Positions 1-64,000 of a stretch of DNA of 64,000 nucleotides are shown one piece after another (position 1 is the first letter of the stretch; each line of letters begins with the position of its first letter). A program made the position numbers and the translations under genes. The notes under the pieces were generated by a model, which had not been told where the DNA came from, did not search any database, and was given only the letters and a program-made list of their open reading frames with translations. The DNA is from an uncultured Gammaproteobacteria bacterium (lineage in GTDB: Bacteria; Patescibacteriota; Microgenomatia; Levybacterales; UBA12049), in contig CAZWXQ010000003.1 in assembly GCA_964637955.1 (NCBI GenBank), positions 223,154-287,153 of the forward strand. Reading direction: 5' to 3'.

Positions 1-238
1 GACGAATGGATTTAAGATGTACAAAAGAAGTTTGATTAAAAAAATCAAGCTCAAGTCCGTTGGGTGGGAATTCGGTATGGAGCTGGTAATAAAAGCAAAT
101 AGTCAGGGGTATAAAATTTCAGAAGTTCCTGTTACATCAAATAAAAGAACGCACGGAAAATCAAAGTTTAAGTTTTTTTCGTGGCTGCCTAATTACTTGC
201 GATGGCTTTTTTTAGGGATTTATTTGAGATTTAAGTAA
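1..238 (+). CDS. GT2-family glycosyltransferase, C-terminal fragment (polyprenol-phosphate sugar synthase, DPM1/ArnC-like). The 5' end lies outside the window.
   Basis: The open frame runs from position 2 with no upstream stop. The translation ...[19 protein letters not shown] matches the conserved C-terminus of DPM1-like GT2 enzymes (EVP..F.DR..G.SK) and is followed by a hydrophobic tail. Confidence 0.55.
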
Positions 239-1068
239 GAAAGGGAATTATCTATATTTTTCAAGATGGATTTATTTGAAGCGTTATGAAATTTATCTGT
301 AATTAGTACGCTTTTTTTCTTTCTGTAGGAAATTCTTTCACTTAAAAACTCATTAAATGAAATCTTTTTAATAAGCTTACTATTTAGATTCAACTGATTA
401 GCAGCTTTAATAAGGAGCTCATAATTTGATTTTGAATCTAGGGCGCCTAGATTGTAGATGCCTTGAAGATTATTATTTACTGCAAAGAGAATTGACTGTG
501 CTGCAATAGTTACATATATTGGATTATTTATTTGATCAATAATGCCAGGGAATTCTTTATTTTTAGATAAATTATCTATCATTCTTTGTATGAAATTTTC
601 CTTATTCCCATTGCCAAATAAATTAATAATTCTAAGAGAAGCAGTTTTTTTAAATGTTAGAACTGTGTATTCTCCTTTTTCTTTACTTATTCCATACACA
701 CTCTTTGCTTTGGTTTTATCAATTTCGGTGAATTCAAATTTATTTTTGTAACCATCGAAAACTGCATCAGTAGAAATATAATAAAAGGATATATTATTTT
801 TCGATGCAAACTTAGCTAGAAGTCCAGGGATTTTATAGTTAAGGTTGTTTGTAATAGTTTTGTTTTTTTGAGCAAAATCCATTGACGAGATTCCTGCACA
901 GTAAATAATTTTTTCAGGCATTAATTTGTAAATATATTCATAAATATCTTGTGTATTATTCAAGTCTATGTTTGATCTTGGGGGAGCAATCAATTTTTTG
1001 TCAATTTTTAGAATGGTTGATCCTAGAAATCCAGAACCACCAAAAAGCAATATTTTCCTAGAAGGCAT
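220..1068 (-). CDS. NAD(P)-dependent sugar-nucleotide reductase, dTDP-4-dehydrorhamnose reductase (RmlD)-like
   Basis: The N-terminus carries a Rossmann motif, [15 protein letters not shown]. An ISTDAVFDG motif matches the RmlD STDYVFDG signature. Confidence 0.6.
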
Positions 1069-1272
1069 ATCGTTTATTATTTTTAATAATTATTTTATAA
1101 ATCTCAAGCACGATTCTTATACCTCCAGCATATAAATTCTTTATTGTAAATTAAAATTTTATCTTATTCCAATCCGATGGGTGAACATTTTTCTCATACT
1201 AGACTAATAAGCTAGAGCATTATATATTTGTAAAATGTTATTTGTAAATACGGCTGAGCGATTTAACATAGT

Positions 1273-3831
1273 TTGATAAAAAATATGAAAACCTCTTTAA
1301 TTCTAACGGTTTTTAACGAAGAAAAAAATATTCTGAATTTTTTAAATTCATTAAAAATTCAAATAAAAAAATCTGATGAAATTCTTATAGTAGATGCGTG
1401 TTCTACTGATAATACAGTTCTAGTTATAAAAGGTTTTATAGAAAAAAATAAAAAAATAAACTTAAAGATATTTTCTAAAAATGGAAATATTTCAGTCGGT
1501 AGAAATTACGCAATTAAAAATGCAAAGAATGAAATTATTCTTTGTACTGATGCGGACTGTGAATTAGATAAAAAGTGGGTTAAAAATATTTCTATACCTT
1601 TTGAAGATAAGAAAATTGATGTAGTAGCTGGTTTTTATAAACCCAAAGCAAATTCAGTATTTGAAAAATGTCTTGCAACATATACAAGTGTTATGCCGGA
1701 TAAATTGGATAAAGATAACTTTATTCCTTCGTCTAGATCAATTGCGTTTAGAAAATCTGCTTGGGAAAAAATTGGCGGATATCCGCAGTGGCTTGATAGA
1801 GGTGAAGACTTATATTTTGCAAAAGCCTTAAAAGAAAAAGGACTTAATTTCAAATTTGCTAAAGACGCATTTGTTCACTGGCCTCAGAGAAAAAATCTTC
1901 ACGAAGCGTTTATGCAATTTTATGGATATGCAAAAGGAGACGGACAAGCATTAAATATTAGAAACGGAGCTTTATTAGTTTATCTTAGGTACTTTTTAGC
2001 AAGTTATCTTATTTTTATAAGTATCTTAGAAAGGTCTATTATTGGAGTACTGTTTGTCGGGATCTTATTTATTTTTTATATACTCTGGAGCATTAAAAAA
2101 AATTATTATTATGTGAAAGAAAAGAAAGCAATATTTATTTTACCTTTACTTCAATTTGCCGCAGATTTTGCAATTCTTTCAGGTACGATTTTAGGTTTAA
2201 TTAGGAGAATTTCTTTTATAAAAATTAAAAAAGTTTTTATTGAAAACAAATTCATATTACTTGTTTTATGGATATATACTTTTTATTTACTTTTTACCAT
2301 AAACTCTGGGGCACCTGGGATGAATAATCCCTATCCTTTTAATATGGATGAATGGCATCAATTTCAAGCCGTAAGGACTACTGTAGCTTATGGTACTCCG
2401 AATATTTTTGGCTCAGCGAATGGAACAATGCTTCATTTTTTAATATCTGCAATTTATCTTGTTCCATTTACGCTAATTGGGTACATAGACCCAATTAATT
2501 TACCTGTTACTGATCTATTAATGAGGGGGAGAATCTTCGACCTTTTAAGAATAAATACCTTAATATTTGGATTATTTTCAATTCTAGCTTTGTATTTATT
2601 AGCGAAGAAATTAAATATCTCAAAAATAATTACAATATTATTTTTTGTATTTTCTCCGATTTGGATAAGCTTTAGTGGACTTTTTAAATATGATATAGCG
2701 CTTTCATTTTTTATTATTACATCTTTACTTATTTTTATTAATTTTATAAAGAATCCATCAGCAAAGAATTATTTTATTTGTGCTGCTATTGCCGCTTTAG
2801 CATTTTCTGTAAAATTTAGCGCTTTGCCATTGTTGCCAATTTTAATAATTTCATTTTTTTGTTTTTTTAAAAATCCTTTTCATAATTTAAAAATATTTTT
2901 GATAAGCTGTGCGATTTATTTAATTACAGTATTACTTTTTGGTGTTCCAGATACTGTATTTGGAAATGGAAATATAATTCTCTTTTTAAGAGAAAATTTA
3001 ATTGGATTTCCTTCTTCTGTAGGAAGTTTCAGCTTGGGAATGAATCCAAGGATTTTTTTACTTTTTAAACAATACCCAATAATTTTTGGACACAGTATGT
3101 TTTTATTATTTTTACTCTCACTTGTTGGACTTACATATTTCTTGATAAAAGCATGGTTAAAGAAAAATAACTCAAATTATAAAGACGACTTATTTATTCT
3201 ACTTTCATTTGCATTATTTTATATTAGCTTAATTCCATTAAATTTATATGCTGGGGGAAATAAAAGTTTGGTACTCCTACCGTTTATAGTTTTAATAATT
3301 GGACTTTTTTTGAAGAGATCAAAAGATTATGGATTGACTAGAAAAACTGTTCCCTTTTTAGTAATAATAGTTTTAATATTAAATATTTTTGAGACTTTTC
3401 TTTGGATAAATTTAAAAAGGGCTGAAAGTCCACAATTTATAGCTTCAGAATGGATAATAAAAAATATTCCTAAAGGAACAGAGATAGGACTTGAAAATGT
3501 GCCAATATATCAAGGGATTCCTGATATTTTAGAAAAAGAATTTTATTTCAAGCAAGATGGTTATGGAGAAGCTAATATTTATAAATACTCTATAATTGAC
3601 TCAAATTCTGAGAAATTACCTAAGGTGATAGTAATATCAAACGGTGAGATCGATAGCATAACAAATAAAAATTCAGTTAAAAAAAAGTTAATTGAAAGAT
3701 TATATAGAGAGGGTTATGTAAAAAAGTATGATTTACATGCAAAAAAACCTTATAAAATGTCTGAATTAGATTTTCATTTTTCATGGATTGGGTTTGCTCA
3801 AACTTCACTTGCTGTTTATATAAAGAAGTAG
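1273..3831 (+). CDS. Fusion protein: N-terminal GT2 (GT-A fold) domain joined to a large polytopic GT-C-like (ArnT/PMT-like) membrane domain
   Basis: It is 852 aa. The first ~230 aa carry GT2 motifs (IVDACSTDNT, CTDADCELD). The rest holds at least 12 hydrophobic segments with an extracytoplasmic-loop NMDEW acidic motif typical of GT-C enzymes. Confidence 0.65.
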   Translation: MIKNMKTSLILTVFNEEKNILNFLNSLKIQIKKSDEILIVDACSTDNTVLVIKGFIEKNKKINLKIFSKNGNISVGRNYAIKNAKNEIILCTDADCELDKKWVKNISIPFEDKKIDVVAGFYKPKANSVFEKCLATYTSVMPDKLDKDNFIPSSRSIAFRKSAWEKIGGYPQWLDRGEDLYFAKALKEKGLNFKFAKDAFVHWPQRKNLHEAFMQFYGYAKGDGQALNIRNGALLVYLRYFLASYLIFISILERSIIGVLFVGILFIFYILWSIKKNYYYVKEKKAIFILPLLQFAADFAILSGTILGLIRRISFIKIKKVFIENKFILLVLWIYTFYLLFTINSGAPGMNNPYPFNMDEWHQFQAVRTTVAYGTPNIFGSANGTMLHFLISAIYLVPFTLIGYIDPINLPVTDLLMRGRIFDLLRINTLIFGLFSILALYLLAKKLNISKIITILFFVFSPIWISFSGLFKYDIALSFFIITSLLIFINFIKNPSAKNYFICAAIAALAFSVKFSALPLLPILIISFFCFFKNPFHNLKIFLISCAIYLITVLLFGVPDTVFGNGNIILFLRENLIGFPSSVGSFSLGMNPRIFLLFKQYPIIFGHSMFLLFLLSLVGLTYFLIKAWLKKNNSNYKDDLFILLSFALFYISLIPLNLYAGGNKSLVLLPFIVLIIGLFLKRSKDYGLTRKTVPFLVIIVLILNIFETFLWINLKRAESPQFIASEWIIKNIPKGTEIGLENVPIYQGIPDILEKEFYFKQDGYGEANIYKYSIIDSNSEKLPKVIVISNGEIDSITNKNSVKKKLIERLYREGYVKKYDLHAKKPYKMSELDFHFSWIGFAQTSLAVYIKK

Positions 3832-3849
3832 CATTGTTATAATGCTTTT

Positions 3850-5067
3850 ATGGGATATAAAACACCTGCTTTAAAAGGTATCACCTGGATGGGTTTTCTT
3901 AGAGCTTCTACGAGATTAATCGCATTCGTAAGGTTGGCTGTTCTTGCAAGAATACTTTCACCTGCTCAATTCGGTGCCTTTGGTGTTGCTACGCTCGTTC
4001 TTTCATTTCTTGAGGTAATTACCGAAACTGGAATAAATGTATTTCTGATACAAAATAAAGAAAAATCTAATGATTATATTAGTTCTGCCTGGATTGTCTC
4101 GATTGTAAGAGGTAGTTTAATTGCTCTTTTGTTGGTTTTATTTGCTCCTTTAATCTCTAGTTTTTTTAATTCTCCAGAGTCATATAATATTCTACTCCTT
4201 ATAGCACCGGTTCCGTTTATTAGAGGATTTATAAACCCTTCAATAATTAATATTCAGAAAAATATAGAATTTCATAAAGAATTTTACCTACGCTCAATTT
4301 TGCTTTTAGTAGATGCAAGTGTTGCTATTATTGCAGCTTTTGTAACAAAAAGCGCCGTAAGTATGGCATATGGACTTATCGTCTCTGCGGTCATTGAAGT
4401 AGTATTATCTTTTATACTATTTAAACCATGGCCAAAGTTAACTTTCGAGAAAGATAAGATGCTCCATATTTTTAGTAGGGGATGGTCTGTTACTTTAACG
4501 GGAATTTTCCTATATTTGTCTGAAAATTTAGACAATATTACTGTTGGGAGAATACTTGGTGTAGGTTCTCTTGGAATTTATCAAAATGCCTATAAGATTT
4601 CTACTCTTACGATATCTGAAATTGCTGAAGTAGTAAATAAAGTTACATTTCCAGTTTATTCTAAATTTTCAGATGATAAGCAGAGATTAAGTAATGCGTT
4701 TAAGAAAGTCATCTCTTCGTCATCGTTAGTAGCAATAGCGCTTGGAATATTTATTTTTATTTTTGCAGATTTAATAGTTAGAATTATTCTTGGGCCGGAT
4801 TGGGCTAGCGCAGTTCCAATTGTAAAAATACTTTCTGTTTATGGAGTTCTGCGAACAATTTTTGGAAATGTACCACCATTGCTATTGTCCCTTGGAAAGC
4901 AGAAGTATGTTGCAGGAATTGTTTTTGTGAGGCTTTTTGTTTTGGCTATTGTAATAGTTCCTTTAGTAAGTAGATTTGGCATGGAAGGCGCGGCCTATGC
5001 AATGGTAATCTCAGTATTTGCAGAAATTCCTCTTATGATATTTTCAGCAAGGAGGGTTTTAAAATAA
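3850..5067 (+). CDS. MOP-superfamily polysaccharide flippase (Wzx-like)
   Basis: It is a 405 aa polytopic protein. The N-terminus RLAVLARILSPAQFGAFGVATLVLSFLEVITETGINVFLIQ matches the polysaccharide biosynthesis protein (Wzx) family signature. Confidence 0.65.
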   Translation: MGYKTPALKGITWMGFLRASTRLIAFVRLAVLARILSPAQFGAFGVATLVLSFLEVITETGINVFLIQNKEKSNDYISSAWIVSIVRGSLIALLLVLFAPLISSFFNSPESYNILLLIAPVPFIRGFINPSIINIQKNIEFHKEFYLRSILLLVDASVAIIAAFVTKSAVSMAYGLIVSAVIEVVLSFILFKPWPKLTFEKDKMLHIFSRGWSVTLTGIFLYLSENLDNITVGRILGVGSLGIYQNAYKISTLTISEIAEVVNKVTFPVYSKFSDDKQRLSNAFKKVISSSSLVAIALGIFIFIFADLIVRIILGPDWASAVPIVKILSVYGVLRTIFGNVPPLLLSLGKQKYVAGIVFVRLFVLAIVIVPLVSRFGMEGAAYAMVISVFAEIPLMIFSARRVLK

Positions 5068-5900
5068 TGAAAGGCCTCAGCCCGGAAATCTACGATACTG
5101 ATTACTATTTAAACTCAAACTTAGGATCTGAAGAATTTAAAAAATATAAAGGTAAAAAAGTTCATGAAACCATTTATAATTTTGCAAATCTTCTTGGAGA
5201 CGTTAAGAATAAAAAAATTTTAGATTTAGGATGCGGAAGGGGAGATTTGGTAATTGAACTTGCAAGGAGAGGAGCGCTAGCAACTGGCGTTGATTATTCG
5301 AAGGATGGTATAGATTTAGCAAAAGCTGCTCTTAAAATTCAGTCAAAAGAAATAAAAAGTAGAACTAATTTTTTTGTCAAGGATATTGTTAAAACAGATT
5401 TTGAAAAGAATAGTTTTGATATTGTAGTTTCCACTGATGTTTTTGAGCATTTATATAAGGAGGAGCTGGAAATTGTCGTTGAGAAGCTTTCAAAAACATT
5501 AAATCCAAATGGATTTTTATTAATTCACACAGGGACTAATAAAATTTATCTTGATTTTACTCATATCCTTTGGTGTTATTGGATGGATTTGTTTCTTTTA
5601 AAAATTTACAATTTTATATCAAGAAATAATTATCCTGGACTTCCTAAAGACCCAAGAAATGATCTGCATAAAACTCAGCATGTAAATGAACCAACTTATT
5701 TTTATCTAAAATCTTTGTTTGAAAGACATGAATTTAAAGGAGAAATTAATTCTATGGTGCCATATAAACCAAATTTAAGCTGGAAAGATAAAATTTATAA
5801 CATCATAGTTTATCTTTATCCAATATCTAATTATTTTCCGCTAAATTTAATGTTTGCAACCGAATATATTTGCTTGCAAAAGAAAGACACAAAAAAGTAA
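5067..5900 (+). CDS. Class I SAM-dependent methyltransferase
   Basis: Motif I is ILDLGCGRGDLVIELA. An acidic residue ends beta2 (GVDYS). A DVFEHL motif is present. Confidence 0.7.
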   Translation: MKGLSPEIYDTDYYLNSNLGSEEFKKYKGKKVHETIYNFANLLGDVKNKKILDLGCGRGDLVIELARRGALATGVDYSKDGIDLAKAALKIQSKEIKSRTNFFVKDIVKTDFEKNSFDIVVSTDVFEHLYKEELEIVVEKLSKTLNPNGFLLIHTGTNKIYLDFTHILWCYWMDLFLLKIYNFISRNNYPGLPKDPRNDLHKTQHVNEPTYFYLKSLFERHEFKGEINSMVPYKPNLSWKDKIYNIIVYLYPISNYFPLNLMFATEYICLQKKDTKK

Positions 5901-5935
5901 TTTTAAAATTTGGTAGAATCTTCTAGATAAAACTA

Positions 5936-7024
5936 ATGAAAATAGCTTTTTTCCATGAACTGCCATATGGAGGTGCAAGACGCGCTGTTCTTGAGTTTGG
6001 AAAAGCTATGGGAAGTGAGCACCAAGTTGATATTTTTTATATCGACGAAAAAAAAGAAGAAAAAGTTGAAAAAATATTTAATAAATCTAAATTTTATAAA
6101 TTTACACCTCGAAAATGGAGTGGAGGAGATTGGAAATCAAAGTTACATAAAGATACTATAGAGCTTGTTAAGTTATACAAAATCCACAAAGAAATTGCGA
6201 AAAATATTGATCAAAAAGATTACGACTTCGTTTTTGTACATGGGTCTAAATTTACCCAAGCACCATTTATTTTAAGATTACTAAAAACCAAGTCAATTTA
6301 TTATTGCCAAGAGCCATTGAGAATGGTTTATGAAGATCTTTTCGATATTCCAGTTGATTTATCAATTGGTAAAAAAATATATGAAAGAATTAATAGAAAC
6401 AACAGGAGATTAATTGATAAATATTGTGCAAAAAAAGCAAACATTTTGCTTGCAAACTCAAGATTTACAAAAATGAATATAAAGTCTTGGCTTGGTCTGG
6501 ATTCTGTAGTGGCATATATGGGAATAGACCCTAAAAGATTTTATCCTGAAAAAGTTAAGAAAGAATTTGATTTGCTTTTTGTGGGGTCCAGAGAAGAAAT
6601 TGATGGATATTCTTTTTTTGTAAGATCGCTTGATAACATGAAAAAAAAGCCGAGCGTGAGGTGGTTGCTTCGTGAAGATGAGTGGATTGATGACGATAGC
6701 AAGTTAAGAGATATATATTCGAAATCAAAAATTTTGGTTTGTACGGCATATAAAGAGCCTTTTGGATTACTTCCAATTGAAGCTCAGGCTTGTGGTCTTG
6801 CTGTAGTAGCGGTTAAAGAAGGTGGTTATTTGGATACCGTTGAAAATGATAAGACCGGGATATTATTTAAAAGGAATGAAAAAGTCCTAGCAGAGACACT
6901 TAGTGAAATTTTAAAAGACACAAAAAAAGTTGATGAATTTTCAAAAAATGCAATTGAAAATATTAAAAATAATTGGACCTGGGATATAAATTCTAAAAAA
7001 ATTATTGAGATTGCAAATTCATAA
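5936..7024 (+). CDS. GT4-family (GT-B fold) glycosyltransferase
   Basis: The C-terminal EX7E motif is EPFGLLPIEAQACGLAVVA. Length is 362 aa. Confidence 0.75.
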   Translation: MKIAFFHELPYGGARRAVLEFGKAMGSEHQVDIFYIDEKKEEKVEKIFNKSKFYKFTPRKWSGGDWKSKLHKDTIELVKLYKIHKEIAKNIDQKDYDFVFVHGSKFTQAPFILRLLKTKSIYYCQEPLRMVYEDLFDIPVDLSIGKKIYERINRNNRRLIDKYCAKKANILLANSRFTKMNIKSWLGLDSVVAYMGIDPKRFYPEKVKKEFDLLFVGSREEIDGYSFFVRSLDNMKKKPSVRWLLREDEWIDDDSKLRDIYSKSKILVCTAYKEPFGLLPIEAQACGLAVVAVKEGGYLDTVENDKTGILFKRNEKVLAETLSEILKDTKKVDEFSKNAIENIKNNWTWDINSKKIIEIANS

Positions 7025-7052
7025 AAAAATGATGCTATAATACCTCAATCTT

Positions 7053-8087
7053 ATGTCGAAAAACATTCTTATTACAGGTGGAGCAGGATTTATTGGGACC
7101 AATACTGCGAAATACTATTTAAACAGGAATGATAACGTTACGATTTTGGACAATTTCTCCAGGTATGGTTCTCTAGAAAACATTAAATATTTAAAAAGTT
7201 TAAAAAATAAAAATTTAAAAATTATTAAACATGACGTTCGAAAAGATGATAAAAAATTATCAGACACAGTAAAGTCAGCTGACATTATATTTCATCTTGC
7301 AGCACAAGTTGCTGTAACAACCTCTGTTGAAAATCCTCTTGAAGACTCTCAAATAAATGTAAATGGGACTCTGAATGTTTTAGAAGCAGCGAGAAAGTCT
7401 AAACGAAATCCCATTTTTATTTACAGCTCTACAAATAAAGTTTATGGAAATTTAGGAAATCAAAAAATTGAAAAACAGAAAACGAGATATGTTTTGAAAG
7501 ACAATTCCTTCGGGATTTCAGAATCTACTCCTTTGGATTTTTATTCGCCATATGGTTGCAGCAAGGGCGCAGCGGATCAATACGTTCACGATTATAATCG
7601 AATTTATGGGCTTCGAAGTATTGTTTTTAGACAATCTTGCATTTATGGTCCTCATCAATTTGGCATAGAAGATCAGGGATGGATCGCCTGGTTTTTAATT
7701 GCAATAATGAAAAATAAAAAAATTACTATTTATGGAGATGGCAAACAGGTTAGAGATTTACTTTTCGTAGATGATTTAGTAATTGCTTATGACCAAGCCA
7801 TAAAAAACATTAGTAAAACGGAAGGAAATGTATACAACATTGGGGGTGGGCCAAAGAATACAATTTCTGTTTGGGCTGAGCTTGAGCCGATTTTAAGAAA
7901 ATTATTTAATAAAAAAATAAATGCAGGTATAGCAGATGAAAGACCAGGAGACCAAAAAATATTTGTTTCCGATATTCGAAAAGCTAAAAAAGATTTTAAT
8001 TGGACACCTAAGAATAATGTAGAAACAGGTATTGAGAAATTATATTTCTGGCTTAGAGAAAATGAAAAAATAATTAATAAGTATTAA
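7053..8087 (+). CDS. NAD-dependent nucleotide-sugar epimerase/dehydratase (extended SDR family)
   Basis: TGGAGFIGTN is the Rossmann motif. YSPYGCSKGAADQY carries the YxxxK catalytic dyad. Length is 344 aa. Confidence 0.8.
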   Translation: MSKNILITGGAGFIGTNTAKYYLNRNDNVTILDNFSRYGSLENIKYLKSLKNKNLKIIKHDVRKDDKKLSDTVKSADIIFHLAAQVAVTTSVENPLEDSQINVNGTLNVLEAARKSKRNPIFIYSSTNKVYGNLGNQKIEKQKTRYVLKDNSFGISESTPLDFYSPYGCSKGAADQYVHDYNRIYGLRSIVFRQSCIYGPHQFGIEDQGWIAWFLIAIMKNKKITIYGDGKQVRDLLFVDDLVIAYDQAIKNISKTEGNVYNIGGGPKNTISVWAELEPILRKLFNKKINAGIADERPGDQKIFVSDIRKAKKDFNWTPKNNVETGIEKLYFWLRENEKIINKY

Positions 8088-8254
8088 ACCCGTTGATTAA
8101 ATTGTAATTGCAATAAATTTTAATATAAAAAATATTGACCCCCATAGAGAAAGATTTAAAGGCATTAATAATCTGCCTGTTTATGATATTAAGAATAAGA
8201 AAGTGATAAAGAAAAAGGAAATATGCGAATAATAAAAAATACATTTTCGTACCA

Positions 8255-10459
8255 ATGAATAAAAATATAATAGTCTCAATTATAATAGTAAATTATAAAG
8301 TAAGGGATGAACTATTTGAGTGCATTGATTCTATTCTTAAAACAAAACAAAATATAGAGCTGGAGATAATAGTAGTTGATAATTCGGAAAAGGATGAAGT
8401 TAAATCCGATTTAAAAAAGAAATTTCCAAAAGTTAAATATATTAAAAGTAAATCAAATCTTGGGTTTGGAGCAGGAAATAACTTAGGAGCAGAATCAGCC
8501 AAAAGTGAGTATTTATTTTTTTTAAATCCTGACACTAAAATTATAAAAGGAAAAATATCATCACTCGTAAAATTTATAAAAAATAACAAAAAAGTTGGAG
8601 CTGTGGCGCCACAGTTACTGAACGATAAAAATGAAGTTTATGATGAGCAGGGGGCTCGGGAGTTAACTCCGAAAAGAGCAGTAACTATATTGTCATTTAT
8701 AAACAGACTATTTCCAAAAAATAGATTCTGGAAAGAATATTGGAAAATACCTTGGGATAAAAAAAGAGTGAAAAATGTAGATGTAATTCCTGGGACTGCA
8801 TTTATGATTAAAAAAGAATTATTTGAAAAAATAGGTGGGTTTGACGAGAAGTATTTTTTGTATTTTGAAGAATTTGATTTATGTAAAAATTTAATTAAAT
8901 CAGGATATAAAAACTACATACTTCCAGATTTAAAATTGGCACATAAATGGGGAGCAAGTACTAAGAAAAATGAATCCTCTAAAAAATATTTTATTCAGAG
9001 TAGATTTTATTATTTCAGAAAAAATTATGGTTTAATAAAAAGTTTAATTGTAGAAAACCTTTTAAGACTTAATAAAGAAAGCGTAATAATTTTAGGAATA
9101 ATAGTTCTTGGTTTAGGTTTAAGAATTTATAATCTTAGTTACGCGATGCAATTTCTGGGTGATACTGCATGGTTTTTCATTGCTGCAAGAGATATTCTCG
9201 AAAATGGTCAATTGCCACTCGTAGGTATAACTTCAAGTCATGTTTGGCTGCATCAGGGGCCATATTGGAGCTATATATTAGCAATTATTTTAAAAGTCTT
9301 TGGATTTAATCCTTTGAATGCTGGATATTTTACTATTATTTTAGATTTATTAACTTTATTTTCACTATATTTGTTTTGTAAAACATTTTTTAACCATAAA
9401 ATCGCAATGCTTAGTGCACTTCTGTATGCAATTTCACCTTTTATTATAATTTCTGCGCAAATACCTTATCACACGAACCCAATTCCACTTTTGGTGATTC
9501 TTCTATTAGCTTCAATTTTAAAATGGGTCAGGGGAGAAAGATATTATTTTCCGATTTCTATTTTTTTGCTAGCGGTGCTTTATAATTTTCAAATCTCTTC
9601 AGTGCCACTTTTCATAAGCTTTATGGTTATTTGTGCATTTGGATTTATAAAACGTAAAAAATGGTTTATGAAAATATTGAACATAAGAATATTTTTAATA
9701 TCTTTACTAGCTTTTACCGTCCCAATGATTCCTATGCTTTTATTTGATATAAAAAATGGTTTTCCACAGACGCTAAAAGTAATAATTTGGATTTTTTATA
9801 AAATTGCTGTATTTTTCGGATACCCTCCTGTAAATCCTGCATTTGCAGACGAACCAAGAAGAATATTTTTCGAATTTGTATTACTGCATTTAGGGAGAAT
9901 ATATTTTGTAATGAATAATTATATTGGTTTGATTTTGTTCATAATATTTATTTCTATATTTATATTTGGAATTATAAAAAGTAAATATAAAGATCTCTCA
10001 CTTAATGTTGTTTTTATTTTTTTTATTATTCCAGCAATAGCATTTTTAGGAATGAATTCAAGATCTCAAGCATATCTGCCTATGTTTTATCCCACAATGA
10101 TTATTATTGCTTCTTATTCCATAACAAAAATATTAAACAAAAATAAATTTATAGGTGGCTTGATTGTGCTCACAATCTTATTTGTTAATGTATTTGGAAT
10201 TATTAATTATCCGAAAAGTTCAGTTTCCTTAAGCTTGAGAACAGAAGCCGTAAAAAAGATGATTAATGAAGCAAATGGTAGTGCATATAATATGGTTGGA
10301 GAAGGCCCCTCAAGTGAGTTTGCAAGCTTTATTTATCCCTATGAATACCTAGCTTGGTATTTGGGAAATCCATCTTCAAATACAGATGAAAAAATAAAGT
10401 TTTATATTACGGATAGAGCTGATACTATAGTAATTAGAAAACAGATTAACATAAAATGA
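8255..10459 (+). CDS. Fusion protein: GT2 (GT-A) domain joined to a polytopic GT-C-like membrane domain
   Basis: The N-terminus VSIIIVNYK...IIVVDNSEKDE...FFLNPDTKI is a GT2 rhamnosyl/glycosyltransferase-type domain. The C-terminal ~450 aa is multi-TM with a GDTAWFFIAARD loop motif. Confidence 0.65.
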   Translation: MNKNIIVSIIIVNYKVRDELFECIDSILKTKQNIELEIIVVDNSEKDEVKSDLKKKFPKVKYIKSKSNLGFGAGNNLGAESAKSEYLFFLNPDTKIIKGKISSLVKFIKNNKKVGAVAPQLLNDKNEVYDEQGARELTPKRAVTILSFINRLFPKNRFWKEYWKIPWDKKRVKNVDVIPGTAFMIKKELFEKIGGFDEKYFLYFEEFDLCKNLIKSGYKNYILPDLKLAHKWGASTKKNESSKKYFIQSRFYYFRKNYGLIKSLIVENLLRLNKESVIILGIIVLGLGLRIYNLSYAMQFLGDTAWFFIAARDILENGQLPLVGITSSHVWLHQGPYWSYILAIILKVFGFNPLNAGYFTIILDLLTLFSLYLFCKTFFNHKIAMLSALLYAISPFIIISAQIPYHTNPIPLLVILLLASILKWVRGERYYFPISIFLLAVLYNFQISSVPLFISFMVICAFGFIKRKKWFMKILNIRIFLISLLAFTVPMIPMLLFDIKNGFPQTLKVIIWIFYKIAVFFGYPPVNPAFADEPRRIFFEFVLLHLGRIYFVMNNYIGLILFIIFISIFIFGIIKSKYKDLSLNVVFIFFIIPAIAFLGMNSRSQAYLPMFYPTMIIIASYSITKILNKNKFIGGLIVLTILFVNVFGIINYPKSSVSLSLRTEAVKKMINEANGSAYNMVGEGPSSEFASFIYPYEYLAWYLGNPSSNTDEKIKFYITDRADTIVIRKQINIK

Positions 10460-11214
10460 TAACAGCAATTGTGCTTACAAAAGACGAAGAGAAAAATATT
10501 GTAGATTGCATTGATGGTTTAGGATTTTGCTCAGAAATTATCATCATCGATGATTACTCGATTGATAAGACATTTGAAATAATTGAAAATTTGTCTTTAA
10601 AAAATAAGAAATTAAAAGTCTTTAAAAGACAACTTGATAATGATTTTTCAGAGCAAAGAAGATTTGGGATTGGAAAGAGTAGTAATGATTGGATTTTTTT
10701 CGTTGATGCAGATGAAAGGATAACTCCAGAACTTGCTACGGAAATAAAAGAAAATTTAACAGTAGATAATAGGTATGGAGGATATCTAATTCCTAGACAC
10801 GATTTTATGTGGGGAAAAAGTCTAGATCATGGGGAGACAGGGAATATAAAGCTATTAAGACTTTTTAACAAAAATAATGGAAAGCTTGAAGGGAAAGTTC
10901 ATGAAATATGGGTTACAAAAAAAGATGTTGGGAGATTAATAAATCCTATTTTGCATTATCCACATCCTACAGTCAGTGAATTTTTAAGAGAAATTAATTT
11001 TTATACAGATCTTCGGGCAAAAGAGCTGTACGATAAGAAAGTTAAAGTAAACGCATTTTCTATAATTCTATATCCCTGTGCTAAATTTATAAGAAATTTT
11101 ATTTTTAAGAGAGGATTTTTAGATGGAGTTGCTGGATTAGTCCATGCAATTTTAATGAGCTTTCACTCCTTTCTTGTTCGTGGAAAGCTTTGGTTTCTTT
11201 GGCAAGATAAATAG
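10456..11214 (+). CDS. GT2-family glycosyltransferase
   Basis: AIVLTKDEEKNIVDCIDGL...EIIIIDDYSIDKT matches GT2 motifs. A 4-nt ATGA overlap with the upstream gene suggests translational coupling. Confidence 0.7.
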   Translation: MITAIVLTKDEEKNIVDCIDGLGFCSEIIIIDDYSIDKTFEIIENLSLKNKKLKVFKRQLDNDFSEQRRFGIGKSSNDWIFFVDADERITPELATEIKENLTVDNRYGGYLIPRHDFMWGKSLDHGETGNIKLLRLFNKNNGKLEGKVHEIWVTKKDVGRLINPILHYPHPTVSEFLREINFYTDLRAKELYDKKVKVNAFSIILYPCAKFIRNFIFKRGFLDGVAGLVHAILMSFHSFLVRGKLWFLWQDK

Positions 11215-12216
11215 ACTTTTATATTTATCAAAAAAAATAGATATTGCTAAACAAACTGCAGGGAGAACTGGGAGCATATATCTTGAAAAATTTTCGATTA
11301 GAGTAAAAGGTGAAAGAGAAAAAACAAAAATTAATGAAAATAACATCCAATAAAAACAAAATTTAATTAATCTGTCTTTTTTTCTAAATTTATAAAGGAA
11401 AAATAAAGCAAAGAAATTTAAAATTAAGTAAATCGAACCTGACAGGAAAATGCGGTATTGTCCCCAATCTAAAGTTCTATATAGGTCATGAAATATTTGA
11501 ATAAAACCTATTCTTACAACTCCATAATTCTGGTCAAGATTTTTAAATTGGATAAGTAGGTCATCTTTCCCAAAAATTAAAAAATTATAAACAATAAGAA
11601 GTGAAGAAGTTAGTGCAAATCCAATCAGGACTCTACTAATTTCTTTATATTTTTTTTCAAAAAATAAAATTATAAATGTAGCCAGTAAAAAACATCCCGA
11701 GATTATCCTTACGTTAAATGCAATTCCTATGATGAGTCCTGAAGTAAAATAATTTTTCTTTATAAAAAAATAAAGAGAGGAAAGAAGTAAAAAGGTTGTT
11801 AATGGTTCGCTTGATGCTTTGGAAGTTTGCATAAGCCATACAGGAGGAAAAAATGCAAACAAGAAATTTATAAAAACATTTTTGAAAATTTTCCACATTA
11901 AATAAAATGAGATCGCAAAAATAACTAGATTTAAAATTATGCCAATTGCTATAATTTGATTAATTAGGTAAGTGAAAGGCAGAATTATTAACAAGTATCC
12001 TGGGAAAAGTCGTTGGTCATAGGCACCGAAATTTGGATTATTTATAAATCCATTTTTTAAAGAGTTAATATAATATACATATCCTTCTTGTTCAAATGAA
12101 AAATTTGGGTTTTCTCTGTTAATTAAGATTAAAATTAATCGAATGCCTATCGCTAGAAGCAAGATGACAATTAGTGTTTTCTGAGTGTTTAATTCAGATT
12201 TTTTAATAATATCCAT
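11152..12216 (-). CDS. Polytopic membrane protein, putative GT-C-like glycosyltransferase or polymerase
   Basis: The 354 aa translation is dominated by hydrophobic helices. It lies within the glycan island. Confidence 0.45.
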   Translation of the reverse strand: MDIIKKSELNTQKTLIVILLLAIGIRLILILINRENPNFSFEQEGYVYYINSLKNGFINNPNFGAYDQRLFPGYLLIILPFTYLINQIIAIGIILNLVIFAISFYLMWKIFKNVFINFLFAFFPPVWLMQTSKASSEPLTTFLLLSSLYFFIKKNYFTSGLIIGIAFNVRIISGCFLLATFIILFFEKKYKEISRVLIGFALTSSLLIVYNFLIFGKDDLLIQFKNLDQNYGVVRIGFIQIFHDLYRTLDWGQYRIFLSGSIYLILNFFALFFLYKFRKKDRLIKFCFYWMLFSLIFVFSLSPFTLIENFSRYMLPVLPAVCLAISIFFDKYKSLFILPKKPKLSTNKKGVKAH

Positions 12217-12341
12217 ATAATCTTAAATGTTATAATAGCTTAAGTATAATTTAAAGTGACTAAAGCCGCATTTTTTTTCATATTCTGGAGTATTCTCATT
12301 TTAATCATCTATGTATATTTTCTGCTTTGTAGAGGAGGATT

Positions 12342-13919
12342 ATGTTTGCAATAGCAATTTTAATTGGTATTTACTCTTATATAATTTTTGCTCTTGGGAT
12401 AGTGGGATTTTTGTCTAAGATTCCAGTTTTGATTTCTACTATAATTTTTCTTTTTGGCGCTGCATTATATTTTAAAAAGCATAGGGAAGATCTTCCAAGA
12501 TTTCAAATTAAAAACCGAAAATTTAAACAACTATTTATTCTATTTTGTGTCTTCGCAGTCATAAATCTAGTCGGAGTATTAGGGCCTGAAATTTCTTTTG
12601 ATGCTTTGTGGTATCACCTGACCATTCCCAAAATCTTTATCGATGCACATAAAATATTTTTTATTGAAGGAAACATTTTTTATTATTCACTAATGCCAAA
12701 ACTTACGGAAATGCTTTATATTCCAGCATTAATGTTTGGTAATGAAAACCTTCCAAAGTTTATTCAATGGTCTTTTGGTATTCTAACAAGCATCGTTGTT
12801 TACAAGATTTCAAGAAAATATTTTGATGAAAAAGTTTCATTTTTTGCTGTGCTTATATTTTATGGAAGTTTGGTAGTGGCTTGGGAATCGACTGTAGCAT
12901 ATATAGATTTATCTCGAACTTTTTTTGAGGTGATGGGACTTCTTGGATTTATAAATTGGTATGAAACAAAAGATAGGAAATGGTTGGTGGAATCAGCAGT
13001 GATGGTAGGATTTGCAATGTCTACAAAAAATTTGGCGATTGGGAGTCTAGTAATTTATTTTGTTTTATTTTTATGTGCAGATAAAAATTATAAACAGATG
13101 ATAAAAAATGCGATATTATTTGTGCTCGTAGCAATATTAACAGCATTGCCTTGGTATCTCTATGCGTATATGTTTTCAGGAAATCCTATCTATCCATTTT
13201 TTGATAAGAGAATAGTTTATAATACTTCATCAGCAATTAATTTAATTACGTTTCCAAAAGAAGCGTTTGATTTTTTCTTAAAACTTGCAGATCCTATTTC
13301 TCCTCTATTTTTAATATTCTTACCGTTAATAATAATTTATTTTAGAAGATTTAATAAACCATTAAAATTAATCGCAATTTACTGCTTGGTAGCAATAATA
13401 ATTTGGTATATAACTCCACGTACTGGTGGAGGGAGATTTATTCTTCCTTATCTTCCTGCTTTTTCGGTGGTCGCAATCGCAGCAATAAGTGAGTTTAAAG
13501 ATAAAAGAATTAAAAAGTTTTCATATTTTTTAATTATTTTGGTATTTGTAATTAATTTGACTTATAGAGCAGTTGCAAATTCCAGATATATACCAGTCAT
13601 AATTGGAAAAGAGTCAAAAGATGAATTTTTAACCAAAAATTTAAATTTTAATTTCAGTGAATTTTATGACACAGATGGATTTTTTAAAGAGAATATAAAA
13701 AAAAATGATAGAGTACTTCTTTTCGGATTCCACAATCTTTATTACGCAGACTTTCCATTTGTAGACTCTTCATATATTAAAAAAGGTGAAGAGTTTAACT
13801 TCGTCGCGACCCAAAACTCTGAACTTCCAGAAAGATTTAAAAATTGGGATTTAATTTATGTTAATGATCTTACAAAAGTTAAAGTATATACTTTAGGAAG
13901 AATAAAATGGCACTACTAA
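12342..13919 (+). CDS. Polytopic membrane protein, putative GT-C-like glycosyltransferase
   Basis: A strong Shine-Dalgarno sequence GAGGAGG lies 6 nt upstream of the ATG. The 525 aa protein has about 12 TM segments and an acidic first-loop motif (ISFDALWYH). Confidence 0.45.
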   Translation: MFAIAILIGIYSYIIFALGIVGFLSKIPVLISTIIFLFGAALYFKKHREDLPRFQIKNRKFKQLFILFCVFAVINLVGVLGPEISFDALWYHLTIPKIFIDAHKIFFIEGNIFYYSLMPKLTEMLYIPALMFGNENLPKFIQWSFGILTSIVVYKISRKYFDEKVSFFAVLIFYGSLVVAWESTVAYIDLSRTFFEVMGLLGFINWYETKDRKWLVESAVMVGFAMSTKNLAIGSLVIYFVLFLCADKNYKQMIKNAILFVLVAILTALPWYLYAYMFSGNPIYPFFDKRIVYNTSSAINLITFPKEAFDFFLKLADPISPLFLIFLPLIIIYFRRFNKPLKLIAIYCLVAIIIWYITPRTGGGRFILPYLPAFSVVAIAAISEFKDKRIKKFSYFLIILVFVINLTYRAVANSRYIPVIIGKESKDEFLTKNLNFNFSEFYDTDGFFKENIKKNDRVLLFGFHNLYYADFPFVDSSYIKKGEEFNFVATQNSELPERFKNWDLIYVNDLTKVKVYTLGRIKWHY

Positions 13920-15103
13920 AATATTTGTTTCCAATACTTTTCTTGGCATTTTCTTTCGGAGAACTAGCGCGAATAAGACTTTTTGCATCAGTTAATTCAG
14001 GAATATTCGATCTAATATTAATTTCTATTCTAGGGATTTGGTTTTTATTTTCCAAAAAATCAAAATACACCCTTTTAAAACCACTTCTACTTTTTTCAGG
14101 TCTAGCACTTTTTTCTTTAGTTATTAATTTTGGAAAATTTCATGTTGATCAGATTTTTATTTCGTCACTTTATCTTGTCAGATTTATTTTATACTCGGGA
14201 ATTTATTTTGTCTTAGTTGATCTAGATAAAAAAAATATAAATCGCATTTCTTTTTATATGCTTTTTTCAGGTCTAGTAATAATAATTTTAGGTTTTCTTC
14301 AATATTTCTTTTACCCAAGCTTAAAAAATTTATACTATCTGGGATGGGATGATCATATGTACAGGTTGTTTTCCACTTTTCTTGACCCAAATTTTACCGG
14401 ATCATTTTTTGTTTTGTTTCTGGTGTTTGTATATATTCTCAAAGAAAAGTTATTTCCAAAAAAATACTTGTGGGCTTCATATCTTGTAATAGCTTTAAAT
14501 TTGATTGCGATAGTTCTGACATTTTCTAGAGGTGCTCTTTTAATGCTTCTAGTTTGCGTAGTTACATATTCCTTATTATCTAAAAACTGGAAAATTACTG
14601 GAGGAATCATTGTCGGATTTATTTTGGTATTCTTTATTCTTTCTCCTAAGTTTTATGTTGAGAATATGAATTTACTTCGCTTCGCTTCCACTGAAGCAAG
14701 AATTGAGTCAGCAAAAAGGGGATTATCTATTTGGCAGGAAAATCCGATGGGAGTAGGATTCAATACTTACAGATTCGCTCGCAAAGCTTATGAGCCCACA
14801 GATTGGACTAATTTTGGTCCAAGTCATGCTGGGAGTGGTATTGATAATAGTTTAATTTTGGTTCTTGCTACAGCGGGTTTTATGGGCTTTGGCGCGTATG
14901 TGTACCTGCTTTATAGGATATTTAAATTGGGTTATTCGAATATTCATGAGAAAGTTAAAGAAAATAAGTTTGCTTTAGTGCTTGTTATTTCGCTCGTTGG
15001 ACTTACGGTAAACAGTTTATTTATCAATAGCCTTTTTTATAGCTTTTTATTATTTTGGATTTTTGTTCTTGCTGGACTTACTGAGAATAGTTCACGTGAA
15101 TGA
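13907..15103 (+). CDS. O-antigen ligase / Wzy_C-domain glycan polymerase family protein
   Basis: It is multi-TM with the LTFSRGALLMLL motif typical of the Wzy_C domain. Length is 398 aa. Confidence 0.6.
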   Translation: MALLKYLFPILFLAFSFGELARIRLFASVNSGIFDLILISILGIWFLFSKKSKYTLLKPLLLFSGLALFSLVINFGKFHVDQIFISSLYLVRFILYSGIYFVLVDLDKKNINRISFYMLFSGLVIIILGFLQYFFYPSLKNLYYLGWDDHMYRLFSTFLDPNFTGSFFVLFLVFVYILKEKLFPKKYLWASYLVIALNLIAIVLTFSRGALLMLLVCVVTYSLLSKNWKITGGIIVGFILVFFILSPKFYVENMNLLRFASTEARIESAKRGLSIWQENPMGVGFNTYRFARKAYEPTDWTNFGPSHAGSGIDNSLILVLATAGFMGFGAYVYLLYRIFKLGYSNIHEKVKENKFALVLVISLVGLTVNSLFINSLFYSFLLFWIFVLAGLTENSSRE

Positions 15104-15890
15104 TTTTTTCAGTTGAATTTCCAGCTCCATCAGTAGAAACTACTTTGATTTCATTATCCCCACCTTTAAGAGTTAAGAAGTAAGACCATTCATTTTGGTT
15201 ATTAAGAATTGCTTGAAAATCATTGACGATTACGCTACTGTCGGGATCACTTTTTCCTTTTACTTCAATTGGATTTGCTCCTGAAATTTGTGCGCCATCA
15301 GAAGGAGAATCGATACTAAGCTCAGGTCCCTTTATTTTATAAGAAACTGTTTGAGAAGGTGAGAATTCGCTTTCAGAAGCGCCTTTAAGAGCTTTTGCTT
15401 TTATGATATTTTCGCCGTCAGTAAGTTCAATATTTGTTTCGAAATCACCATTTTCATCAGCTTTTACTTCTGCTTCTTTGCTACCATTTAAATAAACATA
15501 AACGGTGAGTCCTGAAATGGATGATCCTCCGATTCTCAAAAGCTTTTCTTTGGTTGCTTTGGGTAGTCCATCTAAATCTGGAGCTGAAACAAATTCTTTT
15601 TCAGTTTCCATAGTTTCTTTTTTATCAGGTGAGCTAGTAATTTTTCCAAATAAAAAGCTGGCATCACTAATAAGTGGTAATCCAAATTTGAATAGAAGTG
15701 CGAGAATAATAATTATTCCCAAGACACTAAAAATGAAAGTGTTTCTGGATTTTCTTTGAAAACTTTTATTTAGTCTTGATCTTTTTGGCATAGGTTCTTG
15801 ATTTGTTTTTGGAACATTACTGGAAGAAATATTTTCTTCTCCATCTATTCTAATATTAGCACTTTCGATAGGTGTTTGATTATCCGTCAT
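15078..15890 (-). CDS. Membrane-anchored surface protein with bacterial Ig-like repeats
   Basis: It has a basic N-terminal tail, one TM helix (FIFSVLGIIIILALLF), then two beta-rich repeats ending in DG(A)GN-type motifs. Confidence 0.45.
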   Translation of the reverse strand: MTDNQTPIESANIRIDGEENISSSNVPKTNQEPMPKRSRLNKSFQRKSRNTFIFSVLGIIIILALLFKFGLPLISDASFLFGKITSSPDKKETMETEKEFVSAPDLDGLPKATKEKLLRIGGSSISGLTVYVYLNGSKEAEVKADENGDFETNIELTDGENIIKAKALKGASESEFSPSQTVSYKIKGPELSIDSPSDGAQISGANPIEVKGKSDPDSSVIVNDFQAILNNQNEWSYFLTLKGGDNEIKVVSTDGAGNSTEKIIHVNYSQ

Positions 15891-16441
15891 TTTACATTTT
15901 TGTATTTAAGTATGTGGTCGTCGTATCCATTTTCAAGTTTAATGCCATTTGGAAATTTTCCTAAAACTTTATATCCGGCTTTCTCATACATTCGAACTGC
16001 TTTCTCATTACTTGCGAATGCAGTTAAAAATATTATTTCCAGGTCTGGTAGAGTTTCTATAGCCTCTTTTTCTATTTGATCCAGTAGAATTTTTCCAATT
16101 CCTTTTCCCCTGTAATCTTTAGCAATAGAAATTCCAAGTGTTCCGATATGCCTTTCAGTTCTTTTTCCAAGATCTATCGCAGAATTGCCAATTAGTTTAT
16201 TGTCCGCGAATACCAAAAGCATTACTGATTTTTTATTCAAAATTTGTTCTAATTTCGAATTTAAAAAAGAAATTTCAGTCTCTAAAGTCTCATGTTCGCC
16301 TTGATACGCGATAAATGTTCTTTCATCAGACAGAGTATTTATGTAATCTGTCATGACCTGGGCATCAGAAGAGTCTGGATATCTAATCAGAATTTCTATT
16401 CCTGTTTCTGTTTTGCCTTGAAATACTATTTTTGTATCCAT
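15887..16441 (-). CDS. GNAT-family N-acetyltransferase
   Basis: The acetyl-CoA binding motif A is LGISIAKDYRGKGIGKILL. Length is 184 aa. Confidence 0.75.
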   Translation of the reverse strand: MDTKIVFQGKTETGIEILIRYPDSSDAQVMTDYINTLSDERTFIAYQGEHETLETEISFLNSKLEQILNKKSVMLLVFADNKLIGNSAIDLGKRTERHIGTLGISIAKDYRGKGIGKILLDQIEKEAIETLPDLEIIFLTAFASNEKAVRMYEKAGYKVLGKFPNGIKLENGYDDHILKYKNVK

Positions 16442-16557
16442 ATTAATTAACTGATTGTAATTTATCTTTAACTACTATATTTATAGCCAGTAATTTTAGT
16501 GAGCCGAAGATGAAGATCGAACTCACGGCTTGCTCTTTATACCATTAAATTTTGTTG

Positions 16558-16629
16558 AGCCGTTTCTCGGGATTGAACCGAGGACCTACTCTTTACGAAA
16601 GAGTTGCTCTACCACTGAGCTAAAACGGC
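16558..16629 (-). tRNA. tRNA-Thr (anticodon CGU)
   Basis: The reverse complement folds as a cloverleaf. The acceptor is GCCGTTT/AAACGGC, the D-arm GCTC/GAGC, the anticodon stem ACTCT/AGAGT with loop TTCGTAA, and the T-arm CTCGG-TTCAATC-CCGAG. No CCA is encoded. Confidence 0.75.
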
Positions 16630-16681
16630 ACAGCTCGTTAATTTTACGTAAAAAAGTCCGAAAGGGCAAGAAAATCAACTA

Positions 16682-17920
16682 ATGTTGATTGACATTATAG
16701 GTTTTGATAAAATTCCGTCCATGAACATAGAAGCAGGTCCAAATATTGGTAGTTGGGAAAGTTACGGTGGGGGAGTTTTTAGAAGAGAATCAAGTTTCCC
16801 TGATGGTAAAAGAGTATTAGAGAAAAAGATTACGACTGGATTTAAAAAAGAGTCGAGGCAAGAAACTTATCCAGATGGAATGGAGAGATTTTCAAGTTTT
16901 ACTGACAGGGAAGAATTCCTTAAAAATATTGGAAGCGTTGCTTTACTTGAATCTATTGCTCCACCTGTAGAAATAAGATATCAATTTGACGGGACCCAAG
17001 TTTCACTATTTTTTTCTGATGATGGCCAAACACATATCTTGATGTCTTTTGGTGAGTTTGGTACTTCCTGGGTGAGTAGAAATCATTCTACTTTTATATA
17101 TGCGAATTATGATACTGAAGGTAAAATAGCGAATTTGTCATTAAAAACAGACGAGATTAAAGAAAAAATAGAGCATGAAGAATTTGATGATTCTTATGCT
17201 GCACTTCATGAGCTCATGTCATATATCGACCATGATCTAGATGAATATTCGGGTATAATACAGGGTGGTATTATTCATCTAAATGAGCAGATAGAAAGAT
17301 TTTCGAGTGATCAAAATACTCTAGATTTTCTGAGGGGCTTTAGCTCTATTCTTTACGAGAGAGTTTTAGATATGATTGATGACCCAATAGAACGAGAGAA
17401 AGCAGACGTAAAGCTTAAAAAAATTGGACTGGAAGATGATATTTTATATCGTTTGCTTGTAGAGGCAGACCCAGGAGAAACAATAAGTAGAAAGGCATTA
17501 GAGGATATAGAAAGTGGAGAATTTATAAAAGATATTATAAGTAGTTCAGTAGATGTTGCTTCAAGATCAAATCGTTTTTATTCGAAACGGAGAGTGTCGA
17601 TAAATGTGTCAAATGAGAATGAATTTACATATCGAGAAACAGAACTTGATTCAGAAAAAGAACTCGAGGGCTATGCGCTAGTAGCTGAAGATAAATTTGA
17701 GTGGGATGAAGTTATTAAAAGTCAGGATATGGAAATAAGTTTTAGTATAAACGAGAATATGCTTAAGATTTTATGGAAAAGAAGTGATAGGCAGGTGTAT
17801 ATGGCAGAGATTCCATATAAATTAACTGATAAAAATGCATATAAAATAGCGAAGGATCCAGATGCAGACTTCAGGGTAGTAAGAGATCTAATTCCAGCTA
17901 GTCTTCAAAAAGTAGTTTAA
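16682..17920 (+). CDS. Hypothetical acidic soluble protein
   Basis: It is a 412 aa ORF with no recognisable motif. An alternative leaderless start at 16721 (MNIEAG) sits 7 nt after a TTGATT-N17-TAAAAT promoter-like element. Confidence 0.5.
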   Translation: MLIDIIGFDKIPSMNIEAGPNIGSWESYGGGVFRRESSFPDGKRVLEKKITTGFKKESRQETYPDGMERFSSFTDREEFLKNIGSVALLESIAPPVEIRYQFDGTQVSLFFSDDGQTHILMSFGEFGTSWVSRNHSTFIYANYDTEGKIANLSLKTDEIKEKIEHEEFDDSYAALHELMSYIDHDLDEYSGIIQGGIIHLNEQIERFSSDQNTLDFLRGFSSILYERVLDMIDDPIEREKADVKLKKIGLEDDILYRLLVEADPGETISRKALEDIESGEFIKDIISSSVDVASRSNRFYSKRRVSINVSNENEFTYRETELDSEKELEGYALVAEDKFEWDEVIKSQDMEISFSINENMLKILWKRSDRQVYMAEIPYKLTDKNAYKIAKDPDADFRVVRDLIPASLQKVV

Positions 17921-17940
17921 TGCTATAATTTTAGGAATTC

Positions 17941-19146
17941 ATGAATAAGTCACTTTCTTGGTTTATTTCTCGCATCGCATTAATTATTTTTGCCTACATA
18001 ATTCTTTATTTTGGCCTGAATGGTTTGACTAGCACTTACAGAGAGGGTGATAGTATTAATTATCATATTCCGATCGCTGAAGCCTTTTTAAATGGAGACA
18101 TAGTTAATCCAGCAAATTTTCAAGCGGAAAGATTTCTCAAGTATTCACCTGGAAGTAGTGAGGCAGTTATAGCTGGATTAATGCTACTTAAGATTCCAAT
18201 AAATGTTTTTAATGTAATTGCAGTTATCGTTTTGTTTGGAGTTTGTTTCTTCACTGCTAGACGGTTTCTCATGGAAAAAGATTACGCGATAATTTTCGCA
18301 GGAAGTATAGTGACACTTCATACTATGACTCGATGGATAAATACCCAGGTTGTAGATATTTGGATAGCTATTTGGTTTTTTTTGGTTCTTGGTCTTTTAG
18401 AGAAGCCGGAAAAATCTATAAAGTATTTTTTATTCCTAGGTTTTGGAGCTGGAATGTTAATTGGATCCAAATATTCAGGGCCACTTTTTCTTTTGGTTTT
18501 AGGAATTTTTTATTTTAAGAAGATTCTAAAATTCATAAATTTAGAAAGAATAATAGCCTTTCTAATTCCATTTTCACTAGCAGGACTTACTTGGTATTTT
18601 AGAAACTTTTTAGTGACAGGAAATCCTATGTATCCTCAAGGATTTCTTATGTTTAAGGACGGAGGATTTAAAATTTTGAACATAAATGTTTGGCGGGCTA
18701 CATTTTTATATCCGAGCGGAATAAGTAACTTTATAAACGCCATAATTAGCGAGTTCGGCTTATGGTCAATTTCGATTTTTACTCCACTGTTATTGTTAAA
18801 TAAAAAAATCAGAAATACAAATTATGTAAGTTTGATTTTCATTGGAAGCTTCGTGTTTGCTATCTTCCTTTTTCTTCCATCAGATAGACATTATAATATA
18901 GCTGTATCAGTTTTCAGATATTCTTATCCAGCGTTTATTACATTTATTCTAGCGATATTTTTACTTGCTAAAAAGTTTAAAAAGGAAAATATACTTATTA
19001 TTTTCGCTCTCGCAAATATGATTATAATTCCAGAGCTAGCATATAGACCAAAATTAATTTTTTTACTTTTGCCAATAGTTTTTATAGTTTTTTATGAAGA
19101 TGAAGTGGTGAAATTTATTAAAGGTAAAGCTCGGCAAGTAAATTAA
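17941..19146 (+). CDS. Polytopic membrane protein, putative GT-C-like glycosyltransferase
   Basis: It is 401 aa with at least 9 TM helices and a first-loop YREGDSINYH acidic motif. It converges on the polyprenol-P sugar synthase gene. Confidence 0.45.
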   Translation: MNKSLSWFISRIALIIFAYIILYFGLNGLTSTYREGDSINYHIPIAEAFLNGDIVNPANFQAERFLKYSPGSSEAVIAGLMLLKIPINVFNVIAVIVLFGVCFFTARRFLMEKDYAIIFAGSIVTLHTMTRWINTQVVDIWIAIWFFLVLGLLEKPEKSIKYFLFLGFGAGMLIGSKYSGPLFLLVLGIFYFKKILKFINLERIIAFLIPFSLAGLTWYFRNFLVTGNPMYPQGFLMFKDGGFKILNINVWRATFLYPSGISNFINAIISEFGLWSISIFTPLLLLNKKIRNTNYVSLIFIGSFVFAIFLFLPSDRHYNIAVSVFRYSYPAFITFILAIFLLAKKFKKENILIIFALANMIIIPELAYRPKLIFLLLPIVFIVFYEDEVVKFIKGKARQVN

Positions 19147-19816
19147 AAATAAGTTTAATCCCAGTAATGGTATGAAGCTTACTCTTGCCCCATTTTCTGG
19201 CGTTTTCGCGAGTAGGAACTTCCATAAGTCTATATTTTTTCTTCAGGCATTTGACCACAAATTCCTGTTCTATATCAAAACCGTCTGCTTTAAGGTCTAG
19301 TTTTAGAGCCACAGATTTTTTGACAGCGCGAAAGCTAAAAAGCACATCGCTATAACCAGTGTTAAACCTTTTGTTTACCAGATAGGCAAGGAAATCTGCG
19401 CCGCCTGATCTGGCGATTCCCCAGAAGTCCATGTTTAGATCATAGCTTCCGCCAGTGCGCCTCGAACCAATCACGGCATCTGCTTTATCTTGAAAAAGGG
19501 GATTTAATAAAGAAGGAATTTCTTTTTCATTATGTGATCCATCAGCGTCAAAGAACAGAAGATATGGATTCTTGGCTTTTTTAATTCCAATGCGCACTGC
19601 GTCTCCGCGACCAACACCATTATCTAGAATATAGTGAGCTCCAAACTTCTTTGTAATTTCCTTCGTAGAGTCCGTAGAATGCCCATCAACGACGATTATT
19701 TCGCTTCCGTATGGCTTTACACTTTTCAGTATTCGAAGCAGCCCTTCGCCTTCATTACGTGCTGGGATAATTACTGTAACTTTTGATTTATTAAAACGAG
19801 TCGCTTTTGTTGCCAT
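19118..19816 (-). CDS. GT2 polyprenol-monophosphate sugar synthase (DPM1/GtrB-like)
   Basis: VTVIIPARNEGEGL...IIVVDGHSTDSTKEI matches this family. Length is 232 aa. Confidence 0.75.
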   Translation of the reverse strand: MATKATRFNKSKVTVIIPARNEGEGLLRILKSVKPYGSEIIVVDGHSTDSTKEITKKFGAHYILDNGVGRGDAVRIGIKKAKNPYLLFFDADGSHNEKEIPSLLNPLFQDKADAVIGSRRTGGSYDLNMDFWGIARSGGADFLAYLVNKRFNTGYSDVLFSFRAVKKSVALKLDLKADGFDIEQEFVVKCLKKKYRLMEVPTRENARKWGKSKLHTITGIKLIFNLLAELYL

Positions 19817-19868
19817 TACAAGCTATTCTATGAAATTTAAATCAAAAGGGCAATATAAGTTTTGATGT

Positions 19869-19877
19869 TGATATAAT
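19869..19877 (+). promoter_or_regulatory. Extended -10 promoter element (TGaTATAAT) 4 nt upstream of the ATG-ATG start
   Basis: TGATATAAT spans 19869-19877. The ORF starts at 19882/19885. This implies a leaderless transcript. Confidence 0.4.
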
Positions 19878-19881
19878 ACAC

Positions 19882-20397
19882 ATGATGAACAAGCAGAAGA
19901 CTGCATACTTGAATATTTGGGAATATCCATCAAGGCTTGATGATCCAATTCATTGGTATGCTAAAGCTTGGAGTTATGCTTCTACCTCTCACTATCTAAT
20001 GGTTCATTTTGAAAATATAAAAGATGGCGAAAAGCTAGAGGATGTAGGTCATTTATTTAACGCTATTCAAGCAGTACCTTTTATAACAGGAATAGCAATA
20101 GAATTATTTATGAAAGGTTATCTTGTGTTTCAAGGTGTCGATTCTGATGAGCTAATGAGTGAGTACAGGCATAATCTTAAAAAAATTCGACAAAAATGCT
20201 GCACATACGATGATAAAAGATTTTTAAATCGCGAATTGATATTCTTCACTGATAAGCTTGGAGAGCAAATAATGAGTAAAGGGGGAATTAGATATCCTGA
20301 TAAGCTCAATACTGGCGTATACTTTGAAGATTTTAATATTGCTTTAATTACTTTAGAAAAAATTACTACAGAAATTTCTTCTGACGTAGTTAAATAA
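19882..20397 (+). CDS. Hypothetical protein
   Basis: It is a 171 aa ORF with higher GC than the flanks. It has its own promoter and no recognisable domain. Confidence 0.5.
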   Translation: MMNKQKTAYLNIWEYPSRLDDPIHWYAKAWSYASTSHYLMVHFENIKDGEKLEDVGHLFNAIQAVPFITGIAIELFMKGYLVFQGVDSDELMSEYRHNLKKIRQKCCTYDDKRFLNRELIFFTDKLGEQIMSKGGIRYPDKLNTGVYFEDFNIALITLEKITTEISSDVVK

Positions 20398-20488
20398 GTA
20401 TCTCTAAGTTAGCAAAAGTTGTAAATTTAATTTCTATATTTGCAGCGTTCGATGACTTTGATTTTGATAAGTTTGGTAAGATAAGAGA

Positions 20489-21535
20489 ATGGATGAAATA
20501 GTTGTTTCAGAGCCTTCAGGAGAACTTCCCATATCCGGTCAAAAATTAGGAATGATTGTGAGCGCTATGGAATCTTCAGCGCTTGTGGTTTATGATAGTG
20601 CGCCTGGTCAACAAATCCTAGAAGGAGATATTGATGGATTGGGTTTTAGAGTAAGAATGCCACATCTGAGAAAAGGAAAGCATGCAAATGTAGGAATTGT
20701 TGATATTAATGATGTCGATGGTAGTGTTTATTCATTTGTTTTAAGAAATAAATCTCATGATGCGAAGAAACATCAGGAAATAGTTAAAAATCATCCAGGA
20801 GTTAGAGGTTTACTGCCAAGGCAGTACGACATTGTTGGGGACTGGGTAGTTTTGGAAAGGTTGCAAGGGTTAGAGCTAGAAGAATTATTAGATAGAATGG
20901 ATACGGATTCTGATTTTGTGGTTAAGTACGCAGAAGAAGCCTGGAGTACAATTCAATCAGTTTTGGGAGAGGGACTGGAAACACAAGATGTTAGATTTGC
21001 AATCGGTCATAATGTTATGGTTAATCCTGAATCTGCAAAGGTAAGACTGATTGAGCAAACTTCTCTCTCAAAGTCGCCAAGAGGTTATTCGGGAAATGAG
21101 AGATTAACGCGAATGCTGATGAATGAGCTGGAAGGTGCAAATGAATATTCTGATTCGCAGCTGCAGTTTTTGATTTCACTTTTTGGAAAAGCAATAGAAG
21201 TAAATGATCCAAATCAATTATTTGTGAGAGGAAGGGCAATTAAGAAAGGGCATCCTGATTTCGAAGATATTTGGAAGTCTTATTATGGAGGCAGCATGAT
21301 TCTTAAGTCCGAGGGAAATGATAAGCCTTGGTATTTAGAGCAGAGAACCACCGAGCCGCCAGAGACTCTTGGCTTTTGGGAACAAGGAGTTACAAGAACT
21401 TTTTCTCCTGCATTTTGGGATTCTGTTAATGCTGGTTCAGTTGAAGGATTGAGAGATGTATTGAATTCTGGAGCAGGTAGAGCTGAAATTACTGATCCTA
21501 ATGACTTTAGGAGTAGACCTATTTTAATTATTTAA
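20489..21535 (+). CDS. Hypothetical protein with weak protein-kinase-like features (possible atypical or pseudo-kinase)
   Basis: It is 348 aa. The segment VVLERLQGLEL...AIGHNVMVNPESAKVRLIEQ resembles a kinase hinge plus catalytic loop, with His-Asn in place of HxD and IEQ in place of DFG. Confidence 0.45.
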   Translation: MDEIVVSEPSGELPISGQKLGMIVSAMESSALVVYDSAPGQQILEGDIDGLGFRVRMPHLRKGKHANVGIVDINDVDGSVYSFVLRNKSHDAKKHQEIVKNHPGVRGLLPRQYDIVGDWVVLERLQGLELEELLDRMDTDSDFVVKYAEEAWSTIQSVLGEGLETQDVRFAIGHNVMVNPESAKVRLIEQTSLSKSPRGYSGNERLTRMLMNELEGANEYSDSQLQFLISLFGKAIEVNDPNQLFVRGRAIKKGHPDFEDIWKSYYGGSMILKSEGNDKPWYLEQRTTEPPETLGFWEQGVTRTFSPAFWDSVNAGSVEGLRDVLNSGAGRAEITDPNDFRSRPILII

Positions 21536-21580
21536 ACAAAGCTAGGAAAATTAATTTTTGTGTTTGCACGTTCGATAATG

Positions 21581-21609
21581 TTGACACTGGCTTTTGAAGT
21601 GATATAATC
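21581..21609 (+). promoter_or_regulatory. Sigma70-type promoter, TTGACA-N16-TATAAT, 10 nt upstream of the ATG at 21619 (leaderless)
   Basis: TTGACA spans 21581-21586 and TATAAT 21603-21608, read directly from the sequence. Confidence 0.5.
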
Positions 21610-21618
21610 CCCGTTAAT

Positions 21619-22227
21619 ATGTTAAATCCAGATAAAAGACCCATGCTTGGCGCAGCGATTGTATTAGGCACCTTTGCTGTTTTAGGAGGAGGAATAGCAG
21701 CAAATAACATTGGAGATTTTTATAGAAAAGCAAGCGAAAGACGAGCTGCAGAAGAACAATCTAAAAGAAATGAAGAACAGGCTTGGCTTACACGGGTCGC
21801 AAGCGACCGTCTAGGTGAATGGGGGCTTACTGGAGAAGTGACCGTAACAGGAGGACCAGAGGTTGTAGTCCAAAAAAATGAGGATGGTTCTGAAATTCTC
21901 ATGATTAATTTCACTTGGCTTGATCCTGATGGAGAAACAAGTCATTTTGCATCCTTACATCCTAGAGCAACAAAAATAGATGTAGTTAAATCTGAAGATC
22001 CTCAAGCTGAATCAACTATGGAAGTAGACTTTGAAGATTTGTCAGGTCTAGGATATAACATAGCACTCGCCGACACATACGAGATTATGGGTGAATATAG
22101 GGAGCCGGAATATCCATTGGAGGCTTTTTCATCAAGAGTTACTTTTAATTTGAATCCAGTTGATCTCCAAGCTTTTAATGATTCGCTTGGAGCACAGCCT
22201 CTTCAAGATCCATCAGTAAATTCATAA
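21619..22227 (+). CDS. Hypothetical membrane-anchored protein
   Basis: It is 202 aa with an N-terminal TM or signal anchor (MLGAAIVLGTFAVLGGGIAA) and an acidic C-terminal domain. Confidence 0.5.
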   Translation: MLNPDKRPMLGAAIVLGTFAVLGGGIAANNIGDFYRKASERRAAEEQSKRNEEQAWLTRVASDRLGEWGLTGEVTVTGGPEVVVQKNEDGSEILMINFTWLDPDGETSHFASLHPRATKIDVVKSEDPQAESTMEVDFEDLSGLGYNIALADTYEIMGEYREPEYPLEAFSSRVTFNLNPVDLQAFNDSLGAQPLQDPSVNS

Positions 22228-22282
22228 AGTTCATTTGTTTGATTACTCCGTTTCTTATATTGGTGATTGTATACGTTTTTAA

Positions 22283-22311
22283 TTGATTTGTAGCTATTTT
22301 ATGGCTATAAT
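22283..22311 (+). promoter_or_regulatory. Sigma70-type promoter, TTGATT-N17-TATAAT, 8 nt upstream of the ATG at 22320 (leaderless)
   Basis: Read directly from the sequence. Confidence 0.45.
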
Positions 22312-22319
22312 CCATTCTC

Positions 22320-23786
22320 ATGTCGCCAGAACGTCAAATGTCAGATAAAAGCAGAAGGTATAGAGAAAGAGATGCTCGCTTAGGGATTGATCGGAAATGG
22401 CCTGAAGACAAGCCGCCTGGAAAATTTGTAGGTGATCTTTTAGGTTGGGATCAAGAAAAATTTACTGGGCCTGCAAGAGGTTTAGATCGGGCTGTGGAAA
22501 GGGCGCAGAATTTCGAACTTTGGAGTCCCGAAATTGAAGAAAGAACCTTAAGATTTGCGACATCTTTCGGGCTTTTATATGCAGAAAATTATCTTCAAGC
22601 TGCAAATAATATAAGAATTTTGGATGGATTAAGAGAGGCTCCAGTCAATCACCAAGCCCAAGATACCCTGTATGAAGTCTCACTTGATGCATATAGAACT
22701 TTAAAAAGAAAAGCAGGTCAGTTTTTCTTAAAATCCTATCCTGCTATGATTAAGCTTGGTCAAGATCCACATCAATATTTAGCTAGGGTTCAAAGTGCTA
22801 AAAGCGCTGGAGGAAGTTTGTTTGCTGCAAAAGTTGCCACATATTTACCAGACGTAATTGGAAAGGGTGGAAATCCAGATGAATTTAGCGCTGCTGCTTT
22901 AGCTGTTAGGCATGACGTTTCTTTTAAAACATCTTCGTTATTTATGTCACTTGCATCTGAAGTAGCTAGTGAAGGTGAAGGAAGGATGTTTGATTTTAAA
23001 GATAGAGTGATAGAAAGCGCAGAAGTATTGGGACCTGAAACTACTGCCTGGGCTCTGCCAGCATTTGTTTATCTAGAGCATCGAGCAGGAGTAAATAGCG
23101 CACAAACTCAAGCAGAAATCGCAGAAATAATTAAGCAAAAAGGAGATAAAGCTGCGCAGTGGTATATCGCGGGACTCAGGCGTATTGGAGGTGCAATGAT
23201 AAACCCTGATGACGACCCAAGTAAATATAGACGTAGATTAGAGCATCCTGAGGATATTATTCCTACTGTGCAAACGCTTGAAGATTTTAAAGCAGTCTAT
23301 CCGCAGGTTTTAGATCGGCTTGGAATTACCGCTGCATCTTTTTTCTCACGTACAGTGGAATTTACTGACCCAGCTTCTTATATGGATGCTATGGTATATG
23401 CTCAAGGAGTAATAGGCAAGCCATTATTTGATAAAGCATTATGGGCAATCATAAGATCTTCTAAAGGGGCTTGGAATCATGGTGAAGCCACAAGCGCTTG
23501 GATGATGTTTAATCATTTAGTTAGTAAATATAGGAGAAATCCTGATGAGAAGTTTTCTGCACTTATGGATTATGCAGTTAAAACAGCAAGCTTTAAAGAC
23601 AGTCGACTTGGAACTTTATCTCCTCGTAGAAAAATGTCAGAAGAGCTACAAGCTAGATATGGATTTGAAGGATATAGTTCTGATTATGCCTCTACAGACG
23701 AAGGAGAAACAGAGCTATATAGAAAGTGGAGAGCCCCGCAACGTGAAGCAACTCAGAGATGGCTAGCAAGTCAAAATAAATCTTAA
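22320..23786 (+). CDS. Hypothetical protein
   Basis: It is a 488 aa soluble protein of mostly alpha-helical composition with no recognisable motif. Confidence 0.55.
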   Translation: MSPERQMSDKSRRYRERDARLGIDRKWPEDKPPGKFVGDLLGWDQEKFTGPARGLDRAVERAQNFELWSPEIEERTLRFATSFGLLYAENYLQAANNIRILDGLREAPVNHQAQDTLYEVSLDAYRTLKRKAGQFFLKSYPAMIKLGQDPHQYLARVQSAKSAGGSLFAAKVATYLPDVIGKGGNPDEFSAAALAVRHDVSFKTSSLFMSLASEVASEGEGRMFDFKDRVIESAEVLGPETTAWALPAFVYLEHRAGVNSAQTQAEIAEIIKQKGDKAAQWYIAGLRRIGGAMINPDDDPSKYRRRLEHPEDIIPTVQTLEDFKAVYPQVLDRLGITAASFFSRTVEFTDPASYMDAMVYAQGVIGKPLFDKALWAIIRSSKGAWNHGEATSAWMMFNHLVSKYRRNPDEKFSALMDYAVKTASFKDSRLGTLSPRRKMSEELQARYGFEGYSSDYASTDEGETELYRKWRAPQREATQRWLASQNKS

Positions 23787-23804
23787 TCCTTCGGTGCTTT
23801 TAAT

Positions 23805-24215
23805 CTAATTTCTGTGTTTTCTTCGTTCGGCGACTTTGAGCTGGAGGATGCTTCTTCGAAGTTCTGTCTCGAGTTGTGCTAATTCTTCTTGAGATTTACT
23901 TTCTGATTTCATTTTTTCAGCTTTAGCTCTAGCTTGTTCTACTTTTGCAATTTCAATATCTTCCGCTCTGACCGCATAGTCCCCAAGAATATTTACTTTA
24001 TTATTATTTACTTCCATATAGCCTCCCATAATAGCTATTGAATCAGTTTTATTCCCATTTTTTATTTGAAGTTCACCTGGTAATACTTGTGTTAAGAGGG
24101 AAATATGATGAGGCAAAATTCCAAGCTCTCCTTTTACAGTTGGCACAAGAACTTCATCGGCTTCACCCGAAAAGATCTGGGCTTGGGGAGTTAAGATATC
24201 AACTGTTAGTTTCAT
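23805..24215 (-). CDS. atpC: F1Fo ATP synthase epsilon subunit
   Basis: It is 136 aa with an N-terminal beta-sandwich-type sequence. It is the last gene of the atp operon. Confidence 0.8.
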   Translation of the reverse strand: MKLTVDILTPQAQIFSGEADEVLVPTVKGELGILPHHISLLTQVLPGELQIKNGNKTDSIAIMGGYMEVNNNKVNILGDYAVRAEDIEIAKVEQARAKAEKMKSESKSQEELAQLETELRRSILQLKVAERRKHRN

Positions 24216-24247
24216 AATTAGTGGAGTTAGAGCAAATGCTCTAAAAA

Positions 24248-26492
<2,245 letters not shown>

Positions 26493-26496
26493 AATT

Positions 26497-28023
26497 TTAT
26501 TTGAATATTTTCTTAAAGTCTTTTAGTGCTTTTTCAAGTTCAGCAGATGATTTATCGTTAATTTTTTCTCCAGATTCGATAAGCGTTACGACTTTTGGAT
26601 GATTTCTTTTTATGAAAGTATGCAACTCTTTTTCAAATCTTCCTACTTCAGAAAGTTCTACATCATCAAGGAATCCATTTGTGACAGACCAAATACTTAG
26701 TACTTCATAAGCTTCTGGAAGAGGTACATATTGACCTTGTTTTAAGATTTCTTGTGTTCTTTTTCCTCGCTCTAAGGCTTGGGCTGTTGCTGCATCAAGG
26801 TCAGATCCAAATTGAGAAAATGCTGCAAGTTCCATGAACTGTGCAACTTCAAGTTTCATTTTTCCTGCAACTGATTTCATTACTCCTGTTTGAGCGTCTC
26901 CTCCTACACGAGAAACTGAAGTTCCTACGTTAATAGCGGGTCTGAATCCACTATTGAAAAGACTGTTCTGTACGAAAATTTGACCGTCAGTAATAGAAAT
27001 AACATTGGTAGGAATATATGCAGAAATATCATCTGCTTGAGTTTCAATAATTGGTAATGCAGTGATTGATCCACCACCATTATCTTTGTTAAGTTTAACT
27101 GCTCTTTCAAGAAGGCGAGAGTGAAGGTAAAAAACATCTCCGGGATAAGCTTCACGACCTGCAGGTCGCCTTAGAACTAATGAAATCTGCCTATATGCCC
27201 AAGCGTGCTTGGTAAGATCATCGTAGATTACTAATACGTCTTGACCTTTTTCTAGGAAATATTCAGAAATTGCAGCTCCAGCATATGGCGCTAAATATTG
27301 CTTAGCTACTGGATCAGATGATGAAGCAGAAACGACGATTGAATATTCCATAGCTTCTGTTTCTTGAAGTTTTCCTATAATTCTTGCAATATTAGATTTT
27401 TTCTGACCGATAGCTACATAGACACAAACAACTGGTTTAAGCTTTGCGTCTTTCTTCCTAAATTCTTTTTGATTGATAATAGTGTCAATTGCGATAGCAG
27501 TTTTTCCAAGTCCTCTGTCTCCAATAATAAGCTGTCTTTGACCTCGTCCAATAGGGAACATAGCATCAATTGCTTTTATGCCAGTCTTGAGTGGGGTATT
27601 AACGTGTTCGCGCTCAACAACTCCAGGAGCGATATGCTCAAGAGGCATTAGTTTTCCTTTTTTAACTGCTGGTTTCCCATCTTCTGGTGTTCCAAGTGGA
27701 TCTATAACTCTTCCCAAAAGATCGTCGGAGACATTAATCGAGAGGAGCTCTCCTGTAGTTTTTACTTTATCTCCTTCTTTAATGTCATTTCCTTCGCCGA
27801 GAAGAATAATTGAAACTGAGTCTTCGTCAAGATTTAGAACTACTCCATTTACGCCGTTTTCAAATTCCACTCTTTCTCCCATAGTTGCTTGGGAGAGTCC
27901 TGTGGCTTTTATAACGCCATCGGTATTTTGTTCAACGTATCCTACATTCTGAAGTTTTGGATCTGAGCTCCAAGATGTAAGATTCTTTTCTAAATTTTTA
28001 ATTATATTATCTTCGTTAATCAT
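26497..28023 (-). CDS. atpA: F1Fo ATP synthase alpha subunit
   Basis: The P-loop GDRGLGKTAIA is present. Length is 508 aa. Confidence 0.95.
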   Translation of the reverse strand: MINEDNIIKNLEKNLTSWSSDPKLQNVGYVEQNTDGVIKATGLSQATMGERVEFENGVNGVVLNLDEDSVSIILLGEGNDIKEGDKVKTTGELLSINVSDDLLGRVIDPLGTPEDGKPAVKKGKLMPLEHIAPGVVEREHVNTPLKTGIKAIDAMFPIGRGQRQLIIGDRGLGKTAIAIDTIINQKEFRKKDAKLKPVVCVYVAIGQKKSNIARIIGKLQETEAMEYSIVVSASSSDPVAKQYLAPYAGAAISEYFLEKGQDVLVIYDDLTKHAWAYRQISLVLRRPAGREAYPGDVFYLHSRLLERAVKLNKDNGGGSITALPIIETQADDISAYIPTNVISITDGQIFVQNSLFNSGFRPAINVGTSVSRVGGDAQTGVMKSVAGKMKLEVAQFMELAAFSQFGSDLDAATAQALERGKRTQEILKQGQYVPLPEAYEVLSIWSVTNGFLDDVELSEVGRFEKELHTFIKRNHPKVVTLIESGEKINDKSSAELEKALKDFKKIFK

Positions 28024-28366
28024 TTGTTGTTTTTATAGAACTTTCTAGGAATCCTTTTAATGATAATTCATATTCATTATCAAAATCGACTACTTTTATT
28101 CCAGTTAAAAGAGTTGGATCGATTGCAAATATAATTTTCTTGTCCGGATAAAGTTTCGTAAATTGATCTTTAATTTCTCTAATACCTTCTTCACTTGGGA
28201 GAGTGACAGTAACAGTTTTTCTTGAATCAAGCGCTTTTAAGCTTTTTATGTATACTTTTAAATCCTCTCTTTTAAGATTTTTAGCAATTTTTTCTATTTT
28301 ATCATGATCAAGGTCGTTTTTGGTATAGCTTTCTTCTGCAAGTTTTTTTATTAAATTTTTCTTCAT
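28016..28366 (-). CDS. atpH: F1Fo ATP synthase delta subunit, unusually short at 116 aa
   Basis: Its position between atpF and atpA supports the call. The C-terminus IDPTLLTGIKVVDFDNEYELSLKGFLESS resembles the OSCP/delta C-terminal domain. The N-terminal domain appears absent. Confidence 0.55.
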   Translation of the reverse strand: MKKNLIKKLAEESYTKNDLDHDKIEKIAKNLKREDLKVYIKSLKALDSRKTVTVTLPSEEGIREIKDQFTKLYPDKKIIFAIDPTLLTGIKVVDFDNEYELSLKGFLESSIKTTND

Positions 28367-28367
28367 G

Positions 28368-28877
28368 TTATGCTATATTTTGCTTTTTAAGCTGTGCCTC
28401 TGCTTTTTCGAGAATAAAAGATTGTTCGGATTTTCCAAAAATTCCTGTCAGTGATTTTTCTAGTAAATTTATTGCAATTCCACCAATCTTAGCTGTAAGG
28501 CGTTCTTCGGCGAGTCTAGTTTCGTTCTCGATAGTTTCTCTTGCAATACTTAGCATCTTTTCTGCATCTTTTCTTGCAGCCTCTTCGATTTGAGCCCTAG
28601 TTTCGTTAGCTTCTGCTTTAGCATCAGCTACGATTTTTTCAGCCTTCGCTTGAGCACTTTGTAGTAGCTGAGTTTCTTTTGTCTGCGCATCAGCTAAAAG
28701 CTTTTCAGCTTCTTCTTTGTTTTTAATCCCTTGTTTTACATCCTGCTCGCGCTTATTCAGCATGTCTAAAACAGGCTTGTAGAGAATTTTCTTTAACAGA
28801 AACATGATTATTAAGAAATTAATAATCTGTGCTATAAAAAGAGTTGGATTAAACCCAAATTCTTTTAATATATCCAT
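28368..28877 (-). CDS. atpF: F1Fo ATP synthase b subunit
   Basis: It has an N-terminal TM helix followed by a long charged helix. Length is 169 aa. Confidence 0.7.
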   Translation of the reverse strand: MDILKEFGFNPTLFIAQIINFLIIMFLLKKILYKPVLDMLNKREQDVKQGIKNKEEAEKLLADAQTKETQLLQSAQAKAEKIVADAKAEANETRAQIEEAARKDAEKMLSIARETIENETRLAEERLTAKIGGIAINLLEKSLTGIFGKSEQSFILEKAEAQLKKQNIA

Positions 28878-28888
28878 AATTTAAAAGC

Positions 28889-29095
28889 TTATCCTGTAAA
28901 AGCCAAGATAAGAGAGTAAATTGCGATAGCTTCTGCGAACGCCATTCCTAAAAGCATAGCTGGTAATATTTTTCCTGAAGCATCAGGATTTCTTCCGATA
29001 GCTTCCATAGCTTTCATACCAATAAGACCGATTGCGATAGCAGGTAACATACCTCCGAGAGCTACAATTAAACCTCCTGAAATACTAAATTCCAC
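28889..29095 (-). CDS. atpE: F1Fo ATP synthase c subunit
   Basis: It is a 68 aa two-helix hairpin with the conserved carboxylate in AFAEAIAIY. Confidence 0.85.
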   Translation of the reverse strand: MEFSISGGLIVALGGMLPAIAIGLIGMKAMEAIGRNPDASGKILPAMLLGMAFAEAIAIYSLILAFTG

Positions 29096-29180
29096 TAGTG
29101 ACTCACCTCCCTTCGCCCTTCAATACTTTTTATGTTAGAAGGGTTTTTTAAATTATATAAAAATGTTTTATTGTTCATAT

Positions 29181-30047
29181 TTATTTTACACTCACTGGTA
29201 ATTTTTCCTGAGTATGTTCTTCGTCTTCATGATGAGAGCTCGACAGGATAATCATAAATACCATTGTTAACATTGAGAAAACCAACGCCTGAATTCCGCC
29301 AGCAATTAGCTCAAGCATCATAAAGGGTATTGGGAAAATAAAGGCAAATATTCCATGGACAGTGTTAAGCACAACTTCTCCCGCATATATATTACCAAAA
29401 AGACGGAAAGAAAGCGATATGGCTTTTACGAATTCAGAAAGAAGTTCCAGAAGTCCAACGAAAATTAATACTATTGGGGTGATAATGGATACAACTAGAT
29501 CGAGTGGATTCATGTTTTTAACACTTACTTTGCCCTGACCAATTTTTATTAGATAGGGAATAAAAGCAAAGAATTTACTTAAGTATTCCCTAAATCCAAG
29601 AAGCCTTATCGCGTATACGTGTGTAATTACGAGAGATAAAACTGCTAAAGCAAGAGTTGTATTTAAATCGCTTGTTGTAGGTCTATTAAATGGAATGAAT
29701 TCTTTTTCAAGATGGCCATCATGCATTACTGGCTCATAAATTCCAAAAGTTCCAAGTCCTGGAACAAGACCTGATAAATTTGCTACCAAAATAAATAAGA
29801 AAAAAGACATGAAGATGGGAAAGATTGCTTTAGTTTTGTTTTCTGCAACGCCATTTACAAAATTATGAAAACCTGAGAGAAAAAGTTCAATAACATTTTG
29901 AAATTTTCCTGGAATATATTTGAGTTTGGACTTTGTGGCAAATGCTAATGCAATCAAAAAACCATCCACAAAAATGGTGTTAATTACTGTATTTGTAACT
30001 GGGAATCTCCCAATTTCGAATAAAACCTCAGGTGCAAACGATGACAT
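29181..30047 (-). CDS. atpB: F1Fo ATP synthase a subunit
   Basis: The conserved essential-Arg motif LSFRLFGNIYAGE is present. Length is 288 aa. Confidence 0.85.
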   Translation of the reverse strand: MSSFAPEVLFEIGRFPVTNTVINTIFVDGFLIALAFATKSKLKYIPGKFQNVIELFLSGFHNFVNGVAENKTKAIFPIFMSFFLFILVANLSGLVPGLGTFGIYEPVMHDGHLEKEFIPFNRPTTSDLNTTLALAVLSLVITHVYAIRLLGFREYLSKFFAFIPYLIKIGQGKVSVKNMNPLDLVVSIITPIVLIFVGLLELLSEFVKAISLSFRLFGNIYAGEVVLNTVHGIFAFIFPIPFMMLELIAGGIQALVFSMLTMVFMIILSSSHHEDEEHTQEKLPVSVK

Positions 30048-30151
30048 AAAAAATCTTAATTTTTAATTACTAACAACAGAAAGTATTTTACAATTCAAGG
30101 CTATAATTCGTCAAGCAGCGAATTTTAGAGCATTCATATATTGTGAAATGT

Positions 30152-30180
30152 TTGACAACAAATTTCTAGTTATTTATAAT
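30152..30180 (+). promoter_or_regulatory. Consensus sigma70 promoter TTGACA-N17-TATAAT, 8 nt upstream of the ATG at 30189 (leaderless)
   Basis: TTGACA spans 30152-30157 and TATAAT 30175-30180, with an exactly 17-nt spacer. Confidence 0.5.
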
Positions 30181-30188
30181 CCCAATCT

Positions 30189-30659
30189 ATGTCAGCATCT
30201 GAAAGACGATCAGCGGAAAGAGCTTGGAGGGATGGATTGCCCAGAGTGGAAGAAGTGGTAAGTCCAGCTCTTATAAGGTACTTAAGACAATCTGCTGTCG
30301 ATAGGTATGGCCACGCAGAAGAAAAAGCAGTTAAAGATTTTGCTCAAGCATTTCTAACAGATTTTGCAGGACATCCAAGAATTGAAGAGGAAGTTGCGCG
30401 ATTGGTTTTGCGTTCAGTAGTTCAAGGTCAGTGGGCAACAGTTGTCTCACTTAATCCTTATTCTGATTCGCGAGCTGATTATAATGCGCAGTTAATAGCT
30501 GAGGGTTATGGCTTATTAAGGCCTTTCAATTTTGGAGAAAGACAGGAAGATGTTGATCCTGTGAATGCACTTAGGCCGACAAGATTTTTATTGGAAGGTG
30601 TTGCGGCAAGATTAAATGGAGATATAGCAATAAAAGTAACTCCAGAAGGCCGACGCTAA
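30189..30659 (+). CDS. Hypothetical protein
   Basis: It is a 156 aa ORF, noticeably GC-richer than its surroundings. It sits between the atp operon and dnaE. Confidence 0.5.
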   Translation: MSASERRSAERAWRDGLPRVEEVVSPALIRYLRQSAVDRYGHAEEKAVKDFAQAFLTDFAGHPRIEEEVARLVLRSVVQGQWATVVSLNPYSDSRADYNAQLIAEGYGLLRPFNFGERQEDVDPVNALRPTRFLLEGVAARLNGDIAIKVTPEGRR

Positions 30660-33600
30660 ATCATTGATATTTTTTCAGCGAGGATGACGGGGCGGTCGTT
30701 TTTTGTATCAAGCTTTCCCTCAATAAGAACACAAGAATCTATCCCTATAAAGCTTTTATATTTCTCAAAAACCTTCGGGAAAACCACGCATTCTATAGTT
30801 GCACCGTTTTCATCAGCTATTGTAATGAATGACATTTCAGCTCCAGTTTTTTTAGTAAATATTTTGCGGTTTGTTTCAACGATTCCTCCAATCTTAACCA
30901 TTTTTCCCTCAACTTCTTCCTCAAGAGAAGTAATACTGTGAGTCGTTTGATCTTTAAGTGATAAGAGATTTTGTAATTGAGGATGGGAAGTGAGATAAAA
31001 ACCTAGGTATTCTTTTTCAAAAGCCAGTTTTTCATCGCTTGAAAAGTCAGCGACGCTGTTTGAGGGACTACTCATAGAGACGGGTGCATCAATTTCTCCA
31101 AACAGACTGTCTTGTCCTGAACTAATTTGTTTTTTTCTTTTACCGATTAGGTCTATGGTGTTTGAATAGTTTGCTAAAATTTCTGCTCGATTTATTCCAA
31201 ATGTATCCATGGCTCCAGCCTTAATAAGACTCTCCATAGTTTTTTTATTAATAGTTCCTAAATCCACTCTTTCGCAGAAGTCTTCGAAAGATTTAAAATC
31301 TCCTTTTTTGCGATTTTCAATGATGTTTTTAATAGCAGCTTCACCTACGTTTTTTATTGCAGAGAGTCCAAATCTTATTAATTTTCCTTCCTCAATAGTA
31401 AAGTCTTTATAAGATTTATTTATGTCTGGAGGTAGAACTGTGAGATTTAGTCTTTTACATTCTGAGATTGCCTGGGAAATTTTTTCGTTTTTCGCAGGTC
31501 CTGTGGTGCCGCGTGACTCAGCAGTGAGAAGCGCAGTCATAAACTCTACGGAATAATTTGCTTTAAGATAAGCTGTTCTGTATGCGATGGTTGCATAGCA
31601 CGCAGCATGGGCTTTATTAAATCCATAACCAGCAAATGGAGCAATGAGTTCAAATATTGATTCAGCTTTTTTTTGAGTAAGTCCTTTTTCAACTGCACCT
31701 TTCAAAAATTGCTCTTTTTGTTTTTTCATTTCAGCAGGAATTTTCTTACCCATAGCTTTTCGGAATTTATCTGCATCAAGCCAAGTGTATCCCGCAATTT
31801 CAATAGTGGTAAGAAGAACGTCATCTTGATACACAAGCATTCCGTATGACTGTTCAAGAGCTTCTTTTAGTCTTTTATCTGGGAGTTTGATTTTACTTGC
31901 ATCTCTTTTCCTTTCAATAAATTCCGGGATGTTTGCCATAGGACCCGGTCTATAAAGAGCCACCATTGCCATAAGATCAAAAATAGAAGTAGGACGAAGA
32001 TCTTTTATGTATCTTCTCATTCCTGCAGACTCAAGTTGAAATATTCCAGTGGTTTCTGCTTCAGAAAGTAGATCGTATGTTTTTTTATCATCAAGTGGAA
32101 CAGTGGAAAGATCGATCTCGATACCCAGATTATCTTTAATGAAATTTAAAGCCTCCTCGATAATGGTTAAGTTTCGAAGACCAAGGAAATCCATTTTGAG
32201 AAGTCCAACTCCGTCTTCCCCTACGTTGTACATATCATATTGGGTGATTATTTTATCTCCATTTGATTCTCTTTGAAGGGGAGTATAGTCAGTGATTGGT
32301 TTGTCAGCTATAACAACTCCTGCAGCATGGACGGAAGCATGTCTTGCTACTCCCTCAATTTTTTTAGAAAGATCTATAAGCCTTCTGGTTTCAGATTCTG
32401 TAGTATACGCCATGCGAAGTTCTGGGCTTTGTTCAAGCGCATTGTCTAAGGTCATTGCGTGACCTTGCCAGCCTGGTGGAATCATTTTGGAGATTCTGTC
32501 TGGGCCTGAATAAGGCATACCGAGAGTTCTTCCGGTGTCTCTGATTGAACCCTTTGCCTCCATGGTTCCAAAGGTGATGATCTGGGCGACTTTATCTAAA
32601 CCATATTTCTGTGTAACATAGGCGATTACTTCGTCTCGTCTCGTGTCTGCGAAATCAAGATCAATATCGGGAGCAGAAGGACGATCTGGATTTAAAAAAC
32701 GCTCAAAAGGAAGCTTAAAGAAAAATGGATCTACGTCAGTAATACTTAGTGCGTAAGAAACCAATGAACCTGCTGCGGATCCACGACCAGGACCAACGCT
32801 TATTCCTTGGGACTTGGCCCAGTTCACGAAATCAGCTACGATTAAAAAATAAGTTTCATATTTTTTCTTAAGAATAATTGAAAGTTCATATTCTGCTCTT
32901 TCCTTTTTTTCACTTGTAATTTCTCCATATCTACTTTTAATTCCTTCCATAACGAGTTTTGTAAGATAATCTCCACTTGATGTTCCATCTGGTACCTCAA
33001 AAACAGGCATGATCCATTTGCCAAGTGATATCTCAAGGTTGCACATTTCGGCAATTTTTACAGTGTTATTTATAGCTTCTGGAGTTTGGATAAAAAGACC
33101 AGTCATTTCTTCGGGAGATTTCATGTAAAAATCAGGCGAGTCAATCATGGAAAGTCTTCTTCCGGGAGTGGTTAGTGTTGTTTGAGTTTGAATACACAGT
33201 AGTACTTCTTGCGCTTCTGCATCCCCATTTTTAACATAGTGATTGTCGTTGGTTGCTACCAGAGGGATTCCAAGTTTTTCTGAAAGCTTTATGAGTTTTG
33301 TATTCAATTCATCTTGTTTTTTAACATTAAGATGCTTTTGCATTTCAAGATAAAAATGATCTTTTCCAAATATCTCAGATAGCTGTTGCGCTCTTTTTTC
33401 AGCTACTTCTTCGAGGTTTTCCAATAGTGGCTCTGAAACCCAGCCATTTACACATGCAGAAAGACAAATTAGTCCTTCATGATGTTCTTTTAGGAGTTCG
33501 ATGTCGCTTCTCGGCTTGTAATAATAGCCTTCAAGGTTTGATTTAGATATGATCCTCATAAGATTTTTATATCCAGTATCATCTTTAGCTAAAAGAATAA

Positions 33601-33883
33601 GATGGTTTGAGTCTGAATCAATTCCAGCTTCCTTGTCATGGCGGGATCTGCGAGCCATATAAATTTCGCATCCGATAATTGGTTTTATTCCAGCTTCTTT
33701 ACACGCTTTATAAAACTTAATTGCACCATATAGATTTCCATGGTCGGTGATAGCTAGGGAAGTCATGCCAAGAGATTTGGCCTGCGCCACCATATAGTCT
33801 ATCTTGCTAAGACCATCAAGAAGTGAATACTCAGAATGATTGTGAAGATGTACAAAATCAGCCATTAGATTCGCTTTCTCCAA
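30656..33883 (-). CDS. dnaE: DNA polymerase III alpha subunit
   Basis: The N-terminal PHP domain HLHNHSEYSLLDG is present. The length is 1075 aa, with conserved palm and fingers regions. Confidence 0.95.
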   Translation of the reverse strand: MEKANLMADFVHLHNHSEYSLLDGLSKIDYMVAQAKSLGMTSLAITDHGNLYGAIKFYKACKEAGIKPIIGCEIYMARRSRHDKEAGIDSDSNHLILLAKDDTGYKNLMRIISKSNLEGYYYKPRSDIELLKEHHEGLICLSACVNGWVSEPLLENLEEVAEKRAQQLSEIFGKDHFYLEMQKHLNVKKQDELNTKLIKLSEKLGIPLVATNDNHYVKNGDAEAQEVLLCIQTQTTLTTPGRRLSMIDSPDFYMKSPEEMTGLFIQTPEAINNTVKIAEMCNLEISLGKWIMPVFEVPDGTSSGDYLTKLVMEGIKSRYGEITSEKKERAEYELSIILKKKYETYFLIVADFVNWAKSQGISVGPGRGSAAGSLVSYALSITDVDPFFFKLPFERFLNPDRPSAPDIDLDFADTRRDEVIAYVTQKYGLDKVAQIITFGTMEAKGSIRDTGRTLGMPYSGPDRISKMIPPGWQGHAMTLDNALEQSPELRMAYTTESETRRLIDLSKKIEGVARHASVHAAGVVIADKPITDYTPLQRESNGDKIITQYDMYNVGEDGVGLLKMDFLGLRNLTIIEEALNFIKDNLGIEIDLSTVPLDDKKTYDLLSEAETTGIFQLESAGMRRYIKDLRPTSIFDLMAMVALYRPGPMANIPEFIERKRDASKIKLPDKRLKEALEQSYGMLVYQDDVLLTTIEIAGYTWLDADKFRKAMGKKIPAEMKKQKEQFLKGAVEKGLTQKKAESIFELIAPFAGYGFNKAHAACYATIAYRTAYLKANYSVEFMTALLTAESRGTTGPAKNEKISQAISECKRLNLTVLPPDINKSYKDFTIEEGKLIRFGLSAIKNVGEAAIKNIIENRKKGDFKSFEDFCERVDLGTINKKTMESLIKAGAMDTFGINRAEILANYSNTIDLIGKRKKQISSGQDSLFGEIDAPVSMSSPSNSVADFSSDEKLAFEKEYLGFYLTSHPQLQNLLSLKDQTTHSITSLEEEVEGKMVKIGGIVETNRKIFTKKTGAEMSFITIADENGATIECVVFPKVFEKYKSFIGIDSCVLIEGKLDTKNDRPVILAEKISMI

Positions 33884-34748
33884 TTGGCTTCGCTAATGCT
33901 GATGCAGCAGCTAATTGTGCTTGTTCTATGTTGTGACGAATTGTTTCTGCTTGAGCTGAATCTACAACTTGGTTTCTTCCCCCATTTTTACCTAGGTATA
34001 ATCTTTCATCGGCTACATGCAAAGAGTCTTCAAGTAATCTTTCGGGAGATCTTCTTTCATTGTCTTCATTGTTCATATTAATTTGTGTAATTCCTGCGGT
34101 CATAGTTACTTCTCTGTCTAGGCCACTTTTATCTCTAACGCTTTGAGGTAGGGATGCGCGTAATTCGTTCATTCTTACAGCTGCATCAGATTCGTTCATA
34201 CCTCGAAAGAGAACCAGTATTTCTTCTCCTCCCCATTTTGCAACTAAGTCGCTTGCTCTAACTCCATTCTGAAGAGTTCTTGCTACTGCAAGAAGAACTT
34301 TGTCGCCTGCTGCGTGTCCTTCTTCATCATTGACCAACTTAAATTTATCTACATCACACATAGCAACAGTTAAATCTTCTCCATTTGCGAGTGCAAGTCT
34401 AATTATTTGTTCAGCCATTTCTTGGCCTGCAAGTCTTGTAGGAAGCTCCATTACGGCATCAATCATTGCACCTTTTCTTTGCTCTTCTGCAAGTAAAGCT
34501 AATGCTTCAGCTGACTCTTCTTCTTCAATTTCACCAGCCCTATTTGCTCTAAGAATAGTTCTTATATTTGGCTTTCTTCTTTCGATTTGATCTTCAAAAG
34601 CTTGATCATCCTCACCGTTTTTGTATGCGACTCTTACTTGATCAGCTAGTGCAAGTACTTGACTGGTGGTTAATTCAATTGGGGGGATTGGTTCGATCGG
34701 ACTAAGAGCATCTGCTTGTTCTTCTGTTATTTCTCCTACTTCTGGCAT
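33858..34748 (-). CDS. GGDEF-domain diguanylate cyclase-like protein (A-site variant GGEEI, intact RxxD I-site)
   Basis: Conserved GGDEF-family blocks are VAMCDVDKFKLVNDEEGHAAGDKVL, VRASDLVAKWGGEEILVLF and ADERLYLGKNGGRNQV. The N-terminus is acidic with no sensor domain. Confidence 0.8.
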   Translation of the reverse strand: MPEVGEITEEQADALSPIEPIPPIELTTSQVLALADQVRVAYKNGEDDQAFEDQIERRKPNIRTILRANRAGEIEEEESAEALALLAEEQRKGAMIDAVMELPTRLAGQEMAEQIIRLALANGEDLTVAMCDVDKFKLVNDEEGHAAGDKVLLAVARTLQNGVRASDLVAKWGGEEILVLFRGMNESDAAVRMNELRASLPQSVRDKSGLDREVTMTAGITQINMNNEDNERRSPERLLEDSLHVADERLYLGKNGGRNQVVDSAQAETIRHNIEQAQLAAASALAKPIGESESNG

Positions 34749-34750
34749 AT

Positions 34751-36070
34751 TTATTTTAATTTCGAGAGCAAGCTCTCCTTAACTTTTCCTGAGTCGATTT
34801 TCTCAGGAAATTGGCGCATAACTTGGCCAACTAAGAACATAATAACAGTTTCTTTTCCGTTTTTGAAGTCAGTAACAGCCTTTTCATTTTCATTTATAAC
34901 TTTTTCAACAATTTCATTAAGTTTACTTTCATCTACATCTGCGACTTTTGTAGACTGAACTATTGTTTGTATTAATTGTGCAGGTAAAACATCTTCAATA
35001 TTTGTTTTTTTGTTAATTATTTGATTTGCAATTTGCTTAGGTTTTATTCCAAATTCTTTTCCGTCATTTACAGCTCTTTCGAAATAATCAGCCATAGATT
35101 TGTCTCGTGTCAAAATTTCAGCATCATATATTGGTAATTCATATTCATCTTGAAATCTTTTTGACTTAGTATCGGGTAGTTCCGGGATTCGAGACTTAAG
35201 GTCTGAAATTTGATCATCCGTAAATCTAAGCGGTGGGATGTCGGGTTCTGGAAAATATCTGTACTGCTCGGCATCTTCTTTAGATCTTTGTGAAACGGTT
35301 GAAGAGTTTGATTCAACATATCCTCGAGTTTCTTGAGCTGGCCTTTCGCTTCGATCAAGAATTTCTGCTTGTCTCTTGATTTCATATTCAATTGCTTTTA
35401 CTACGAAATTAAATGAATTTATATTTTTTACTTCTACTTTATAGTTTGGTAGTTCGGTTTGACCTTCATGACGAAGTGAAATATTTGGCTCAAGTCTCAT
35501 GTTTCCTTTTTCCATGTCAGCATCAGAAACATCAAGATAGCGAACGATTTGCTGAAGTCTTTGAAGATATTCTTTTACATCTTCTGGATTATCAAAATCA
35601 GGCTCAGTTACTATCTCTACGAGTGGAACTCCGGACCTATTAAAATCAATTAAAGATACTTTTTCGCCGTTTATAACTTCGTGGCTTAGCTTTCCAGTAT
35701 CTTCTTCCATATGGACGCGGGTTATGCCAATCTTCTTGCCGCTTGAAAGAGTCATATAGCCGTTTTTTGCAAAAGGGAGGTCATATTGACTGATCTGGTA
35801 TCCTTTTGCTAGGTCTGGATAAAAATAGTTTTTACGATCGAATTTGGAGAACAGATTTATCTCGCAGTTTAGTGCAAGTCCTATCATGATGCACCACTCG
35901 ATAGCTTTTTTATTTGGAACGGGAAGTGCACCTGGAAGTCCAAGACAAACTGGACAAGTGTGAGTATTTGGTTCTTGTCCAAAATAATCTGCAGAACAAG
36001 CACAAAACATCTTAGATTTTGTTTTAAGTTCTACGTGTACTTCAAGGCCTGTTACCAATGTGTACTTCAT
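34751..36070 (-). CDS. gatB: Asp/Glu-tRNA(Asn/Gln) amidotransferase subunit B
   Basis: The N-terminus is MKYTLVTGLEVHVELKTKSKMFCAC. Length is 439 aa. Confidence 0.9.
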   Translation of the reverse strand: MKYTLVTGLEVHVELKTKSKMFCACSADYFGQEPNTHTCPVCLGLPGALPVPNKKAIEWCIMIGLALNCEINLFSKFDRKNYFYPDLAKGYQISQYDLPFAKNGYMTLSSGKKIGITRVHMEEDTGKLSHEVINGEKVSLIDFNRSGVPLVEIVTEPDFDNPEDVKEYLQRLQQIVRYLDVSDADMEKGNMRLEPNISLRHEGQTELPNYKVEVKNINSFNFVVKAIEYEIKRQAEILDRSERPAQETRGYVESNSSTVSQRSKEDAEQYRYFPEPDIPPLRFTDDQISDLKSRIPELPDTKSKRFQDEYELPIYDAEILTRDKSMADYFERAVNDGKEFGIKPKQIANQIINKKTNIEDVLPAQLIQTIVQSTKVADVDESKLNEIVEKVINENEKAVTDFKNGKETVIMFLVGQVMRQFPEKIDSGKVKESLLSKLK

Positions 36071-36071
36071 A

Positions 36072-36521
36072 TTATTCTTTTATTCTGTCTACTAGACCTC
36101 CTGTAAATCTTGCTTCGTAAATAAGCTTTCCGTTTCTTGTGATAGTTTCATGAATATTAAATTCCTCATCGTTTCCAGTCGCAATATTTTTATAAGAAAA
36201 TTCTCCTTGCGTGTGTGACTGTGGGCCTCTTAAAGATTTTGGTGCGAGATTTAAAACCTTTTTCAAGTATCCATAAACTTCAGCAAGATCGTGACCAGGC
36301 ATTACTGCGCCATAATAAACCATTATCCAGCAAGGCTTATCATCATAAGACACAATTTGTCTTCCGCCATAAGGTTCACCACCGAAGAAATTATCGTGAC
36401 TTCTGAACTTGTCTTTTTCATAAACAAAGGTCGTTGAGCCGTCATCTTCTTTTATTCCATCTGCGCCACTTGCATAGCCGTTTAGGTTCGCTTCAGCAAT
36501 AAAATCTGCAAGTCCTTTCAT
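36072..36521 (-). CDS. Hypothetical protein embedded between gatA and gatB
   Basis: It is a 149 aa ORF. It is tightly packed, 2 nt from gatB and 4 nt overlapping gatA. Confidence 0.5.
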   Translation of the reverse strand: MKGLADFIAEANLNGYASGADGIKEDDGSTTFVYEKDKFRSHDNFFGGEPYGGRQIVSYDDKPCWIMVYYGAVMPGHDLAEVYGYLKKVLNLAPKSLRGPQSHTQGEFSYKNIATGNDEEFNIHETITRNGKLIYEARFTGGLVDRIKE

Positions 36522-37939
36522 AGTTCAACCTCCTTTTTTCTCCAAACTTCATCTTGAGTTGTGCTCTCATAAATATTGGCAATTTGTATGATTTTTGATT
36601 CTCCCCACTGAGGTCCAATGATCTGCATTCCAATTGGTAAGTTTGAACTAGAAAATCCGACTGGAATATTTATGCCAGTGAGTCCTGCGATAGAGCTTGG
36701 TTCTACTAATATATCTGCAAGCTCACCAAACATTGATTGGCCTTCGCTTGCTCCAACAGGGAGTGCAAGGGTTGGGGAAGTGGGAGCAAGAATTGCATCT
36801 ACTTTTTCAAAAGCTTTTTTAAAGTCATTAATGATCACGGTTCTAACTTTGGAAGCCTTGTTGTAATATTGATCATAGTAACCAGAGGAAAGTGCATGAG
36901 TTCCAAACATAATTCTTCTCTTTGCTTCCTGACCAAAAGCATCTCTAGTATTTCCGTATCTAATGCCGTCATATCTTGCTAAATTTGAGCTTACTTCTGA
37001 GCGTTGAATGATGGTATAAACATCAATTGCATATTTTGGATCAAAAAGTTTAATGGTTTCAATTTTAAATCCTAATTTTTCAAGTTTTTTAACAGCTTCT
37101 TTAATTGATGCTGATAGTTCCTTGTCTACGCCGTTAAAATACTCTTCTGAAATTCCAAGGATTAAATCTTTATTTGAATTATTTATTGTTTTCAAATAAT
37201 CTTCAGGCTCGAGTGGAGAAGTCGTAGCATCCATATTGTCTTGCCCTGCGAGTATATTTAAGATTAGCGCTGAGTCTTCAACAGTTTTAGTAATAGGTCC
37301 AGGAGAGTCTAAACTCGATCCCATCGCTACTACACCATATCTACTAACTCTGCCATATGTAGGTTTGAGTCCTACGACCCCACACCACGATGCAGGTTGT
37401 CTTATAGATCCAGCTGTTTCGCTTCCAATTGCTGCAATCACTTGATTGGCTGCTACAGTTGCAGCGCTTCCTCCAGAAGAGCCTCCGGGAAGATAATCTG
37501 TGTTCCAAGGATTTAAAGTCGGACCAAAGTCAGATGTTTCCGTGCTGCTTCCATGTGCCCAAGCGTCCATGTTGGTTTTTCCAATCATAACCATTCCAGC
37601 ACTTTTAAGTTTACTAACCACTGTCGAATCAAAAGGAGGAATGTAACCATCTAAAACTTTTGCAGAAGCAGTCGTTCTTACGCCAATTGTTGAAAAATTA
37701 TCTTTTACTGCGATTGGAATTCCAAGAAGAGGAAGATCTTCACCTTTAGCTATTTGTTCATCGGCTTTTTTCGCGCTTTCAAGTGCAGAATCTTCGGTAA
37801 GAGTTACGAATACGTTAAGTTTGTCGTCAGTTGCATTTATCCTATCAAAACAAGCTTTGGTAAGCTCCACTGACGAAAACTCTTTTTTCTTTAGTCCTTC
37901 TTTTGCTTGAGCAATATTCAATTTATTAAGCATTTGCAA
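36518..37939 (-). CDS. gatA: Glu-tRNA(Gln) amidotransferase subunit A (amidase family)
   Basis: The amidase signature GGSSGGSAA and Ser-cisSer-Lys context are present. Length is 473 aa. Confidence 0.9.
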   Translation of the reverse strand: MQMLNKLNIAQAKEGLKKKEFSSVELTKACFDRINATDDKLNVFVTLTEDSALESAKKADEQIAKGEDLPLLGIPIAVKDNFSTIGVRTTASAKVLDGYIPPFDSTVVSKLKSAGMVMIGKTNMDAWAHGSSTETSDFGPTLNPWNTDYLPGGSSGGSAATVAANQVIAAIGSETAGSIRQPASWCGVVGLKPTYGRVSRYGVVAMGSSLDSPGPITKTVEDSALILNILAGQDNMDATTSPLEPEDYLKTINNSNKDLILGISEEYFNGVDKELSASIKEAVKKLEKLGFKIETIKLFDPKYAIDVYTIIQRSEVSSNLARYDGIRYGNTRDAFGQEAKRRIMFGTHALSSGYYDQYYNKASKVRTVIINDFKKAFEKVDAILAPTSPTLALPVGASEGQSMFGELADILVEPSSIAGLTGINIPVGFSSSNLPIGMQIIGPQWGESKIIQIANIYESTTQDEVWRKKEVEL

Positions 37940-38549
37940 AATTTATCCCCTCATATTCTTTTATAAAAAAATCTACTCCATCTGTTTTAATTTTAACGTA
38001 AGCAGAGTTAGTTACTGCACCGTGAATAAGTTGTTTGTAAGTTCCAATCCCAAGTTTTACAAGCACAGCTCTTAGAAATCCTCCATGCGAAACTACTAGT
38101 AAAGTTTTACCAGGATCTACGATAGCCATTTCTCTTATGAATGTCATAAATCTCATATAAATTTCTTCATCACTTTCCGTGTCGCCTTTATATTTGAATT
38201 TATAATGTTCTTCCTCCGATAAATCTTTTATTAGTTCATCCCATTCTCTAAAATTAATAGAGGGAGTTCCTTCAATTTCTCCATAAGTTCTTTCTCTCAG
38301 AAGTTGTGTTGCCTTAATTGTTAATTTATGTTCCTCGTTAATAATCTCAGCTGTTTTCATTGCTCTTCCTAAATCAGATGAAAAGATGTAGTCAAACTTA
38401 ATGTCTTTAAATTTTTTTGTCAAAGCTTTTGCTTGTTCTTCTCCTTTCTCGGTTAAGGGGGAATCGGAATGACCTTGAATAATGTGCTCTATATTCCAGA
38501 CAGTTTCGCCGTGTCTAATGATATAAATTGTTGTTAATTTGTTTTGCAT
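37926..38549 (-). CDS. Histidine phosphatase family protein (phosphoglycerate mutase-like)
   Basis: The RHGETVWN catalytic motif is present. Length is 207 aa. Confidence 0.75.
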   Translation of the reverse strand: MQNKLTTIYIIRHGETVWNIEHIIQGHSDSPLTEKGEEQAKALTKKFKDIKFDYIFSSDLGRAMKTAEIINEEHKLTIKATQLLRERTYGEIEGTPSINFREWDELIKDLSEEEHYKFKYKGDTESDEEIYMRFMTFIREMAIVDPGKTLLVVSHGGFLRAVLVKLGIGTYKQLIHGAVTNSAYVKIKTDGVDFFIKEYEGINFANA

Positions 38550-39172
38550 TAATCTATTAACTCTACTCCTTTCATGTCTTTTATATAAAAATCTATGCCA
38601 TCTGATTCAAGCTTAATATAAGCAGTATTATGGACTTTTTTTATTTTTTTGTGCGTAGAATATCCTAAGTGAATGAGTAGATTGTGCATAAGTCCACCGT
38701 GTGTTGTGATAAGAACTGTTTTCCCCATGTAGCCTATTGCTACTTCTCTCAGAAAGGTTATGAGCCTTGCAGAAACATCTTCCCAGCTTTCTACATTTTT
38801 ATACTTTTCATAATTTTCATCCTTTTTTCTTTCTTCCTCGGAAAGGGCACGCCACTGATCAAATTTAGTAAAGAAGTTTCGAGTAATTGTTCCCTCAAAT
38901 TCACCATAATTTAATTCACGTAAGATCTTGGTAGTCTCAATTGCTAATTCTTTTTCCAGTACAATAATTTCCGCAGTTCTTTTAGCTCTTAATAAGTCTG
39001 AGGAGAAAACTTTATCAAATTTTACATCTTTTAATTCTTTCTTTAATTCATGTGCCTGTTTTTCACCTTCTTCATTGAGAAGAGTATCAGTATGTCCTTG
39101 AATAATATGCTGAGCGTTCCAATCTGTTTCGCCATGTCTAACTACATATAGAGTTGTTAAATTATTATTCAT
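38549..39172 (-). CDS. Histidine phosphatase family protein (tandem paralogue)
   Basis: RHGETDWN is present. The start is probably the internal Met (MNNNLTTLYVV) at 39172 rather than 39202. Confidence 0.7.
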   Translation of the reverse strand: MNNNLTTLYVVRHGETDWNAQHIIQGHTDTLLNEEGEKQAHELKKELKDVKFDKVFSSDLLRAKRTAEIIVLEKELAIETTKILRELNYGEFEGTITRNFFTKFDQWRALSEEERKKDENYEKYKNVESWEDVSARLITFLREVAIGYMGKTVLITTHGGLMHNLLIHLGYSTHKKIKKVHNTAYIKLESDGIDFYIKDMKGVELID

Positions 39173-39173
39173 A

Positions 39174-39635
39174 TTATTCGCTAAAAAGTGAAAATAAAAC
39201 ATTATTTTTATAATTCGCGATTATAGATTTTATGTATCTTGATGTGTTTTCGGGAATATTGTTTAAATCTGTCCAAATCATGTCGTCACTTTTATTTTCG
39301 TTTGTAAGTTTTGGTTCACCTGTCCAATTTCTGGCTAGGAAAACTAAGTCTATATAATCTGCGTTTGTTTCTTTAGAAATTTCAGGAATAAATTTTCTAT
39401 GAACTACTTGAATTAATTCTAAATCTTTTTCAAAGACATTTAAATCTGATTCTTCTTTTGCTTCTCTGATTGCTGCTTCGATTGCCGATTCATTTTCCTC
39501 AAGGTGTCCTGCAGGTAGTCCATATTTCCCGTCTTGCCAGCCTGTATTTGCTCTTCGATACATTAATAATTTTCCTTCTTTAATAAAGAGTACGTAGACA
39601 GCACATCTGAGCATGAATCTTTTTTCCTCAGTCAT
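39174..39635 (-). CDS. NUDIX hydrolase
   Basis: The Nudix box is GHLEENESAIEAAIREAKEESDL. Confidence 0.8.
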   Translation of the reverse strand: MTEEKRFMLRCAVYVLFIKEGKLLMYRRANTGWQDGKYGLPAGHLEENESAIEAAIREAKEESDLNVFEKDLELIQVVHRKFIPEISKETNADYIDLVFLARNWTGEPKLTNENKSDDMIWTDLNNIPENTSRYIKSIIANYKNNVLFSLFSE

Positions 39636-39912
39636 TATTTAGAATTCCTTTCACTTTGAAAAAGCCATTATGGGTTGATTTAGCGTTAGATAACGCTTGA
39701 TCCTGAGTGAGTGAAGGTTTTACTTCATCTTCTCTAGTTATATTTTCAAGTCCCGTTACCTGAGAAGTTGGATCTAGGTCATTTGTATCTACTTCATCAA
39801 GACTTCTTATGTACTCTGTTGTTTCTTCGAGTTGTTTAGAAAATTTATCTTCTTCATTAGAGTTGAGAGTTAAATTTGCAAGTTTTGCAACGCTTTTAAT
39901 ATCAAACTTCAT
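39628..39912 (-). CDS. gatC: Asp/Glu-tRNA amidotransferase subunit C
   Basis: MKFDIKSVAKLANLTLNSNEEDKF...EVDT matches GatC. The start is assigned to an internal Met; the ORF-track start at 39990 adds an unlikely hydrophobic extension. Confidence 0.7.
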   Translation of the reverse strand: MKFDIKSVAKLANLTLNSNEEDKFSKQLEETTEYIRSLDEVDTNDLDPTSQVTGLENITREDEVKPSLTQDQALSNAKSTHNGFFKVKGILNND

Positions 39913-39974
39913 GCATGAATTATATAAAAGAACAGAATGTATAGCAATAAAGCTTGGAGTATTTATGCTCCAAT

Positions 39975-40003
39975 TTGTAATTACCTCCACATAGGAATAT
40001 AAT
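39975..40003 (+). promoter_or_regulatory. Sigma70-like promoter TTGTAA-N17-TATAAT, 9 nt upstream of the GTG start at 40013 (leaderless)
   Basis: Read directly from the sequence. Confidence 0.4.
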
Positions 40004-40012
40004 TACTCACTT

Positions 40013-40639
40013 GTGAGTCAAGAAAGAATAACTCCATCAGAAATAATATTGCCTCAATGGCTAATTGTCGAAATTGGTTGTGGAAACTTTCCATTTCCTG
40101 TTTCAGGAGAAAGAAGATTAAAGGCAAATGAGAGATATTTAGGCGTTGAACTAAGGCATTATGATACTTGGGGTGATCATGATCCTGTTACAACGGCAAT
40201 TGAAAAGTTAAATAAATCTGATCCACCTCAAGAGGGAATATTTGAAGTTATCGAATGGGATGGTAGGATGATGGAGCTTTCTGATAGGTCTGCTGATGAA
40301 GTGCATATGCAAAATGTAATCGGGGATGAAAACTTCATTAATACAAGAGCGGCATTGTTAAAAGAAGGCGCAAGAATTTTAAAAAAATCTGGAGTTTTGA
40401 GAATTGTTGAAGATGAAGTTTCATCTAGAGCGCATCCAAGCTGGTTAAGAGAAATGATGGAACCCCTCGGAATGGTGCAGATCAATGAGGGTCGAGAGCA
40501 AGATTTGGATCTATTAAGAAATTATTGCAGTCTTAAAGTTGACCAGAGTCCTTTGGCTTTTGTTGCAGAATTTGGATTTGTAGATAACGTTGATGAATTA
40601 CCAAGTAATGTTATTTTATTTAAGCCCAGAAAAGCATAA
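40013..40639 (+). CDS. Hypothetical protein with a methyltransferase-like Rossmann motif
   Basis: It has a GTG start and is 208 aa. LIVEIGCGNF resembles SAM-MTase motif I. It is GC-richer than the flanks. Confidence 0.4.
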   Translation: MSQERITPSEIILPQWLIVEIGCGNFPFPVSGERRLKANERYLGVELRHYDTWGDHDPVTTAIEKLNKSDPPQEGIFEVIEWDGRMMELSDRSADEVHMQNVIGDENFINTRAALLKEGARILKKSGVLRIVEDEVSSRAHPSWLREMMEPLGMVQINEGREQDLDLLRNYCSLKVDQSPLAFVAEFGFVDNVDELPSNVILFKPRKA

Positions 40640-40641
40640 TT

Positions 40642-41364
40642 TTAAAGTTTTTTTAAGATAGCTTCACGCGCTTTTGATTCTATTTTGTCATCCAATGGTT
40701 TTAATTCATCAGTTTTAAGAGAAAGATTGAGTAAATAATCAGCAAGCTGTGGGTTTTTAGGTAAAATTGGTCCGTGAAGATAAGTTCCAAAACTGTTTTT
40801 ATGCCTGGCACCCTCAAATCCATCATCATTATTTCCATGGCCCTTAATCACTTTTCCAAATGGTTTTACATTTTCTCCAAGATAAGTTCTTCCGCCATGA
40901 TTTTCAAAACCTATGATTTGCTCATTTAGGCTTTCAGTAATAGGTTCAATAATTATATTTCCGATTAGTCTTTCAGAATTGTTTCCCGGGTTTTCAGTAT
41001 GTAAATCAAAAATTCCTAAGCCATCAACAATAGATCCATCTGCCTCCTTGTAGAAGTTTCCTAGAAATTGGAAGCCACCACATACAAAAAGACCGGGTAT
41101 TCCGTCATCAATCATCATTGACAGGGTTTTATGATGTTTTTTAAGATCTGTATTTACTATTGTTTGTTGTTTGTCCTGGGCCCCACCCATAACTAGAAGA
41201 TCGCAGTCATTAAGAAGCTTGTCATCAAATCCTGGATTTAATTCAATTACATCTACCTTTATGTCTCGCCACATTGCTCTTTTGACAAGAGTAGTGATGT
41301 TGCCTCGATCACCATAAATGTTCATAAGCTGTGGATACAGCCATCCGATTTTCAAATATGTCAT
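40642..41364 (-). CDS. gatD: Lipid II isoglutaminyl synthase, glutamine amidotransferase subunit GatD
   Basis: There is strong block similarity to S. aureus GatD: IYGDRGN, GLFVCGGFQFLG, GFENHGGRTY and GTYLHGPILPKN. Confidence 0.85.
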   Translation of the reverse strand: MTYLKIGWLYPQLMNIYGDRGNITTLVKRAMWRDIKVDVIELNPGFDDKLLNDCDLLVMGGAQDKQQTIVNTDLKKHHKTLSMMIDDGIPGLFVCGGFQFLGNFYKEADGSIVDGLGIFDLHTENPGNNSERLIGNIIIEPITESLNEQIIGFENHGGRTYLGENVKPFGKVIKGHGNNDDGFEGARHKNSFGTYLHGPILPKNPQLADYLLNLSLKTDELKPLDDKIESKAREAILKKL

Positions 41365-42329
41365 TGTTTTAAATATTCTATATCATCAAGTATGCTTTCT
41401 TTAGCATGATTAATTCCGCTGATGTGGCCATTCTGATCACTCCACCAAAGTAATTCAACTGTTAAAAACCCTTTAATTACATGGAAATTAAAATCAAAAT
41501 TTTCTAATGGGCTTATGGTTTCATATCCTTCTTTGAGATATTTGATTTGGTTTTTGTTTCTCTTATGCCAAAAATCCCAATCGGCAAAATCATGATAAAT
41601 TAAAGCGCTTTTACAAACTCCGAAGTCCAAAATTCCTGTAATTTTATCTTCAGTAACCATAATATGTTTTGGGCTGTAATCGCCATGAGCTAGATAAGTA
41701 TCCAAGTCGTTAAGTTTATTTTTGTCAGCCTCAAGTAGTTGAAATAGCTCTGGGATAATTTCAGGATTAAAATTATTTTTTATGGCTACTTCTTTAAATA
41801 TTTCTGCTTTTCCAAGAATTTCATTAGCATAAGACTCAAAATTCAGCATTTTTCCGTGTCCTTGTGGATCAATATCCCAATAGCCAGTTGTCTTAATTTT
41901 GTGAATTTTTGCAAGTATTTCTCCAGCGCTTATAAAAGTATCTTTAAAGTGATCATCTTCATATTCTTTGATAGACTCCGAGAGTGGTTTGCCTGGGACT
42001 TTAGATAATAGACAGTAATAAATTTTTTCTAATTCAAGCTCTTTTTCTCCGATCCCCAAAATATTTGGAATTGGGACGCCTTCATTTCTACTTTTTTCCA
42101 TAGCCCATACTTCGTAATCAAAGGATCTGTATCTTGAGATTCTTAAAATGTAGCTTTCATCATCTGAGGCTTTAACATCATATACTTCATTATCTTCGCC
42201 CTTAACTATTCTAGATTTATTAATTACCTTTGAGTTTGTAATTTTCTCAACGATTTCATTAATAGTGTCATCTGGGGTTCGATGCTTTGAGTGTTTTTCT
42301 TCGAGATATTTTTGATAATCAAATTTCAT
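41361..42329 (-). CDS. APH/ChoK-family phosphotransferase (protein-kinase-like fold)
   Basis: Conserved blocks are YILRI, HGDYSPKHIMV and ILDFG. It is 322 aa, with 4-nt overlaps to both neighbours. Confidence 0.75.
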   Translation of the reverse strand: MKFDYQKYLEEKHSKHRTPDDTINEIVEKITNSKVINKSRIVKGEDNEVYDVKASDDESYILRISRYRSFDYEVWAMEKSRNEGVPIPNILGIGEKELELEKIYYCLLSKVPGKPLSESIKEYEDDHFKDTFISAGEILAKIHKIKTTGYWDIDPQGHGKMLNFESYANEILGKAEIFKEVAIKNNFNPEIIPELFQLLEADKNKLNDLDTYLAHGDYSPKHIMVTEDKITGILDFGVCKSALIYHDFADWDFWHKRNKNQIKYLKEGYETISPLENFDFNFHVIKGFLTVELLWWSDQNGHISGINHAKESILDDIEYLKQ

Positions 42330-43072
42330 AATTTAGGAAAAATTTTGTTTTCGTCGTTTACTTCAATAAATCGTCCATTGTACATATCATGAAGCTTTCC
42401 ATTTTTATGCCATTTTTTGTTTTTATTATATTCATCTACCCATAAATAAGTATATGTATTAAAAAGTCCAGGTTTTTCGAAAAAATTATTTCTCTGAGAA
42501 ATATAAAACCAAAAATAATTTGATGGAGTATCAAAGCCTTTTGAATATTTATTATAAATCGTATTGTTTGAGTTTTGTCTAATTCCTTTGACTTCGAGTG
42601 CAAAATTTTTTATGTACTCACTACGGATTTCTAATGAGTTTAATGGAATTTCATCCTTTACATAGTACAAATTATTCATTGGATCTAAAACAAACCATTT
42701 TTTAAATTTTGAAGACCATATATCGCAAACACCATGGTGCATGTCTGGTTCAGTTGCTTCATGGTCGCTGTCTACTCCAAGTTTTCTGACATACCATCCA
42801 AGAGCAGTTGAGCATTGGATTAGAAGCTGAGTTTGCTGTGTGCAGCGAAAGTGCATTCCTTTTTCCAGATCTTTTAGAATTTCAAAAGATGAAAGATCAG
42901 AATAATCTTTATATTCACCACCTGAAGGGAGTTTGTTAAAAACCCAATTGTTTAAAGCAATTTGTTGTTCAAATTCATCATCTGAATTCAAAATAATTTC
43001 TTCTAAATGGCATAAACTTTTAAGTTCAATAAGTTTTGGATTATCAAACTTTTCCCAGATAAAATTCGTCAT
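42326..43072 (-). CDS. Transglutaminase-like cysteine-protease-fold protein
   Basis: FRCTQQTQLLIQCSTALGWYVRKLGV...HHGVCDIW...WFVLDP matches the Cys-His-Asp core layout of the transglutaminase-like superfamily. Confidence 0.5.
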   Translation of the reverse strand: MTNFIWEKFDNPKLIELKSLCHLEEIILNSDDEFEQQIALNNWVFNKLPSGGEYKDYSDLSSFEILKDLEKGMHFRCTQQTQLLIQCSTALGWYVRKLGVDSDHEATEPDMHHGVCDIWSSKFKKWFVLDPMNNLYYVKDEIPLNSLEIRSEYIKNFALEVKGIRQNSNNTIYNKYSKGFDTPSNYFWFYISQRNNFFEKPGLFNTYTYLWVDEYNKNKKWHKNGKLHDMYNGRFIEVNDENKIFPKL

Positions 43073-44364
43073 AATATTTTCTTTCCTGTAATTATTTTAC
43101 GTATATCTAGCATTGCAGAGTAATTGGGAAGAATGTAAAGTGTTTCGCCTCCTTCCAGGCTTTTTGCAGCTTGATCAAGTGCTTCTTCTGGATCAGAGTA
43201 TGAATGAGCAAAAATTTCTGTATATTTAAGTCGAAGTGCCATGTCAAAAACTCTGTCGCCACTTACTGTAATGTGCATGTTTTTACTTAGTAATTCTTCG
43301 AAGTTTATATCCCAAATCCAACTTACATCAAGTCCGTCCGGGATTTTATCATTAAATAAAATCAAGAGATTTTTGCCTTTAAGTTCTCTTATTGTTTCCA
43401 GGGATTCATTAAAGCTTGTTGGGTTTTTAGAAAGAAAAATTTGAACTTTATTCCCTTTATACTCTAGTGTTTCTTGTCTTCCAAAAGCAGGGGTGAAAGT
43501 GGAAAAAGCACTTTCTATTTTAGACTTAGAGATATCTTCTTGTTCTCCAAAAAGAGCAGCGGCAAGAGTATTGTATTTATTGTAGTTTCCGAAAAGAGGG
43601 AAGCTTGAAATATTGTCTAAATCTGGCTTTGGTCTTTCAAGTTTACAATTCGGGCATTTCCATATTCCAAGATGAGAGAAAAAGACAGTCGAAAAAGAAA
43701 GTTTTTCACTACATTTCGGACAATGCGTGGAATCTGCGCCATGTTTTAGTTCGGTTTTATCACCCTTTTCGAGACCGAAGTAAGCGGACTTGGCTTTTGA
43801 TTTATTCCCAAGATATGAAATCAGCGGATCATCGGCGTTTAGAATGAGTGTTGTTTTATTACTTAGTTTTTCAAAAGCCCTAGACCATTTTTGAGCAATA
43901 GAATCCACCTCGCCATAGCGATCCAGCTGATCTCTAAAAAGATTTAGTGCGACGATGTAATCTGGGCTAGTTTGTTCAAGGATTAGAGGAAGAGCATTTT
44001 CATCAGATTCAAAAATGAGATAATCTTTCTCTAGCCTCGCAAGGCCAGGCCTTGCGAGGCTAAGGTTTACTCCTCTTATTAAAGTTGAAGCAAGTCCATT
44101 TACTAGGTTGGCTCCTGCTTTGTTTTGAAGATAGGTTTTTTCGTTTTCTCTTATTATTGATGTTATGAGTCGGGAAGTGGTGGTTTTGCCATTTGTCCCT
44201 GCGACTATGATTATTTTTGTTTTTGAATTCTTGAGAACGTCTTTTATAAAGTTTTTATTTAGCTTCAGCGCAATATGTCCAGGCCAGGTAGAGCCTGAGC
44301 CGAGATTAAAAGTCGAACTAAGAATAATAAGTAGCTTTCCAATTAGAATAGAAGTTATATTCAT
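43069..44364 (-). CDS. murT: Lipid II isoglutaminyl synthase, Mur-ligase subunit MurT
   Basis: The P-loop IIVAGTNGKTTTSRLI and the MurT-specific Cys4 ribbon HCPKCSEKL...WKCPNC are present. NLFRDQLDRYGE is also conserved. Confidence 0.85.
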   Translation of the reverse strand: MNITSILIGKLLIILSSTFNLGSGSTWPGHIALKLNKNFIKDVLKNSKTKIIIVAGTNGKTTTSRLITSIIRENEKTYLQNKAGANLVNGLASTLIRGVNLSLARPGLARLEKDYLIFESDENALPLILEQTSPDYIVALNLFRDQLDRYGEVDSIAQKWSRAFEKLSNKTTLILNADDPLISYLGNKSKAKSAYFGLEKGDKTELKHGADSTHCPKCSEKLSFSTVFFSHLGIWKCPNCKLERPKPDLDNISSFPLFGNYNKYNTLAAALFGEQEDISKSKIESAFSTFTPAFGRQETLEYKGNKVQIFLSKNPTSFNESLETIRELKGKNLLILFNDKIPDGLDVSWIWDINFEELLSKNMHITVSGDRVFDMALRLKYTEIFAHSYSDPEEALDQAAKSLEGGETLYILPNYSAMLDIRKIITGKKIL

Positions 44365-44867
44365 GTTAAATTTGGATTGTCCAATGTACCTTTAAAGTAT
44401 TTCCATTCCTTGTTGTCTGGAGTTCCTCCACTTACTGCATGAGCTCCTGCATATCCAGATTTTTTAAAAATATCAATAGTTTTTCTTACTGAATCACCAT
44501 TTCCAAAAATTGATATCATAGATCCATCAGTCCATAATTCAACTTCAAACTGGACATCTTCTGGAGCTCTTTCTGGAGAAAGTCCTTCGCCTTCTCTCAG
44601 AAAACCATGATTAGAAGTATTATTACTATAAACGATAGAGCTACCAATGGTTACGCCTGTTATCCTGGATTTTGAGGCTGGCTCTTGTGAATTTTCTCCT
44701 AAATATGGTAAACGGTTTTCAAGAGACTCTTTAACATATGAGACTTTTCTTGCATTTCTTGTTTCCTCAGATAGACCTGTTTCATCTCTAACTTTTGGAA
44801 GGAAAGATTTATGTTCTGGTGCTTGTAAGAACCCTACTTCTACAGGAGCTATGTCAGTCATCTTCAT
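44361..44867 (-). CDS. Hypothetical protein
   Basis: It is 168 aa and overlaps the murT start by 4 nt. Confidence 0.45.
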   Translation of the reverse strand: MKMTDIAPVEVGFLQAPEHKSFLPKVRDETGLSEETRNARKVSYVKESLENRLPYLGENSQEPASKSRITGVTIGSSIVYSNNTSNHGFLREGEGLSPERAPEDVQFEVELWTDGSMISIFGNGDSVRKTIDIFKKSGYAGAHAVSGGTPDNKEWKYFKGTLDNPNLT

Positions 44868-44893
44868 ATTGTAGCAAAGATTTTGAGGTGAGT

Positions 44894-45331
44894 TTAGGAT
44901 GACATCTGAAGGAAATTTTTAATCATCTTATTTATTTTTTCTGTAGCAAGTTCTGAGTTAATCGTTTTTGGCACGTGGATAAATGAATATTTAGAATTTG
45001 GTATATTTTTTGTAATAAGAAAAGAAATATAGTTACAGTACGAATTTCCAATATCTTCTGAATAAATTACTCCATCGATTGGCTCAAGAAAATTATTTAT
45101 TTTAAGAGCTTGAGTATCGCTCTGACACTCGGTTTCCAATCTTATTTTGGTTTGTTCGGGTCCATCATAATCTCCAATGCCAATTATGAATTTATATTCA
45201 TATAGTTGGTCAGAGAAGTTTGGCAGCAATGTTTTTCCTCTTGGAGCAATTAGTCGATTTGGAAAATCGATTTCTATAATTATTCTCTTAGGAAGTTTGG
45301 CAGGTAGCGCAAAGATAACAAGATCTTTCAT
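44894..45331 (-). CDS. Hypothetical protein
   Basis: It is 145 aa and abuts the htpX stop. Confidence 0.45.
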   Translation of the reverse strand: MKDLVIFALPAKLPKRIIIEIDFPNRLIAPRGKTLLPNFSDQLYEYKFIIGIGDYDGPEQTKIRLETECQSDTQALKINNFLEPIDGVIYSEDIGNSYCNYISFLITKNIPNSKYSFIHVPKTINSELATEKINKMIKNFLQMSS

Positions 45332-46221
45332 TACATTGTTCTTAGGATTTTAATTCTTTCTTCTAGAGGCGGGTGAGTATTAAATAGTCCTGTGAACATG
45401 TTTTTAACGTTCTTTTTATTGTCAAATGGGTTTTCTATGAAAAGATGGGCAGTAGCATTGCTGGCATGTTTTGGAGGAGTATGGTCAGCTGCTAGCTTCT
45501 CAAGAGCCGAAGCCAAGCCTTCTGGATAACGCGTGAGAAGAGCGCCAGATGCATCAGCGAGAAGCTCTCTTTTTCTGCTTACTGAGAGTTGGATAAGAGT
45601 CGCTGCGATGGGTGAAAGAATTGCCAAGACTATAGCTACGATCATAAATAATGCATTACCTTTATTGTCGTCTGAGTTACTGAAGAATGAAATTCTGACA
45701 AACATGTCTGAGAGTATAGCCACAAATCCTACGAGAATTGCAAGAACTCCCGCAAGTCTTATGTCAAAGTTTTTTATATGAGAAAGTTCATGTGCGATCA
45801 CTCCTTCAAGTTCTGCTTCATTCATCATGTTTAGAAGGCCTGTGGAAGCTGCTACGACAGCGTGTTTGGGGTCTCGCCCTGTAGCGAAGGCATTTGGGGA
45901 AGGATCATTTATAACATAAACTTTTGGCATGGGAAGTCCTGAGGCAATCGAAAGATTCTCTACGGCTCTATAGTAATCTGGGAAATCTTGTTTTTGAATT
46001 AACTTAGCACCAGTGCTCGCAATAACCATTTTATCTGAGTAATAAAAACTGCCGATACTCATAATTCCAGAAATAACTAATGCTATTCCTGTAACGCCAA
46101 TTACACTAAGTCCAAGAGCTTTGCTCATGACGTAAACGATTGTAGTTATGAAGACCACAAAGAAAAACATGATAGCCCAAGTTTTCCATTTGTTTGAAGA
46201 TATATTACTGTAGATATTCAT
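45331..46221 (-). CDS. htpX: HtpX-like M48 zinc metalloprotease
   Basis: The HExxH motif HELSHIKN is present. There are 4 TM segments. Confidence 0.85.
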   Translation of the reverse strand: MNIYSNISSNKWKTWAIMFFFVVFITTIVYVMSKALGLSVIGVTGIALVISGIMSIGSFYYSDKMVIASTGAKLIQKQDFPDYYRAVENLSIASGLPMPKVYVINDPSPNAFATGRDPKHAVVAASTGLLNMMNEAELEGVIAHELSHIKNFDIRLAGVLAILVGFVAILSDMFVRISFFSNSDDNKGNALFMIVAIVLAILSPIAATLIQLSVSRKRELLADASGALLTRYPEGLASALEKLAADHTPPKHASNATAHLFIENPFDNKKNVKNMFTGLFNTHPPLEERIKILRTM

Positions 46222-46296
46222 AAAATTAAGAATTCTAAATAAATTTAGAATAACGATTTATTATTAATAAGAAATACTATTTTAAAACTCAATGAA

Positions 46297-46851
46297 TTAG
46301 AAAGATACTTTAACGTTTTTTCTTTCTTCTTCAGTGGCTCCGAAGAACTCCGCAGGTTGAAAATTAAGCATTTTTGCAAAAATTACATTTGGGAAAACTT
46401 GAAGTTTTGTGTTGTAATCAAGAACATTTGAATTATAAAACTGTCTGCTATAAGCGATTTTATTTTCTGTATCTGATAATTCTTCTTGCAGTTCTTTAAA
46501 ATTATCACTAGCTTTAAGTTCTGGATATGCTTCGGCTACTGCAAAAATTGATTTTAAAGCATCAGTAATTTGATTGTTAACTTCTGATTTTTTCTCAGGA
46601 GTTTTTGCACTCATTAAATCGCTTCTAAGCTCAGTTACTTTTTCAAAAACTGCTTTTTCGTGTTTAGCATAGCCTTTTACAGTTTCGATAAGATTTGGAA
46701 TAAGATCAGTTCTTCTTTTTAGCTGTACATCTATTTGAGAAAATGCTTCTTTGACTCTGAGTCTTGCTGAAATTAGAGAGTTATAAATATACCAAAGGAA
46801 TATTCCAATTCCTCCAACTATTATTACTAAAATTATTATTGTTGTATTCAT
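46297..46851 (-). CDS. lemA: LemA-family protein
   Basis: It has an N-terminal TM helix and the conserved block [21 protein letters not shown]...AYPELKA. Confidence 0.8.
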
Positions 46852-46880
46852 TATAAATTGATCCTTTTTCAGGTTTAAAG

Positions 46881-48647
46881 TTAACTCTTAAACCAATCCT
46901 TAACTTTATTATATAGCATTGTATTAATAATGTCATCTTTTTTAGCCCACCCTCGTCTTGCCTGAGAAACACCGTATGGCATAAGCTCCATCTGAGATTT
47001 TTCATGTGAATCAGTATCGATCACCAGTTTTACACCGGCCTCTATAGCCATTCGTACCACTGAGCCTTCCAGATCAAGTCGATTTGGAAATGAATTTATT
47101 TCAAGAGCTTTGTTGTTTGCGACGCAAAATTTGAATAACTTTTCGAAATCTACTTCGTATCCTGGTCTTTCATTAAGAAGTCTTCCAGTAGGATGAGCAA
47201 GAATCTTGGCTTTTGGATGAGACAAGCCTTTTATGATCCTCTCTGTCATTTCATCTTTTCGAGTTTTAAATACGCTGTGAATGGAAACTATACTTGCGTC
47301 TAGTTCATCTAGTGCAGCGTCTGGAAGTGCCAGAGATCCATTTGGGAGAATATCAGTTTCCATCAATTTAAAAATAGGGAAGTCGTGCTTTTTACTTCGC
47401 TTATCTATTTCAGCGTTTCTCTTTTTGATTAGATCAAGGATCTGATCATCAGAATGCTTTGATTGGGATGGATTATGTTCTGAAAAACCCATGTAGGAAT
47501 ATCCAAGAGACTTGGCTTTAAGAATCATCTCCTCGATGGTACTTTGGCCTAAATCATGGGAGGGTTCTATGGGAAAGCTAGAGTGAAGATGAAATTCTCC
47601 TTTTATATCTTTTAATTCCAGTAATTTTGGAAGTTTATTAGCAATTGCCAACTCAATTTCTCCAGAGTCTTCGCGCATTTCAGGAGGAATCCATGCAAGT
47701 CCAATTGCTTTATAAAAATCTTCCTCATTCGCATATTTGGTAACTTTTCCTGTTTTTACATTTTTTATTCCTTTTTCATTTAGAGATAATCCTTTTTTAA
47801 GAGCTAGCTCTCTCAAATGAACATTGTGATCTTTACTTCCTGTAAAATGCTGAAGGAGTGATCCCCATTGATCAGGCTCTAAAACCAAAAGATCGATTTG
47901 TGCGCCACCAGTGGTAAGAAGGGAAGAGCCGGATGGACCTTTTTCTATAATTCTGGATTTTCTGGGATAATCTGCGAAGTGATCAATGGTTTTGGCAGGA
48001 TCTTTACTAACAACTGCAATATCGATATCTCCGACCAGTGGTTTTCTTCTACGCAAACTACCAAGTGGCATGGCTTCTTTTACATTTTTATCTTCTTTAA
48101 GATAATCAATCATGTCCTGGGCAATTTCACCGGCATAGGGAAGTAGCATCTTAGTGGTTTTTCCAAATCCTTTTTTAAATTCTTCTATTGCTCGCAGAAT
48201 ATCAGCTTGGGATTTTTCTCCAAAGCCTTCAAGCTTTGCGATTTCTCCTGCTTCAGCTACCTTGGTTAAATCATCCAGAGCGGTTTTTTCATTCTCAATT
48301 TTGAACTCTGTCGCAAGTCGATATGCTTTCTTAGGACCAATACTCGGAATCTCTATAAATAGAAAAACTGGCTTGGGTATTCCTGACATGACCTCATCAA
48401 AATGGTCGACTTTCCCAGTTGAGAGAAGTTCTTCGAGTCTTTGCTTGAGAGTAGCTCCAACACCTGGGATCTGGTCAAGTTTTCCCTCTTTATATAAATC
48501 TGCGACTTGAATACTAAGTCCGTCTATGGCGTCAGCTGCATTTTGGTAGGCGAGAAGTTGAAATCGAAATTTCGCTTCATTTTTAATAATATAAGCAGCG
48601 GCTACATCGCGAAGAAGCTTAGAAATTTCCTTATTTGTCATGTCCAA
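46881..48647 (-). CDS. polX: Family X DNA polymerase with C-terminal PHP domain (PolX)
   Basis: It has N-terminal HhH motifs, a pol-beta nucleotidyltransferase motif [17 protein letters not shown] and a C-terminal PHP histidine cluster. Length is 588 aa. Confidence 0.8.
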
Positions 48648-48676
48648 ATAATATCATTTTGGAGAAAGAAGGTAAA

Positions 48677-49591
48677 TTATTTTTCGCTACTTTTTGTTTG
48701 CTCTCTAGATTTCCATAATTCTTGAATCGAAGCTTCATGAAAACGTTCGTATTCTGAATAGGCTGTTATAAAATTTTCGCTTCCTTCAATTCTTTTAAAA
48801 TCCACACTTTCGTAGAATTCTCTGAGTATTCTTCTTGCACTCTCAATATAAGTTGTAATTTCGGGATCGTCTGCAGATTCATATGCGAAGCTAAAATCAG
48901 GATGTGCGCCGCTATATCTTTGAGCAGCAGGATGTGCGGATAGTAGCATTGAATCTATTAAAGCCGGTACCTTTTTTTCTTTGTAAGCTTTATCAAAATC
49001 TATGATTGCTTGATCGGGATAGCCAAGCATTATTCCCTCAGCATAAGCTTGTTGTCTAAACTCATGAGACATAGGTCCTTCTAATGAAACTTCACTTAAA
49101 CGTTCAAAAAAGTTAGATCTCCAACTTTCAAAGCCTTCAAATCCCTGAGACATATTAAAAGGCTCAACACCTAACATTGGCAATAATTTAGTTGACCTAT
49201 GAGATTTATGGTCGTAGCCTCTTAAGCTATCAAACCTTCCTTCGGCGAGTTTGCCTGCAAATCCGGGTTTACTAATTAACAGTCTAATACCCTTACTCTC
49301 AAGCATTTTATTTGCAGCTTCTATTTTTGGTGCGCTTTCCGCAGGGGCTACAATTGAATAAACATAATTCTCGCCTTTTAAGCCTGCCATAGCTAGTACA
49401 TAGCTAGGTTCGACTAAAGTGCAGCCGGTTTCAAATCCTAAAATATCAATTGACTCTGAGACAATTTTGGCAACATCAGTTCCGGTTAATAATTCAGCAC
49501 CTGGAGACTTTATCTCAGTAGTGCGCGGGGAATCGAGTGCTATTTGTGCATCAGGAGGTGTGGCTGCTGATATAGGTTCTTGATGATCCAT
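48677..49591 (-). CDS. Hypothetical protein
   Basis: It is a 304 aa ORF with moderately higher GC. Confidence 0.5.
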   Translation of the reverse strand: MDHQEPISAATPPDAQIALDSPRTTEIKSPGAELLTGTDVAKIVSESIDILGFETGCTLVEPSYVLAMAGLKGENYVYSIVAPAESAPKIEAANKMLESKGIRLLISKPGFAGKLAEGRFDSLRGYDHKSHRSTKLLPMLGVEPFNMSQGFEGFESWRSNFFERLSEVSLEGPMSHEFRQQAYAEGIMLGYPDQAIIDFDKAYKEKKVPALIDSMLLSAHPAAQRYSGAHPDFSFAYESADDPEITTYIESARRILREFYESVDFKRIEGSENFITAYSEYERFHEASIQELWKSREQTKSSEK

Positions 49592-49674
49592 TTATTAACT
49601 AATAATACACCTTTTGGAAAACCTGAGATAGAGAGTGTAATGTGGCGGGTGCTAATCGGCTATGTTAGGAATAC

Positions 49675-50430
49675 TTATTGCAATACTGCTTCTTGAGGAA
49701 GGTATCTGAACAATAAATCTTGATCAAAGCTGCCTGGTGCAATAAGTCCATACTTTCTCGCCATTTCTACTGTTGGCTTTCCTGGAAAAGCAAAAGATGT
49801 TAGAAGTAAAATTCCTCCCTCAGTCATAACATTTGGGGCAAGCCTTAGAAACTCTTCTTTATTGTATCTGTCAATTGCGTCATGCAATCCGAAAGTGGTG
49901 ATTAAAGAATATTTTTTATTGTCTGGATTTGAAAGGAAAGAAAACATGCCCTGTTCTATAGCTGTAGATCCTGGAGCAACTCTGTCAATCCTTCTTCTTG
50001 CATGCTCGCTAAAGCGTCTGTCAAGAAGCGTCACTTTTTCAAATGGGATTCCAAGTTTTTGAGCTAATTCTAATTCCGCATGTGCTTGTCCTGCACCTAG
50101 ACCCAGCATCTCAGCTTGACTAAAATCAGTTTCTGGAAAGTAAAATTTAAGAGTATCTCGTGTAGTTTCGGCCCAGATACCATCTGAGTTTAGGTTGTCA
50201 TATGAATCTCCTATGTGTGAAACACGATCTAATTTGTGGGGTTGACTTTGTAATCCTGCTGAGCTACTCAACTCACTTAAAGCAGCAGACAATAATAGTG
50301 GCTTGGAGGGTAACACGCCAAAATATACACCATCAGCTACATGGCAGTAAAAATCCGATCTATCAATAATTTCAATAGGGGTCATTTCGTTCATGCGTGG
50401 GATTATATCAAGAAGGTTGGAGTATATCAA
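49675..50430 (-). CDS. Hypothetical protein with a methyltransferase-like Rossmann motif
   Basis: It is 251 aa with EMLGLGAGQAHAELELA as a motif-I-like segment. It starts 10 nt downstream of tRNA-Asp. Confidence 0.45.
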   Translation of the reverse strand: MIYSNLLDIIPRMNEMTPIEIIDRSDFYCHVADGVYFGVLPSKPLLLSAALSELSSSAGLQSQPHKLDRVSHIGDSYDNLNSDGIWAETTRDTLKFYFPETDFSQAEMLGLGAGQAHAELELAQKLGIPFEKVTLLDRRFSEHARRRIDRVAPGSTAIEQGMFSFLSNPDNKKYSLITTFGLHDAIDRYNKEEFLRLAPNVMTEGGILLLTSFAFPGKPTVEMARKYGLIAPGSFDQDLLFRYLPQEAVLQ

Positions 50431-50439
50431 ACTATATCT

Positions 50440-50517
50440 TGGCGGGGTGGACGGGACTCGAACCCGCGACCTCTTCCGTGACAGGGAAGCGCTCTAACCA
50501 AACTGAGCTACCACCCC
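50440..50517 (-). tRNA. tRNA-Asp (anticodon GUC), CCA encoded
   Basis: The reverse complement is GGGGTGGTAGCTCAGTTTGGTTAGAGCGCTTCCCTGTCACGGAAGAGGTCGCGGGTTCGAGTCCCGTCCACCCCGCCA. The anticodon loop is CTGTCAC. Confidence 0.85.
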
Positions 50518-50688
50518 TCGAGAGTCGTGGGACAAACCTCGCGGTTTTTCCCAACGATTTCCCTTTAGGGATGCTCTAGACCGCGATTAATCAGCTTACG
50601 GTCCAGGCGAGCAACTATAAAATCTTGCATTTAAAGTTGCAGATTACTATTTTACCAGAAGCTAGTTGTGCGTGCAACGATTTAATGC

Positions 50689-51327
50689 TTGCCAAGATTA
50701 AAAATGTTTGTTATAAATTTAAGCGAAATGGTAGTCGCAAAAAAAACGCAAAAAAAAGAAAAACTAAATAAGAAAGCATCTAAGGCTACGCCTGTACCTA
50801 AAAAAAATTCTACAAAGCCGGTTAAAAAAACATCTAAAACTCCAACTGTGTCAGTAAAATCAGATGTTAAATCTACAAAAAAGCCTGCTAAAAAAGTTTC
50901 AAATAAAAAATCTGTAGAAATTATTGAGTCGACGTCTGAAACTTCAAAAATAAATACTTCCAAAAAATCCAAATCAAATCAAAAGTTTTATGATCAATTG
51001 AAGTTAAGTGAATCATATGTAAGTTTGGTGCTTGGTGCAGTCGTGGTGGTGGGAATTTCATTTTTATTCTTAGTTTTTCTAAAAGAATCTAGAAAAACAA
51101 ATCTTACGAAACCGGAAGTCTTAAATGCTGAGATTAGTCCAGTGCTTACTAAAACACCCGCAAAAACTTATACCATGGGGGAAAATGAAACACTTTGGGA
51201 TGTGGCCGTGAAGTTTTATGGTGATGGATTTGCTTATCCAAAGATTATTGAAGCAAATAAAGATGTAATTCAGAATGCAGACTTTGTTCCACCGGGAACT
51301 GTGATTATTATTCCTGACGCAAAATAA
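50689..51327 (+). CDS. LysM-domain membrane protein with a lysine-rich N-terminal tail
   Basis: It has an N-terminal K/T/S-rich low-complexity region, one TM helix, and a C-terminal LysM (YTMGENETLWDVAVKFYG...IIIP). Confidence 0.7.
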   Translation: MPRLKMFVINLSEMVVAKKTQKKEKLNKKASKATPVPKKNSTKPVKKTSKTPTVSVKSDVKSTKKPAKKVSNKKSVEIIESTSETSKINTSKKSKSNQKFYDQLKLSESYVSLVLGAVVVVGISFLFLVFLKESRKTNLTKPEVLNAEISPVLTKTPAKTYTMGENETLWDVAVKFYGDGFAYPKIIEANKDVIQNADFVPPGTVIIIPDAK

Positions 51328-51330
51328 ATA

Positions 51331-52008
51331 CTATTTGCGAATAAGCTCTACTAAGATCAACCTAACGATAGCCCATCCATTAAAAAGGGGATGCATTTTG
51401 CGTTTACCGCCAATTCTTTTTGGTTCGCTTGCGGGAATCTCAGTTACTTTTAATTTTTCCTTCGCGCAGTGTATTGATAGCATGGGTTCTAGTCCTGCTC
51501 TCGGAATATTTATATCCATTTTTCTAACGACATCTTTTTTATAGGCGCGCATCATGACAAGAGTGTCTGTATACTTACCTCCAAAACATATATTAATTAT
51601 TTTTGTAAACATCCAGTTTCCAAATGCAGTAACTGGGTCATCGTCTTCACTTTTTGCGCCTTTCATGTATCTTGAGCCGATTACCATGTCATAATCTCCC
51701 TCCTTCATCTTTTTGACCAGAAGAGGAATTGCTTCAGGAAGAGAGTTTCCGTCGGGGCTAAATGATACGATTAGGTCACCTCGTGCAGCTTTAAGTCCTT
51801 CTCGAACAGCATTGGTTATACCTTTTTCTTTTTGCATGACGACTCTGTAGCCTTTGGACTTTGCATATTCTACGGTTCCATCTGTAGAGCCGCCATCTAA
51901 AAATAGGATTTCATCGACCCATTCTTTTTTAACATGAGGCATAACGACTTTCATGCCGTCAATTTCGTTTAACGTTGGAATAAGAAGAGTTACTTTATTT
52001 TTTTTCAT
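51331..52008 (-). CDS. GT2 polyprenol-phosphate sugar synthase (DPM1-like)
   Basis: VTLLIPTLNEIDGM...LFLDGGSTDGT is present. Length is 225 aa. Confidence 0.75.
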   Translation of the reverse strand: MKKNKVTLLIPTLNEIDGMKVVMPHVKKEWVDEILFLDGGSTDGTVEYAKSKGYRVVMQKEKGITNAVREGLKAARGDLIVSFSPDGNSLPEAIPLLVKKMKEGDYDMVIGSRYMKGAKSEDDDPVTAFGNWMFTKIINICFGGKYTDTLVMMRAYKKDVVRKMDINIPRAGLEPMLSIHCAKEKLKVTEIPASEPKRIGGKRKMHPLFNGWAIVRLILVELIRK

Positions 52009-52999
52009 TAAATACGTTGTATCTTTTATTTACGTCCTTTTTATTCGCCAAATACCATTCTATCGTCTCCTTGATTCCTTGTTCAAGTGTTACAAAGGGC
52101 GTGAATCCAAGAAGCTTCTTAGCCCGAGTTGTATCCATTAGTCTTTTTTTATCTCCCATGGGTTTGGTTTTATCCCACTTAATTTTAATAGGTCCGTTAG
52201 GCGCCAGGCTTGCTACTGTTTCTGCAATTTGCTTTATGGTTACCCCTGTTCCGCTTCCCAAATTAACTGGAACACTTATTCCATTTTCAAGAGCCAAAGA
52301 CATGCCACGGGCGACATCTTTGGCGTGAATGAGATCTCTTATTGGTGTGCCATCCCCCCATACTGTTAAAGGATTTTCTCCATTTACAGCTCTGTAAATA
52401 AGTGAAGGAATAACCATGGCATTCTCAGGATCAAAATTGTCATATGATCCGTACACGTTAGCCGGGCGAACTATTGAAATTTTATCCCAGCCATATTGAA
52501 TTTTGTAGCTTTCTGCTTGAAGTTCTCCCATGCGTTTTGCCCATCCTGCGAATTTATCATTTTCAGATGGAAAAGTTTTCCAAACATCATCCTCATAAAA
52601 AACTTCTGCTGGAGAATACACGCCAACTGAACTTGTATAAAGAAATCTTTTAACTTTTGCGCGACGGGAAGCCTCCATCATGTTGGTATTAAAAAGAATT
52701 GTTGGTACAAAAAAACTTGCAGGTTGTTCTTTTGTCATTTTCGGAGAGCCTTTTATGCCTGCGAGATGAAACACGAAGTCAATTCCTTCGCAAACCTGTC
52801 TGCAGTTATTTATATCTGTTAAATCTAATTTTGAAAACTTTGCTTTAGGATGAGCGCGAGATGAGTCATCAAGGGAAGCTATTGTAACTTTTGCACCCTT
52901 TTCAATCAGAAGATCGACGAGATATTTTCCAATCATGCCTGTCCCGCCTGTTACCAGTACTTTTTTATTTTTATAAAAATTATTTTTACTTTTTTCCAT
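51995..52999 (-). CDS. NAD-dependent nucleotide-sugar epimerase/dehydratase/reductase (SDR)
   Basis: KVLVTGGTGMIGKYL is the Rossmann motif. The start is assigned to the internal Met (MEKSKNN); the ORF-track start at 53137 adds a non-coding-looking leader. Confidence 0.7.
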   Translation of the reverse strand: MEKSKNNFYKNKKVLVTGGTGMIGKYLVDLLIEKGAKVTIASLDDSSRAHPKAKFSKLDLTDINNCRQVCEGIDFVFHLAGIKGSPKMTKEQPASFFVPTILFNTNMMEASRRAKVKRFLYTSSVGVYSPAEVFYEDDVWKTFPSENDKFAGWAKRMGELQAESYKIQYGWDKISIVRPANVYGSYDNFDPENAMVIPSLIYRAVNGENPLTVWGDGTPIRDLIHAKDVARGMSLALENGISVPVNLGSGTGVTIKQIAETVASLAPNGPIKIKWDKTKPMGDKKRLMDTTRAKKLLGFTPFVTLEQGIKETIEWYLANKKDVNKRYNVFNEKK

Positions 53000-53741
53000 T
53001 TGATTTCGTTTTTTTTGAAACTGTATTCGTAGGGATCGTGAAATATGCATATTTAAATGGAGACAAAAAAGCTGGAAGCTTAAGCCAAGGATATTCCAAA
53101 ACCACAAGATACCAGTAGAAAGGTCCAACAAGATCACTGAACTTTTTTGAGATTACCTCCTGTTTTTTAAATCCAGCTTTTTTTAAAAATCCATCCAAAG
53201 TGGACTGCGCAAGTACAAATGTCGGCATTGAGCCTGTGAGCTTAACTTTAATCCTTTCAAGTCTTTCCAAGTACTTAGGTAAAAAAATTTCGACAACTAT
53301 GATTTCTTTTTTACATACTCTTGCGAGCTCTTTGAAAAATTTCTCAAACTTCAAATATTGATCTTCATTTGATTCAAGTCCCAGGTGATGGAGTACGCCG
53401 TTTACTAAAACATAATCAAAGGAATTGTCTTTAAACGGTAAGTCCGCTCCGTCAGCTACTACTTGAATGTACTTATCTTTTCCATTTGATCTTTTTAGCA
53501 TCTCTTTATTTTTATCTACACCAACAAATTTAACTAGTGTTGCTGCGATCTCGTCTCCAAGGACATCGGACGGCTTAACTCCTCCGTTTCCAACATCAAG
53601 TACAGTAGATTTCTTTAGTCTTGGGTAATAGTTTTTAACTGCAACGTCGAAAATTGCTCTATTTACTCGAGAATTTACATCGTGTTCATAGTTTTTGCTG
53701 ATTTTGTCGAATTGATCTTTCTGCGATTTACTTAGACTCAT
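52986..53741 (-). CDS. Class I SAM-dependent methyltransferase
   Basis: Motif I is VLDVGNGGV. VGVDKN and FDYVLVNGVLHHL are present. Confidence 0.65.
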   Translation of the reverse strand: MSLSKSQKDQFDKISKNYEHDVNSRVNRAIFDVAVKNYYPRLKKSTVLDVGNGGVKPSDVLGDEIAATLVKFVGVDKNKEMLKRSNGKDKYIQVVADGADLPFKDNSFDYVLVNGVLHHLGLESNEDQYLKFEKFFKELARVCKKEIIVVEIFLPKYLERLERIKVKLTGSMPTFVLAQSTLDGFLKKAGFKKQEVISKKFSDLVGPFYWYLVVLEYPWLKLPAFLSPFKYAYFTIPTNTVSKKTKSNGKK

Positions 53742-54673
53742 ATATTTGCATAATCGTTTCTTTTAATTACCTGGTAGCCTTTAATTAATTCTGAAATACC
53801 TGATGACAAAGAAACCTTCGTTTTATATCCAGTCTTTTCTATTTTTTCATTTGAAACAATATAATTCCTTTGATCGGGATCCTTTCCAATAGGGGAATCA
53901 ACAAAGGTAAATTTTGGAATAAGTTTTTTAATTTCTTCGCAAAGTTCTCTTTTTGAGAGATTAGCTTCAGACAGGCCTACATTGTAGGCTTCATTTTTCA
54001 TTGTAGCAAAATTTTCCATAGTGTGGATAAACGCTCTAGCTACATCTCTAACGTGGATATAATTTCTCTTGAAGTCTGCTTCAAAAAGTACAACATAGCC
54101 ATCATTTAAGGCGCGGTAAGTAAAATCATTAACAAGAAGATCAAGTCTCATGCGAGGACTAATTCCAAAAACTGTTGCAAGTCGAAGCGTTATTACGTTT
54201 TTTTCTCGAAGTAGCGCTTTTTCTGCATCGACTTTTAGTTTTCCGTACAGTGAGATTGGATTAAGTGGCGATTTTTCGGTACAAAAAGCACCAGCCTTTC
54301 CGACCCCATATCCGCTATTAGTATTTGGAAAGATTATTTTTTGATTTGGTTTACGGAGTTTAAGAATTAGCTTAACCGCATCAAGATTAATTGATTTTGC
54401 TTCAAGTGGAAACTTGTCACATAATGGAGCGCCGACAAGACACGCGAGAGGAATAATAAAATCTTGGTTTAAGATAGCAGATTTCATCAATTTTTCATCT
54501 CGACAATCACCTCGAATTATCTTTAGATTTTTGTCATAACAAACATTGAGAAGGCTGTTTTGTTTGTAGTAAAAATTATCAACAACTGTTACTTCTATGC
54601 CTTTTTCAAGAAGCATAGGAACGAGAATCGAGCCAATATATCCGGCGCCTCCGGTCACTAAAACTTTTACCAT
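53738..54673 (-). CDS. NAD-dependent nucleotide-sugar epimerase/dehydratase (SDR)
   Basis: VLVTGGAGYIGS and YGKLKVDAEK (the YxxxK motif) are present. Confidence 0.75.
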   Translation of the reverse strand: MVKVLVTGGAGYIGSILVPMLLEKGIEVTVVDNFYYKQNSLLNVCYDKNLKIIRGDCRDEKLMKSAILNQDFIIPLACLVGAPLCDKFPLEAKSINLDAVKLILKLRKPNQKIIFPNTNSGYGVGKAGAFCTEKSPLNPISLYGKLKVDAEKALLREKNVITLRLATVFGISPRMRLDLLVNDFTYRALNDGYVVLFEADFKRNYIHVRDVARAFIHTMENFATMKNEAYNVGLSEANLSKRELCEEIKKLIPKFTFVDSPIGKDPDQRNYIVSNEKIEKTGYKTKVSLSSGISELIKGYQVIKRNDYANI

Positions 54674-54776
54674 TTATATAAATTCATACTTTAATAAATT
54701 CAGTATGACCCTTAGTTTTTCGCACATTCGATATTTTCAGTTCAACCCTGAGCAAAGTCGAAGTGGGTCGAGCGGG

Positions 54777-55721
54777 TCATAAAATATTTTTTTTGTACCA
54801 CGAAATTGTTTTTTCTATGCCTTCGTCCAAGGTGATTTTTGGCTTCCAGCCATAAGTTTTTTTCGCATGACTCGCATCAACAGCCAAATCAAATTTAATT
54901 GTTGGTTTTGATGAATCAAACTCCAAGTTAATTTTTTTACCGGAAATTTTAATAATTTTAGTTATTACTTCTTTTACTGAGAAGGCTTGCTCTATGCCTA
55001 AGTTAACCAAATCAAATTTTTCTTTTTGTTTTTTCAAAACTAATTCAACGAAATCAACTAAATCTGAAACATAAAGCAGGTCTCTCTTTTCAGATCCATC
55101 TCCCCAAACTGAAATCTTTTCATCTTTAGCGGTTAAAACCTTCGTAACCGTTGCTCCAAAAAAATGAGATCTTTCTAAATCGTACTTGTCGTAAGGCCCA
55201 TAAATATTTGAATGTCTTATCGCAGTATATTTGGTGTCTCCAATTCTTGAGTAAAACTCACACATTTTTTCCAAATAAACTTTTGTCCAACCAACTCCAA
55301 AATACTTATTAATAATTTGAGAATTAAAGTCGGTTTCTTTTACAGGTTTTTTTTGACTTGGATACATTGTGGTACAGCTAAAGAAGATTACATGTTTAAC
55401 TTTTTCTTCAAAACATGCTCGAAAGATAAGGCTATTCATTACGGCATTATCAGTAACATGGATGTACGGCCTTGTAACAACATCCTTTGAGCCAGTAGTT
55501 ACTGCAGCTGCTTGAATTACGATATCTTTTCCTTTTATTATTTTATCTACTTCTTCTGTTTTTGTTAGGTCAACTTTTATTAGTTTAATGCTTTTAATGT
55601 TGGGTTTTTTGGTAAGGTATGTGCCATAAATTTGTAAATCTTTTCTTTTGGAAAGTCTCTCCGCAATATTTTGTCCAATAAAACCGCTTACTCCGCAGAT
55701 TAATACGCTTGTTTTTTTCAT
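54777..55721 (-). CDS. NAD-dependent nucleotide-sugar epimerase/reductase (SDR)
   Basis: The Rossmann motif is VLICGVSGFIGQN. Length is 314 aa. Confidence 0.7.
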   Translation of the reverse strand: MKKTSVLICGVSGFIGQNIAERLSKRKDLQIYGTYLTKKPNIKSIKLIKVDLTKTEEVDKIIKGKDIVIQAAAVTTGSKDVVTRPYIHVTDNAVMNSLIFRACFEEKVKHVIFFSCTTMYPSQKKPVKETDFNSQIINKYFGVGWTKVYLEKMCEFYSRIGDTKYTAIRHSNIYGPYDKYDLERSHFFGATVTKVLTAKDEKISVWGDGSEKRDLLYVSDLVDFVELVLKKQKEKFDLVNLGIEQAFSVKEVITKIIKISGKKINLEFDSSKPTIKFDLAVDASHAKKTYGWKPKITLDEGIEKTISWYKKNIL

Positions 55722-55723
55722 TT

Positions 55724-56905
55724 TTATTTAACGTTATTCAATATATCACACAACTCATAAATTTTCTTCTCCTCAAGTGTGGGGTAGTTGCCTATATAAA
55801 AACCATAAAAATGAATGTGCTCTACGTTGGGAAATCTTTTATATTCTTTATCGTCAACAAGTTTTTTTAAATAAGGTTGTCTTAATTGATTTCCTCCACC
55901 AGAAGTTCCTCTACGAAATTCAACTCCATGAGCAAGAAGTGCTTTCATAACCTTTTCTGCAAAAAGCATATTAGGTTTTTTTATAACTAAAACAAATGCG
56001 TAATTACTGCTGCCTTCAGTTTCAAAATCTGTTTGATATATTTCCGAATTTAAATTTTCTAAAAAAACCTTTAAATTTTTTGTGCGAATTTTAATGTTTT
56101 TATCCAATCTTTTTAATTGTGATAATCCCATAACCGCAGCTATTTCAGTAGAGCGCATGTTATATGCAGGATAGGCGAATATGAAATCTGGATTTAGGTC
56201 CGGATATTTTTTTTGATAATATTTTTTTGTTTTGATAGAACTGGCCTCTCGTACCATGCCATGAGCGCGAAGCATTCGAAGCATTTCATAAATTTGGGAG
56301 TTATTTGTTGAGATCATTCCACCCTCTATCGTACTCATGTGATGAGCGTAATAAAAAGAAAAATTTGACATAAGACCAAATGTGCCAAGCTTTTTCTTTT
56401 TAAACGTTGCTCCATGTGATTCGCAAACGTCCTCAATAAGTGGAATTTTTCTAAGTCGCAACTCGTCTAATAATTTTTGAGTCAGTCCGTTATGTCCTAA
56501 TATATGAGTTAAAAAAACAGCTTTTGTTTTAGAATTAATTTTTTTCAAAACCTCTTTTTCTTCCATTGCGAGCGTTCTGGGATTGATATCCACAAATACC
56601 GGCTTAAAACCACATTGCATAACAGACGCTATATCAGAAACCCAGGTTAGGGGAGGGACAATTATTTCTCCCAAGCCGTATGTTTCTCGCAGAGCAAGAA
56701 TACTTAAAAGGTTTGCTGATGAGCCAGAGTTAACAAAAACACTATATTTACTTCCAAGCCATTTTGACCATTCTTGTTCAAATTTTTGTACATTAGTTGA
56801 CTGAGTAAGTATTGGATCGTTTTTGGATGAGAGGAATTCAATAACATTATCTAAATCTTCCCTTAAAATATTGTTTTGCATGAGTGGCCACTGTAGATTT
56901 TTCAT
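55724..56905 (-). CDS. DegT/DnrJ/EryC1-family PLP/PMP-dependent sugar 3-dehydratase (ColD/E1-like)
   Basis: SGSSANLL is present. The active-site block FSFYYAHHMSTIEGG has His at the position that holds the Schiff-base Lys in aminotransferases, as in ColD/E1 3-dehydratases. There is no C-terminal Cys cluster. Confidence 0.65.
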   Translation of the reverse strand: MKNLQWPLMQNNILREDLDNVIEFLSSKNDPILTQSTNVQKFEQEWSKWLGSKYSVFVNSGSSANLLSILALRETYGLGEIIVPPLTWVSDIASVMQCGFKPVFVDINPRTLAMEEKEVLKKINSKTKAVFLTHILGHNGLTQKLLDELRLRKIPLIEDVCESHGATFKKKKLGTFGLMSNFSFYYAHHMSTIEGGMISTNNSQIYEMLRMLRAHGMVREASSIKTKKYYQKKYPDLNPDFIFAYPAYNMRSTEIAAVMGLSQLKRLDKNIKIRTKNLKVFLENLNSEIYQTDFETEGSSNYAFVLVIKKPNMLFAEKVMKALLAHGVEFRRGTSGGGNQLRQPYLKKLVDDKEYKRFPNVEHIHFYGFYIGNYPTLEEKKIYELCDILNNVK

Positions 56906-57951
56906 TAAAACGGTCCTTTAAATTCAAATTCTGTAGACTTCAATGGTTCTTTGGGAGTCCATGTACTTCTTTTACCCGTAATCATTTTATACGCAGCCTG
57001 AGCGATCTGCAAGCCGTTAGGATAGAAAAGTTTCTCAAGTGATGGAGTAGGGGGACATGTAACCTGAGCAAAGCCCATACGATGAACTTTTATTTTTTTC
57101 TTATCTTGCATTTTTTCGACAACAGATGCGGTAATTTCACTACTAGCTCCACTTGTTATCCAATCATTGTCCACAACAATTAAGTGTCCTGTTTTAGAGA
57201 CAGATTTTGTAATGGTATCGATATCAAGAGGAGAAAGCCATATAGGATCTATAACTTCCGCACTTATTCCGATAGATTCTAAATACTCTCTTGCATGCAT
57301 GCACTCAAGCTGCATTTGTGAGATGCCAACTAAGGTTACGTCTTTGCCTTTTGCTGTTATTCTTGCTTTACCAGGCTCTACGGTGTATTGTTTTTCTGGT
57401 ACAAATCCTTTTTGGAAATGAAGAATTCTATGTTCAACAAAAATTACAGGATTATTGTCTCTAATTGCTGCAGTTAAAGATCCTTTTGCATCGTATGGGG
57501 TAGTTGGCGCTACTACTTTGAGGCCCGGAACATGCATAAAAAATGAGTAAAGTCCTTGTGAGTGCTGTGCTCCCTGGCCCCAGCTTTTGCCAATCATGCC
57601 TCTTACTACAAGAGGAATATTTACTTGTCCGCCATACATATAATGGGTTTTAGCAGCAATATTCACAAGTTGATTCATAGCAAGCATCATAAAATCCATT
57701 CTGATGTGTACGTGGATTGGTTTTAGTCCTGCAAGCGCCATGCCTACCGCTACTCCTGTCATAGAGTCTTCAGAAAGAGGAGTACCAAAGACACGACTCG
57801 AACCAAATTTATCAACTAGTCCTTTTGTAGTGCCTTGAATTGCTTTTGGATCATCTACATCCAGTCCGAATACGAGAACAGATTTATCCCGACTCATTTC
57901 TTGGTCGGTAGCTTCTCTTATTGCTTCAATGTAGGAAAGTTTGCGTATCAT
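56905..57951 (-). CDS. TPP-dependent dehydrogenase E1 beta-like subunit (transketolase-like)
   Basis: MIRKLSYIEAIREA...VLVFGLDV is a typical E1-beta N-terminus. The start is assigned to the internal Met at 57951. Confidence 0.7.
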   Translation of the reverse strand: MIRKLSYIEAIREATDQEMSRDKSVLVFGLDVDDPKAIQGTTKGLVDKFGSSRVFGTPLSEDSMTGVAVGMALAGLKPIHVHIRMDFMMLAMNQLVNIAAKTHYMYGGQVNIPLVVRGMIGKSWGQGAQHSQGLYSFFMHVPGLKVVAPTTPYDAKGSLTAAIRDNNPVIFVEHRILHFQKGFVPEKQYTVEPGKARITAKGKDVTLVGISQMQLECMHAREYLESIGISAEVIDPIWLSPLDIDTITKSVSKTGHLIVVDNDWITSGASSEITASVVEKMQDKKKIKVHRMGFAQVTCPPTPSLEKLFYPNGLQIAQAAYKMITGKRSTWTPKEPLKSTEFEFKGPF

Positions 57952-57952
57952 G

Positions 57953-58918
57953 TTAATCTTTAAAAACATCGCTGTAAAGCTCGGAGTCATTTGGGAATGG
58001 ACTTTTTTCTGCAAAATCGAAAGCATCTTGAATCTCTTTTTCTACAGTGTTTTCGATTTTATTGCGACTTTGTGTATCGATTAGCTCTCCAACTTTTTTA
58101 ACCTGGTCGTTTTTTACCCAAATCGCTCTTTCTTTTTCGCTTCTATATCCCAAATGAAAATCGTCATTTGGCCCTACATGTTCTTTCCACCTGTAAGTCA
58201 TGCATTCAAAGAAAAATGGACCTGAAATTCCTTGTCTTAAAGCTTGAATTTTAGATCCTACGCTGTCATATATTTTGAAAACGTCATTATTCTCAATTTT
58301 TTCAGAAGGTACTCCGAAAGATTTAACTTTTTCTAAAATGCTACTCCCTTGTCTTTGCTTTAAATGAGTATGTATTGCATAAAAGTTATTCTCGCAAATA
58401 AAGATAATTGGAAGTTTTTTAATGACAGCAAAATTGATACTTTCCCAAAAAACACCTTCATCAGTTGCACCGTCTCCAAAAAAACAGACTACAATAGACT
58501 TACTGCCTTTAGATTTTAGGGTATATGCATATCCAACTGCATGAGGAATGCTTGTTCCGACAACAGCAGATGTTCCCATAAAACCAGCTTCGATATCAAT
58601 TAGATGCATAGACCCTCCTTTTCCTTTAGCGCATCCCGTTGCTTTTCCATAGAGTTCTGCAATCATTTTACTTAAATCTCCACCTTTAGCTAGGTAAAGC
58701 GCATGGCCTCTATAAGTACCGAAAACGATATCGGTTGCTTTAAGAGCTTCACAAATACCAACTGAAACAGCCTCTTGGCCAATTGATAAGTGTACAGGAG
58801 ACTTAATTTTATCTGTTGGATAAACTTTCGCAATTTCTTCTTCAACGCGTCTAATTTTATATAAAGATTTATAGAATTTATTTGGTGATATTTTTTTCAT
58901 TTTTTTTAAACCATTCAA
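57953..58918 (-). CDS. TPP-dependent dehydrogenase E1 alpha-like subunit
   Basis: The TPP-binding motif GDGATDEG and YRGHALYLAKG are present. Length is 321 aa. Confidence 0.75.
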   Translation of the reverse strand: MNGLKKMKKISPNKFYKSLYKIRRVEEEIAKVYPTDKIKSPVHLSIGQEAVSVGICEALKATDIVFGTYRGHALYLAKGGDLSKMIAELYGKATGCAKGKGGSMHLIDIEAGFMGTSAVVGTSIPHAVGYAYTLKSKGSKSIVVCFFGDGATDEGVFWESINFAVIKKLPIIFICENNFYAIHTHLKQRQGSSILEKVKSFGVPSEKIENNDVFKIYDSVGSKIQALRQGISGPFFFECMTYRWKEHVGPNDDFHLGYRSEKERAIWVKNDQVKKVGELIDTQSRNKIENTVEKEIQDAFDFAEKSPFPNDSELYSDVFKD

Positions 58919-59822
58919 TAGTGAGATTTAATCCAACATCTAATGATGTTTTTGGCTCCCACCCTAAGGCTTTTATTTTTGAAGAATCTAAAAGTTTCCT
59001 TGGCATGCCATCTGGATGAGAAGTTTCAAATTTAATTTTTCCTTTAAATCCTGTTTGCTTACTGATTTCCTCAATCAATTCTTTTATAGATATATCATTT
59101 CCTGATCCAACATTAATAAACTCTGGATGATTATAATTTTGCATTAAAAAATATAGTGCATCTGCAAGGTCGTCAACATAGAGAAATTCTCTTTTTACTT
59201 TTCCAGTTCCCCAAATTTCAATGGAAGATAAATTATTTCGCTTGGCATCTAAGAATTTTCTTATAAGTGCCGGTAAAACATGAGAAACTTCTGGGTCAAA
59301 TTTATCGTTTGGGCCATAGATCGTTGCTGGCATCGCACAGATAAATTCTTTTTTAAATTGTTTAGAAATATACTCACAAAGTTTTAAGCCAGCGATTTTT
59401 GCAACAGCATATCCTTCATTGGAGGGTTCAAGTTTTCCAGTCAAAAGAAATTCTTCTTTCATTGGTTGAGGACTATCTTTTGGATAAATACATGAACTTA
59501 ATAAAAATAATAATTTTTTGACGTCTTTTTTATGCGATGTCCAGATTAAATTATTTTGAATCATTATGTTTTCATGCAAGAACTGCGCTTGGTGTGTCAT
59601 ATTGGCTTTAATTCCACCTACTTTGGCAGCAGCGATGATTACATATTCAGGTTTTTCTTCATCAAAAAATTTTTCAACTAAATCTTGTCTAGTTAAATCT
59701 AGCTCTGAATGAGTTTTAGTTATAATATTTTTATAGCCTTCTTTTTGGAACTTGGACAAAAGAGAAGAACCAACAAGTCCAGTGTGACCTGCGATATAAA
59801 TTCTAGCTTTTTTAGGTATCAT
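58878..59822 (-). CDS. GDP-L-fucose synthase family 3,5-epimerase/4-reductase (Fcl/ColC-like)
   Basis: Long blocks match E. coli Fcl: IYIAGHTGLVGSS, AAAKVGGI, KLLFLLSSCIYPK and EGYAVAKIAGLKLCE. The start is assigned to the internal Met at 59822. Confidence 0.8.
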   Translation of the reverse strand: MIPKKARIYIAGHTGLVGSSLLSKFQKEGYKNIITKTHSELDLTRQDLVEKFFDEEKPEYVIIAAAKVGGIKANMTHQAQFLHENIMIQNNLIWTSHKKDVKKLLFLLSSCIYPKDSPQPMKEEFLLTGKLEPSNEGYAVAKIAGLKLCEYISKQFKKEFICAMPATIYGPNDKFDPEVSHVLPALIRKFLDAKRNNLSSIEIWGTGKVKREFLYVDDLADALYFLMQNYNHPEFINVGSGNDISIKELIEEISKQTGFKGKIKFETSHPDGMPRKLLDSSKIKALGWEPKTSLDVGLNLTIEWFKKNEKNITK

Positions 59823-60819
59823 ATTTATATTCCTCCAGGATATCATAAAAAATAATTTGTGATCCTTCATGTTCAAATTTGAAGGGTACATGAACGAGCT
59901 TTTTTAATTTTTCTTTAACATTTTTTTGATTTTTTGGAGGAACAAAAAGGAGCAGGAATCCGCCGCCACCAGCGCCAATAAGTTTTCCACCTATTGCACC
60001 CGCGCTTTTTGCCTTTTTATATATTTCATCAATCTCGGAATTGGAGACAATTGGGCTTAGGGATCTTTTTAATTTCCAAAATTCGTCGAGCAACTCCCCT
60101 AATTCATTTAAATTTTTCTTACTGTTTAAAATTGAAATTGCTTCATCTACCGAAGCTTGCATAAGACTAAGCTGTTTTTGTTGGTTGTTAATTTTTTTTA
60201 CATAACTTTTTGCTATATTTGAAGCTGTTCTCGGAATTCCCGTATAAAATAACATGAGATGTTTTTCTAGTTCATTAATGCGATTTGCAGAAAGAGTCAT
60301 TGGTTTAACAATAATATTTCCGTCTCTTTGAAAAGTGATATGGTTAAATCCTCCATATGCGGCAAGAGTTTGATCTTGATATCCCACAGTTTCTTTTAAG
60401 ATTTCTTGTTCAAGTCGAATGCCTTCACGCGCCAATTGCTGTTTACTTAACATTTGTCCCTGCAAGGCATGGAGAGCGTTAAGGAGTCCCACCGTGAGAG
60501 CAGAACTTGTACCAAGTCCTGATCTTGCGGGTAAATCTCCATCGTGATGAATTGCTAATCCATCCTGAATTTTCAAGAAACGAATAGCTTCTCTTACTGC
60601 AGGATGCTTAATTTCATCAATTGTATTACATAATTCATTTTTTGAATACACAATACGATATTTGTGCCAAAAGAATGGAGGTAAATATCTTACATTTAAA
60701 TAAGAATATTTGTTAATTGTGGTAGCAAGGACTGCACCGCCGTGTTCTTTAACCCAATCGGGATAATCCGTACCTCCACCAAAAAAAGATATGCGGAAAG
60801 GGGTTCTGCTTATGACCAT
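59812..60819 (-). CDS. GHMP-family sugar kinase, HddA-like (D-glycero-D-manno-heptose 7-phosphate kinase)
   Basis: PFRISFFGGGTDYP and GLGTSSA GHMP motifs are present. It is adjacent to gmhA. Confidence 0.7.
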   Translation of the reverse strand: MVISRTPFRISFFGGGTDYPDWVKEHGGAVLATTINKYSYLNVRYLPPFFWHKYRIVYSKNELCNTIDEIKHPAVREAIRFLKIQDGLAIHHDGDLPARSGLGTSSALTVGLLNALHALQGQMLSKQQLAREGIRLEQEILKETVGYQDQTLAAYGGFNHITFQRDGNIIVKPMTLSANRINELEKHLMLFYTGIPRTASNIAKSYVKKINNQQKQLSLMQASVDEAISILNSKKNLNELGELLDEFWKLKRSLSPIVSNSEIDEIYKKAKSAGAIGGKLIGAGGGGFLLLFVPPKNQKNVKEKLKKLVHVPFKFEHEGSQIIFYDILEEYKYDT

Positions 60820-61430
60820 ATTTCTTTATGCTTCATTTTTACAAAAAGATAATGCTCAACAATTTCACAGAGTATGTGCTCAACAATCAAAAGAGATTCT
60901 TGAATATATTGGGTATTTTTGCTTGGAATAGAGATTGACAAATCTGCCACTTTTAAAAGTTCTCCGGAGCTGCCAGTTAAAGCAAGAGTGTGCAATTTTT
61001 TATGATTAGCTGCCTTAATAGCTCTGATAATATTCTTAGAGTTTCCGCTCGTTGAGATACCTATTAATAGATCGTTTTTTTGACCAAGTCCCTGCACTTG
61101 ACGTTCAAAAACTCCCTCAAAGCCAAAGTCATTGGAAAAAGCAGTTATCACTGATGAATCAGCAGTTAGGGCAAAGGCAGGTAGCGTTGGCCTACTTAGA
61201 TTTTTATCGAGCATATTAACAAATTCCGCCGCTATATGCTGACAATCGGCAGCGCTTCCTCCATTCCCACAAAGTAAAATTTTGCCACCTGATAAAAATG
61301 TGTCAACAATTAGCTGAGATGCAGCTAGTATGGAATCGTTACATGTTTTTAATGTGAGCTGATTGACTCGTATGCTTTCTAGTAAGTGTTTCTCTGCTTT
61401 TTTGCGATAGAAGTTATTGCTGTTAGCCAT
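60810..61430 (-). CDS. gmhA: SIS-domain phosphoheptose isomerase (sedoheptulose-7-phosphate isomerase)
   Basis: GNGGSAADCQHIAAEF matches the GmhA GNGGS..D..HFAEE block. Length is 206 aa. Confidence 0.85.
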   Translation of the reverse strand: MANSNNFYRKKAEKHLLESIRVNQLTLKTCNDSILAASQLIVDTFLSGGKILLCGNGGSAADCQHIAAEFVNMLDKNLSRPTLPAFALTADSSVITAFSNDFGFEGVFERQVQGLGQKNDLLIGISTSGNSKNIIRAIKAANHKKLHTLALTGSSGELLKVADLSISIPSKNTQYIQESLLIVEHILCEIVEHYLFVKMKHKEIWS

Positions 61431-61469
61431 TTTGTAGCAGAGTTTATGTCAAATTTATATTATTGTCAA

Positions 61470-62153
61470 TTATGGTTTGGAAGACATGATTTTATCGTAA
61501 ACTAATTGGGGAGTTATGTCTTTCCAAGTTGTAAATATTGCGTCCGGTTGCAGATCAAAAACTAATCCTTCGTGAACTGGAAAAACAACTACTCTTGCTC
61601 CAGCTTTTTCTGCTGCGATTTTGCCTGGTGGAGAATCTTCATGAACGAGCATCTTTTCAGGAGATGCTTGTATTCCGAAAATTTCAGAAGCCTTAATGTA
61701 AACTTCTGGGTCAGGCTTTAATTTTTTAACACTAGACTCAGTCAATATATGTCCTGGGTTGAAAAATCTTAATAGATCAGATCTTCTAAGTATCTCAAAT
61801 GCATTCCCATCAGGTGTAATTGAGGCAAGCACTAATTCTCCTCCTAGGCTTCTAACTGTTTCAAGATATTCTGAAACTCCTTCCCTAGGTGAAATAGGAT
61901 AAGAATAAAGTAGCTCTTCATATAGCTTTTCTTTTTCTGCACGAATTATTATTGGATCTATTTTATCGGTAGTCATTTTTGAGATTGCTTCAGATATTGC
62001 TTTATCTCCAGCTCCAACAAAACTATGGAATTCATGCTGTCCGAATCTTACACCGTAATTTGAGGCAACTTGCTCAAGAGCTTCTTGGTGTAATCCTTCT
62101 AAATCAACAGCTGTTCCTTCGAGATCTACTGCATTGTATTGAAAAATTTCCAT
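61470..62153 (-). CDS. HAD-superfamily (subfamily IA) phosphatase
   Basis: Motif I is VDLEGT, which has Glu at +2 instead of Asp. The motif IV region is HEDSPPG. Confidence 0.6.
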   Translation of the reverse strand: MEIFQYNAVDLEGTAVDLEGLHQEALEQVASNYGVRFGQHEFHSFVGAGDKAISEAISKMTTDKIDPIIIRAEKEKLYEELLYSYPISPREGVSEYLETVRSLGGELVLASITPDGNAFEILRRSDLLRFFNPGHILTESSVKKLKPDPEVYIKASEIFGIQASPEKMLVHEDSPPGKIAAEKAGARVVVFPVHEGLVFDLQPDAIFTTWKDITPQLVYDKIMSSKP

Positions 62154-62286
62154 TAATCTATTGCTATTAAGCGAGCATACTATCAGCTAATAGATAGGAA
62201 ATCAAATTCATTTCGTTAATTTGTAGATTATAGTTTTCAGAAAAATTAATTGCTATACTAATGAGCACAAGCAATTTTATATTACT

Positions 62287-63006
62287 ATGCAAGCGATTAT
62301 CATGGCAGGAGGGAAGGGTACAAGGCTCCAAAAAGTTACGAATGATGAAATCCCCAAAGCGTTGGTTCAAATAAACAATAAGCCTTTACTTGACTATGTC
62401 ATAGAGCATGCAATCAAAAATGATTTTGACAAAATAATTATATGTACTGGTCACTTAGGCCACAAAATTCAAGAGTATATTAGCAATAAAAATTATGATG
62501 CATCAATTTATATTTCTCAAGAAAGTGAGCCAATGGGCACAGCCGGTTCTCTTCATTTGATTTCTGATTTATTGGAAGATGAATTTTTTATTATATATGC
62601 TGATGTTTATTCGACAATAAATTTAAAAAAAATGTTTGATTTTCACAAAAAAACAAAAGCAAATGTAACAATTGCAGTTCATAAATCTAATCACCCGCAA
62701 GATAGTACAGTTGTAAAAATTGATAAAAACGGTAAGTACTTAGCTATGATTCAAAAACCGGGTGATAAGTGGAAAGAGTACGGCAATTTGACGCAAACAT
62801 CTCTTTATATAGTAAAAAAAGACATCTTAAATTATGTTAAAAAAAACATAAAGCAAGATTTTGAATCAGACATTTTTCCATTATTGCTTAACAAAGGTGA
62901 GGATATTTATGGCTACATGACTTCTGAATACACAAAAGATATGGGAACTCCGGAAAGGTATAGCGATCTTATAAATAAATTACAGGTAGAAAACCTTGGC
63001 AAATGA
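62287..63006 (+). CDS. Sugar-1-phosphate nucleotidyltransferase, HddC/ManC N-terminal-domain-like (probable heptose-1-phosphate guanylyltransferase)
   Basis: AIIMAGGKGTRL and EPMGTAGSL are present. Length is 239 aa. Confidence 0.8.
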   Translation: MQAIIMAGGKGTRLQKVTNDEIPKALVQINNKPLLDYVIEHAIKNDFDKIIICTGHLGHKIQEYISNKNYDASIYISQESEPMGTAGSLHLISDLLEDEFFIIYADVYSTINLKKMFDFHKKTKANVTIAVHKSNHPQDSTVVKIDKNGKYLAMIQKPGDKWKEYGNLTQTSLYIVKKDILNYVKKNIKQDFESDIFPLLLNKGEDIYGYMTSEYTKDMGTPERYSDLINKLQVENLGK

Positions 63007-64000
63007 AGAGAATTGATTATACCGTTTGTTTTTTGATTGGTTTTTCTGCTTTAATCTCTCGAATTCCGTTTGTTGAAAAATTTCAGTCATTTTGGGATGG
63101 GCCTCAGCTAACCATTGGAATATCACATTTTTCAGTTGTCGAGCATACGCCAGCAGCTCCTGGATATCCATATTTTATTGGTTTGGGAAAATTTTTCCAT
63201 TTATTTTTTTCTGATCTTCATACATCAATTGTTGCAGTGAGCGTATTTGCAGCTGTCGTGGGTGCTATTACTCTTTATATTGTTGGACTAAAAATGTTCA
63301 ATCGTTTTGTTGGTTTCGCTGCCTCTGTAATTTTTTTAACTGGTTCAACTTTTTATTTCTTTTCAATAGCTCCTCATCCATACGATTTACTAATTACAGC
63401 GACTACGCTACTGGCTTATAGCGTCTATCGAATTTTTGTTCAAAAAAAACAAGAAGGAATATTTTTGGGACTTACAATAGGGATTTGTATTGGAATACGT
63501 CCTCAAGAAATTATAAATATTTTCATTTTATTTCTTCTTGGATTCTTGGTTCTTTCTACTAAAGAAAAAATCAAATCAATATTAGCTTCTGCTGTCATAT
63601 GTTTTTCTTGGTTTATTCCGATTGTTAATAGTGTAGGTTTTAGAAATTATTTTACAGAAGCTTCAGCAATTGCTAAAACAGGCATAGCTAGTCAATCGAT
63701 TTCAAATCATATCGAGTCGATGTTTAAAGGATTCCTTCTGAGTTTTGGAATTTCTGGAGGGTTCCTTGCTTATTATTCACTCAAGTTAAATCGAATAAAG
63801 AAAATCTCCTCAAAAGAAAAAGACCTTCTGATTTTTTACGGCGCTTGGATGCTGCCTGGATTTATTTACAATTTATTTTTTAGATCAGATGCTGTGGGTT
63901 ATCAGTTTAGTTATTTAATACCGTTACTTTTTCTAATCTCAAATGCAATCTGGTATTTAACAAGGAAAAGTAAATTTTTATATTTCTTTGTGCTTGCTTG
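63003..64000 (+). CDS. Polytopic membrane protein, GT-C-like glycosyltransferase. The 3' end lies beyond the window.
   Basis: The ATG at 63003 overlaps the upstream stop (ATGA). The frame is open to the window end. It is multi-TM with loop motif FWDGPQ...HTPAAPGYPYF. Confidence 0.45.
   Translation, partial: MKRIDYTVCFLIGFSALISRIPFVEKFQSFWDGPQLTIGISHFSVVEHTPAAPGYPYFIGLGKFFHLFFSDLHTSIVAVSVFAAVVGAITLYIVGLKMFNRFVGFAASVIFLTGSTFYFFSIAPHPYDLLITATTLLAYSVYRIFVQKKQEGIFLGLTIGICIGIRPQEIINIFILFLLGFLVLSTKEKIKSILASAVICFSWFIPIVNSVGFRNYFTEASAIAKTGIASQSISNHIESMFKGFLLSFGISGGFLAYYSLKLNRIKKISSKEKDLLIFYGAWMLPGFIYNLFFRSDAVGYQFSYLIPLLFLISNAIWYLTRKSKFLYFFVLA

Follow-up and report, generated by a model that had tools for sequence, protein, structure and literature searches.

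The locus described here raises two questions: what kind of system is encoded by the sugar and membrane genes that open the window (the whole stretch of 64,000 nucleotides that was analysed), and whether its low GC content reflects a foreign origin. In our reading, to which we give a probability of about 0.75, it belongs to an envelope-glycan assembly locus that a Microgenomates-type Patescibacterium (Candidate Phyla Radiation) has inherited vertically. Most likely, this bacterium with its tiny genome builds a sugar coat on lipid carriers and decorates that coat outside the membrane. This is a familiar type of system with unstudied enzymes and enzyme fusions. A larger glycan gene cluster includes the first 20 kb of the window and runs at least 9.3 kb further left, past the window edge, on an overlapping metagenome contig. 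Positions 8255-19816 form its conserved core, and all genes to the left of 8255 form a cassette that differs among relatives. A preliminary description had reported polytopic GT-C-like proteins, a Wzx flippase, a GT4, a reductase, an epimerase, a methyltransferase and a GNAT; every ORF that it named is present at its coordinates, and the gene content is borne out by Pfam, NCBIfam and AlphaFold. The cassette consists of the following genes:

2..238, plus strand: DPM1/GtrB-like polyprenyl-phosphate sugar synthase, C-terminal 78 residues of 235 aa, cut by the window edge
220..1068, minus strand: RmlD-like NAD(P)-dependent sugar reductase (RmlD_sub_bind 5.5e-37; TIGR01214 1.5e-35, under its curated cutoff)
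1285..3831 (ORF from 1273), plus strand: 848-aa GT2 + GT-C fusion (Glycos_transf_2 3.6e-24; PMT_2 30.6 bits, cutoff 26.1)
3850..5067, plus strand: MOP-superfamily (Wzx-type) lipid-linked sugar flippase, short form of 405 aa (Polysacc_synt_3 1.6e-71)
5067..5900, plus strand: SAM-dependent methyltransferase (Methyltransf_25/11/31, 1e-18 to 1e-19)
5936..7024, plus strand: GT4 (GT-B fold) Leloir glycosyltransferase (Glycos_transf_1 9.3e-22; Glyco_transf_4 1.4e-7)
7053..8087, plus strand: SDR nucleotide-sugar 4,6-dehydratase/epimerase (GDP_Man_Dehyd 2.9e-51; Epimerase 5e-50; dTDP-glucose 4,6-dehydratase model 7e-56, under its cutoff)

The truncated GT2 at the left edge is 100% identical to L020 4282-4989, and its full 235 residues were read from the overlapping metagenome contig, which shows 0 mismatches over 4519 bp. 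The complete protein matches PgfS (2.5e-16), AglJ (2.5e-15), a Dol-P hexose transferase (5e-14), PpgS (7e-13) and ArnC (1.3e-11). In the 848-aa fusion, residues ~1-310 form a cytoplasmic GT2 with a TM hairpin, residues ~335-720 form a membrane domain of the GT-C/PMT_2 type whose first helix is followed by a DE motif, and the C-terminal domain is extracytoplasmic. Directly downstream of this gene of the variable cassette lies that of the MOP flippase, which also matches the MOP flippase PRK10459 (1.6e-53) and TuaB (6e-45). The conserved core contains:

8255..10459, plus strand: 734-aa fusion of a WbbL/rhamnosyltransferase-like GT2 (residues 1-265) and a GT-C/PMT_2 domain (Glycos_transf_2 2.5e-21; PMT_2 37.1 bits)
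10456..11214, plus strand: 252-aa soluble GT2 (Glycos_transf_2 1.6e-14)
11152..12216, minus strand: 354-aa minimal GT-C-fold membrane protein (AF2 model, pLDDT 86.9)
12342..13919, plus strand: 525-aa GT-C (PMT_2, ArnT-like), first outer loop with FDALWYH motif (PMT_2 1.6e-10, 41.9 bits)
13907..15103, plus strand: Wzy_C-domain membrane protein (Wzy_C 1.6e-12)
15078..15890, minus strand: single-pass membrane protein with two extracellular Ig-like (Glucodextran_B) domains (Glucodextran_B 1.2e-17; one predicted TM)
15887..16441, minus strand: GNAT acetyltransferase (Acetyltransf_1 6e-15)
16557..16629, minus strand: tRNA-Thr(CGU), inside the locus (ARAGORN, Rfam)
17941..19146, plus strand: predicted 401-aa GT-C-fold enzyme of an uncharacterised family (AF2 model, pLDDT 95.1)
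19118..19816, minus strand: 232-aa DPM1-like polyprenyl-phosphate sugar synthase (AglJ 1.2e-40; PpgS 1e-19; Dol-P hexose transferase 1.5e-13)

The gene of the 734-aa fusion, whose two parts are joined directly (GD motif after TM1; TIGR01556 1.7e-15), is the first of the core. Its orthologue in L026 is 53% identical, and it has at least 716 homologues, the best 120 of which are full length; those among these 120 that carry an organism name are all Patescibacteria (Levybacteria, Roizmanbacteria). The 252-aa GT2 has a 77% identical orthologue at the equivalent position in L026. Orthologues of the 525-aa GT-C in L024, L026 and L027 are 69-85% identical, and the ArnT model matches this protein far under its cutoff (2.8e-7). 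Those of the Wzy_C protein, at the equivalent position in relatives, are 75-86% identical. Judged by its domain, the Wzy_C protein may be a polymerase, a ligase or an O-oligosaccharyltransferase of the GT-C_B type, the class to which O-antigen ligases belong (PMC10920833). The gene of the Ig-like protein, a candidate accessory protein or acceptor, is kept in all relatives and is convergent and overlapping with the Wzy_C gene every time; the GNAT is kept in three of the three relatives for which there is DNA, and the tRNA is equivalently placed in L024, L026 and L027. After the tRNA follows a variable slot, occupied here by an unrelated 412-aa ORF (16682-17920) that is missing from relatives. 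This ORF, the GT2 at 10456-11214, the Ig-like protein (15078-15890) and the tRNA-Thr (16557-16629) were absent from the preliminary description. Nearly all NCBIfam matches in the locus lie under their curated cutoffs, and hence no sugar specificity can be assigned.

The five polytopic proteins are GT-C glycosyltransferases, three by passing the Pfam gathering threshold for PMT_2 (the 848-aa, 734-aa and 525-aa proteins) and two by AlphaFold models. For the latter two, every significant Foldseek match is a GT-C enzyme or has a GT-C fold, and both are predicted to combine this fold with conserved acidic motifs in the first loop. The 401-aa protein, some family members of which carry DUF8201, finds ArnT (8.6e-5), PglB, ALG12, AftB, ALG9, Pmt4 and PimE as top matches. 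It has an invariant G-D-S-x-x-Y-H-I-P motif in its first outer loop, with D37, Y41 and H42 unchanged across 85 sequences, and its family aligns with the 525-aa PMT_2 paralogue by hhalign (E 1.1e-4, 250 columns). The top matches of the 354-aa protein are PIG-M (9.8e-4), STT3, ALG3, PimE and ArnT. Its Q-[E/D]-x-Y-x-x-Y motif, also in the first outer loop, has an acidic residue at position 44 in each of 18 homologues and invariant Q43, Y46 and Y49; PMT_2 was found in one homologue. It should be noted that the Foldseek E-values for this protein are modest (~1e-3) and that the non-catalytic PIG-U also has a GT-C fold. The locus holds the gene set of a lipid-carrier-dependent extracytoplasmic glycosylation system, as had been proposed: five GT-C_A enzymes, one Wzy_C (GT-C_B) protein, DPM1-like synthases, a MOP flippase and Leloir glycosyltransferases.

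Among solved structures, the best relative of the 232-aa synthase is dolichol-P-mannose synthase 5mlz, matched at 4e-15 along the entire GT-A domain; ArnC is matched too. Its gene is convergent with that of the 401-aa GT-C, with an overlap of 29 bp; the pair is conserved in L003 and L024-L028, and identity between the synthase and its L024, L026 and L027 orthologues is 89-96%. The DPM1-like GT2s have ~225-235 residues, and a hydropathy scan predicted no TM helix in the two tested. The preliminary description was right to count the small proteins at 2-238 and 19118-19816 as DPM1-like; it also counted the GT2 modules fused to two GT-Cs (848-aa and 734-aa proteins), which are not members of the GtrB/DPM1 family. 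The N module of the 848-aa protein is nearer to K4CP, TarS and PcManGT than to GtrB or DPMS. Its family includes 19 full-length fused (GT2-TM + GT-C) cluster representatives and many stand-alone halves; in other genomes there are six fusions of GT2-TM with a MOP flippase, the N module is elsewhere also fused to another PMT_2, and in one relative a 318-aa GT2 is followed by Wzx. Since the GT2-TM module is fused alternately to a GT-C or to a MOP flippase, these patterns indicate that the three steps are functionally linked and may act in sequence on one lipid-linked intermediate.

A second region of the window probably feeds the glycan system:

51331..63006, minus strand: probable precursor-supply cluster of the GDP-heptose type
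62287-63006, plus strand: nucleotidyltransferase of this cluster

This cluster contains a DPM1-like GT2 (51331-52008), SDRs, a methyltransferase, a DegT aminotransferase, a TPP E1 alpha/beta pair, an Fcl-like SDR, an HddA-like kinase, GmhA and a HAD phosphatase. In one relative, the one with P0141, the island core is directly adjoined by a 246-aa GT2 gene, two SDRs and an E1 alpha/beta pair; these genes were likened to the distal cluster by shared Pfam families.

What follows on the succession of steps, on donors and on the acceptor is our inference. Nucleotide sugars would be tailored by soluble enzymes (the RmlD-like reductase, the SDRs and the methyltransferase), together with further enzymes encoded left of the window and in the GDP-heptose-type cluster at 51-63 kb. 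The GT4, the 252-aa GT2 and the GT2 modules of both fusions would build a lipid-linked glycan on the cytoplasmic face, which the MOP flippase would move outward; the flippase may instead serve a monosaccharide-lipid donor. The Wzy_C enzyme would then polymerise the intermediate or ligate it to the final acceptor. On the outer face, the five GT-C_A enzymes would add sugars from polyprenyl-phosphate monosaccharides, made by the small DPM1-like GT2s at 2-238, 19118-19816 and 51331-52008 and by one more encoded left of the window. Three-component systems provide established precedents for both MOP/MATE flippases and GT-C enzymes that use polyprenyl-P sugars (PMC11127046). A scan of window proteins found no priming phosphoglycosyl transferase (WbaP/PglC or WecA type), LCP ligase, GtrA-type flippase or chain-length regulator, and the pathway cannot be closed from the window. 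A wall- or membrane-anchored polysaccharide is somewhat more likely as acceptor than a protein.

It is possible, if unlikely, that the locus serves mainly the O-glycosylation of a protein (an S-layer protein, pilin or other surface protein), with the Wzy_C protein as an O-oligosaccharyltransferase (PglL/WsaB-like) and PMT/PgfM-like GT-Cs. O-oligosaccharyltransferases fall within the Wzy_C family, the putative O-glycosylation ligase model TIGR03097 gives a match (5.5e-8), the left-edge GT2 has its best match in PgfS of a streptococcal protein glycosylation system, and the Ig-like surface protein gene is paired with the Wzy_C gene every time. In Gram-positive S-layer glycan clusters, moreover, a Wzy_C transferase is found together with pathways for rhamnose and GDP-heptose. 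However, the cited matches are all far under the family cutoffs, PMT (GT39) and MIR domain matches are absent at E <= 0.01, neither an acceptor protein nor a sequon is identifiable, and five GT-Cs plus Wzy_C exceed the needs of any described system of protein glycosylation.

Rather improbable is a membrane-anchored lipoglycan, like mycobacterial lipomannan/lipoarabinomannan or glycosylated lipoteichoic acid; a membrane GT2 would glycosylate a lipid anchor, the MOP flippase would export it, and the GT-Cs would extend it outside from polyprenyl-P sugars. The N module of the 848-aa protein has Glyco_transf_21 and Glyco_trans_2_3 features, matches the lipid-acting HpnI and CruG, and occurs fused to MOP flippases or GT-Cs; several GT-Cs stand beside several DPM1-like synthases, as in LM/LAM assembly, and PimE recurs as a structural match. 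Yet this module is nearer to glycan-acting GT2s (K4CP, 1e-22; TarS, TarP and PcManGT), the Wzy_C enzyme and the WbbL-like GT2 suggest a polyprenyl-PP-linked intermediate, and genes for anchor-lipid synthesis were not seen.

That the AT-rich block is a recently acquired lateral island, as its low GC had suggested, is very improbable. GC content is indeed lower for the genes in 1-15103 than for the window's other genes (0.296 vs 0.359, Mann-Whitney p = 4e-6), and the AT-rich stretch stops near 15.1 kb, not at 19.8 kb as described before; a tRNA-Thr within the locus and a tRNA-like fragment adjoining it would also fit an island. However, the deficit lies at codon positions 1 and 2 (GC1 0.374 vs 0.483; GC2 0.295 vs 0.341), there is no difference at fourfold-degenerate sites (0.204 vs 0.216, p = 0.36), and ~74% of the gap is accounted for by amino-acid composition (FYMINK 41% vs 32%). 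The three relatives with DNA (L024, L026 and L027), whose 401-aa GT-C orthologues are 73-81% identical, have the block in equal gene order and adjacent to tRNA-Thr and the atp operon, and there it is similarly AT-rich (GC 0.29-0.31 vs 0.36); in a fourth relative, the gene table shows a matching core order. All organism-named homologues of the island proteins are Patescibacterial, domain scans found no integrase or transposase domains in the island, and no repeat of the tRNA-Thr 3' end was found. Because the gap is compositional and the locus is syntenic in relatives, recent lateral acquisition is not supported, and for the core it is largely refuted; in our reading, the AT-richness stems from the amino acids of proteins that evolve fast and are mostly membrane proteins, in a genome with an AT bias, and not from a foreign origin. 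Fast or diversifying evolution, in line with the diversifying selection that had been offered as an alternative, is plausible: between relatives, island proteins are 53-86% identical (up to 96% for the 232-aa synthase) and most ATP synthase subunits 86-94% (subunit b, 76-80%), and the cassette left of 8255 is swapped for different sugar genes. For this cassette (1-8.2 kb), exchange between related Patescibacteria is possible. Finally, the view that the polytopic proteins are transporters or permeases in a cluster that only makes nucleotide sugars for a cytoplasmic purpose, which the absence of a Pfam match for two of them might favour, is refuted by the three PMT_2 matches above the gathering threshold and by the GT-C folds matched by both unannotated models (transporters and GPCRs stand far down both Foldseek lists, with low probabilities and TM-scores of ~0.15); the conserved acidic first-loop motifs also speak against it.

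The envelope-glycan locus that we favour can be compared with several known systems. Three-component systems form a polyprenyl-P monosaccharide with a small GT2, export it through a flippase (a MOP/MATE protein in some of them) and use a GT-C to transfer the sugar to a finished glycan outside; those compared are Shigella/Salmonella GtrA-GtrB-GtrC, Bacillus CsbB/YfhO, Group A Streptococcus GacI/J/K/L and the polyprenyl-P-ribose system of Citrobacter youngae (PMC11127046). The pair 19118-19816 / 17941-19146 and the fusion gene adjoining the MOP flippase gene resemble these systems. Here, however, no GtrA-type flippase was found, one locus has five GT-Cs rather than one, two of them are fused to GT2s outside the GtrB/DPM1 family, and the DPM1-like GT2s are short (~225-235 aa), with no TM helix in the two tested.

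Mycobacterial arabinogalactan and LM/LAM are assembled by WbbL, GlfT1/2, Ppm1, PimE, MptA/B, EmbA-C and AftA-D. The likeness lies in a WbbL-like GT2 combined with several GT-Cs that use polyprenyl-P sugars from DPM1-like synthases, and PimE, AftA, AftB, AftD and the Emb proteins are structural matches; identity to those enzymes is, however, 9-18%, and arabinose (DPA) pathway genes were not found here. The present locus also has Wzy_C and a MOP flippase and fuses GT2 to GT-C, and its host, a member of the Candidate Phyla Radiation, is monoderm and has a tiny genome. With Wzx/Wzy loci (O-antigen, capsule, lactococcal polysaccharide pellicle and rhamnose-rich wall polysaccharide) and S-layer slg clusters, the locus shares a MOP flippase, Wzy_C, GT2/GT4 enzymes, sugar-nucleotide tailoring, a rhamnose-type reductase, a GDP-heptose pathway and a conserved part with a replaceable cassette. 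It differs from them in that its GT-C enzymes outnumber the Leloir glycosyltransferases and that the window showed neither a priming transferase nor a chain-length regulator, an LCP ligase or an ABC transporter. Low-GC hypervariable glycosylation islands are known from streamlined free-living bacteria, e.g. HVR2 of SAR11; as there, an AT-rich surface-glycan region in a small genome varies in content among close relatives, but here the core is stably syntenic and the variation is limited to the left cassette.

The AT-rich glycan assembly island at the left of the window holds every ORF named in the preliminary description, and the identities proposed there are backed by Pfam and NCBIfam; a small GT2 that was missing from that description is added here.

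Genes of the island (window positions, strand, identity; E value for the flippase and Wzy_C matches)
220-1068, -, RmlD-like reductase
1285-3831, +, 848-aa protein with an N-terminal GT2 and a PMT_2 membrane domain
3850-5067, +, MOP/Wzx flippase (Polysacc_synt_3, 1.6e-71)
5067-5900, +, SAM methyltransferase
5936-7024, +, GT4
7053-8087, +, SDR dehydratase/epimerase
8255-10459, +, second fusion of GT2 and PMT_2, 734 aa
10456-11214, +, small GT2, missing from the preliminary description
11152-12216, -, 354-aa membrane protein, no Pfam match
12342-13919, +, PMT_2 protein, 525 aa
13907-15103, +, Wzy_C protein (Wzy_C, 1.6e-12)
15078-15890, -, single-pass protein with Ig-like Glucodextran_B domains
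15887-16441, -, GNAT
16557-16629, tRNA-Thr(CGU)
17941-19146, +, 401-aa membrane protein, no Pfam match
19118-19816, -, small GT2 (DPM1-like, 232 aa)

The ORF of the 848-aa protein opens with a TTG at 1273, and the ATG at 1285 agrees with the 848-aa gene called on two metagenome contigs. Bases 2-238 encode the final 78 residues of a 235-aa GT2, which is visible in full on L020, a metagenome contig that overlaps the window by 4519 bp with zero mismatches and adds 9.3 kb of the cluster leftward. The cluster is thus cut by the window and spans at least ~29 kb. The left extension (L020 4990-13823) encodes a sugar C-methyltransferase (Methyltransf_13/14), a dehydratase-like SDR, a LegC/PseC-like DegT aminotransferase, a thiolase, an acetoacetyl-CoA-reductase-like SDR (ketoreductase), a hexapeptide acyltransferase, a further DPM1-like small GT2 (252 aa) and a nucleotide-sugar dehydrogenase. 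The thiolase, the ketoreductase and the acyltransferase possibly serve the synthesis of an N-3-hydroxybutyryl amino sugar. It should be noted that nearly all family matches score under the curated cutoffs and do not assign the identity of a sugar. The MOP flippase is short (405 aa, ~10 predicted TM helices, covering the first ~400 of the 492 positions of the PRK10459 model), which is not a truncation artefact because its counterpart in a relative measures 406 aa. Convergent genes share 3' overlaps in three pairs, at 11152-11214 (63 bp), 15078-15103 (26 bp) and 19118-19146 (29 bp); L026, the contig of a relative, keeps all three (63, 26 and 35 bp), and these overlaps may couple the expression of the paired genes.

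The proposal that the membrane proteins are GT-C enzymes is borne out by three PMT_2 matches and two GT-C-fold models. The 848-aa, 734-aa and 525-aa proteins exceed the Pfam gathering score of PMT_2. A sequence search of solved structures gave no match for the GT-C domains or the Wzy_C protein, so that fold comparison was needed, and the 401-aa and 354-aa proteins were modelled from alignments of 85 and 18 homologous sequences, respectively. The 401-aa model (mean pLDDT 95.1) has ArnT as its top solved structure (E 8.6e-5, TM 0.55), followed by PglB, ALG12, AftB, ALG9, Pmt4 and PimE, and the 354-aa model (pLDDT 86.9) matches PIG-M, STT3, ALG3, PimE and ArnT; in both match lists transporters and GPCRs reach a TM score of only ~0.15. 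In a profile comparison the 401-aa family aligns with the 525-aa PMT_2 paralogue (E 1.1e-4, 250 columns), while hhalign found no significant link between the 401-aa and 354-aa families, and a Pfam scan of the 85 homologues of the 401-aa protein assigned no family. The five proteins are assigned to the GT-C_A subclass, whose members are polytopic, with 7-13 TM helices and a fold like that of solved GT-C enzymes. Each has an acidic residue in the first extracytoplasmic loop after TM1. The 401-aa family has an invariant G-D-S-x-x-Y-H-I-P after the first helix, with D37 unchanged in 85 homologues, and the 354-aa family has Q-[E/D]-x-Y-x-x-Y, with E or D at position 44 in 18 of 18; in both families aromatic residues come next. 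Direct reading of the 848-aa, 734-aa and 525-aa sequences gives DE, GD and FD, respectively. This conserved acid sits where GT-C enzymes hold their catalytic acid, and is a putative catalytic residue. Co-location with DPM1-like synthases is what points to a polyprenyl-phosphate-linked sugar as the putative donor of these enzymes.

The GT-C nature of the proteins thus stands, but not their membership of the three families that had been put forward for profiling. As to GT39 protein O-mannosyltransferases, PMT, PMT_4TMC and MIR gave no match at E <= 0.01 and PMT_2 alone was matched. In the case of GT83, the 525-aa protein scores 29.5 bits against a PRK13279 cutoff of 567 bits, and ArnT, the best structural match of the 401-aa model, is yet only 14-15% identical to it; the resemblance of the island GT-C proteins to ArnT is one of fold only. 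DUF2723, the mark of TMEM260-like GT-C proteins, had no match at E <= 0.01 among the island proteins. Since O-antigen-ligase-type proteins are classified as GT-C_B (PMC10920833), the Wzy_C protein can defensibly be counted as GT-C-like. All six GT-C-like proteins lie inside the first 19.2 kb; the only hydrophobic-scoring genes in the other 44 kb are those for the ATP synthase a subunit and an M48 peptidase. The 354-aa and 401-aa families are small, confidently modelled GT-C targets for structural work and enzymology.

The DPM1-like label of the preliminary description holds for the small stand-alone GT2s and fails for the GT2 modules of the fusion proteins. Four proteins show full-length GT-A similarity to DPMS, GtrB, ArnC, AglJ or PpgS that includes the C-terminal acceptor half, all with scores under the equivalog cutoffs. 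The protein of 19118-19816 matches AglJ (1.2e-40), PpgS, Dol-P hexose transferase and ArnC, as well as the P. furiosus dolichol-P-mannose synthase (5mlz, 4e-15) over residues 5-225, the entire GT-A domain; the 225-aa GT2 of 51331-52008 has a DPM1-like profile (AglJ, 1.2e-36), as have the 235-aa protein ending at 238 and the 252-aa GT2 of L020. The N-terminal module of the 848-aa protein matches chondroitin synthase K4CP (1e-22), TarS (1e-18), TarP and the archaeal membrane mannosyltransferase PcManGT (2.6e-16), and its similarity to DPMS, ArnC and GtrB is confined to the nucleotide-binding N-terminal half (7.5e-9 to 4.6e-6). In the 734-aa fusion, the GT2 module resembles WbbL and rhamnosyltransferases (TIGR01556, 1.7e-15). 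On these profiles the reading of the fused modules as DPM1-like donor synthases is rejected.

The fusions themselves suggest how the enzymes may cooperate. The 734-aa family has at least 716 homologues, labelled just 'glycosyltransferase' or WbbL-like in databases; the best 120 show 41-58% identity, nearly all of them over 97-100% of the query. An exhaustive search with the 848-aa protein returned 767 cluster representatives below 1e-30, among them 19 full-length fusions, many lone N modules (about 310-325 aa, a GT2 plus a TM hairpin) and many lone C modules (about 500-570 aa, GT-C). Eight longer proteins matched through the N module only; in six of these it is joined to a MOP flippase domain and in one to another PMT_2, the remaining one being a multidomain protein of 1256 aa with GT4, TPR and methyltransferase domains. 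In the window, the MOP flippase gene starts 19 bp after the 848-aa fusion gene. From the alternate fusions and this adjacency we argue that one lipid-linked intermediate would be handled in sequence by the GT2-TM module, the flippase and the GT-C enzyme; sequence similarity favours a role in which the GT2-TM module would complete the lipid-linked acceptor rather than make the lipid-linked donor. The fusion pattern yields testable predictions on which enzymes pass lipid-linked intermediates on.

A second cluster of sugar genes occupies 51331-63006. It encodes a DPM1-like GT2, four SDRs (one Fcl-like, 9e-129), a methyltransferase, a DegT aminotransferase, a TPP-dependent (pyruvate-dehydrogenase-E1-like) alpha/beta pair, an HddA-like heptose-7-P kinase (3e-47), GmhA (1e-59), a HAD phosphatase and an HddC/ManC-like nucleotidyltransferase. 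This content is that of a predicted GDP-glycero-manno-heptose-type pathway with tailoring enzymes and, as last member, a polyprenyl-P sugar synthase, and its E1 pair suggests a sugar that is acylated or carries a two-carbon branch. Members of the same Pfam families, namely an E1 alpha/beta pair, two SDRs and a small GT2, adjoin the island core in one relative. We read the cluster as supplying donors to the GT-C enzymes of the island.

Three further observations concern the region between the two clusters. A MurT/GatD-type pair at 40642-44364, consisting of a Mur-ligase-like protein with MurT_C and a CobQ-like glutamine amidotransferase with an APH-family kinase gene between them, suggests an amidated, Gram-positive-style peptidoglycan. 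Two neighbouring His_Phos_1 (histidine-phosphatase) paralogues, followed by a NUDIX hydrolase, lie at 37926-39202 within the gatCAB region. The gene for a GGDEF diguanylate cyclase (33858-34748) overlaps the start of dnaE (30656-33883).

The low GC content of the island had been taken to suggest lateral acquisition or strong diversifying selection. The lower GC is real, with a mean gene GC of 0.296 within 1-15103 versus 0.359 right of 19816 (p = 4e-6), but the inference of lateral acquisition does not follow from it.

GC by codon position (island, 1-15.1 kb; rest of window; p)
GC1: 0.374; 0.483; 3.8e-6
GC2: 0.295; 0.341; 0.0031
GC3: 0.217; 0.253; 2.2e-4
Fourfold-degenerate sites: 0.204; 0.216; 0.36

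When gene GC was recomputed from amino-acid composition with the synonymous codon usage of the core genes, amino-acid composition reproduced 74% of the GC gap. The share of FYMINK residues is 41% in the island proteins versus 32% in the core proteins, and the soluble island enzymes behave likewise. Such a pattern is that of proteins which evolve fast or under weak constraint in an AT-biased genome, and it does not mark DNA from a donor with another mutational bias.

The same conclusion comes from the relatives, whose longer contigs were recovered by exact-protein look-ups of homologues. The order of the part of the island to the right of 8255 is GT2-PMT_2 fusion, 252-aa GT2, ~350-aa GT-C (-), 525-aa PMT_2, Wzy_C, Ig-like protein (-), GNAT (-), tRNA-Thr, a variable slot, 401-aa GT-C, DPM1-like GT2 (-), variable hypothetical genes and the atp operon, and it is kept in full in the three relatives with DNA (L024/L025, L026/L028 and L027). 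The gene table of the P0141 contig, from a fourth relative, keeps the stretch from the fusion through the Ig-like protein, plus a small GT2; it has no GNAT at that position and an unannotated 576-aa ORF in place of the 401-aa GT-C. Comparison with relatives, proposed as a check for presence or absence of the island, thus found the locus present and collinear in three of them and its core kept in the fourth. The 401-aa GT-C orthologues are 73-81% identical to that of the window, and most ATP synthase subunits 86-94% (subunit b, 76-80%); between relatives, island proteins are 53-86% identical and the DPM1-like GT2 89-96%. The same genes are AT-rich in each relative with DNA (GC 0.29-0.31 versus 0.36), and all organism-named homologues are Patescibacterial (Levybacteria, Roizmanbacteria, 'Patescibacteria group'). 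Conserved order, identity, AT-richness and the Patescibacterial homologues together indicate that the core (8255-19816) is probably ancestral in this lineage. A scan of a genome collection with the DPM1-like GT2 returned a single distant Patescibacterial relative (L003), in which the GT2/GT-C pair alone is conserved.

Lateral acquisition is contradicted by the equal GC at fourfold sites, by the collinear locus and its recurring AT-richness in relatives, by a Pfam scan of the island proteins that found no integrase domain, and by the 3' end of tRNA-Thr, of which the window holds no repeat. Diversifying evolution fits better, and the layout of the locus agrees with it. Left of 8255, one relative encodes a different PMT_2 GT-C and a methyltransferase-GT2 fusion along with an oxidoreductase, a carbamoyltransferase and a sugar isomerase-like protein. 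In another, this stretch codes for small GT2s, SDRs, a TPP E1 alpha/beta pair, a GT4, a DegT protein and a GNAT, with a lone 318-aa GT2 followed by Wzx. A conserved core with a variable cassette is a layout typical of surface-glycan loci. More generally, low GC is a risky sign of lateral transfer in AT-biased genomes, and here it reflects mostly amino-acid composition.

Smaller variation is found within the collinear stretch. Five ORFs without Pfam or NCBIfam match (16682-17920 and 19882-23786) flank the conserved GT-C/DPM1-like pair, and these regions look like small variable slots in an otherwise syntenic stretch: relatives have a 221-222-aa ORF or nothing in place of the 412-aa ORF of 16682-17920, and reshuffled genes separate the GT2 from the atp operon. 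The 412-aa ORF had no match in species-representative genomes and, as a strain-variable insert, was rejected as a component of the system. A tRNA-like fragment (TGAGCCG...GATCGAAC...) at 16497-16534, 23 bp from tRNA-Thr and without an ARAGORN call, is perhaps a tRNA copy in decay; three relatives searched for it had no exact match.

The functional reading of the preliminary description, lipid-carrier-dependent glycan assembly, is supported by the GT-C enzymes, the Wzy_C protein, the flippase and the DPM1-like GT2s. In the mechanism that we propose, nucleotide sugars would be tailored in the cytoplasm, a lipid-linked glycan would be assembled by Leloir glycosyltransferases (the GT4, the GT2s and the fused GT2 modules) and exported by the MOP flippase, the Wzy_C enzyme would polymerise or ligate it, and the five GT-C_A enzymes would decorate it outside with polyprenyl-P sugars made by the DPM1-like GT2s. 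The Wzx/Wzy-type parts leave some latitude, as Wzy_C also spans ligases and O-oligosaccharyltransferases, and the cargo of the flippase may be a monosaccharide-lipid. Neither an initiating phosphoglycosyl transferase nor a chain-length regulator is present among the scanned window proteins and the genes called on the 9.3-kb left extension; both may lie elsewhere in the genome. The scanned window proteins include no LCP ligase, GtrA-type flippase or identifiable acceptor. That the locus is a protein-glycosylation system seems rather unlikely to us, and that it assembles a lipoglycan slightly less likely still. In a bolder reading, an undescribed GtrB-independent machine might arise from the GT2-TM module, the MOP flippase and the GT-C enzyme together, with a single complex or even a single polypeptide physically coupling synthesis of the lipid-linked sugar, flipping and extracytoplasmic transfer. 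We regard this as a long shot; if true, it would account for the lack of a GtrA-type flippase among the scanned proteins and offer a compact model for the handover of lipid-linked sugars from the inner to the outer leaflet.

Patescibacteria, whose genomes measure roughly one megabase, are so far known to live attached to or dependent on other cells, a lifestyle that makes the surface central to their biology. This genome spends at least ~29 kb on the locus and ~12 kb on precursor genes. The conserved GT-C core with its exchangeable cassette suggests a scaffold of conserved structure whose decoration varies, the outcome to be expected if phage or host recognition exerts pressure. The literature searched contained no description of Patescibacterial surface glycans, and no paper was found on Patescibacterial GT-C/glycan loci or on DUF8201. 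In summary, the type of system is known, and its GT-C families and its GT2-GT-C and GT2-flippase fusions are uncharacterised. The assembly of mycobacterial and streptococcal wall polysaccharides follows a logic like that of the proposed mechanism, which would also share its logic with the three-component glycosylation systems (PMC11127046).

Follow-up and report, generated by a model that had tools for sequence, protein, structure and literature searches.

The Locus

The window, that is, the whole stretch of 64,000 nucleotides analysed here, is best explained as DNA of a Levybacteria-like (Patescibacteria/CPR) host in which two long genes, P1 and P2, lie inside a cluster of about 20 kb for a polyprenol-dependent cell-surface glycan. 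P1 (1285..3831, + strand) encodes 848 aa, a GT2 domain with its own membrane helices followed by a PMT_2-type GT-C, and is 100% identical to the database protein P0001. P2 (8255..10459, + strand) encodes 734 aa, a WbbL/GalNAc-T-like GT-A domain followed by a PMT_2-type GT-C, and is 100% identical to P0121.

The window opens with the 3' end of a stand-alone DPM1/DPMS-type GT2 gene (1..238, ORF 2-238, +; 235 aa in full; phmmer 165 bits to the protein encoded at 8247-8954 of the related locus L001). Next comes a gene for an RmlD-like NDP-sugar reductase (220..1068, -; TIGR01214 rmlD, E 1.5e-35, 122.7 bits, below the cut-off of 224), which is also found upstream of P1 in L001, L003 and L004. Between P1 and P2 are genes for a Wzx-type (MOP family) lipid-linked glycan flippase (3850..5067, +; PF13440, E 1.6e-71), a SAM-dependent methyltransferase (5067..5900, +; PF13649, PF08241), a GT4 (GT-B) glycosyltransferase that is syntenic in most related loci (5936..7024, +; PF00534, E 9e-22), and an NDP-sugar epimerase/dehydratase (7053..8087, +; PF16363, PF01370). 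The stop of P2 is overlapped by the start of a 252-aa GT2 gene (10456..11214, +; PF00535), a case of translational coupling, and this GT2 is directly 3' of the gene at the P2 position in the inspected loci L004/L038, L009, L010, L028, L035, L068, L071, and L076.

Further downstream are genes for a polytopic GT-C-like protein of 354 aa (11152..12216, -; weak match to the LA_3751/3752 family, NF047440, E 3e-9, below cut-off; about 10 hydrophobic segments), a stand-alone PMT_2 GT-C of 525 aa (12342..13919, +; PF13231, 41.9 bits; ArnT-like, E 2.8e-7), and a Wzy_C (O-antigen ligase/polymerase-like) membrane protein (13907..15103, +; PF04932, 47.9 bits). A polytopic membrane protein of 401 aa (17941..19146, +; about 10-12 hydrophobic segments) has no match to a Pfam or NCBIfam family and may be one more GT-C-like protein, paired with the synthase-type GT2 next to it, a stand-alone AglJ/PpgS-like (DPM1-type) enzyme (19118..19816, -; TIGR04182 AglJ, E 1.2e-40; PpgS, E 1e-19). 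Thus synthase-type GT2s, a Wzx flippase, and four to five GT-C-like modules are encoded together in the window. No initiating enzyme of the phosphoglycosyl-transferase kind was identified in the scanned part of it.

Reality and Conservation of the Fusions

The original prediction was of two open reading frames joining a GT2 and a GT-C domain in frame. This is borne out: in each protein both Pfam domains score above their thresholds, and P1 and P2 are confirmed as genuine in-frame fusions of a cytoplasmic GT2 (GT-A) with a GT-C-type membrane module. Both ORFs are intact. That of P1 had been placed at 1273-3831 (852 aa), counting from a TTG; the ORF stands and its start does not, the real start being the ATG at 1285 (atgaaaacc), 12 nt inside, in agreement with the 848 aa of P0001. 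The GT-C parts, expected to be about 450-600 aa, are 528 aa in P1 and 464 aa in P2, and the junctions, expected near 1950 and 9050, map to about nt 1960 and 9065. Two of the checks that had been proposed, domain HMMs and AlphaFold models, give Pfam hits above cut-off and confident AlphaFold2 models across both junctions (mean pLDDT 90.4 for P1 and 90.6 for P2; pTM 0.87 for P1 and 0.84 for P2), and neither junction contains a linker of low confidence.

That a sequencing or assembly error merged two adjacent genes was rejected as next to impossible: it could draw on an A8 run at nt 2095 within the P1 junction region, the sole homopolymer near a junction, but the frame and sequence of P1 are conserved to either side of the junction, contigs of two independent Logan assemblies (SRR14271332 and SRR14271336) encode P0001 identically, each protein has more than 120 full-length homologues (40-65% identity, query coverage 95-100%) of the same length and with both Pfam domains, the fused form of P1 is present in 57 of 78 GTDB species-level loci, and pLDDT is high across the junctions. 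The homologues, the two assemblies and the conserved frame equally rule out a stop or frameshift at a junction, the sign of two separate genes.

Invariant residues in P1 are found in all three parts (GT-A, membrane segment, and GT-C), and those of P2 divide into 22 in the GT-A and 24 in the GT-C; the two halves of each protein are under comparable constraint. The GT-C halves of P1 and P2 align with each other at an hhalign E of 1e-6 only, and therefore the two proteins are not duplicates of each other.

Domain Anatomy of P1

The GT-A catalytic domain of P1 occupies aa 1-225 (1285..1959, +), as defined by PF00535, PF13506, and Foldseek. Glycos_transf_2 (PF00535) matches aa 8-163 (E 3.6e-24, 86 bits, cut-off 23.3). 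Glyco_transf_21 (PF13506) is a marginal pass (24.0 bits, cut-off 21.7), and stand-alone orthologous modules of this GT2 reach 27.9 and 36.1 bits with the same model. The invariant residues include D37, D42, D89, and E174-D175 (the ED catalytic-base motif); the family consensus has DAG where the window has DAD (aa 89-91). What the conserved base Asp does in inverting GT-A enzymes has been described (PMC12595478). Foldseek aligns the AlphaFold2 (AF2) models of both P1 and P2 with GT-A structures (E 1e-9 to 1e-10), and the matches of P1 include TarS, TarP, RmlT, WrtF, and GalNAc-T2.

The catalytic domain is followed by a helical membrane segment of 95 aa (aa 226-320; 1960..2244, +), delineated from AF2 helices and K/R distribution. 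It has helices a (227-248), b (252-277), and c (282-308) plus a short amphipathic helix, and its invariant residues are R226, R235, Y265, K272, N273, Y276, L286, Q290, D294, and G300. The K/R pattern alone suggests that helix c, one of three long helices before TM1 of the GT-C, does not cross the membrane. In genomes where the fusion is split, the GT2 gene retains the segment (stand-alone products, 289-388 aa; P1_GT2 ~350, P1_link ~85), which assigns it to the GT2 module.

The GT-C part spans aa 321-848. Its transmembrane core (aa 321-715; 2245..3429, +), defined by PF13231 and AF2 helices, matches PMT_2 (PF13231) over aa 425-553 (30.6 bits, cut-off 26.1), and many P1 homologues have PF02366 (PMT) in their precomputed Pfam annotation. 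TM1 is aa 322-337, and M354-D355-E356-W357-H358 (nt 2344-2358), in the predicted first outer loop, is invariant. The 130-aa C-terminal soluble domain (aa 716-848; 3430..3828, +), alpha/beta by AF2 secondary structure, is probably extracytoplasmic. A conserved stretch in it, GxENxPxYQ, served as one of two patterns for finding related loci.

Domain Anatomy of P2

The GT-A domain of P2 occupies aa 1-270 (8255..9064, +; PF00535, PF10111, PF13641), with Glycos_transf_2 (PF00535) matching aa 8-193 (E 2.5e-21, 76.8 bits, cut-off 23.3). It is related to the WbbL-type rhamnosyltransferase family TIGR01556 but is not a member (56.9 bits, under the cut-off of 200.55). The top Foldseek matches are the GalNAc-T family (GalNAc-T2/T3/T9), WrtF, and 6p61. 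Its invariants include N91-P92-D93 (replacing DXD), P179-G180, E205-E206, and H230, with D208 nearly so. The domain is without membrane helices of its own; amphipathic helices (241-270) lie ahead of the first transmembrane helix.

The GT-C core (aa 271-658; 9065..10228, +) has about 11 transmembrane helices and matches PMT_2 (PF13231) over aa 334-488 (37.1 bits, cut-off 26.1). TM1 is aa 274-291. D303 (nt 9161-9163), at the start of the predicted first-outer-loop helix, is invariant, as are S328, W331, H333-Q334-G335, W338, and Y340 (SxxWxHQGxxWxY) in the same loop and H406, Y443-N444, D498, and Q505-T506 elsewhere in the GT-C. The topology predicted from AF2 helices and K/R counts, with the GT-A inside, 11 transmembrane helices, and the C-terminus outside, fits the positive-inside rule. 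The C-terminal soluble domain, delimited in the same way (aa 659-734; 10229..10456, +), would then be extracytoplasmic. In both proteins conserved acidic residues (D355-E356 in P1, D303 in P2) fall in the predicted first extracytoplasmic loop, and the GT-C catalytic loops most likely face outside.

Split and Fused Variants

The fusion had been called an uncommon architecture, which is right for the characterised literature and wrong for the host lineage. A literature search found no paper that describes a natural GT-A/GT-C fusion, and the sole natural fusion reported in PMC10821137 is GacJ-GacI. In the lineage the fusion is frequent, and both Pfam domains are already in public databases for it. 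It is thus conserved and common in its host lineage and experimentally uncharacterised.

Both fusions are also found split in related genomes, as separate genes of the same cluster. Half of the loci with a stand-alone P1-type GT-C (10/20) have a separate gene for a P1-type GT2 with membrane segment (289-388 aa) within 10 kb, and where inspected the split GT2 and GT-C genes share one cluster. In some genomes the syntenic P2 position holds the GT-C only, the GT2 only, or both as adjacent genes; the best 150 representatives of the P2-type GT-C include 55 fused and about 71 stand-alone proteins. Of 49 fused P1 loci, 48 have a Wzx homologue no more than 10 kb away; in the window, L003, L004, and many other loci, it comes immediately downstream of P1.

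In the same lineage, GT-C is also fused to a DPM1-type GT2 and to GT4 (GT-B). An example of the former is a 764-aa protein of locus L064, in which a DPMS/ArnC-type GT2 (5mlz, E 1.6e-19, 72.7 bits, aa 3-229) is joined to PMT_2, and therefore a synthase-type GT2/GT-C architecture is real in this lineage. Given both kinds of fusion, a general arrangement of an inner-face Leloir glycosyltransferase tethered to an outer-face GT-C fits better than a pair of synthase and consumer.

Are the Fused GT2 Halves Donor Synthases?

The original prediction took the fused GT2 for a lipid-linked-sugar synthase. The corresponding scheme is that the GT2 makes a polyprenol-phosphate monosaccharide, which its own GT-C uses after flipping, like GtrB with GtrC or GacI with GacL in one chain. 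We regard this as unlikely, although several observations speak for it. The producer-consumer logic of the three- and four-component systems is well established (PMC10821137). The GT2 of P1 has its own C-terminal helices, as do GtrB and ArnC, and its invariant R226, R235, Q290, and D294 could bind a lipid phosphate. The best TM-score of P1 in Foldseek is to PcManGT 6yv7 (TMq 0.26 over 326 columns), which is presumably a Dol-P-dependent mannosyltransferase, a dependence reportedly described by Gandini and co-workers in 2020. With its helices and this TM-score, P1 could still act as a donor synthase. In addition, the Wzx-type flippase gene lies directly 3' of P1 in the window and several related loci, and L064 offers the fusion of a DPMS/ArnC-type GT2 to PMT_2.

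The comparison with known synthases points the other way. Matches of P1 and P2 to DPMS, GtrB and ArnC are weak and confined to the N-terminal, nucleotide-binding half: with profiles against PDB, P1 reaches 21 bits with GtrB (positions ~2-93) and ArnC (~2-132), and P2 42.6 bits with DPMS (positions 2-116) and 17 bits with GtrB. For neither model do the 50 best Foldseek matches include any of these three structures. The ArnC PRK10714, PpgS, AglJ, and Dol-P hexose transferase models match neither P1 nor P2 at E <= 0.01, whereas all of them match the cluster's stand-alone GT2s; P1 has an N-terminal match to PgfS of 31.5 bits (cut-off 500). Furthermore, the GT-A of P2 is WbbL/GalNAc-T-like and lacks membrane helices of its own, and the GT4-GT-C fusions of the lineage cannot work in this manner.

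The stand-alone GT2s serve as controls, matching over the full domain. The 235-aa GT2 of L001 matches DPMS 5mlz over aa 5-227 (E 9.8e-22, 80.9 bits), GtrB at 5e-12, and ArnC at 1e-6, and its NCBIfam matches are PgfS, AglJ, PpgS, and ArnC-like. From its sequence, this DPM1/DPMS-type enzyme is the probable polyprenol-phosphate sugar synthase of the cluster, and the GT2 at 19118-19816 is a candidate for a second. Since the stand-alone GT2s match DPMS or AglJ over the whole domain, the cluster appears to own dedicated donor synthases already, and the identity proposed for the fused GT2s is not upheld. The GT2 of P1 is instead a membrane-embedded GT21-like module and that of P2 a WbbL/GalNAc-T-like one, neither being DPM1/GtrB/ArnC-like beyond the nucleotide-binding half. 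Direct channelling of a polyprenol-P sugar from one domain to the other, as had been envisaged, is also doubtful: the two active sites would be on opposite faces of the membrane, so that flipping would be required in between, and the genes nearby include one for a Wzx-type flippase.

Are the GT-C Halves Enzymes?

The GT-C halves are distant from solved structures. With profiles against PDB, P1 and P2 have no significant match to ArnT or bacterial PMT structures (yeast Pmt1, E 0.32); the P2-type GT-C has a weak match to the archaeal OST AglB 3waj (E 0.005), and the P1-type GT-C only a chance-level match (E 0.15) to an unrelated protein. The best 50 Foldseek matches of the whole P1 and P2 models are all GT-A structures. 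However, stand-alone GT-C relatives keep MDEWH (P1 type) and the equivalents of D303, H333-Q334, and D498 (P2 type), which argues that the GT-C half is a working enzyme in its own right.

It is improbable that the GT-C-like half is an Agl23-like translocator, which besides or instead of acting as a transferase would move an inner-face lipid-linked sugar across, so that one chain makes and flips it. Purified Agl23 did translocate lipid-linked oligosaccharide in proteoliposomes (PMC11182771). P1 matches TIGR03663, "flippase activity-associated protein Agl23", over aa 425-529 (E 2e-5), but at 23.7 bits against a cut-off of 126.25, and P2 has no match to it. The near-constant presence of a Wzx-type flippase gene within 10 kb of the fused loci also speaks against it, as do the invariant acidic and His residues of the first outer loop, which are typical of GT-C catalysis.

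Slightly more improbable still is an inactive GT-C half whose task is to anchor the GT-A in the membrane or to offer it a platform that binds the lipid carrier. The GT-A of P2 has no membrane helices of its own, and a WbbL-type enzyme, which acts on a lipid-linked acceptor, would need some membrane association; in sequence, moreover, the GT-C halves are only marginally similar to solved, active GT-Cs. Against this, half of the invariants of each family are in the GT-C part, concentrated in the predicted outer loops (MDEWH; D303; SxxWxHQGxxWxY; D498), and the stand-alone relatives retain these residues with no GT-A to anchor.

Comparison with Known Systems

Like GtrA/GtrB/GtrC, GacI-GacJ/GacK/GacL, WpsA-WpsB/WpsG/WpsJ, and CsbB/GtcA/YfhO, the window co-encodes a cytoplasmic GT2, a flippase and an outward-facing GT-C, and as in the Gac and Wps systems the flippase is of the Wzx type. 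The cluster adds further GT-Cs, a GT4 and a Wzy_C protein, in which it resembles the lactococcal PSP pathway (PMC10821137). In the three- and four-component systems the components are separate proteins, whereas here a GT2 is covalently joined to a GT-C; moreover, GT2s of the GacI/GtrB/DPM1 type are encoded separately in the cluster, and the fused GT2 is of another type.

The relatives of the GT2 halves differ between the two proteins. DPMS, GtrB, and ArnC (5mlz, 5ekp, 9bhc) share with them the GT-A fold and family GT2, and with P1 the order of catalytic domain and membrane helices; they differ in that the similarity is limited to the nucleotide-binding half (17-43 bits) and that the GT2 module of P2 has no membrane helices. 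PcManGT (6yv7), a membrane GT2 of minimal cellulose-synthase-like fold, shares with the N-terminal module of P1 the order of GT-A, interface helix, and about three long helices, at an identity of only about 17%. The match begins at residue 43 of the 6yv7 chain, so PcManGT has about 40 N-terminal residues absent from P1, which we take to be a transmembrane helix. P1 also passes the cut-off of Glyco_transf_21, the family of ceramide glucosyltransferase and HpnI-like lipid glycosyltransferases. Unlike P1, neither PcManGT nor the GT21 enzymes have a fused GT-C. P2 shares the GT-A motifs NPD, PG, EExD, and H with WbbL-type GT2 (TIGR01556), GT27 polypeptide GalNAc-transferases and WrtF, which unlike P2 are soluble or peripheral enzymes without a fused GT-C.

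On the GT-C side, P1 and P2 resemble PMT_2/GT39/GT83 enzymes (ArnT, protein O-mannosyltransferase) in their N-in multi-helix core, the acidic residue at the start of the first-outer-loop helix, and the C-terminal soluble domain, and differ in the extra N-terminal GT-A domain. The DE of P1 (D355-E356) recalls the DE motif of PMT loop 1. A precedent for one polypeptide with a cytoplasmic GT2 and a membrane enzyme whose active site is on the other side is Ppm1 of Mycobacterium tuberculosis, an Lnt-like membrane domain fused to a polyprenol-P-mannose synthase. Ppm1 differs in having an acyltransferase-like partner in place of a GT-C, the two domains in the opposite order, and a GT2 that is a genuine DPM1-type synthase.

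Proposed Mechanism

We somewhat favor the view that P1 and P2 are two independent, conserved Rosetta-stone fusions, a reading supported by the split forms in related genomes. Each would tie a step at the inner face to one at the outer face within a single polyprenol-dependent surface-glycan pathway, to which a Wzx flippase also belongs. At the inner face, the GT2 halves, as inverting GT-A enzymes using nucleotide sugars, would glycosylate a membrane-anchored intermediate (a polyprenol-linked glycan or lipid anchor), that of P1 as a membrane-embedded GT21-like module and that of P2 as a WbbL/GalNAc-T-like domain, soluble but kept at the membrane. The Wzx-type flippase of the cluster would carry the intermediate across, and outside the GT-C halves would work on the flipped product or a polymer. 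Their donors would be polyprenol-phosphate sugars, supplied mainly by the separate DPM1-type GT2 enzymes of the cluster. If P1 and P2 do couple the two faces in this way, the benefit of fusion would lie in the co-localisation and 1:1 stoichiometry of the inner- and outer-face steps, and not in a physical conduit between them.

Two intact fusion proteins

In Pfam searches, the proteins P1 and P2 each have an N-terminal Glycos_transf_2 domain (GT2 family, GT-A fold) and a C-terminal PMT_2 domain (GT-C clan), all above the curated cut-offs. The presence of a GT2 and a GT-C domain in one chain, with junctions at about 1950 and 9050 of the window as in the original prediction, is thus borne out. 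P1 had been described as an 852-aa ORF at 1273-3831; the fusion is intact, but the TTG at 1273 only opens the ORF, and the true start is the ATG at 1285, giving 848 aa identical to the database protein P0001. P2 (8255-10459, +; 734 aa) is identical to P0121. Each fusion has more than 120 homologues of the same length (40-65% identity, 95-100% query coverage), most of them with both Pfam domains. The exact 848-aa sequence of P1 is encoded by two independent assemblies, and a scan of GTDB species representatives gave 79 loci; once loci that were already in the set had been dropped and the window itself added, the fused P1 form was present in 57. A frameshift or assembly artefact is ruled out by the full-length homologues, the two assemblies and the 57 fused loci. 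The AlphaFold2 models, built from 50-sequence alignments, also uphold the fusions, with pLDDT of 90.4 (P1) and 90.6 (P2) and without a disordered linker at either junction.

Homologues with specific names come from Levybacteria, Roizmanbacteria and the 'Patescibacteria group', and the taxonomic placement rests on them. Among the matching GTDB records, about half are TPA MAGs whose title reads 'uncultured Gammaproteobacteria' or, in a few cases, 'Pseudomonadales'. Such MAGs nevertheless bear this Levybacteria-type cluster, and their contigs reach about 0.9 Mb. Given these contig sizes, and because every relative with a more specific name belongs to Levybacteria/Patescibacteria, the titles are probably placeholders or mistaken.

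Architecture and predicted topology

In P1, the GT-A domain occupies aa 1-225, with D37, D42, D89 and E174-D175 among its invariant residues. It is followed by an interface helix, three long helices and a short amphipathic helix (aa 226-320; invariant R226, R235, Q290 and D294). Because this segment stays with the GT2 gene in genomes where the two halves are split, it counts as the membrane portion of the GT2 module itself. The GT-C half starts with TM1 (aa 322-337), and the first helix of the next loop opens with an invariant M-D-E-W-H (aa 354-358); the remainder is a core of several helices, capped by an alpha/beta C-terminal domain of 130 aa. The topology of both proteins was predicted from AF2 helices and family-wide K/R counts, a simple hydropathy scan being too noisy. 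K and R abound in the loops on both sides of P1 helix c (aa 282-308), which suggests that helices a and b are true crossings and helix c is interfacial; the GT-C loop would then stay on the outer side.

In P2, the GT-A domain (aa 1-270; NPD 91-93, PG 179-180, EExD 205-208, H230) passes via amphipathic helices directly into TM1 of the GT-C half (aa 274-291). The predicted first outer loop has an invariant D303 and an SxxWxHQGxxWxY block. Eleven transmembrane helices are predicted, which would place the GT-A domain inside and the C-terminal domain on the outer side. A recent duplication of one fusion does not explain the pair: hhalign shows only a remote relationship between the GT-C halves (E 1e-6), and the GT2 halves differ in subtype.

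Subtype of the two halves

The GT2 half had been taken for a lipid-linked-sugar synthase, and this assignment is not supported. GtrB, ArnC and DPMS match the P1 and P2 family profiles at 17-43 bits, confined to the generic nucleotide-binding half. GT-A structures take all of the best 50 Foldseek matches of the whole models, and polyprenol-phosphate glycosyltransferase structures are absent from the best 50 of either protein. TarS, TarP, RmlT, WrtF, GalNAc-T2 and PcManGT are among those of P1; nearly all of those of P2 belong to the GalNAc-T family, with WrtF and 6p61 as additions. P1 marginally passes the cut-off of GT21 (PF13506), and P2 resembles WbbL-type rhamnosyltransferases at a score far under that family's cut-off. 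Two stand-alone GT2s of the same cluster are, judged by sequence, clearly of the synthase type: window 2-238 is the 3' end of a 235-aa protein that matches DPMS (5mlz) over the full domain (E 1e-21), and 19118-19816 (-) is AglJ/PpgS-like (E 1e-40). With these in-cluster genes as positive controls, the profile and fold searches lead to rejection of a DPM1/GtrB/ArnC type for the fused GT2s. A donor-synthase role is doubtful for P1 and unlikely for P2.

In profile searches of PDB, the P1-type GT-C-only alignment gave one chance-level match to an unrelated protein (E 0.15), and that of the P2 type gave a weak match to AglB. A weak match of P1 to TIGR03663 brings in Agl23, for which PMC11182771 reports flippase activity in vitro; an Agl23-like flipping role for the GT-C-like half is a remote possibility.

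Split, fused and shuffled relatives

The P1-type GT-C stands alone in 20 related loci (475-627 aa, most about 500-560), with MDEWH intact. In half of these (10 of 20), the P1-type GT2 with its membrane segment is a separate gene of 289-388 aa within 10 kb; in the loci inspected, the separate GT2 genes share the cluster of the GT-C. At the position syntenic to P2, there is a GT-C only in loci L009 and L010, a GT2 only in L035, and both as adjacent genes in L028. In the last, a 755-aa protein (14930-17197) has the P2-type GT2 at aa 5-270 and a C-terminal region of ~480 aa without a match to the P2 GT-C profile; the stand-alone 470-aa P2-type GT-C (17179-18591) overlaps this gene by 19 nt. Searched against 1.84 billion library proteins, the P2-type GT-C has 178 representative clusters (E <= 1e-30), and among the best 150 of these 55 are fused and about 71 stand-alone. 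As fused and split forms are interspersed in a crude neighbour-joining tree, the sequences suggest that fusion or fission happened repeatedly. An 832-aa hybrid of a P2-type (WbbL-like) GT2 and a P1-type GT-C of the MDEWH family, in a Paceibacterota-titled MAG (L083:9095-11593), is evidence at the sequence level that the two fusion families have exchanged domains.

Members of a third GT-C subfamily of the same lineage are fused to a true DPMS/ArnC-type GT2 (about 750 aa) or to a GT4 (about 885 aa), or stand by themselves (about 512 aa). The first of these forms is the architecture envisaged in the original prediction, and it is absent from the window. At L064:9947-12241 the DPMS/ArnC-type GT2 matches 5mlz over the whole domain (E 1.6e-19) and is joined to a PMT_2 GT-C; the same fusion, of 750-860 aa, is present in L019, L023, L060, L066 and L005 (12621-14885), often immediately downstream of the P1 orthologue. 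The GT4 form (GT-B; PF00534/PF13439/PF13692) is represented in Levybacteria/Patescibacteria by P0410, P0420, P0433, P0434, P0446, P0447, P0449, P0452 and P0473, so GT-C modules here are joined to both GT-A and GT-B partners. In Levybacteria-like CPR, GT-C is thus fused to at least four Leloir types: GT21-like, WbbL-like and DPM1-type GT2, and GT4.

Gene neighbourhood

The first 20 kb of the window is a cell-surface glycan cluster of about 28% GC, against 33-39% further on. Along the window it consists of a partial DPM1-type GT2, RmlD-like (-), P1, Wzx, methyltransferase, GT4, epimerase/dehydratase, P2, GT2 (252 aa), GT-C-like (-), PMT_2 and Wzy_C, and beyond these a polytopic membrane protein and the AglJ-like GT2; sugar-nucleotide modification genes lie upstream of the window. 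Of 49 fused P1 loci, 48 have Wzx no more than 10 kb away, and a P2-type fusion lies at most that far off in 24 of 40 loci. In overall layout the cluster is like those of lactococcal PSP and streptococcal GAC, which PMC10821137 describes as a multi-component, polyprenol-monophosphate-based pathway.

The start codon of the 252-aa GT2 (10456-11214, +) shares an ATGA with the P2 stop codon, and the 3' end of this GT2 overlaps a convergent 354-aa GT-C-like gene (11152-12216, -) by 63 nt. The 401-aa polytopic membrane protein (17941-19146, +), with zero matches in Pfam and NCBIfam, is convergent with the AglJ/PpgS-like GT2 (19118-19816, -; 29-nt overlap), and the two could be an unfused synthase and an unrecognised GT-C-like partner. 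At the cluster's edge, a 270-aa protein (15078-15890, -) begins with a membrane helix and has a Glucodextran_B/Big_13 Ig-like domain (E 1e-17); it may be exposed at the surface. Five ORFs of 171-488 aa (16682-17920, 19882-20397, 20489-21535, 21619-22227 and 22320-23786), with zero matches in Pfam or NCBIfam, separate the glycan cluster from the ATP synthase operon, in a stretch over which GC climbs from about 0.28 to about 0.37-0.39. Further on, a GGDEF diguanylate cyclase domain protein (33858-34748, -) neighbours dnaE (30656-33883) and gatB in this reduced CPR-type genome, and a second sugar-modification set (51995-59891, -) includes a DegT-type aminotransferase and a transketolase-like protein alongside two NDP-sugar epimerase/dehydratases.

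A proposed role and its implications

We propose that P1 and P2 would couple glycosylation of a membrane-anchored intermediate at the inner face to a GT-C step of the same pathway at the outer face. Wzx would flip the intermediate, and polyprenol-P-sugar donors would come from the stand-alone DPM1-type enzymes; the gain from fusing would be proximity and stoichiometry. The recurrent fusions might even form a trans-bilayer assembly line, a single protein that makes a lipid-linked intermediate, moves it across the membrane and uses it up, the GT-C-like domain perhaps translocating, as reported for Agl23; we consider this improbable. If true, it would save scarce polyprenol carriers in organisms unable to make their own lipids, as CPR bacteria are commonly inferred to be.

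Natural GT-A/GT-C fusions were not found described in the full-text literature searched, nor was an experimentally characterised member of either family. The parts of P1 and P2 are all from known families, and both domains are already on record for these proteins in public databases. As the components carry no hint of new chemistry, the practical importance is moderate. One consequence is a warning for automatic annotation, that a GT2 fused to a GT-C need not be a polyprenol-phosphate sugar synthase. At 730-850 aa the fusions are also compact, well-predicted targets for the structure and biochemistry of cytoplasmic-extracytoplasmic coupling. Polyprenol-dependent GT-A and GT-C enzymes are usually separate proteins whose pairing is guessed from gene neighbourhood; the fusions, together with the split versions in sister genomes, are direct genetic evidence for the pairing of inner- and outer-face enzymes in this CPR lineage.

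What the first reader, a model, noticed from the sequence alone, without database searches (positions are those of the whole stretch)
19882..23786. Four co-oriented hypothetical genes, each with its own promoter, between the glycan island and the atp operon. This is the best candidate for an uncharacterised system.
The run is four plus-strand ORFs of 171, 348, 202 and 488 aa with no recognisable domains. Only one has a membrane anchor. Their GC is visibly higher than the adjacent glycan island. Each is preceded by its own -10 or -35/-10 promoter within 4-10 nt of the start codon. The 348 aa protein has a kinase-like hinge and catalytic-loop pattern with substituted catalytic residues (GHN and IEQ), which suggests a pseudokinase scaffold. 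A kinase-fold protein, a membrane-anchored small protein and a large helical protein together resemble some defence or signalling modules. The function cannot be assigned from sequence.
Basis: partly seen in the sequence, partly recalled or inferred. Interest (0 to 1): 0.7.

Follow-up and report, generated by a model that had tools for sequence, protein, structure and literature searches.

The report
Strain-variable gene cassettes beside atpC
The four unknown genes are not one system but separately acquired, separately transcribed cargo genes in a strain-variable insertion hotspot at the end of the ATP-synthase epsilon gene, marked by leftover ~40-base copies of that gene's tail.

Summary
Four + strand ORFs (171, 348, 202 and 488 aa) lie at the stated coordinates. 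None hits a protein family, only ORF3 has a membrane anchor, and each has a promoter 4-10 nt before its ATG.

In three syntenic relatives only ORF2 is present. ORF1, ORF3 and ORF4 are absent or replaced by unrelated genes (a receiver-like protein, a 537-aa orphan, a CNNM/CBS transporter). Homologues of ORF1, ORF2 and ORF4 elsewhere sit alone in unrelated contexts.

The GT2-atpC gap is a variable hotspot. Degenerate ~40-nt copies of the atpC 3' end lie at gene junctions (window 20422-20463 and 21548-21587, also in L002 and L004). This is the hallmark of repeated insertion at an attachment site in the atpC tail. No recombinase was found nearby.

Promoters this close to the start imply leaderless mRNAs, which is this genome's normal style (17 of 63 genes).

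- ORF2 is predicted to have a protein-kinase-like fold with a non-canonical active site.
- ORF1 belongs to a ~170-aa family with weak HEPN similarity, found in toxin-antitoxin and TIR neighbourhoods.
- ORF3 and ORF4 remain orphans.

This is a new variant of a known kind (an additive genomic islet) and is moderately interesting.

The parts
19118..19816 (-). GT2 glycosyltransferase gene, the conserved left border of the variable gap
   Evidence: Pfam Glycos_transf_2, E = 2.5e-25. 89-96% aa identity in L002, L003 and L004. DNA homology with the relatives ends at 19853.
19869..19877 (+). ORF1 extended -10 box (TGaTATAAT), 4 nt before the first ATG and 7 nt before the second, implying a leaderless mRNA
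   Evidence: Sequence read; spacing analysis.
19882..20397 (+). ORF1, 171 aa: strain-specific cargo gene, a member of a ~170-aa family with weak HEPN-like similarity
   Evidence: Absent from L002-L004. 37 representatives at E <= 1e-3. Invariant W25, E74, K78, L81, H97, Y138, P139. 7 of 31 members hit PF05168 below threshold. Homologues lie in TA/TIR neighbourhoods.
20422..20463 (-). Pseudo-atpC 3' end, copy 1 (degenerate copy of the last ~12 codons plus stop of atpC), in the ORF1/ORF2 spacer
   Evidence: 31 of 42 ungapped matches to the real end, against 23-27 best in shuffles. Gapped score 54 against a null maximum of 26. Family D1. Alignments A4 and A6. blastn cross-match to the L004 atpC end.
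20474..20482 (+). ORF2 extended -10 box (TGgTAAGAT), 6 nt before the ATG
   Evidence: Sequence read. The same TAAGAT box lies 6 nt before the ATG in L002.
20489..21535 (+). ORF2, 348 aa: the only one of the four genes shared with relatives; predicted protein-kinase-like fold with non-canonical catalytic residues
21548..21587 (-). Pseudo-atpC 3' end, copy 2, in the ORF2/ORF3 spacer; its right end overlaps the -35 box of the ORF3 promoter
   Evidence: Gapped score 35 against a null maximum of 28, p < 0.002. Families D3 and D4. Alignment A6. An orthologous copy follows ORF2 in L004 at 9117-9158, 37 of 42 matches.
21581..21608 (+). ORF3 promoter TTGACA-16-TATAAT (12 of 12 matches, TG-extended), 10 nt before the ATG
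21619..22227 (+). ORF3, 202 aa: strain-specific orphan with an N-terminal transmembrane anchor (residues 9-27) and an acidic C-terminal domain
   Evidence: Absent from relatives. No hits in Pfam, NCBIfam, PADLOC, PHROGs, PDB, phages, plasmids or IMG/VR.
22283..22311 (+). ORF4 promoter TTGATT-17-TATAAT, 8 nt before the ATG; conserved with the gene in L006 and L007
22320..23786 (+). ORF4, 488 aa: strain-specific all-helical orphan, probably inserted together with ORF3
23800..23841 (-). The real atpC 3' end (stop codon plus last ~12 codons), the proposed attachment-site sequence from which the pseudo-ends derive
   Evidence: DNA homology with the relatives resumes at 23803-23806.
23805..24215 (-). 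atpC (ATP synthase epsilon subunit), the conserved right border of the gap
   Evidence: 92-93% aa identity in L002-L004. Pfam ATP-synt_DE_N in the relatives.

Best explanation
The region between the GT2 gene and the 3' end of atpC is an additive, strain-variable insertion hotspot, not a gene system.

Shown:
- The cargo differs between close relatives while both flanks are conserved.
- Only ORF2 is shared.
- Degenerate ~40-nt direct copies of the atpC 3' end (last ~12 codons plus stop) sit at gene junctions in all three lineages.
- Each gene has its own promoter so close to the ATG that the mRNA must be leaderless.

Inferred: small one- or two-gene segments were inserted repeatedly by site-specific, attachment-site-type recombination at a ~40-nt site overlapping the atpC tail. 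Each event kept atpC intact and left a pseudo-end behind. ORF3 and ORF4 came in as one segment. The recombinase acts in trans or has been lost.

The cargo is functionally unrelated:
- ORF1: a divergent HEPN-like small protein, a type seen in toxin-antitoxin and defence islets.
- ORF2: an atypical protein-kinase-like-fold protein and the longest-resident gene.
- ORF3: a membrane-anchored exported orphan.
- ORF4: a helical orphan.

They are expressed independently, using this organism's usual leaderless promoter style.
For: Variable content between conserved flanks:
- tblastn and blastn maps show homology breaking exactly at the gene junctions. Gene tables of L002-L004 agree.
- Homologues of ORF1, ORF2 and ORF4 elsewhere occur alone.

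atpC-end copies:
- Window 20422-20463 matches at 31 of 42 positions, against a shuffle maximum of 27.
- Gapped local-alignment scores were 54, 35, 68, 33 and 32 for five spacers in three lineages. Each beat all 500 shuffles.
- All copies align in register and end at ...CTTTGA.
- Controls: no copy at >= 27 of 40 in 143 kb downstream and 128 kb upstream of atpC in 29 distant lineages.
- The spacers are reproduced exactly in independent assemblies.

Second array with the same architecture: L008 has a 37-52-nt repeat in each of three spacers, around a 169-aa orphan and an ORF2 homologue upstream of RNase P RNA.

Independent transcription: promoters. The ORF4 promoter travels with the gene in L006 and L007.

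Leaderless style is genome-wide: 17 of 63 genes against 6.8% of background ATGs.

Real genes: dN/dS 0.13-0.19; ORF1 has 37 relatives.

Precedent: partial copies of the target gene mark serial cassette insertion in additive genomic islands (PMC4898812) and in tycheposon islands, where ~40-nt att copies flank elements and later arrivals push earlier ones inward (10.1101/2020.12.28.424599).
Against: - No integrase or recombinase was found in the 64-kb window or in L002-L005 and L008. This was only a crude motif scan plus reading the translations.
- The inserts are far smaller (0.6-2.9 kb) than typical integrative elements.
- The copies farther from atpC are better preserved than the nearer ones in both the window and L004. 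That is the opposite of a simple 'newest next to atpC' model, so the order of events is unresolved.
- No atpC-end copy lies on the GT2 side of ORF1, of the L002 143-aa gene, or of L004 ORF2.
- Only three related lineages could be sampled.
- Other variable junctions in the window (next to tRNA-Thr, and between atpB and dnaE) show no flanking repeats.
- ORF3 never received a valid large-database homology search (one search failed).
Confidence: 0.65

Rival explanations
1. The four genes form a strain-specific functional module: a kinase-fold scaffold, a membrane-anchored protein, a helical protein and a small HEPN-like effector acting together in defence or signalling.
For: The genes are co-oriented and tightly packed. 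ORF2 has a kinase-like fold. The ORF1 family has weak HEPN similarity and lies in TA/TIR neighbourhoods. Variable islets are where defence genes tend to accumulate.
Against: The genes never co-occur in any relative or in any homologue's context. Four separate promoters. No PADLOC hit for the four proteins or for the ORF1 family. atpC-end scars separate ORF1, ORF2 and ORF3+ORF4 into independently acquired units.
Confidence: 0.06
2. The gap is variable, but content turns over by homologous recombination between the conserved flanks (replacement from related strains). The atpC-like ~40-mers are retained because they work as promoter or terminator modules, not because they are insertion scars.
For: The right end of the copies supplies the -35 box of the ORF3 promoter (TTGACA). 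It also supplies a -35-like TTGAGT 18 nt upstream of the TAAGAT box of ORF2 in L002. GC3 of the cargo equals the host's, which suggests donors from the same lineage. No recombinase was found. Far copies are better preserved than near ones.
Against: The copies reproduce atpC coding sequence, including the stop codon, in register. It is hard to see how that arises without duplication of the target. The window's own ORF2 promoter does not use the copy as a -35 box. The L004 copy is not at promoter spacing. No terminator-like structure was found. Homologous replacement does not by itself create duplications of a flank.
Confidence: 0.17
3. The run is the decayed remnant of one larger integrated element (a prophage, satellite or integrative island) that entered at the atpC 3' end and has since lost its integrase and most of its genes.
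For: Duplication of a target gene's 3' end is typical of integrase-mediated insertion. The genes are orphans.
Against: No matches to phage records, plasmids or IMG/VR contigs for any of the four proteins; the single ORF1 candidate was spurious. There are several internal att copies rather than two terminal ones. ORF2 is shared with relatives, while its neighbours on both sides differ. Codon composition is host-like.
Confidence: 0.07

Closest known systems
Additive flexible genomic islands (Alteromonas and other free-living bacteria; PMC4898812)
   Same: A fixed chromosomal hotspot between conserved genes. The number and identity of cassettes differ between close strains. Cassette additions are marked by a direct repeat of part of the target gene. 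The cargo is miscellaneous. A low-GC 'replacement'-type glycan island lies next door.
   Different: The target here is the 3' end of a protein-coding gene (atpC), not a tRNA or tmRNA. The cassettes are single genes of 0.6-2.9 kb, each with its own leaderless promoter. No integrase is in the neighbourhood. The host has a small, low-GC genome, apparently from a poorly sampled lineage.
Tycheposon-driven islands of Prochlorococcus (10.1101/2020.12.28.424599)
   Same: ~40-nt attachment-site copies flank the elements. Serial integration at one site pushes older material inward. Decayed partial target copies are scattered in the island. Cargo-only remnants occur in a streamlined genome.
   Different: Tycheposons carry tyrosine recombinases and often replication modules, and they target seven tRNA/tmRNA genes. 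Neither feature is seen here.
Phage 21 / e14 integration into the icd gene of E. coli (from my own knowledge, not checked here)
   Same: Insertion into the 3' end of an essential protein-coding gene. The incoming DNA supplies a substitute 3' end, so the gene stays intact and a displaced pseudo-3'-end remains.
   Different: Those are single prophage-scale elements with an integrase. Here there is an array of tiny cassettes with several pseudo-ends.
Integron gene-cassette arrays
   Same: A tandem array of mostly single-gene cassettes separated by short recombination-site-like repeats. The content varies by strain.
   Different: No IntI integrase or attI site. The repeats are copies of atpC coding sequence, not attC sites. 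The cassettes carry their own promoters, whereas integron cassettes are typically promoterless.
Protein-kinase-like superfamily (Bud32, RIO, aminoglycoside phosphotransferases, WaaP), for ORF2
   Different: No sequence-level match to any kinase family, even at lenient thresholds. No glycine-rich loop; instead a conserved PHLRKGKHAxVGIVD motif. Arg instead of the strand-3 Lys. GHN in place of HxD, and IEQ in place of DFG. There is an extra ~90-residue C-terminal region.
HEPN domain (Pfam PF05168), for ORF1
   Same: The ELxxKxxL ... HxL ... RYP pattern. 7 of 31 family members give sub-threshold PF05168 matches over the same core region. The genes are small and solitary, in TA/TIR-rich neighbourhoods.
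   Different: All matches are below the Pfam cut-off (13-20 bits against 22). The window protein itself does not match. There is no conserved Rx4-6H motif and no adjacent nucleotidyltransferase partner.

Membership tests
   Only ORF2 is present in L002, L003 and L004. Homologues of ORF1, ORF2 and ORF4 elsewhere occur alone.
   Spacers of 83-92 nt, each holding its own promoter 4-10 nt from the ATG. No transcript data are available.
Known anti-phage defence systems (PADLOC-DB 2.0) | A match to a defence protein model | tested here: not met
   No hits at E <= 1 for the four proteins. Only scattered single-member noise for the ORF1 family.
Additive genomic island / serial att-site insertion | Strain-variable content between conserved flanking genes | tested here: met
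   blastn and tblastn maps against L002, L003 and L004.
Additive genomic island / serial att-site insertion | Direct repeats of part of the target gene at cassette borders | tested here: met
   Five pseudo-atpC ends in three lineages, each exceeding all 500 shuffles. No hits in 29 control loci.
Additive genomic island / serial att-site insertion | A site-specific recombinase in or near the island | tested here: not met
   No tyrosine or serine recombinase motif in six-frame translations of the window, L002-L005 or L008, and none seen in the translations. Only 64 kb of a ~300-kb contig was visible, so a trans-acting enzyme is not excluded.
Additive genomic island / serial att-site insertion | Excision or integration intermediates (circles, empty sites) | not testable with these tools
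   This needs raw reads from SRR14271332 and SRR14271336, or long reads.
Integron | An adjacent IntI integrase with attI, and attC sites between promoterless cassettes | tested here: not met
   No recombinase. The repeats are atpC coding sequence. The cassettes have their own promoters.
Protein-kinase-like superfamily (ORF2) | A bilobal kinase fold | tested here: met
Protein-kinase-like superfamily (ORF2) | Canonical catalytic residues (strand-3 Lys, HxD...N, DFG Asp) | tested here: not met
   The family alignment shows VLR, GHN and IEQ at the expected places. An alternative register (D167, N175, E189) cannot be verified without coordinates or a better model.
Protein-kinase-like superfamily (ORF2) | Sequence-profile membership (Pfam Pkinase, APH, RIO1, Kdo and related) | tested here: not met
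   No kinase family at E <= 10 for any of 5 members. The PDB profile search gave only noise. hhalign against the window's own APH-family protein gave probability 0.2%.
HEPN domain, PF05168 (ORF1) | A match above Pfam's gathering score | tested here: not met
   7 of 31 family members match at 13-20 bits (cut-off 22) over profile positions 26-74 or 34-111. The window protein does not match.
HEPN domain, PF05168 (ORF1) | A conserved Rx4-6H catalytic motif | tested here: not met
   H97 is invariant, but no Arg is conserved 5-7 residues upstream. R/K137-Y138-P139 is conserved elsewhere in the protein.
HEPN domain, PF05168 (ORF1) | A four-helix up-and-down fold | not tested

The most novel reading that the evidence does not exclude
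Small-genome, low-GC bacteria of this lineage may have a gene-capture platform that works like an integron but without a linked integrase. Promoter-equipped, leaderless single-gene cassettes would be inserted serially at ~40-nt sites next to essential genes: the atpC 3' end here, and the region upstream of RNase P RNA in L008. Insertion would rely on a trans-acting or so far unrecognised recombination mechanism. The atypical kinase-fold ORF2 family is the one gene common to both arrays seen so far.
Probability: 0.15. Interest if true: 0.7.

Novelty: new variant of a known kind. Interest (0 to 1): 0.4.

Why it matters
It removes a false lead: this is not a four-gene defence or signalling system.

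It also gives a concrete, sequence-level picture of how a streamlined, poorly sampled bacterium gains accessory genes. Genes arrive one or two at a time, at a fixed site in the tail of an essential gene. Each arrives with a ready-made leaderless promoter, and each event leaves a readable scar.

If the insertion mechanism proves to be recombinase-independent or trans-acting, that would bear on how small-genome bacteria that lack obvious mobile elements keep a flexible gene pool.

It also flags two small uncharacterised families for follow-up:
- a kinase-fold family with an unusual active site (ORF2);
- a ~170-aa HEPN-like family that lives in toxin-antitoxin and TIR neighbourhoods (ORF1).

Tried and rejected
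1. Direct family scans of the four proteins against Pfam, NCBIfam, PADLOC and PHROGs gave nothing.
2. A concatenated ORF1+ORF3 query, meant to save a capped search, returned nothing at all, not even the proteins themselves. It is uninformative, and ORF3 is left without a valid large-database search.
3. PDB sequence and profile searches for ORF1, ORF2, ORF3 and ORF4 gave only noise.
4. Phage origin: no tblastn hits in phage or plasmid records and none in IMG/VR. The single ORF1 candidate (L089) was a shared 8-mer inside a capsid-like ORF.
6. Profile comparisons of the ORF2 family with the window's own APH-family kinase and with L004's 537-aa protein had no signal, because each template was a single sequence.
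7. The metagenome scan anchored on atpC returned only distant relatives (<= 46% identity). It served as a negative control but not as a survey of the hotspot.
8. Flanking-repeat tests around homologues in L005, L006, L007, L090, L092 and L094, and at the window's other variable junctions, were negative.
9. Exact look-ups with atpC and GT2 found only the same strain.
10. The afdb50 fold library was unavailable.
11. I rejected the idea that higher GC marks foreign origin, because GC and GC3 equal those of the housekeeping genes.
12. I rejected inferring insertion order from scar decay, because the far copies are the better preserved ones.

Full report
**1. Observation.** None matches Pfam, NCBIfam, PADLOC or PHROGs. 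Only ORF3 has a transmembrane-grade hydrophobic segment, at residues 9-27. GC of the run is 0.382 against 0.294 for the upstream glycan island. However, the atp operon is 0.362 and the rest of the window 0.357, and third-position GC (0.23-0.27) equals that of atpD, atpA, dnaE and gatAB (0.21-0.28). The glycan island is the compositional outlier, and the four genes look native.

**2. Promoters.** Each gene has a -10 box very close to its start.

| Gene | Promoter | Coordinates | Distance to ATG |
|---|---|---|---|
| ORF1 | TGaTATAAT (extended -10) | 19869-19877 | 4 nt (7 nt to the second ATG) |
| ORF2 | TGgTAAGAT (extended -10, no usable -35) | 20474-20482 | 6 nt |
| ORF3 | TTGACA-16-TATAAT (12 of 12) | 21581-21608 | 10 nt |
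| ORF4 | TTGATT-17-TATAAT | 22283-22311 | 8 nt |

Transcription normally starts about 7 nt after the -10 box, so these mRNAs would have essentially no leader and no Shine-Dalgarno sequence. A perfect TATAAT 3-12 nt before an ATG occurs at only 0.76% of the window's ATGs, so three of four by chance has P about 2e-6.

This is the genome's ordinary style, not a peculiarity of the locus. 17 of 63 genes have a -10-like box at 3-12 nt, against 6.8% of background ATGs. Examples are 3850, 7053, 17941, 19118(-), 30189 and 40013. Genes inside operons carry GGAGG-type sites instead. The ORF4 promoter is conserved with the gene in L006 and L007, so the promoter belongs to the gene unit.

**3. The four genes are not a system.**
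- ORF2 has only five relatives among 5.8 billion clusters. Their contigs are decisive.
- In L002 and L003 (ORF2 70% identical) the GT2-atpC gap holds an unrelated 143/128-aa gene with a weak receiver-domain match, then ORF2, then atpC.
- In L004 (86-90% identical, but split by a 1-nt deletion) the gap holds ORF2, a 537-aa orphan and a CNNM/CBS transporter.
- ORF1, ORF3 and ORF4 are absent from all three lineages by tblastn. DNA homology with the window breaks exactly at the gene junctions: 19853/20472, 21510/23806.
- More distant ORF2 homologues lie next to PhdYeFM/PIN toxin-antitoxin pairs (L005) or upstream of an RNase P RNA gene (L008).
- ORF4 homologues (about 52% identity) lie between a secreted-protein gene and a convergent DPPxY methyltransferase, with no ORF3.
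- ORF1 homologues are solitary.

**4. What the locus is.**
- The spacers contain degenerate direct copies of the atpC 3' end. On the + strand this reads TTAATTTCTGTGTTTGCGGCGTTCGGCGACTTTGA, the reverse complement of the codons for ...VAERRKHRN plus the stop codon.
- In the window the copies are at 20422-20463 (ORF1/ORF2 spacer) and 21548-21587 (ORF2/ORF3 spacer). The true end is at 23800-23841.
- The first copy matches at 31 of 42 positions ungapped, where the best match in 20 shuffled windows was 23-27.

Gapped local alignments against 500 shuffles each:

| Spacer | Score | Null maximum |
|---|---|---|
| Window ORF1/ORF2 | 54 | 26 |
| Window ORF2/ORF3 | 35 | 28 |
| L004 ORF2/537 | 68 | 28 |
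| L004 537/CNNM | 33 | 29 |
| L002 143/ORF2 | 32 | 29 |

- The ORF3/ORF4 spacer is not significant (p = 0.40), so ORF3 and ORF4 probably arrived together.
- All copies are in register and end at ...CTTTGA, after which the sequences diverge.
- As a control, 29 distant atpC loci (143 kb downstream, 128 kb upstream) contain no copy at >= 27 of 40.
- The spacers are reproduced exactly in independent assemblies from two samples.
- The window's true atpC end spells the Arg-Arg-Lys codons as TTTTCTTCG. The window's pseudo-ends and the true ends of L002 and L004 use TTTGCGGCG-type spelling, and L002's pseudo-end has the TTTTCTT form. This is consistent with exchange of the gene's tail during insertion. 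That last step is inference.
- A second array has the same architecture. In L008 a 37-52-nt repeat lies in each of three spacers, around a 169-aa orphan and the ORF2 homologue, just upstream of RNase P RNA.

**5. Mechanism.** A duplicated ~40-nt piece of the target gene on both sides of an insert is the classic signature of attachment-site recombination. Serial insertion at one site gives arrays of cassettes separated by partial target copies. [quoted passage not shown]

I therefore read the locus as an additive islet whose attachment site overlaps the atpC tail.
- Shown: variable content, conserved flanks, target-derived repeats, independent promoters.
- Inferred: the recombination mechanism and its enzyme.

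Weak points:
- No recombinase motif in the window or the relatives.
- The inserts are very small (0.6-2.9 kb).
- The far copies are better preserved than the near ones, so the order of events cannot be read from decay.
- No copy lies on the GT2 side.
- Other variable junctions lack repeats.

The main rival is homologous replacement between the flanks, with the 40-mers kept for promoter function. They do supply the -35 box of the ORF3 promoter, and a -35-like box for L002's ORF2 promoter. But replacement does not explain how copies of atpC coding sequence, stop codon included, came to be duplicated.

**6. The cargo.**
- *ORF1.* An exhaustive HMMER search found 37 representatives, the best at 44% identity. 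The family signature is DPxxW, ELYMKGYL, HxLxxLRxxC and GGxRYP. Seven of 31 members hit Pfam HEPN below threshold over the same core. Homologues lie among YafQ, HicA and Gp49/HTH genes (L090/L091) and near a TIR protein (L094), with no fixed partner. It is probably a divergent HEPN-like protein. No function has been tested.
- *ORF3.* A membrane-anchored acidic orphan, never properly searched.
- *ORF4.* dN/dS is 0.13-0.19. It is all-helical, the model is poor and no fold could be assigned.
- None of the four has phage, plasmid or viral-contig relatives.

**7. Verdict.** The 'system' interpretation is refuted, while the kinase-fold sub-claim is supported. The best explanation is an additive insertion hotspot at the atpC 3' end, carrying independent, leaderless cargo genes. 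This is a new variant of a known kind: the target is a protein-coding gene, the cassettes are tiny and carry their own promoters, and no recombinase is linked.

Interest is moderate (0.4). It would rise if the insertion mechanism turned out to be recombinase-independent or a general gene-capture platform in small-genome bacteria.

Limits: only three related lineages were available, only 64 kb of the genome was visible, the structural models were moderate or poor, and the organism's taxonomy is undetermined.

Noticed in passing
whole window, e.g. starts at 3850, 7053, 17941, 19816(-), 30189, 40013: Leaderless-type promoters (a -10 box 3-12 nt before the start codon) are common: 17 of 63 genes against 6.8% of background ATGs. 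Eight genes have a perfect TATAAT. Genes inside operons use GGAGG-type ribosome-binding sites instead.
   Followed up: partly
window 16682-17920: The 412-aa acidic orphan next to tRNA-Thr (16557-16629) is also strain-specific. L002, L003 and L004 carry an unrelated 221/222-aa gene in its place. No flanking repeats were detected.
   Followed up: partly
window 30125-30656 (gene 30189-30659): The gap between atpB and the dnaE 3' end is another variable spot. The window has one 156-aa orphan, L002 has a 168-aa gene (which shares an EG[VI]AAR[LI]NGD C-terminal motif with it) plus a 458-aa gene, and L004 has nothing.
   Followed up: partly
L004 8057-9101: ORF2 in L004 is split into 98-aa and 258-aa pieces by a 1-nt deletion in an AAGAAA run. 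It is either a pseudogene or an assembly error.
   Followed up: partly
L004 9208-10821: The 537-aa orphan that replaces ORF3/ORF4 in L004 contains GITHGFPHPGNI...IYDLDS, which looks like a kinase-type catalytic loop with the Asp substituted. It has no Pfam hit.
   Followed up: partly
L008 11046-11402: An RNase P RNA (class A) scores 95.6 bits, just under Rfam's gathering score of 100 (E = 6e-30). The record is labelled 'uncultured Gammaproteobacteria', but its gene content (PMT_2-type glycosyltransferases, orphans, leaderless-type promoters) resembles that of the window's organism.
   Followed up: partly
window 1-16441: The glycan-synthesis island has markedly lower GC (0.294) than the rest of the window (about 0.36). 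It behaves like a 'replacement'-type surface-glycan island.
   Followed up: no
window 24248-25681 (-): The longest ORF for atpD (477 aa) overlaps atpG by 44 nt. Relatives-466 aa, so the real start is probably the internal Met (MPNNKDG...).
   Followed up: no
window 41361-42329 (-): A bona fide APH-family phosphotransferase (PF01636, E = 2e-21, HGDYSPKH...ILDFG) sits in the operon with the MurT/GatD-like genes. It is unrelated in sequence to ORF2.
   Followed up: partly
L095-L098 (samples SRR14271332 and SRR14271336): Short-read assemblies of the same strain break inside this locus, within ORF2 in one sample and near the ORF3/ORF4 spacer in the other. This could reflect population heterogeneity at the hotspot, or simply low coverage.
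   Followed up: no
window 20413-20421 and L004 11977-11987: Similarity between the window's first pseudo-end and L004's true atpC junction extends about 10 nt beyond the atpC stop codon (GTTGTAAA), into what is the 3' end of the CNNM gene in L004. Either the attachment site is nearer 48 nt, or the two junctions share ancestry.
   Followed up: no
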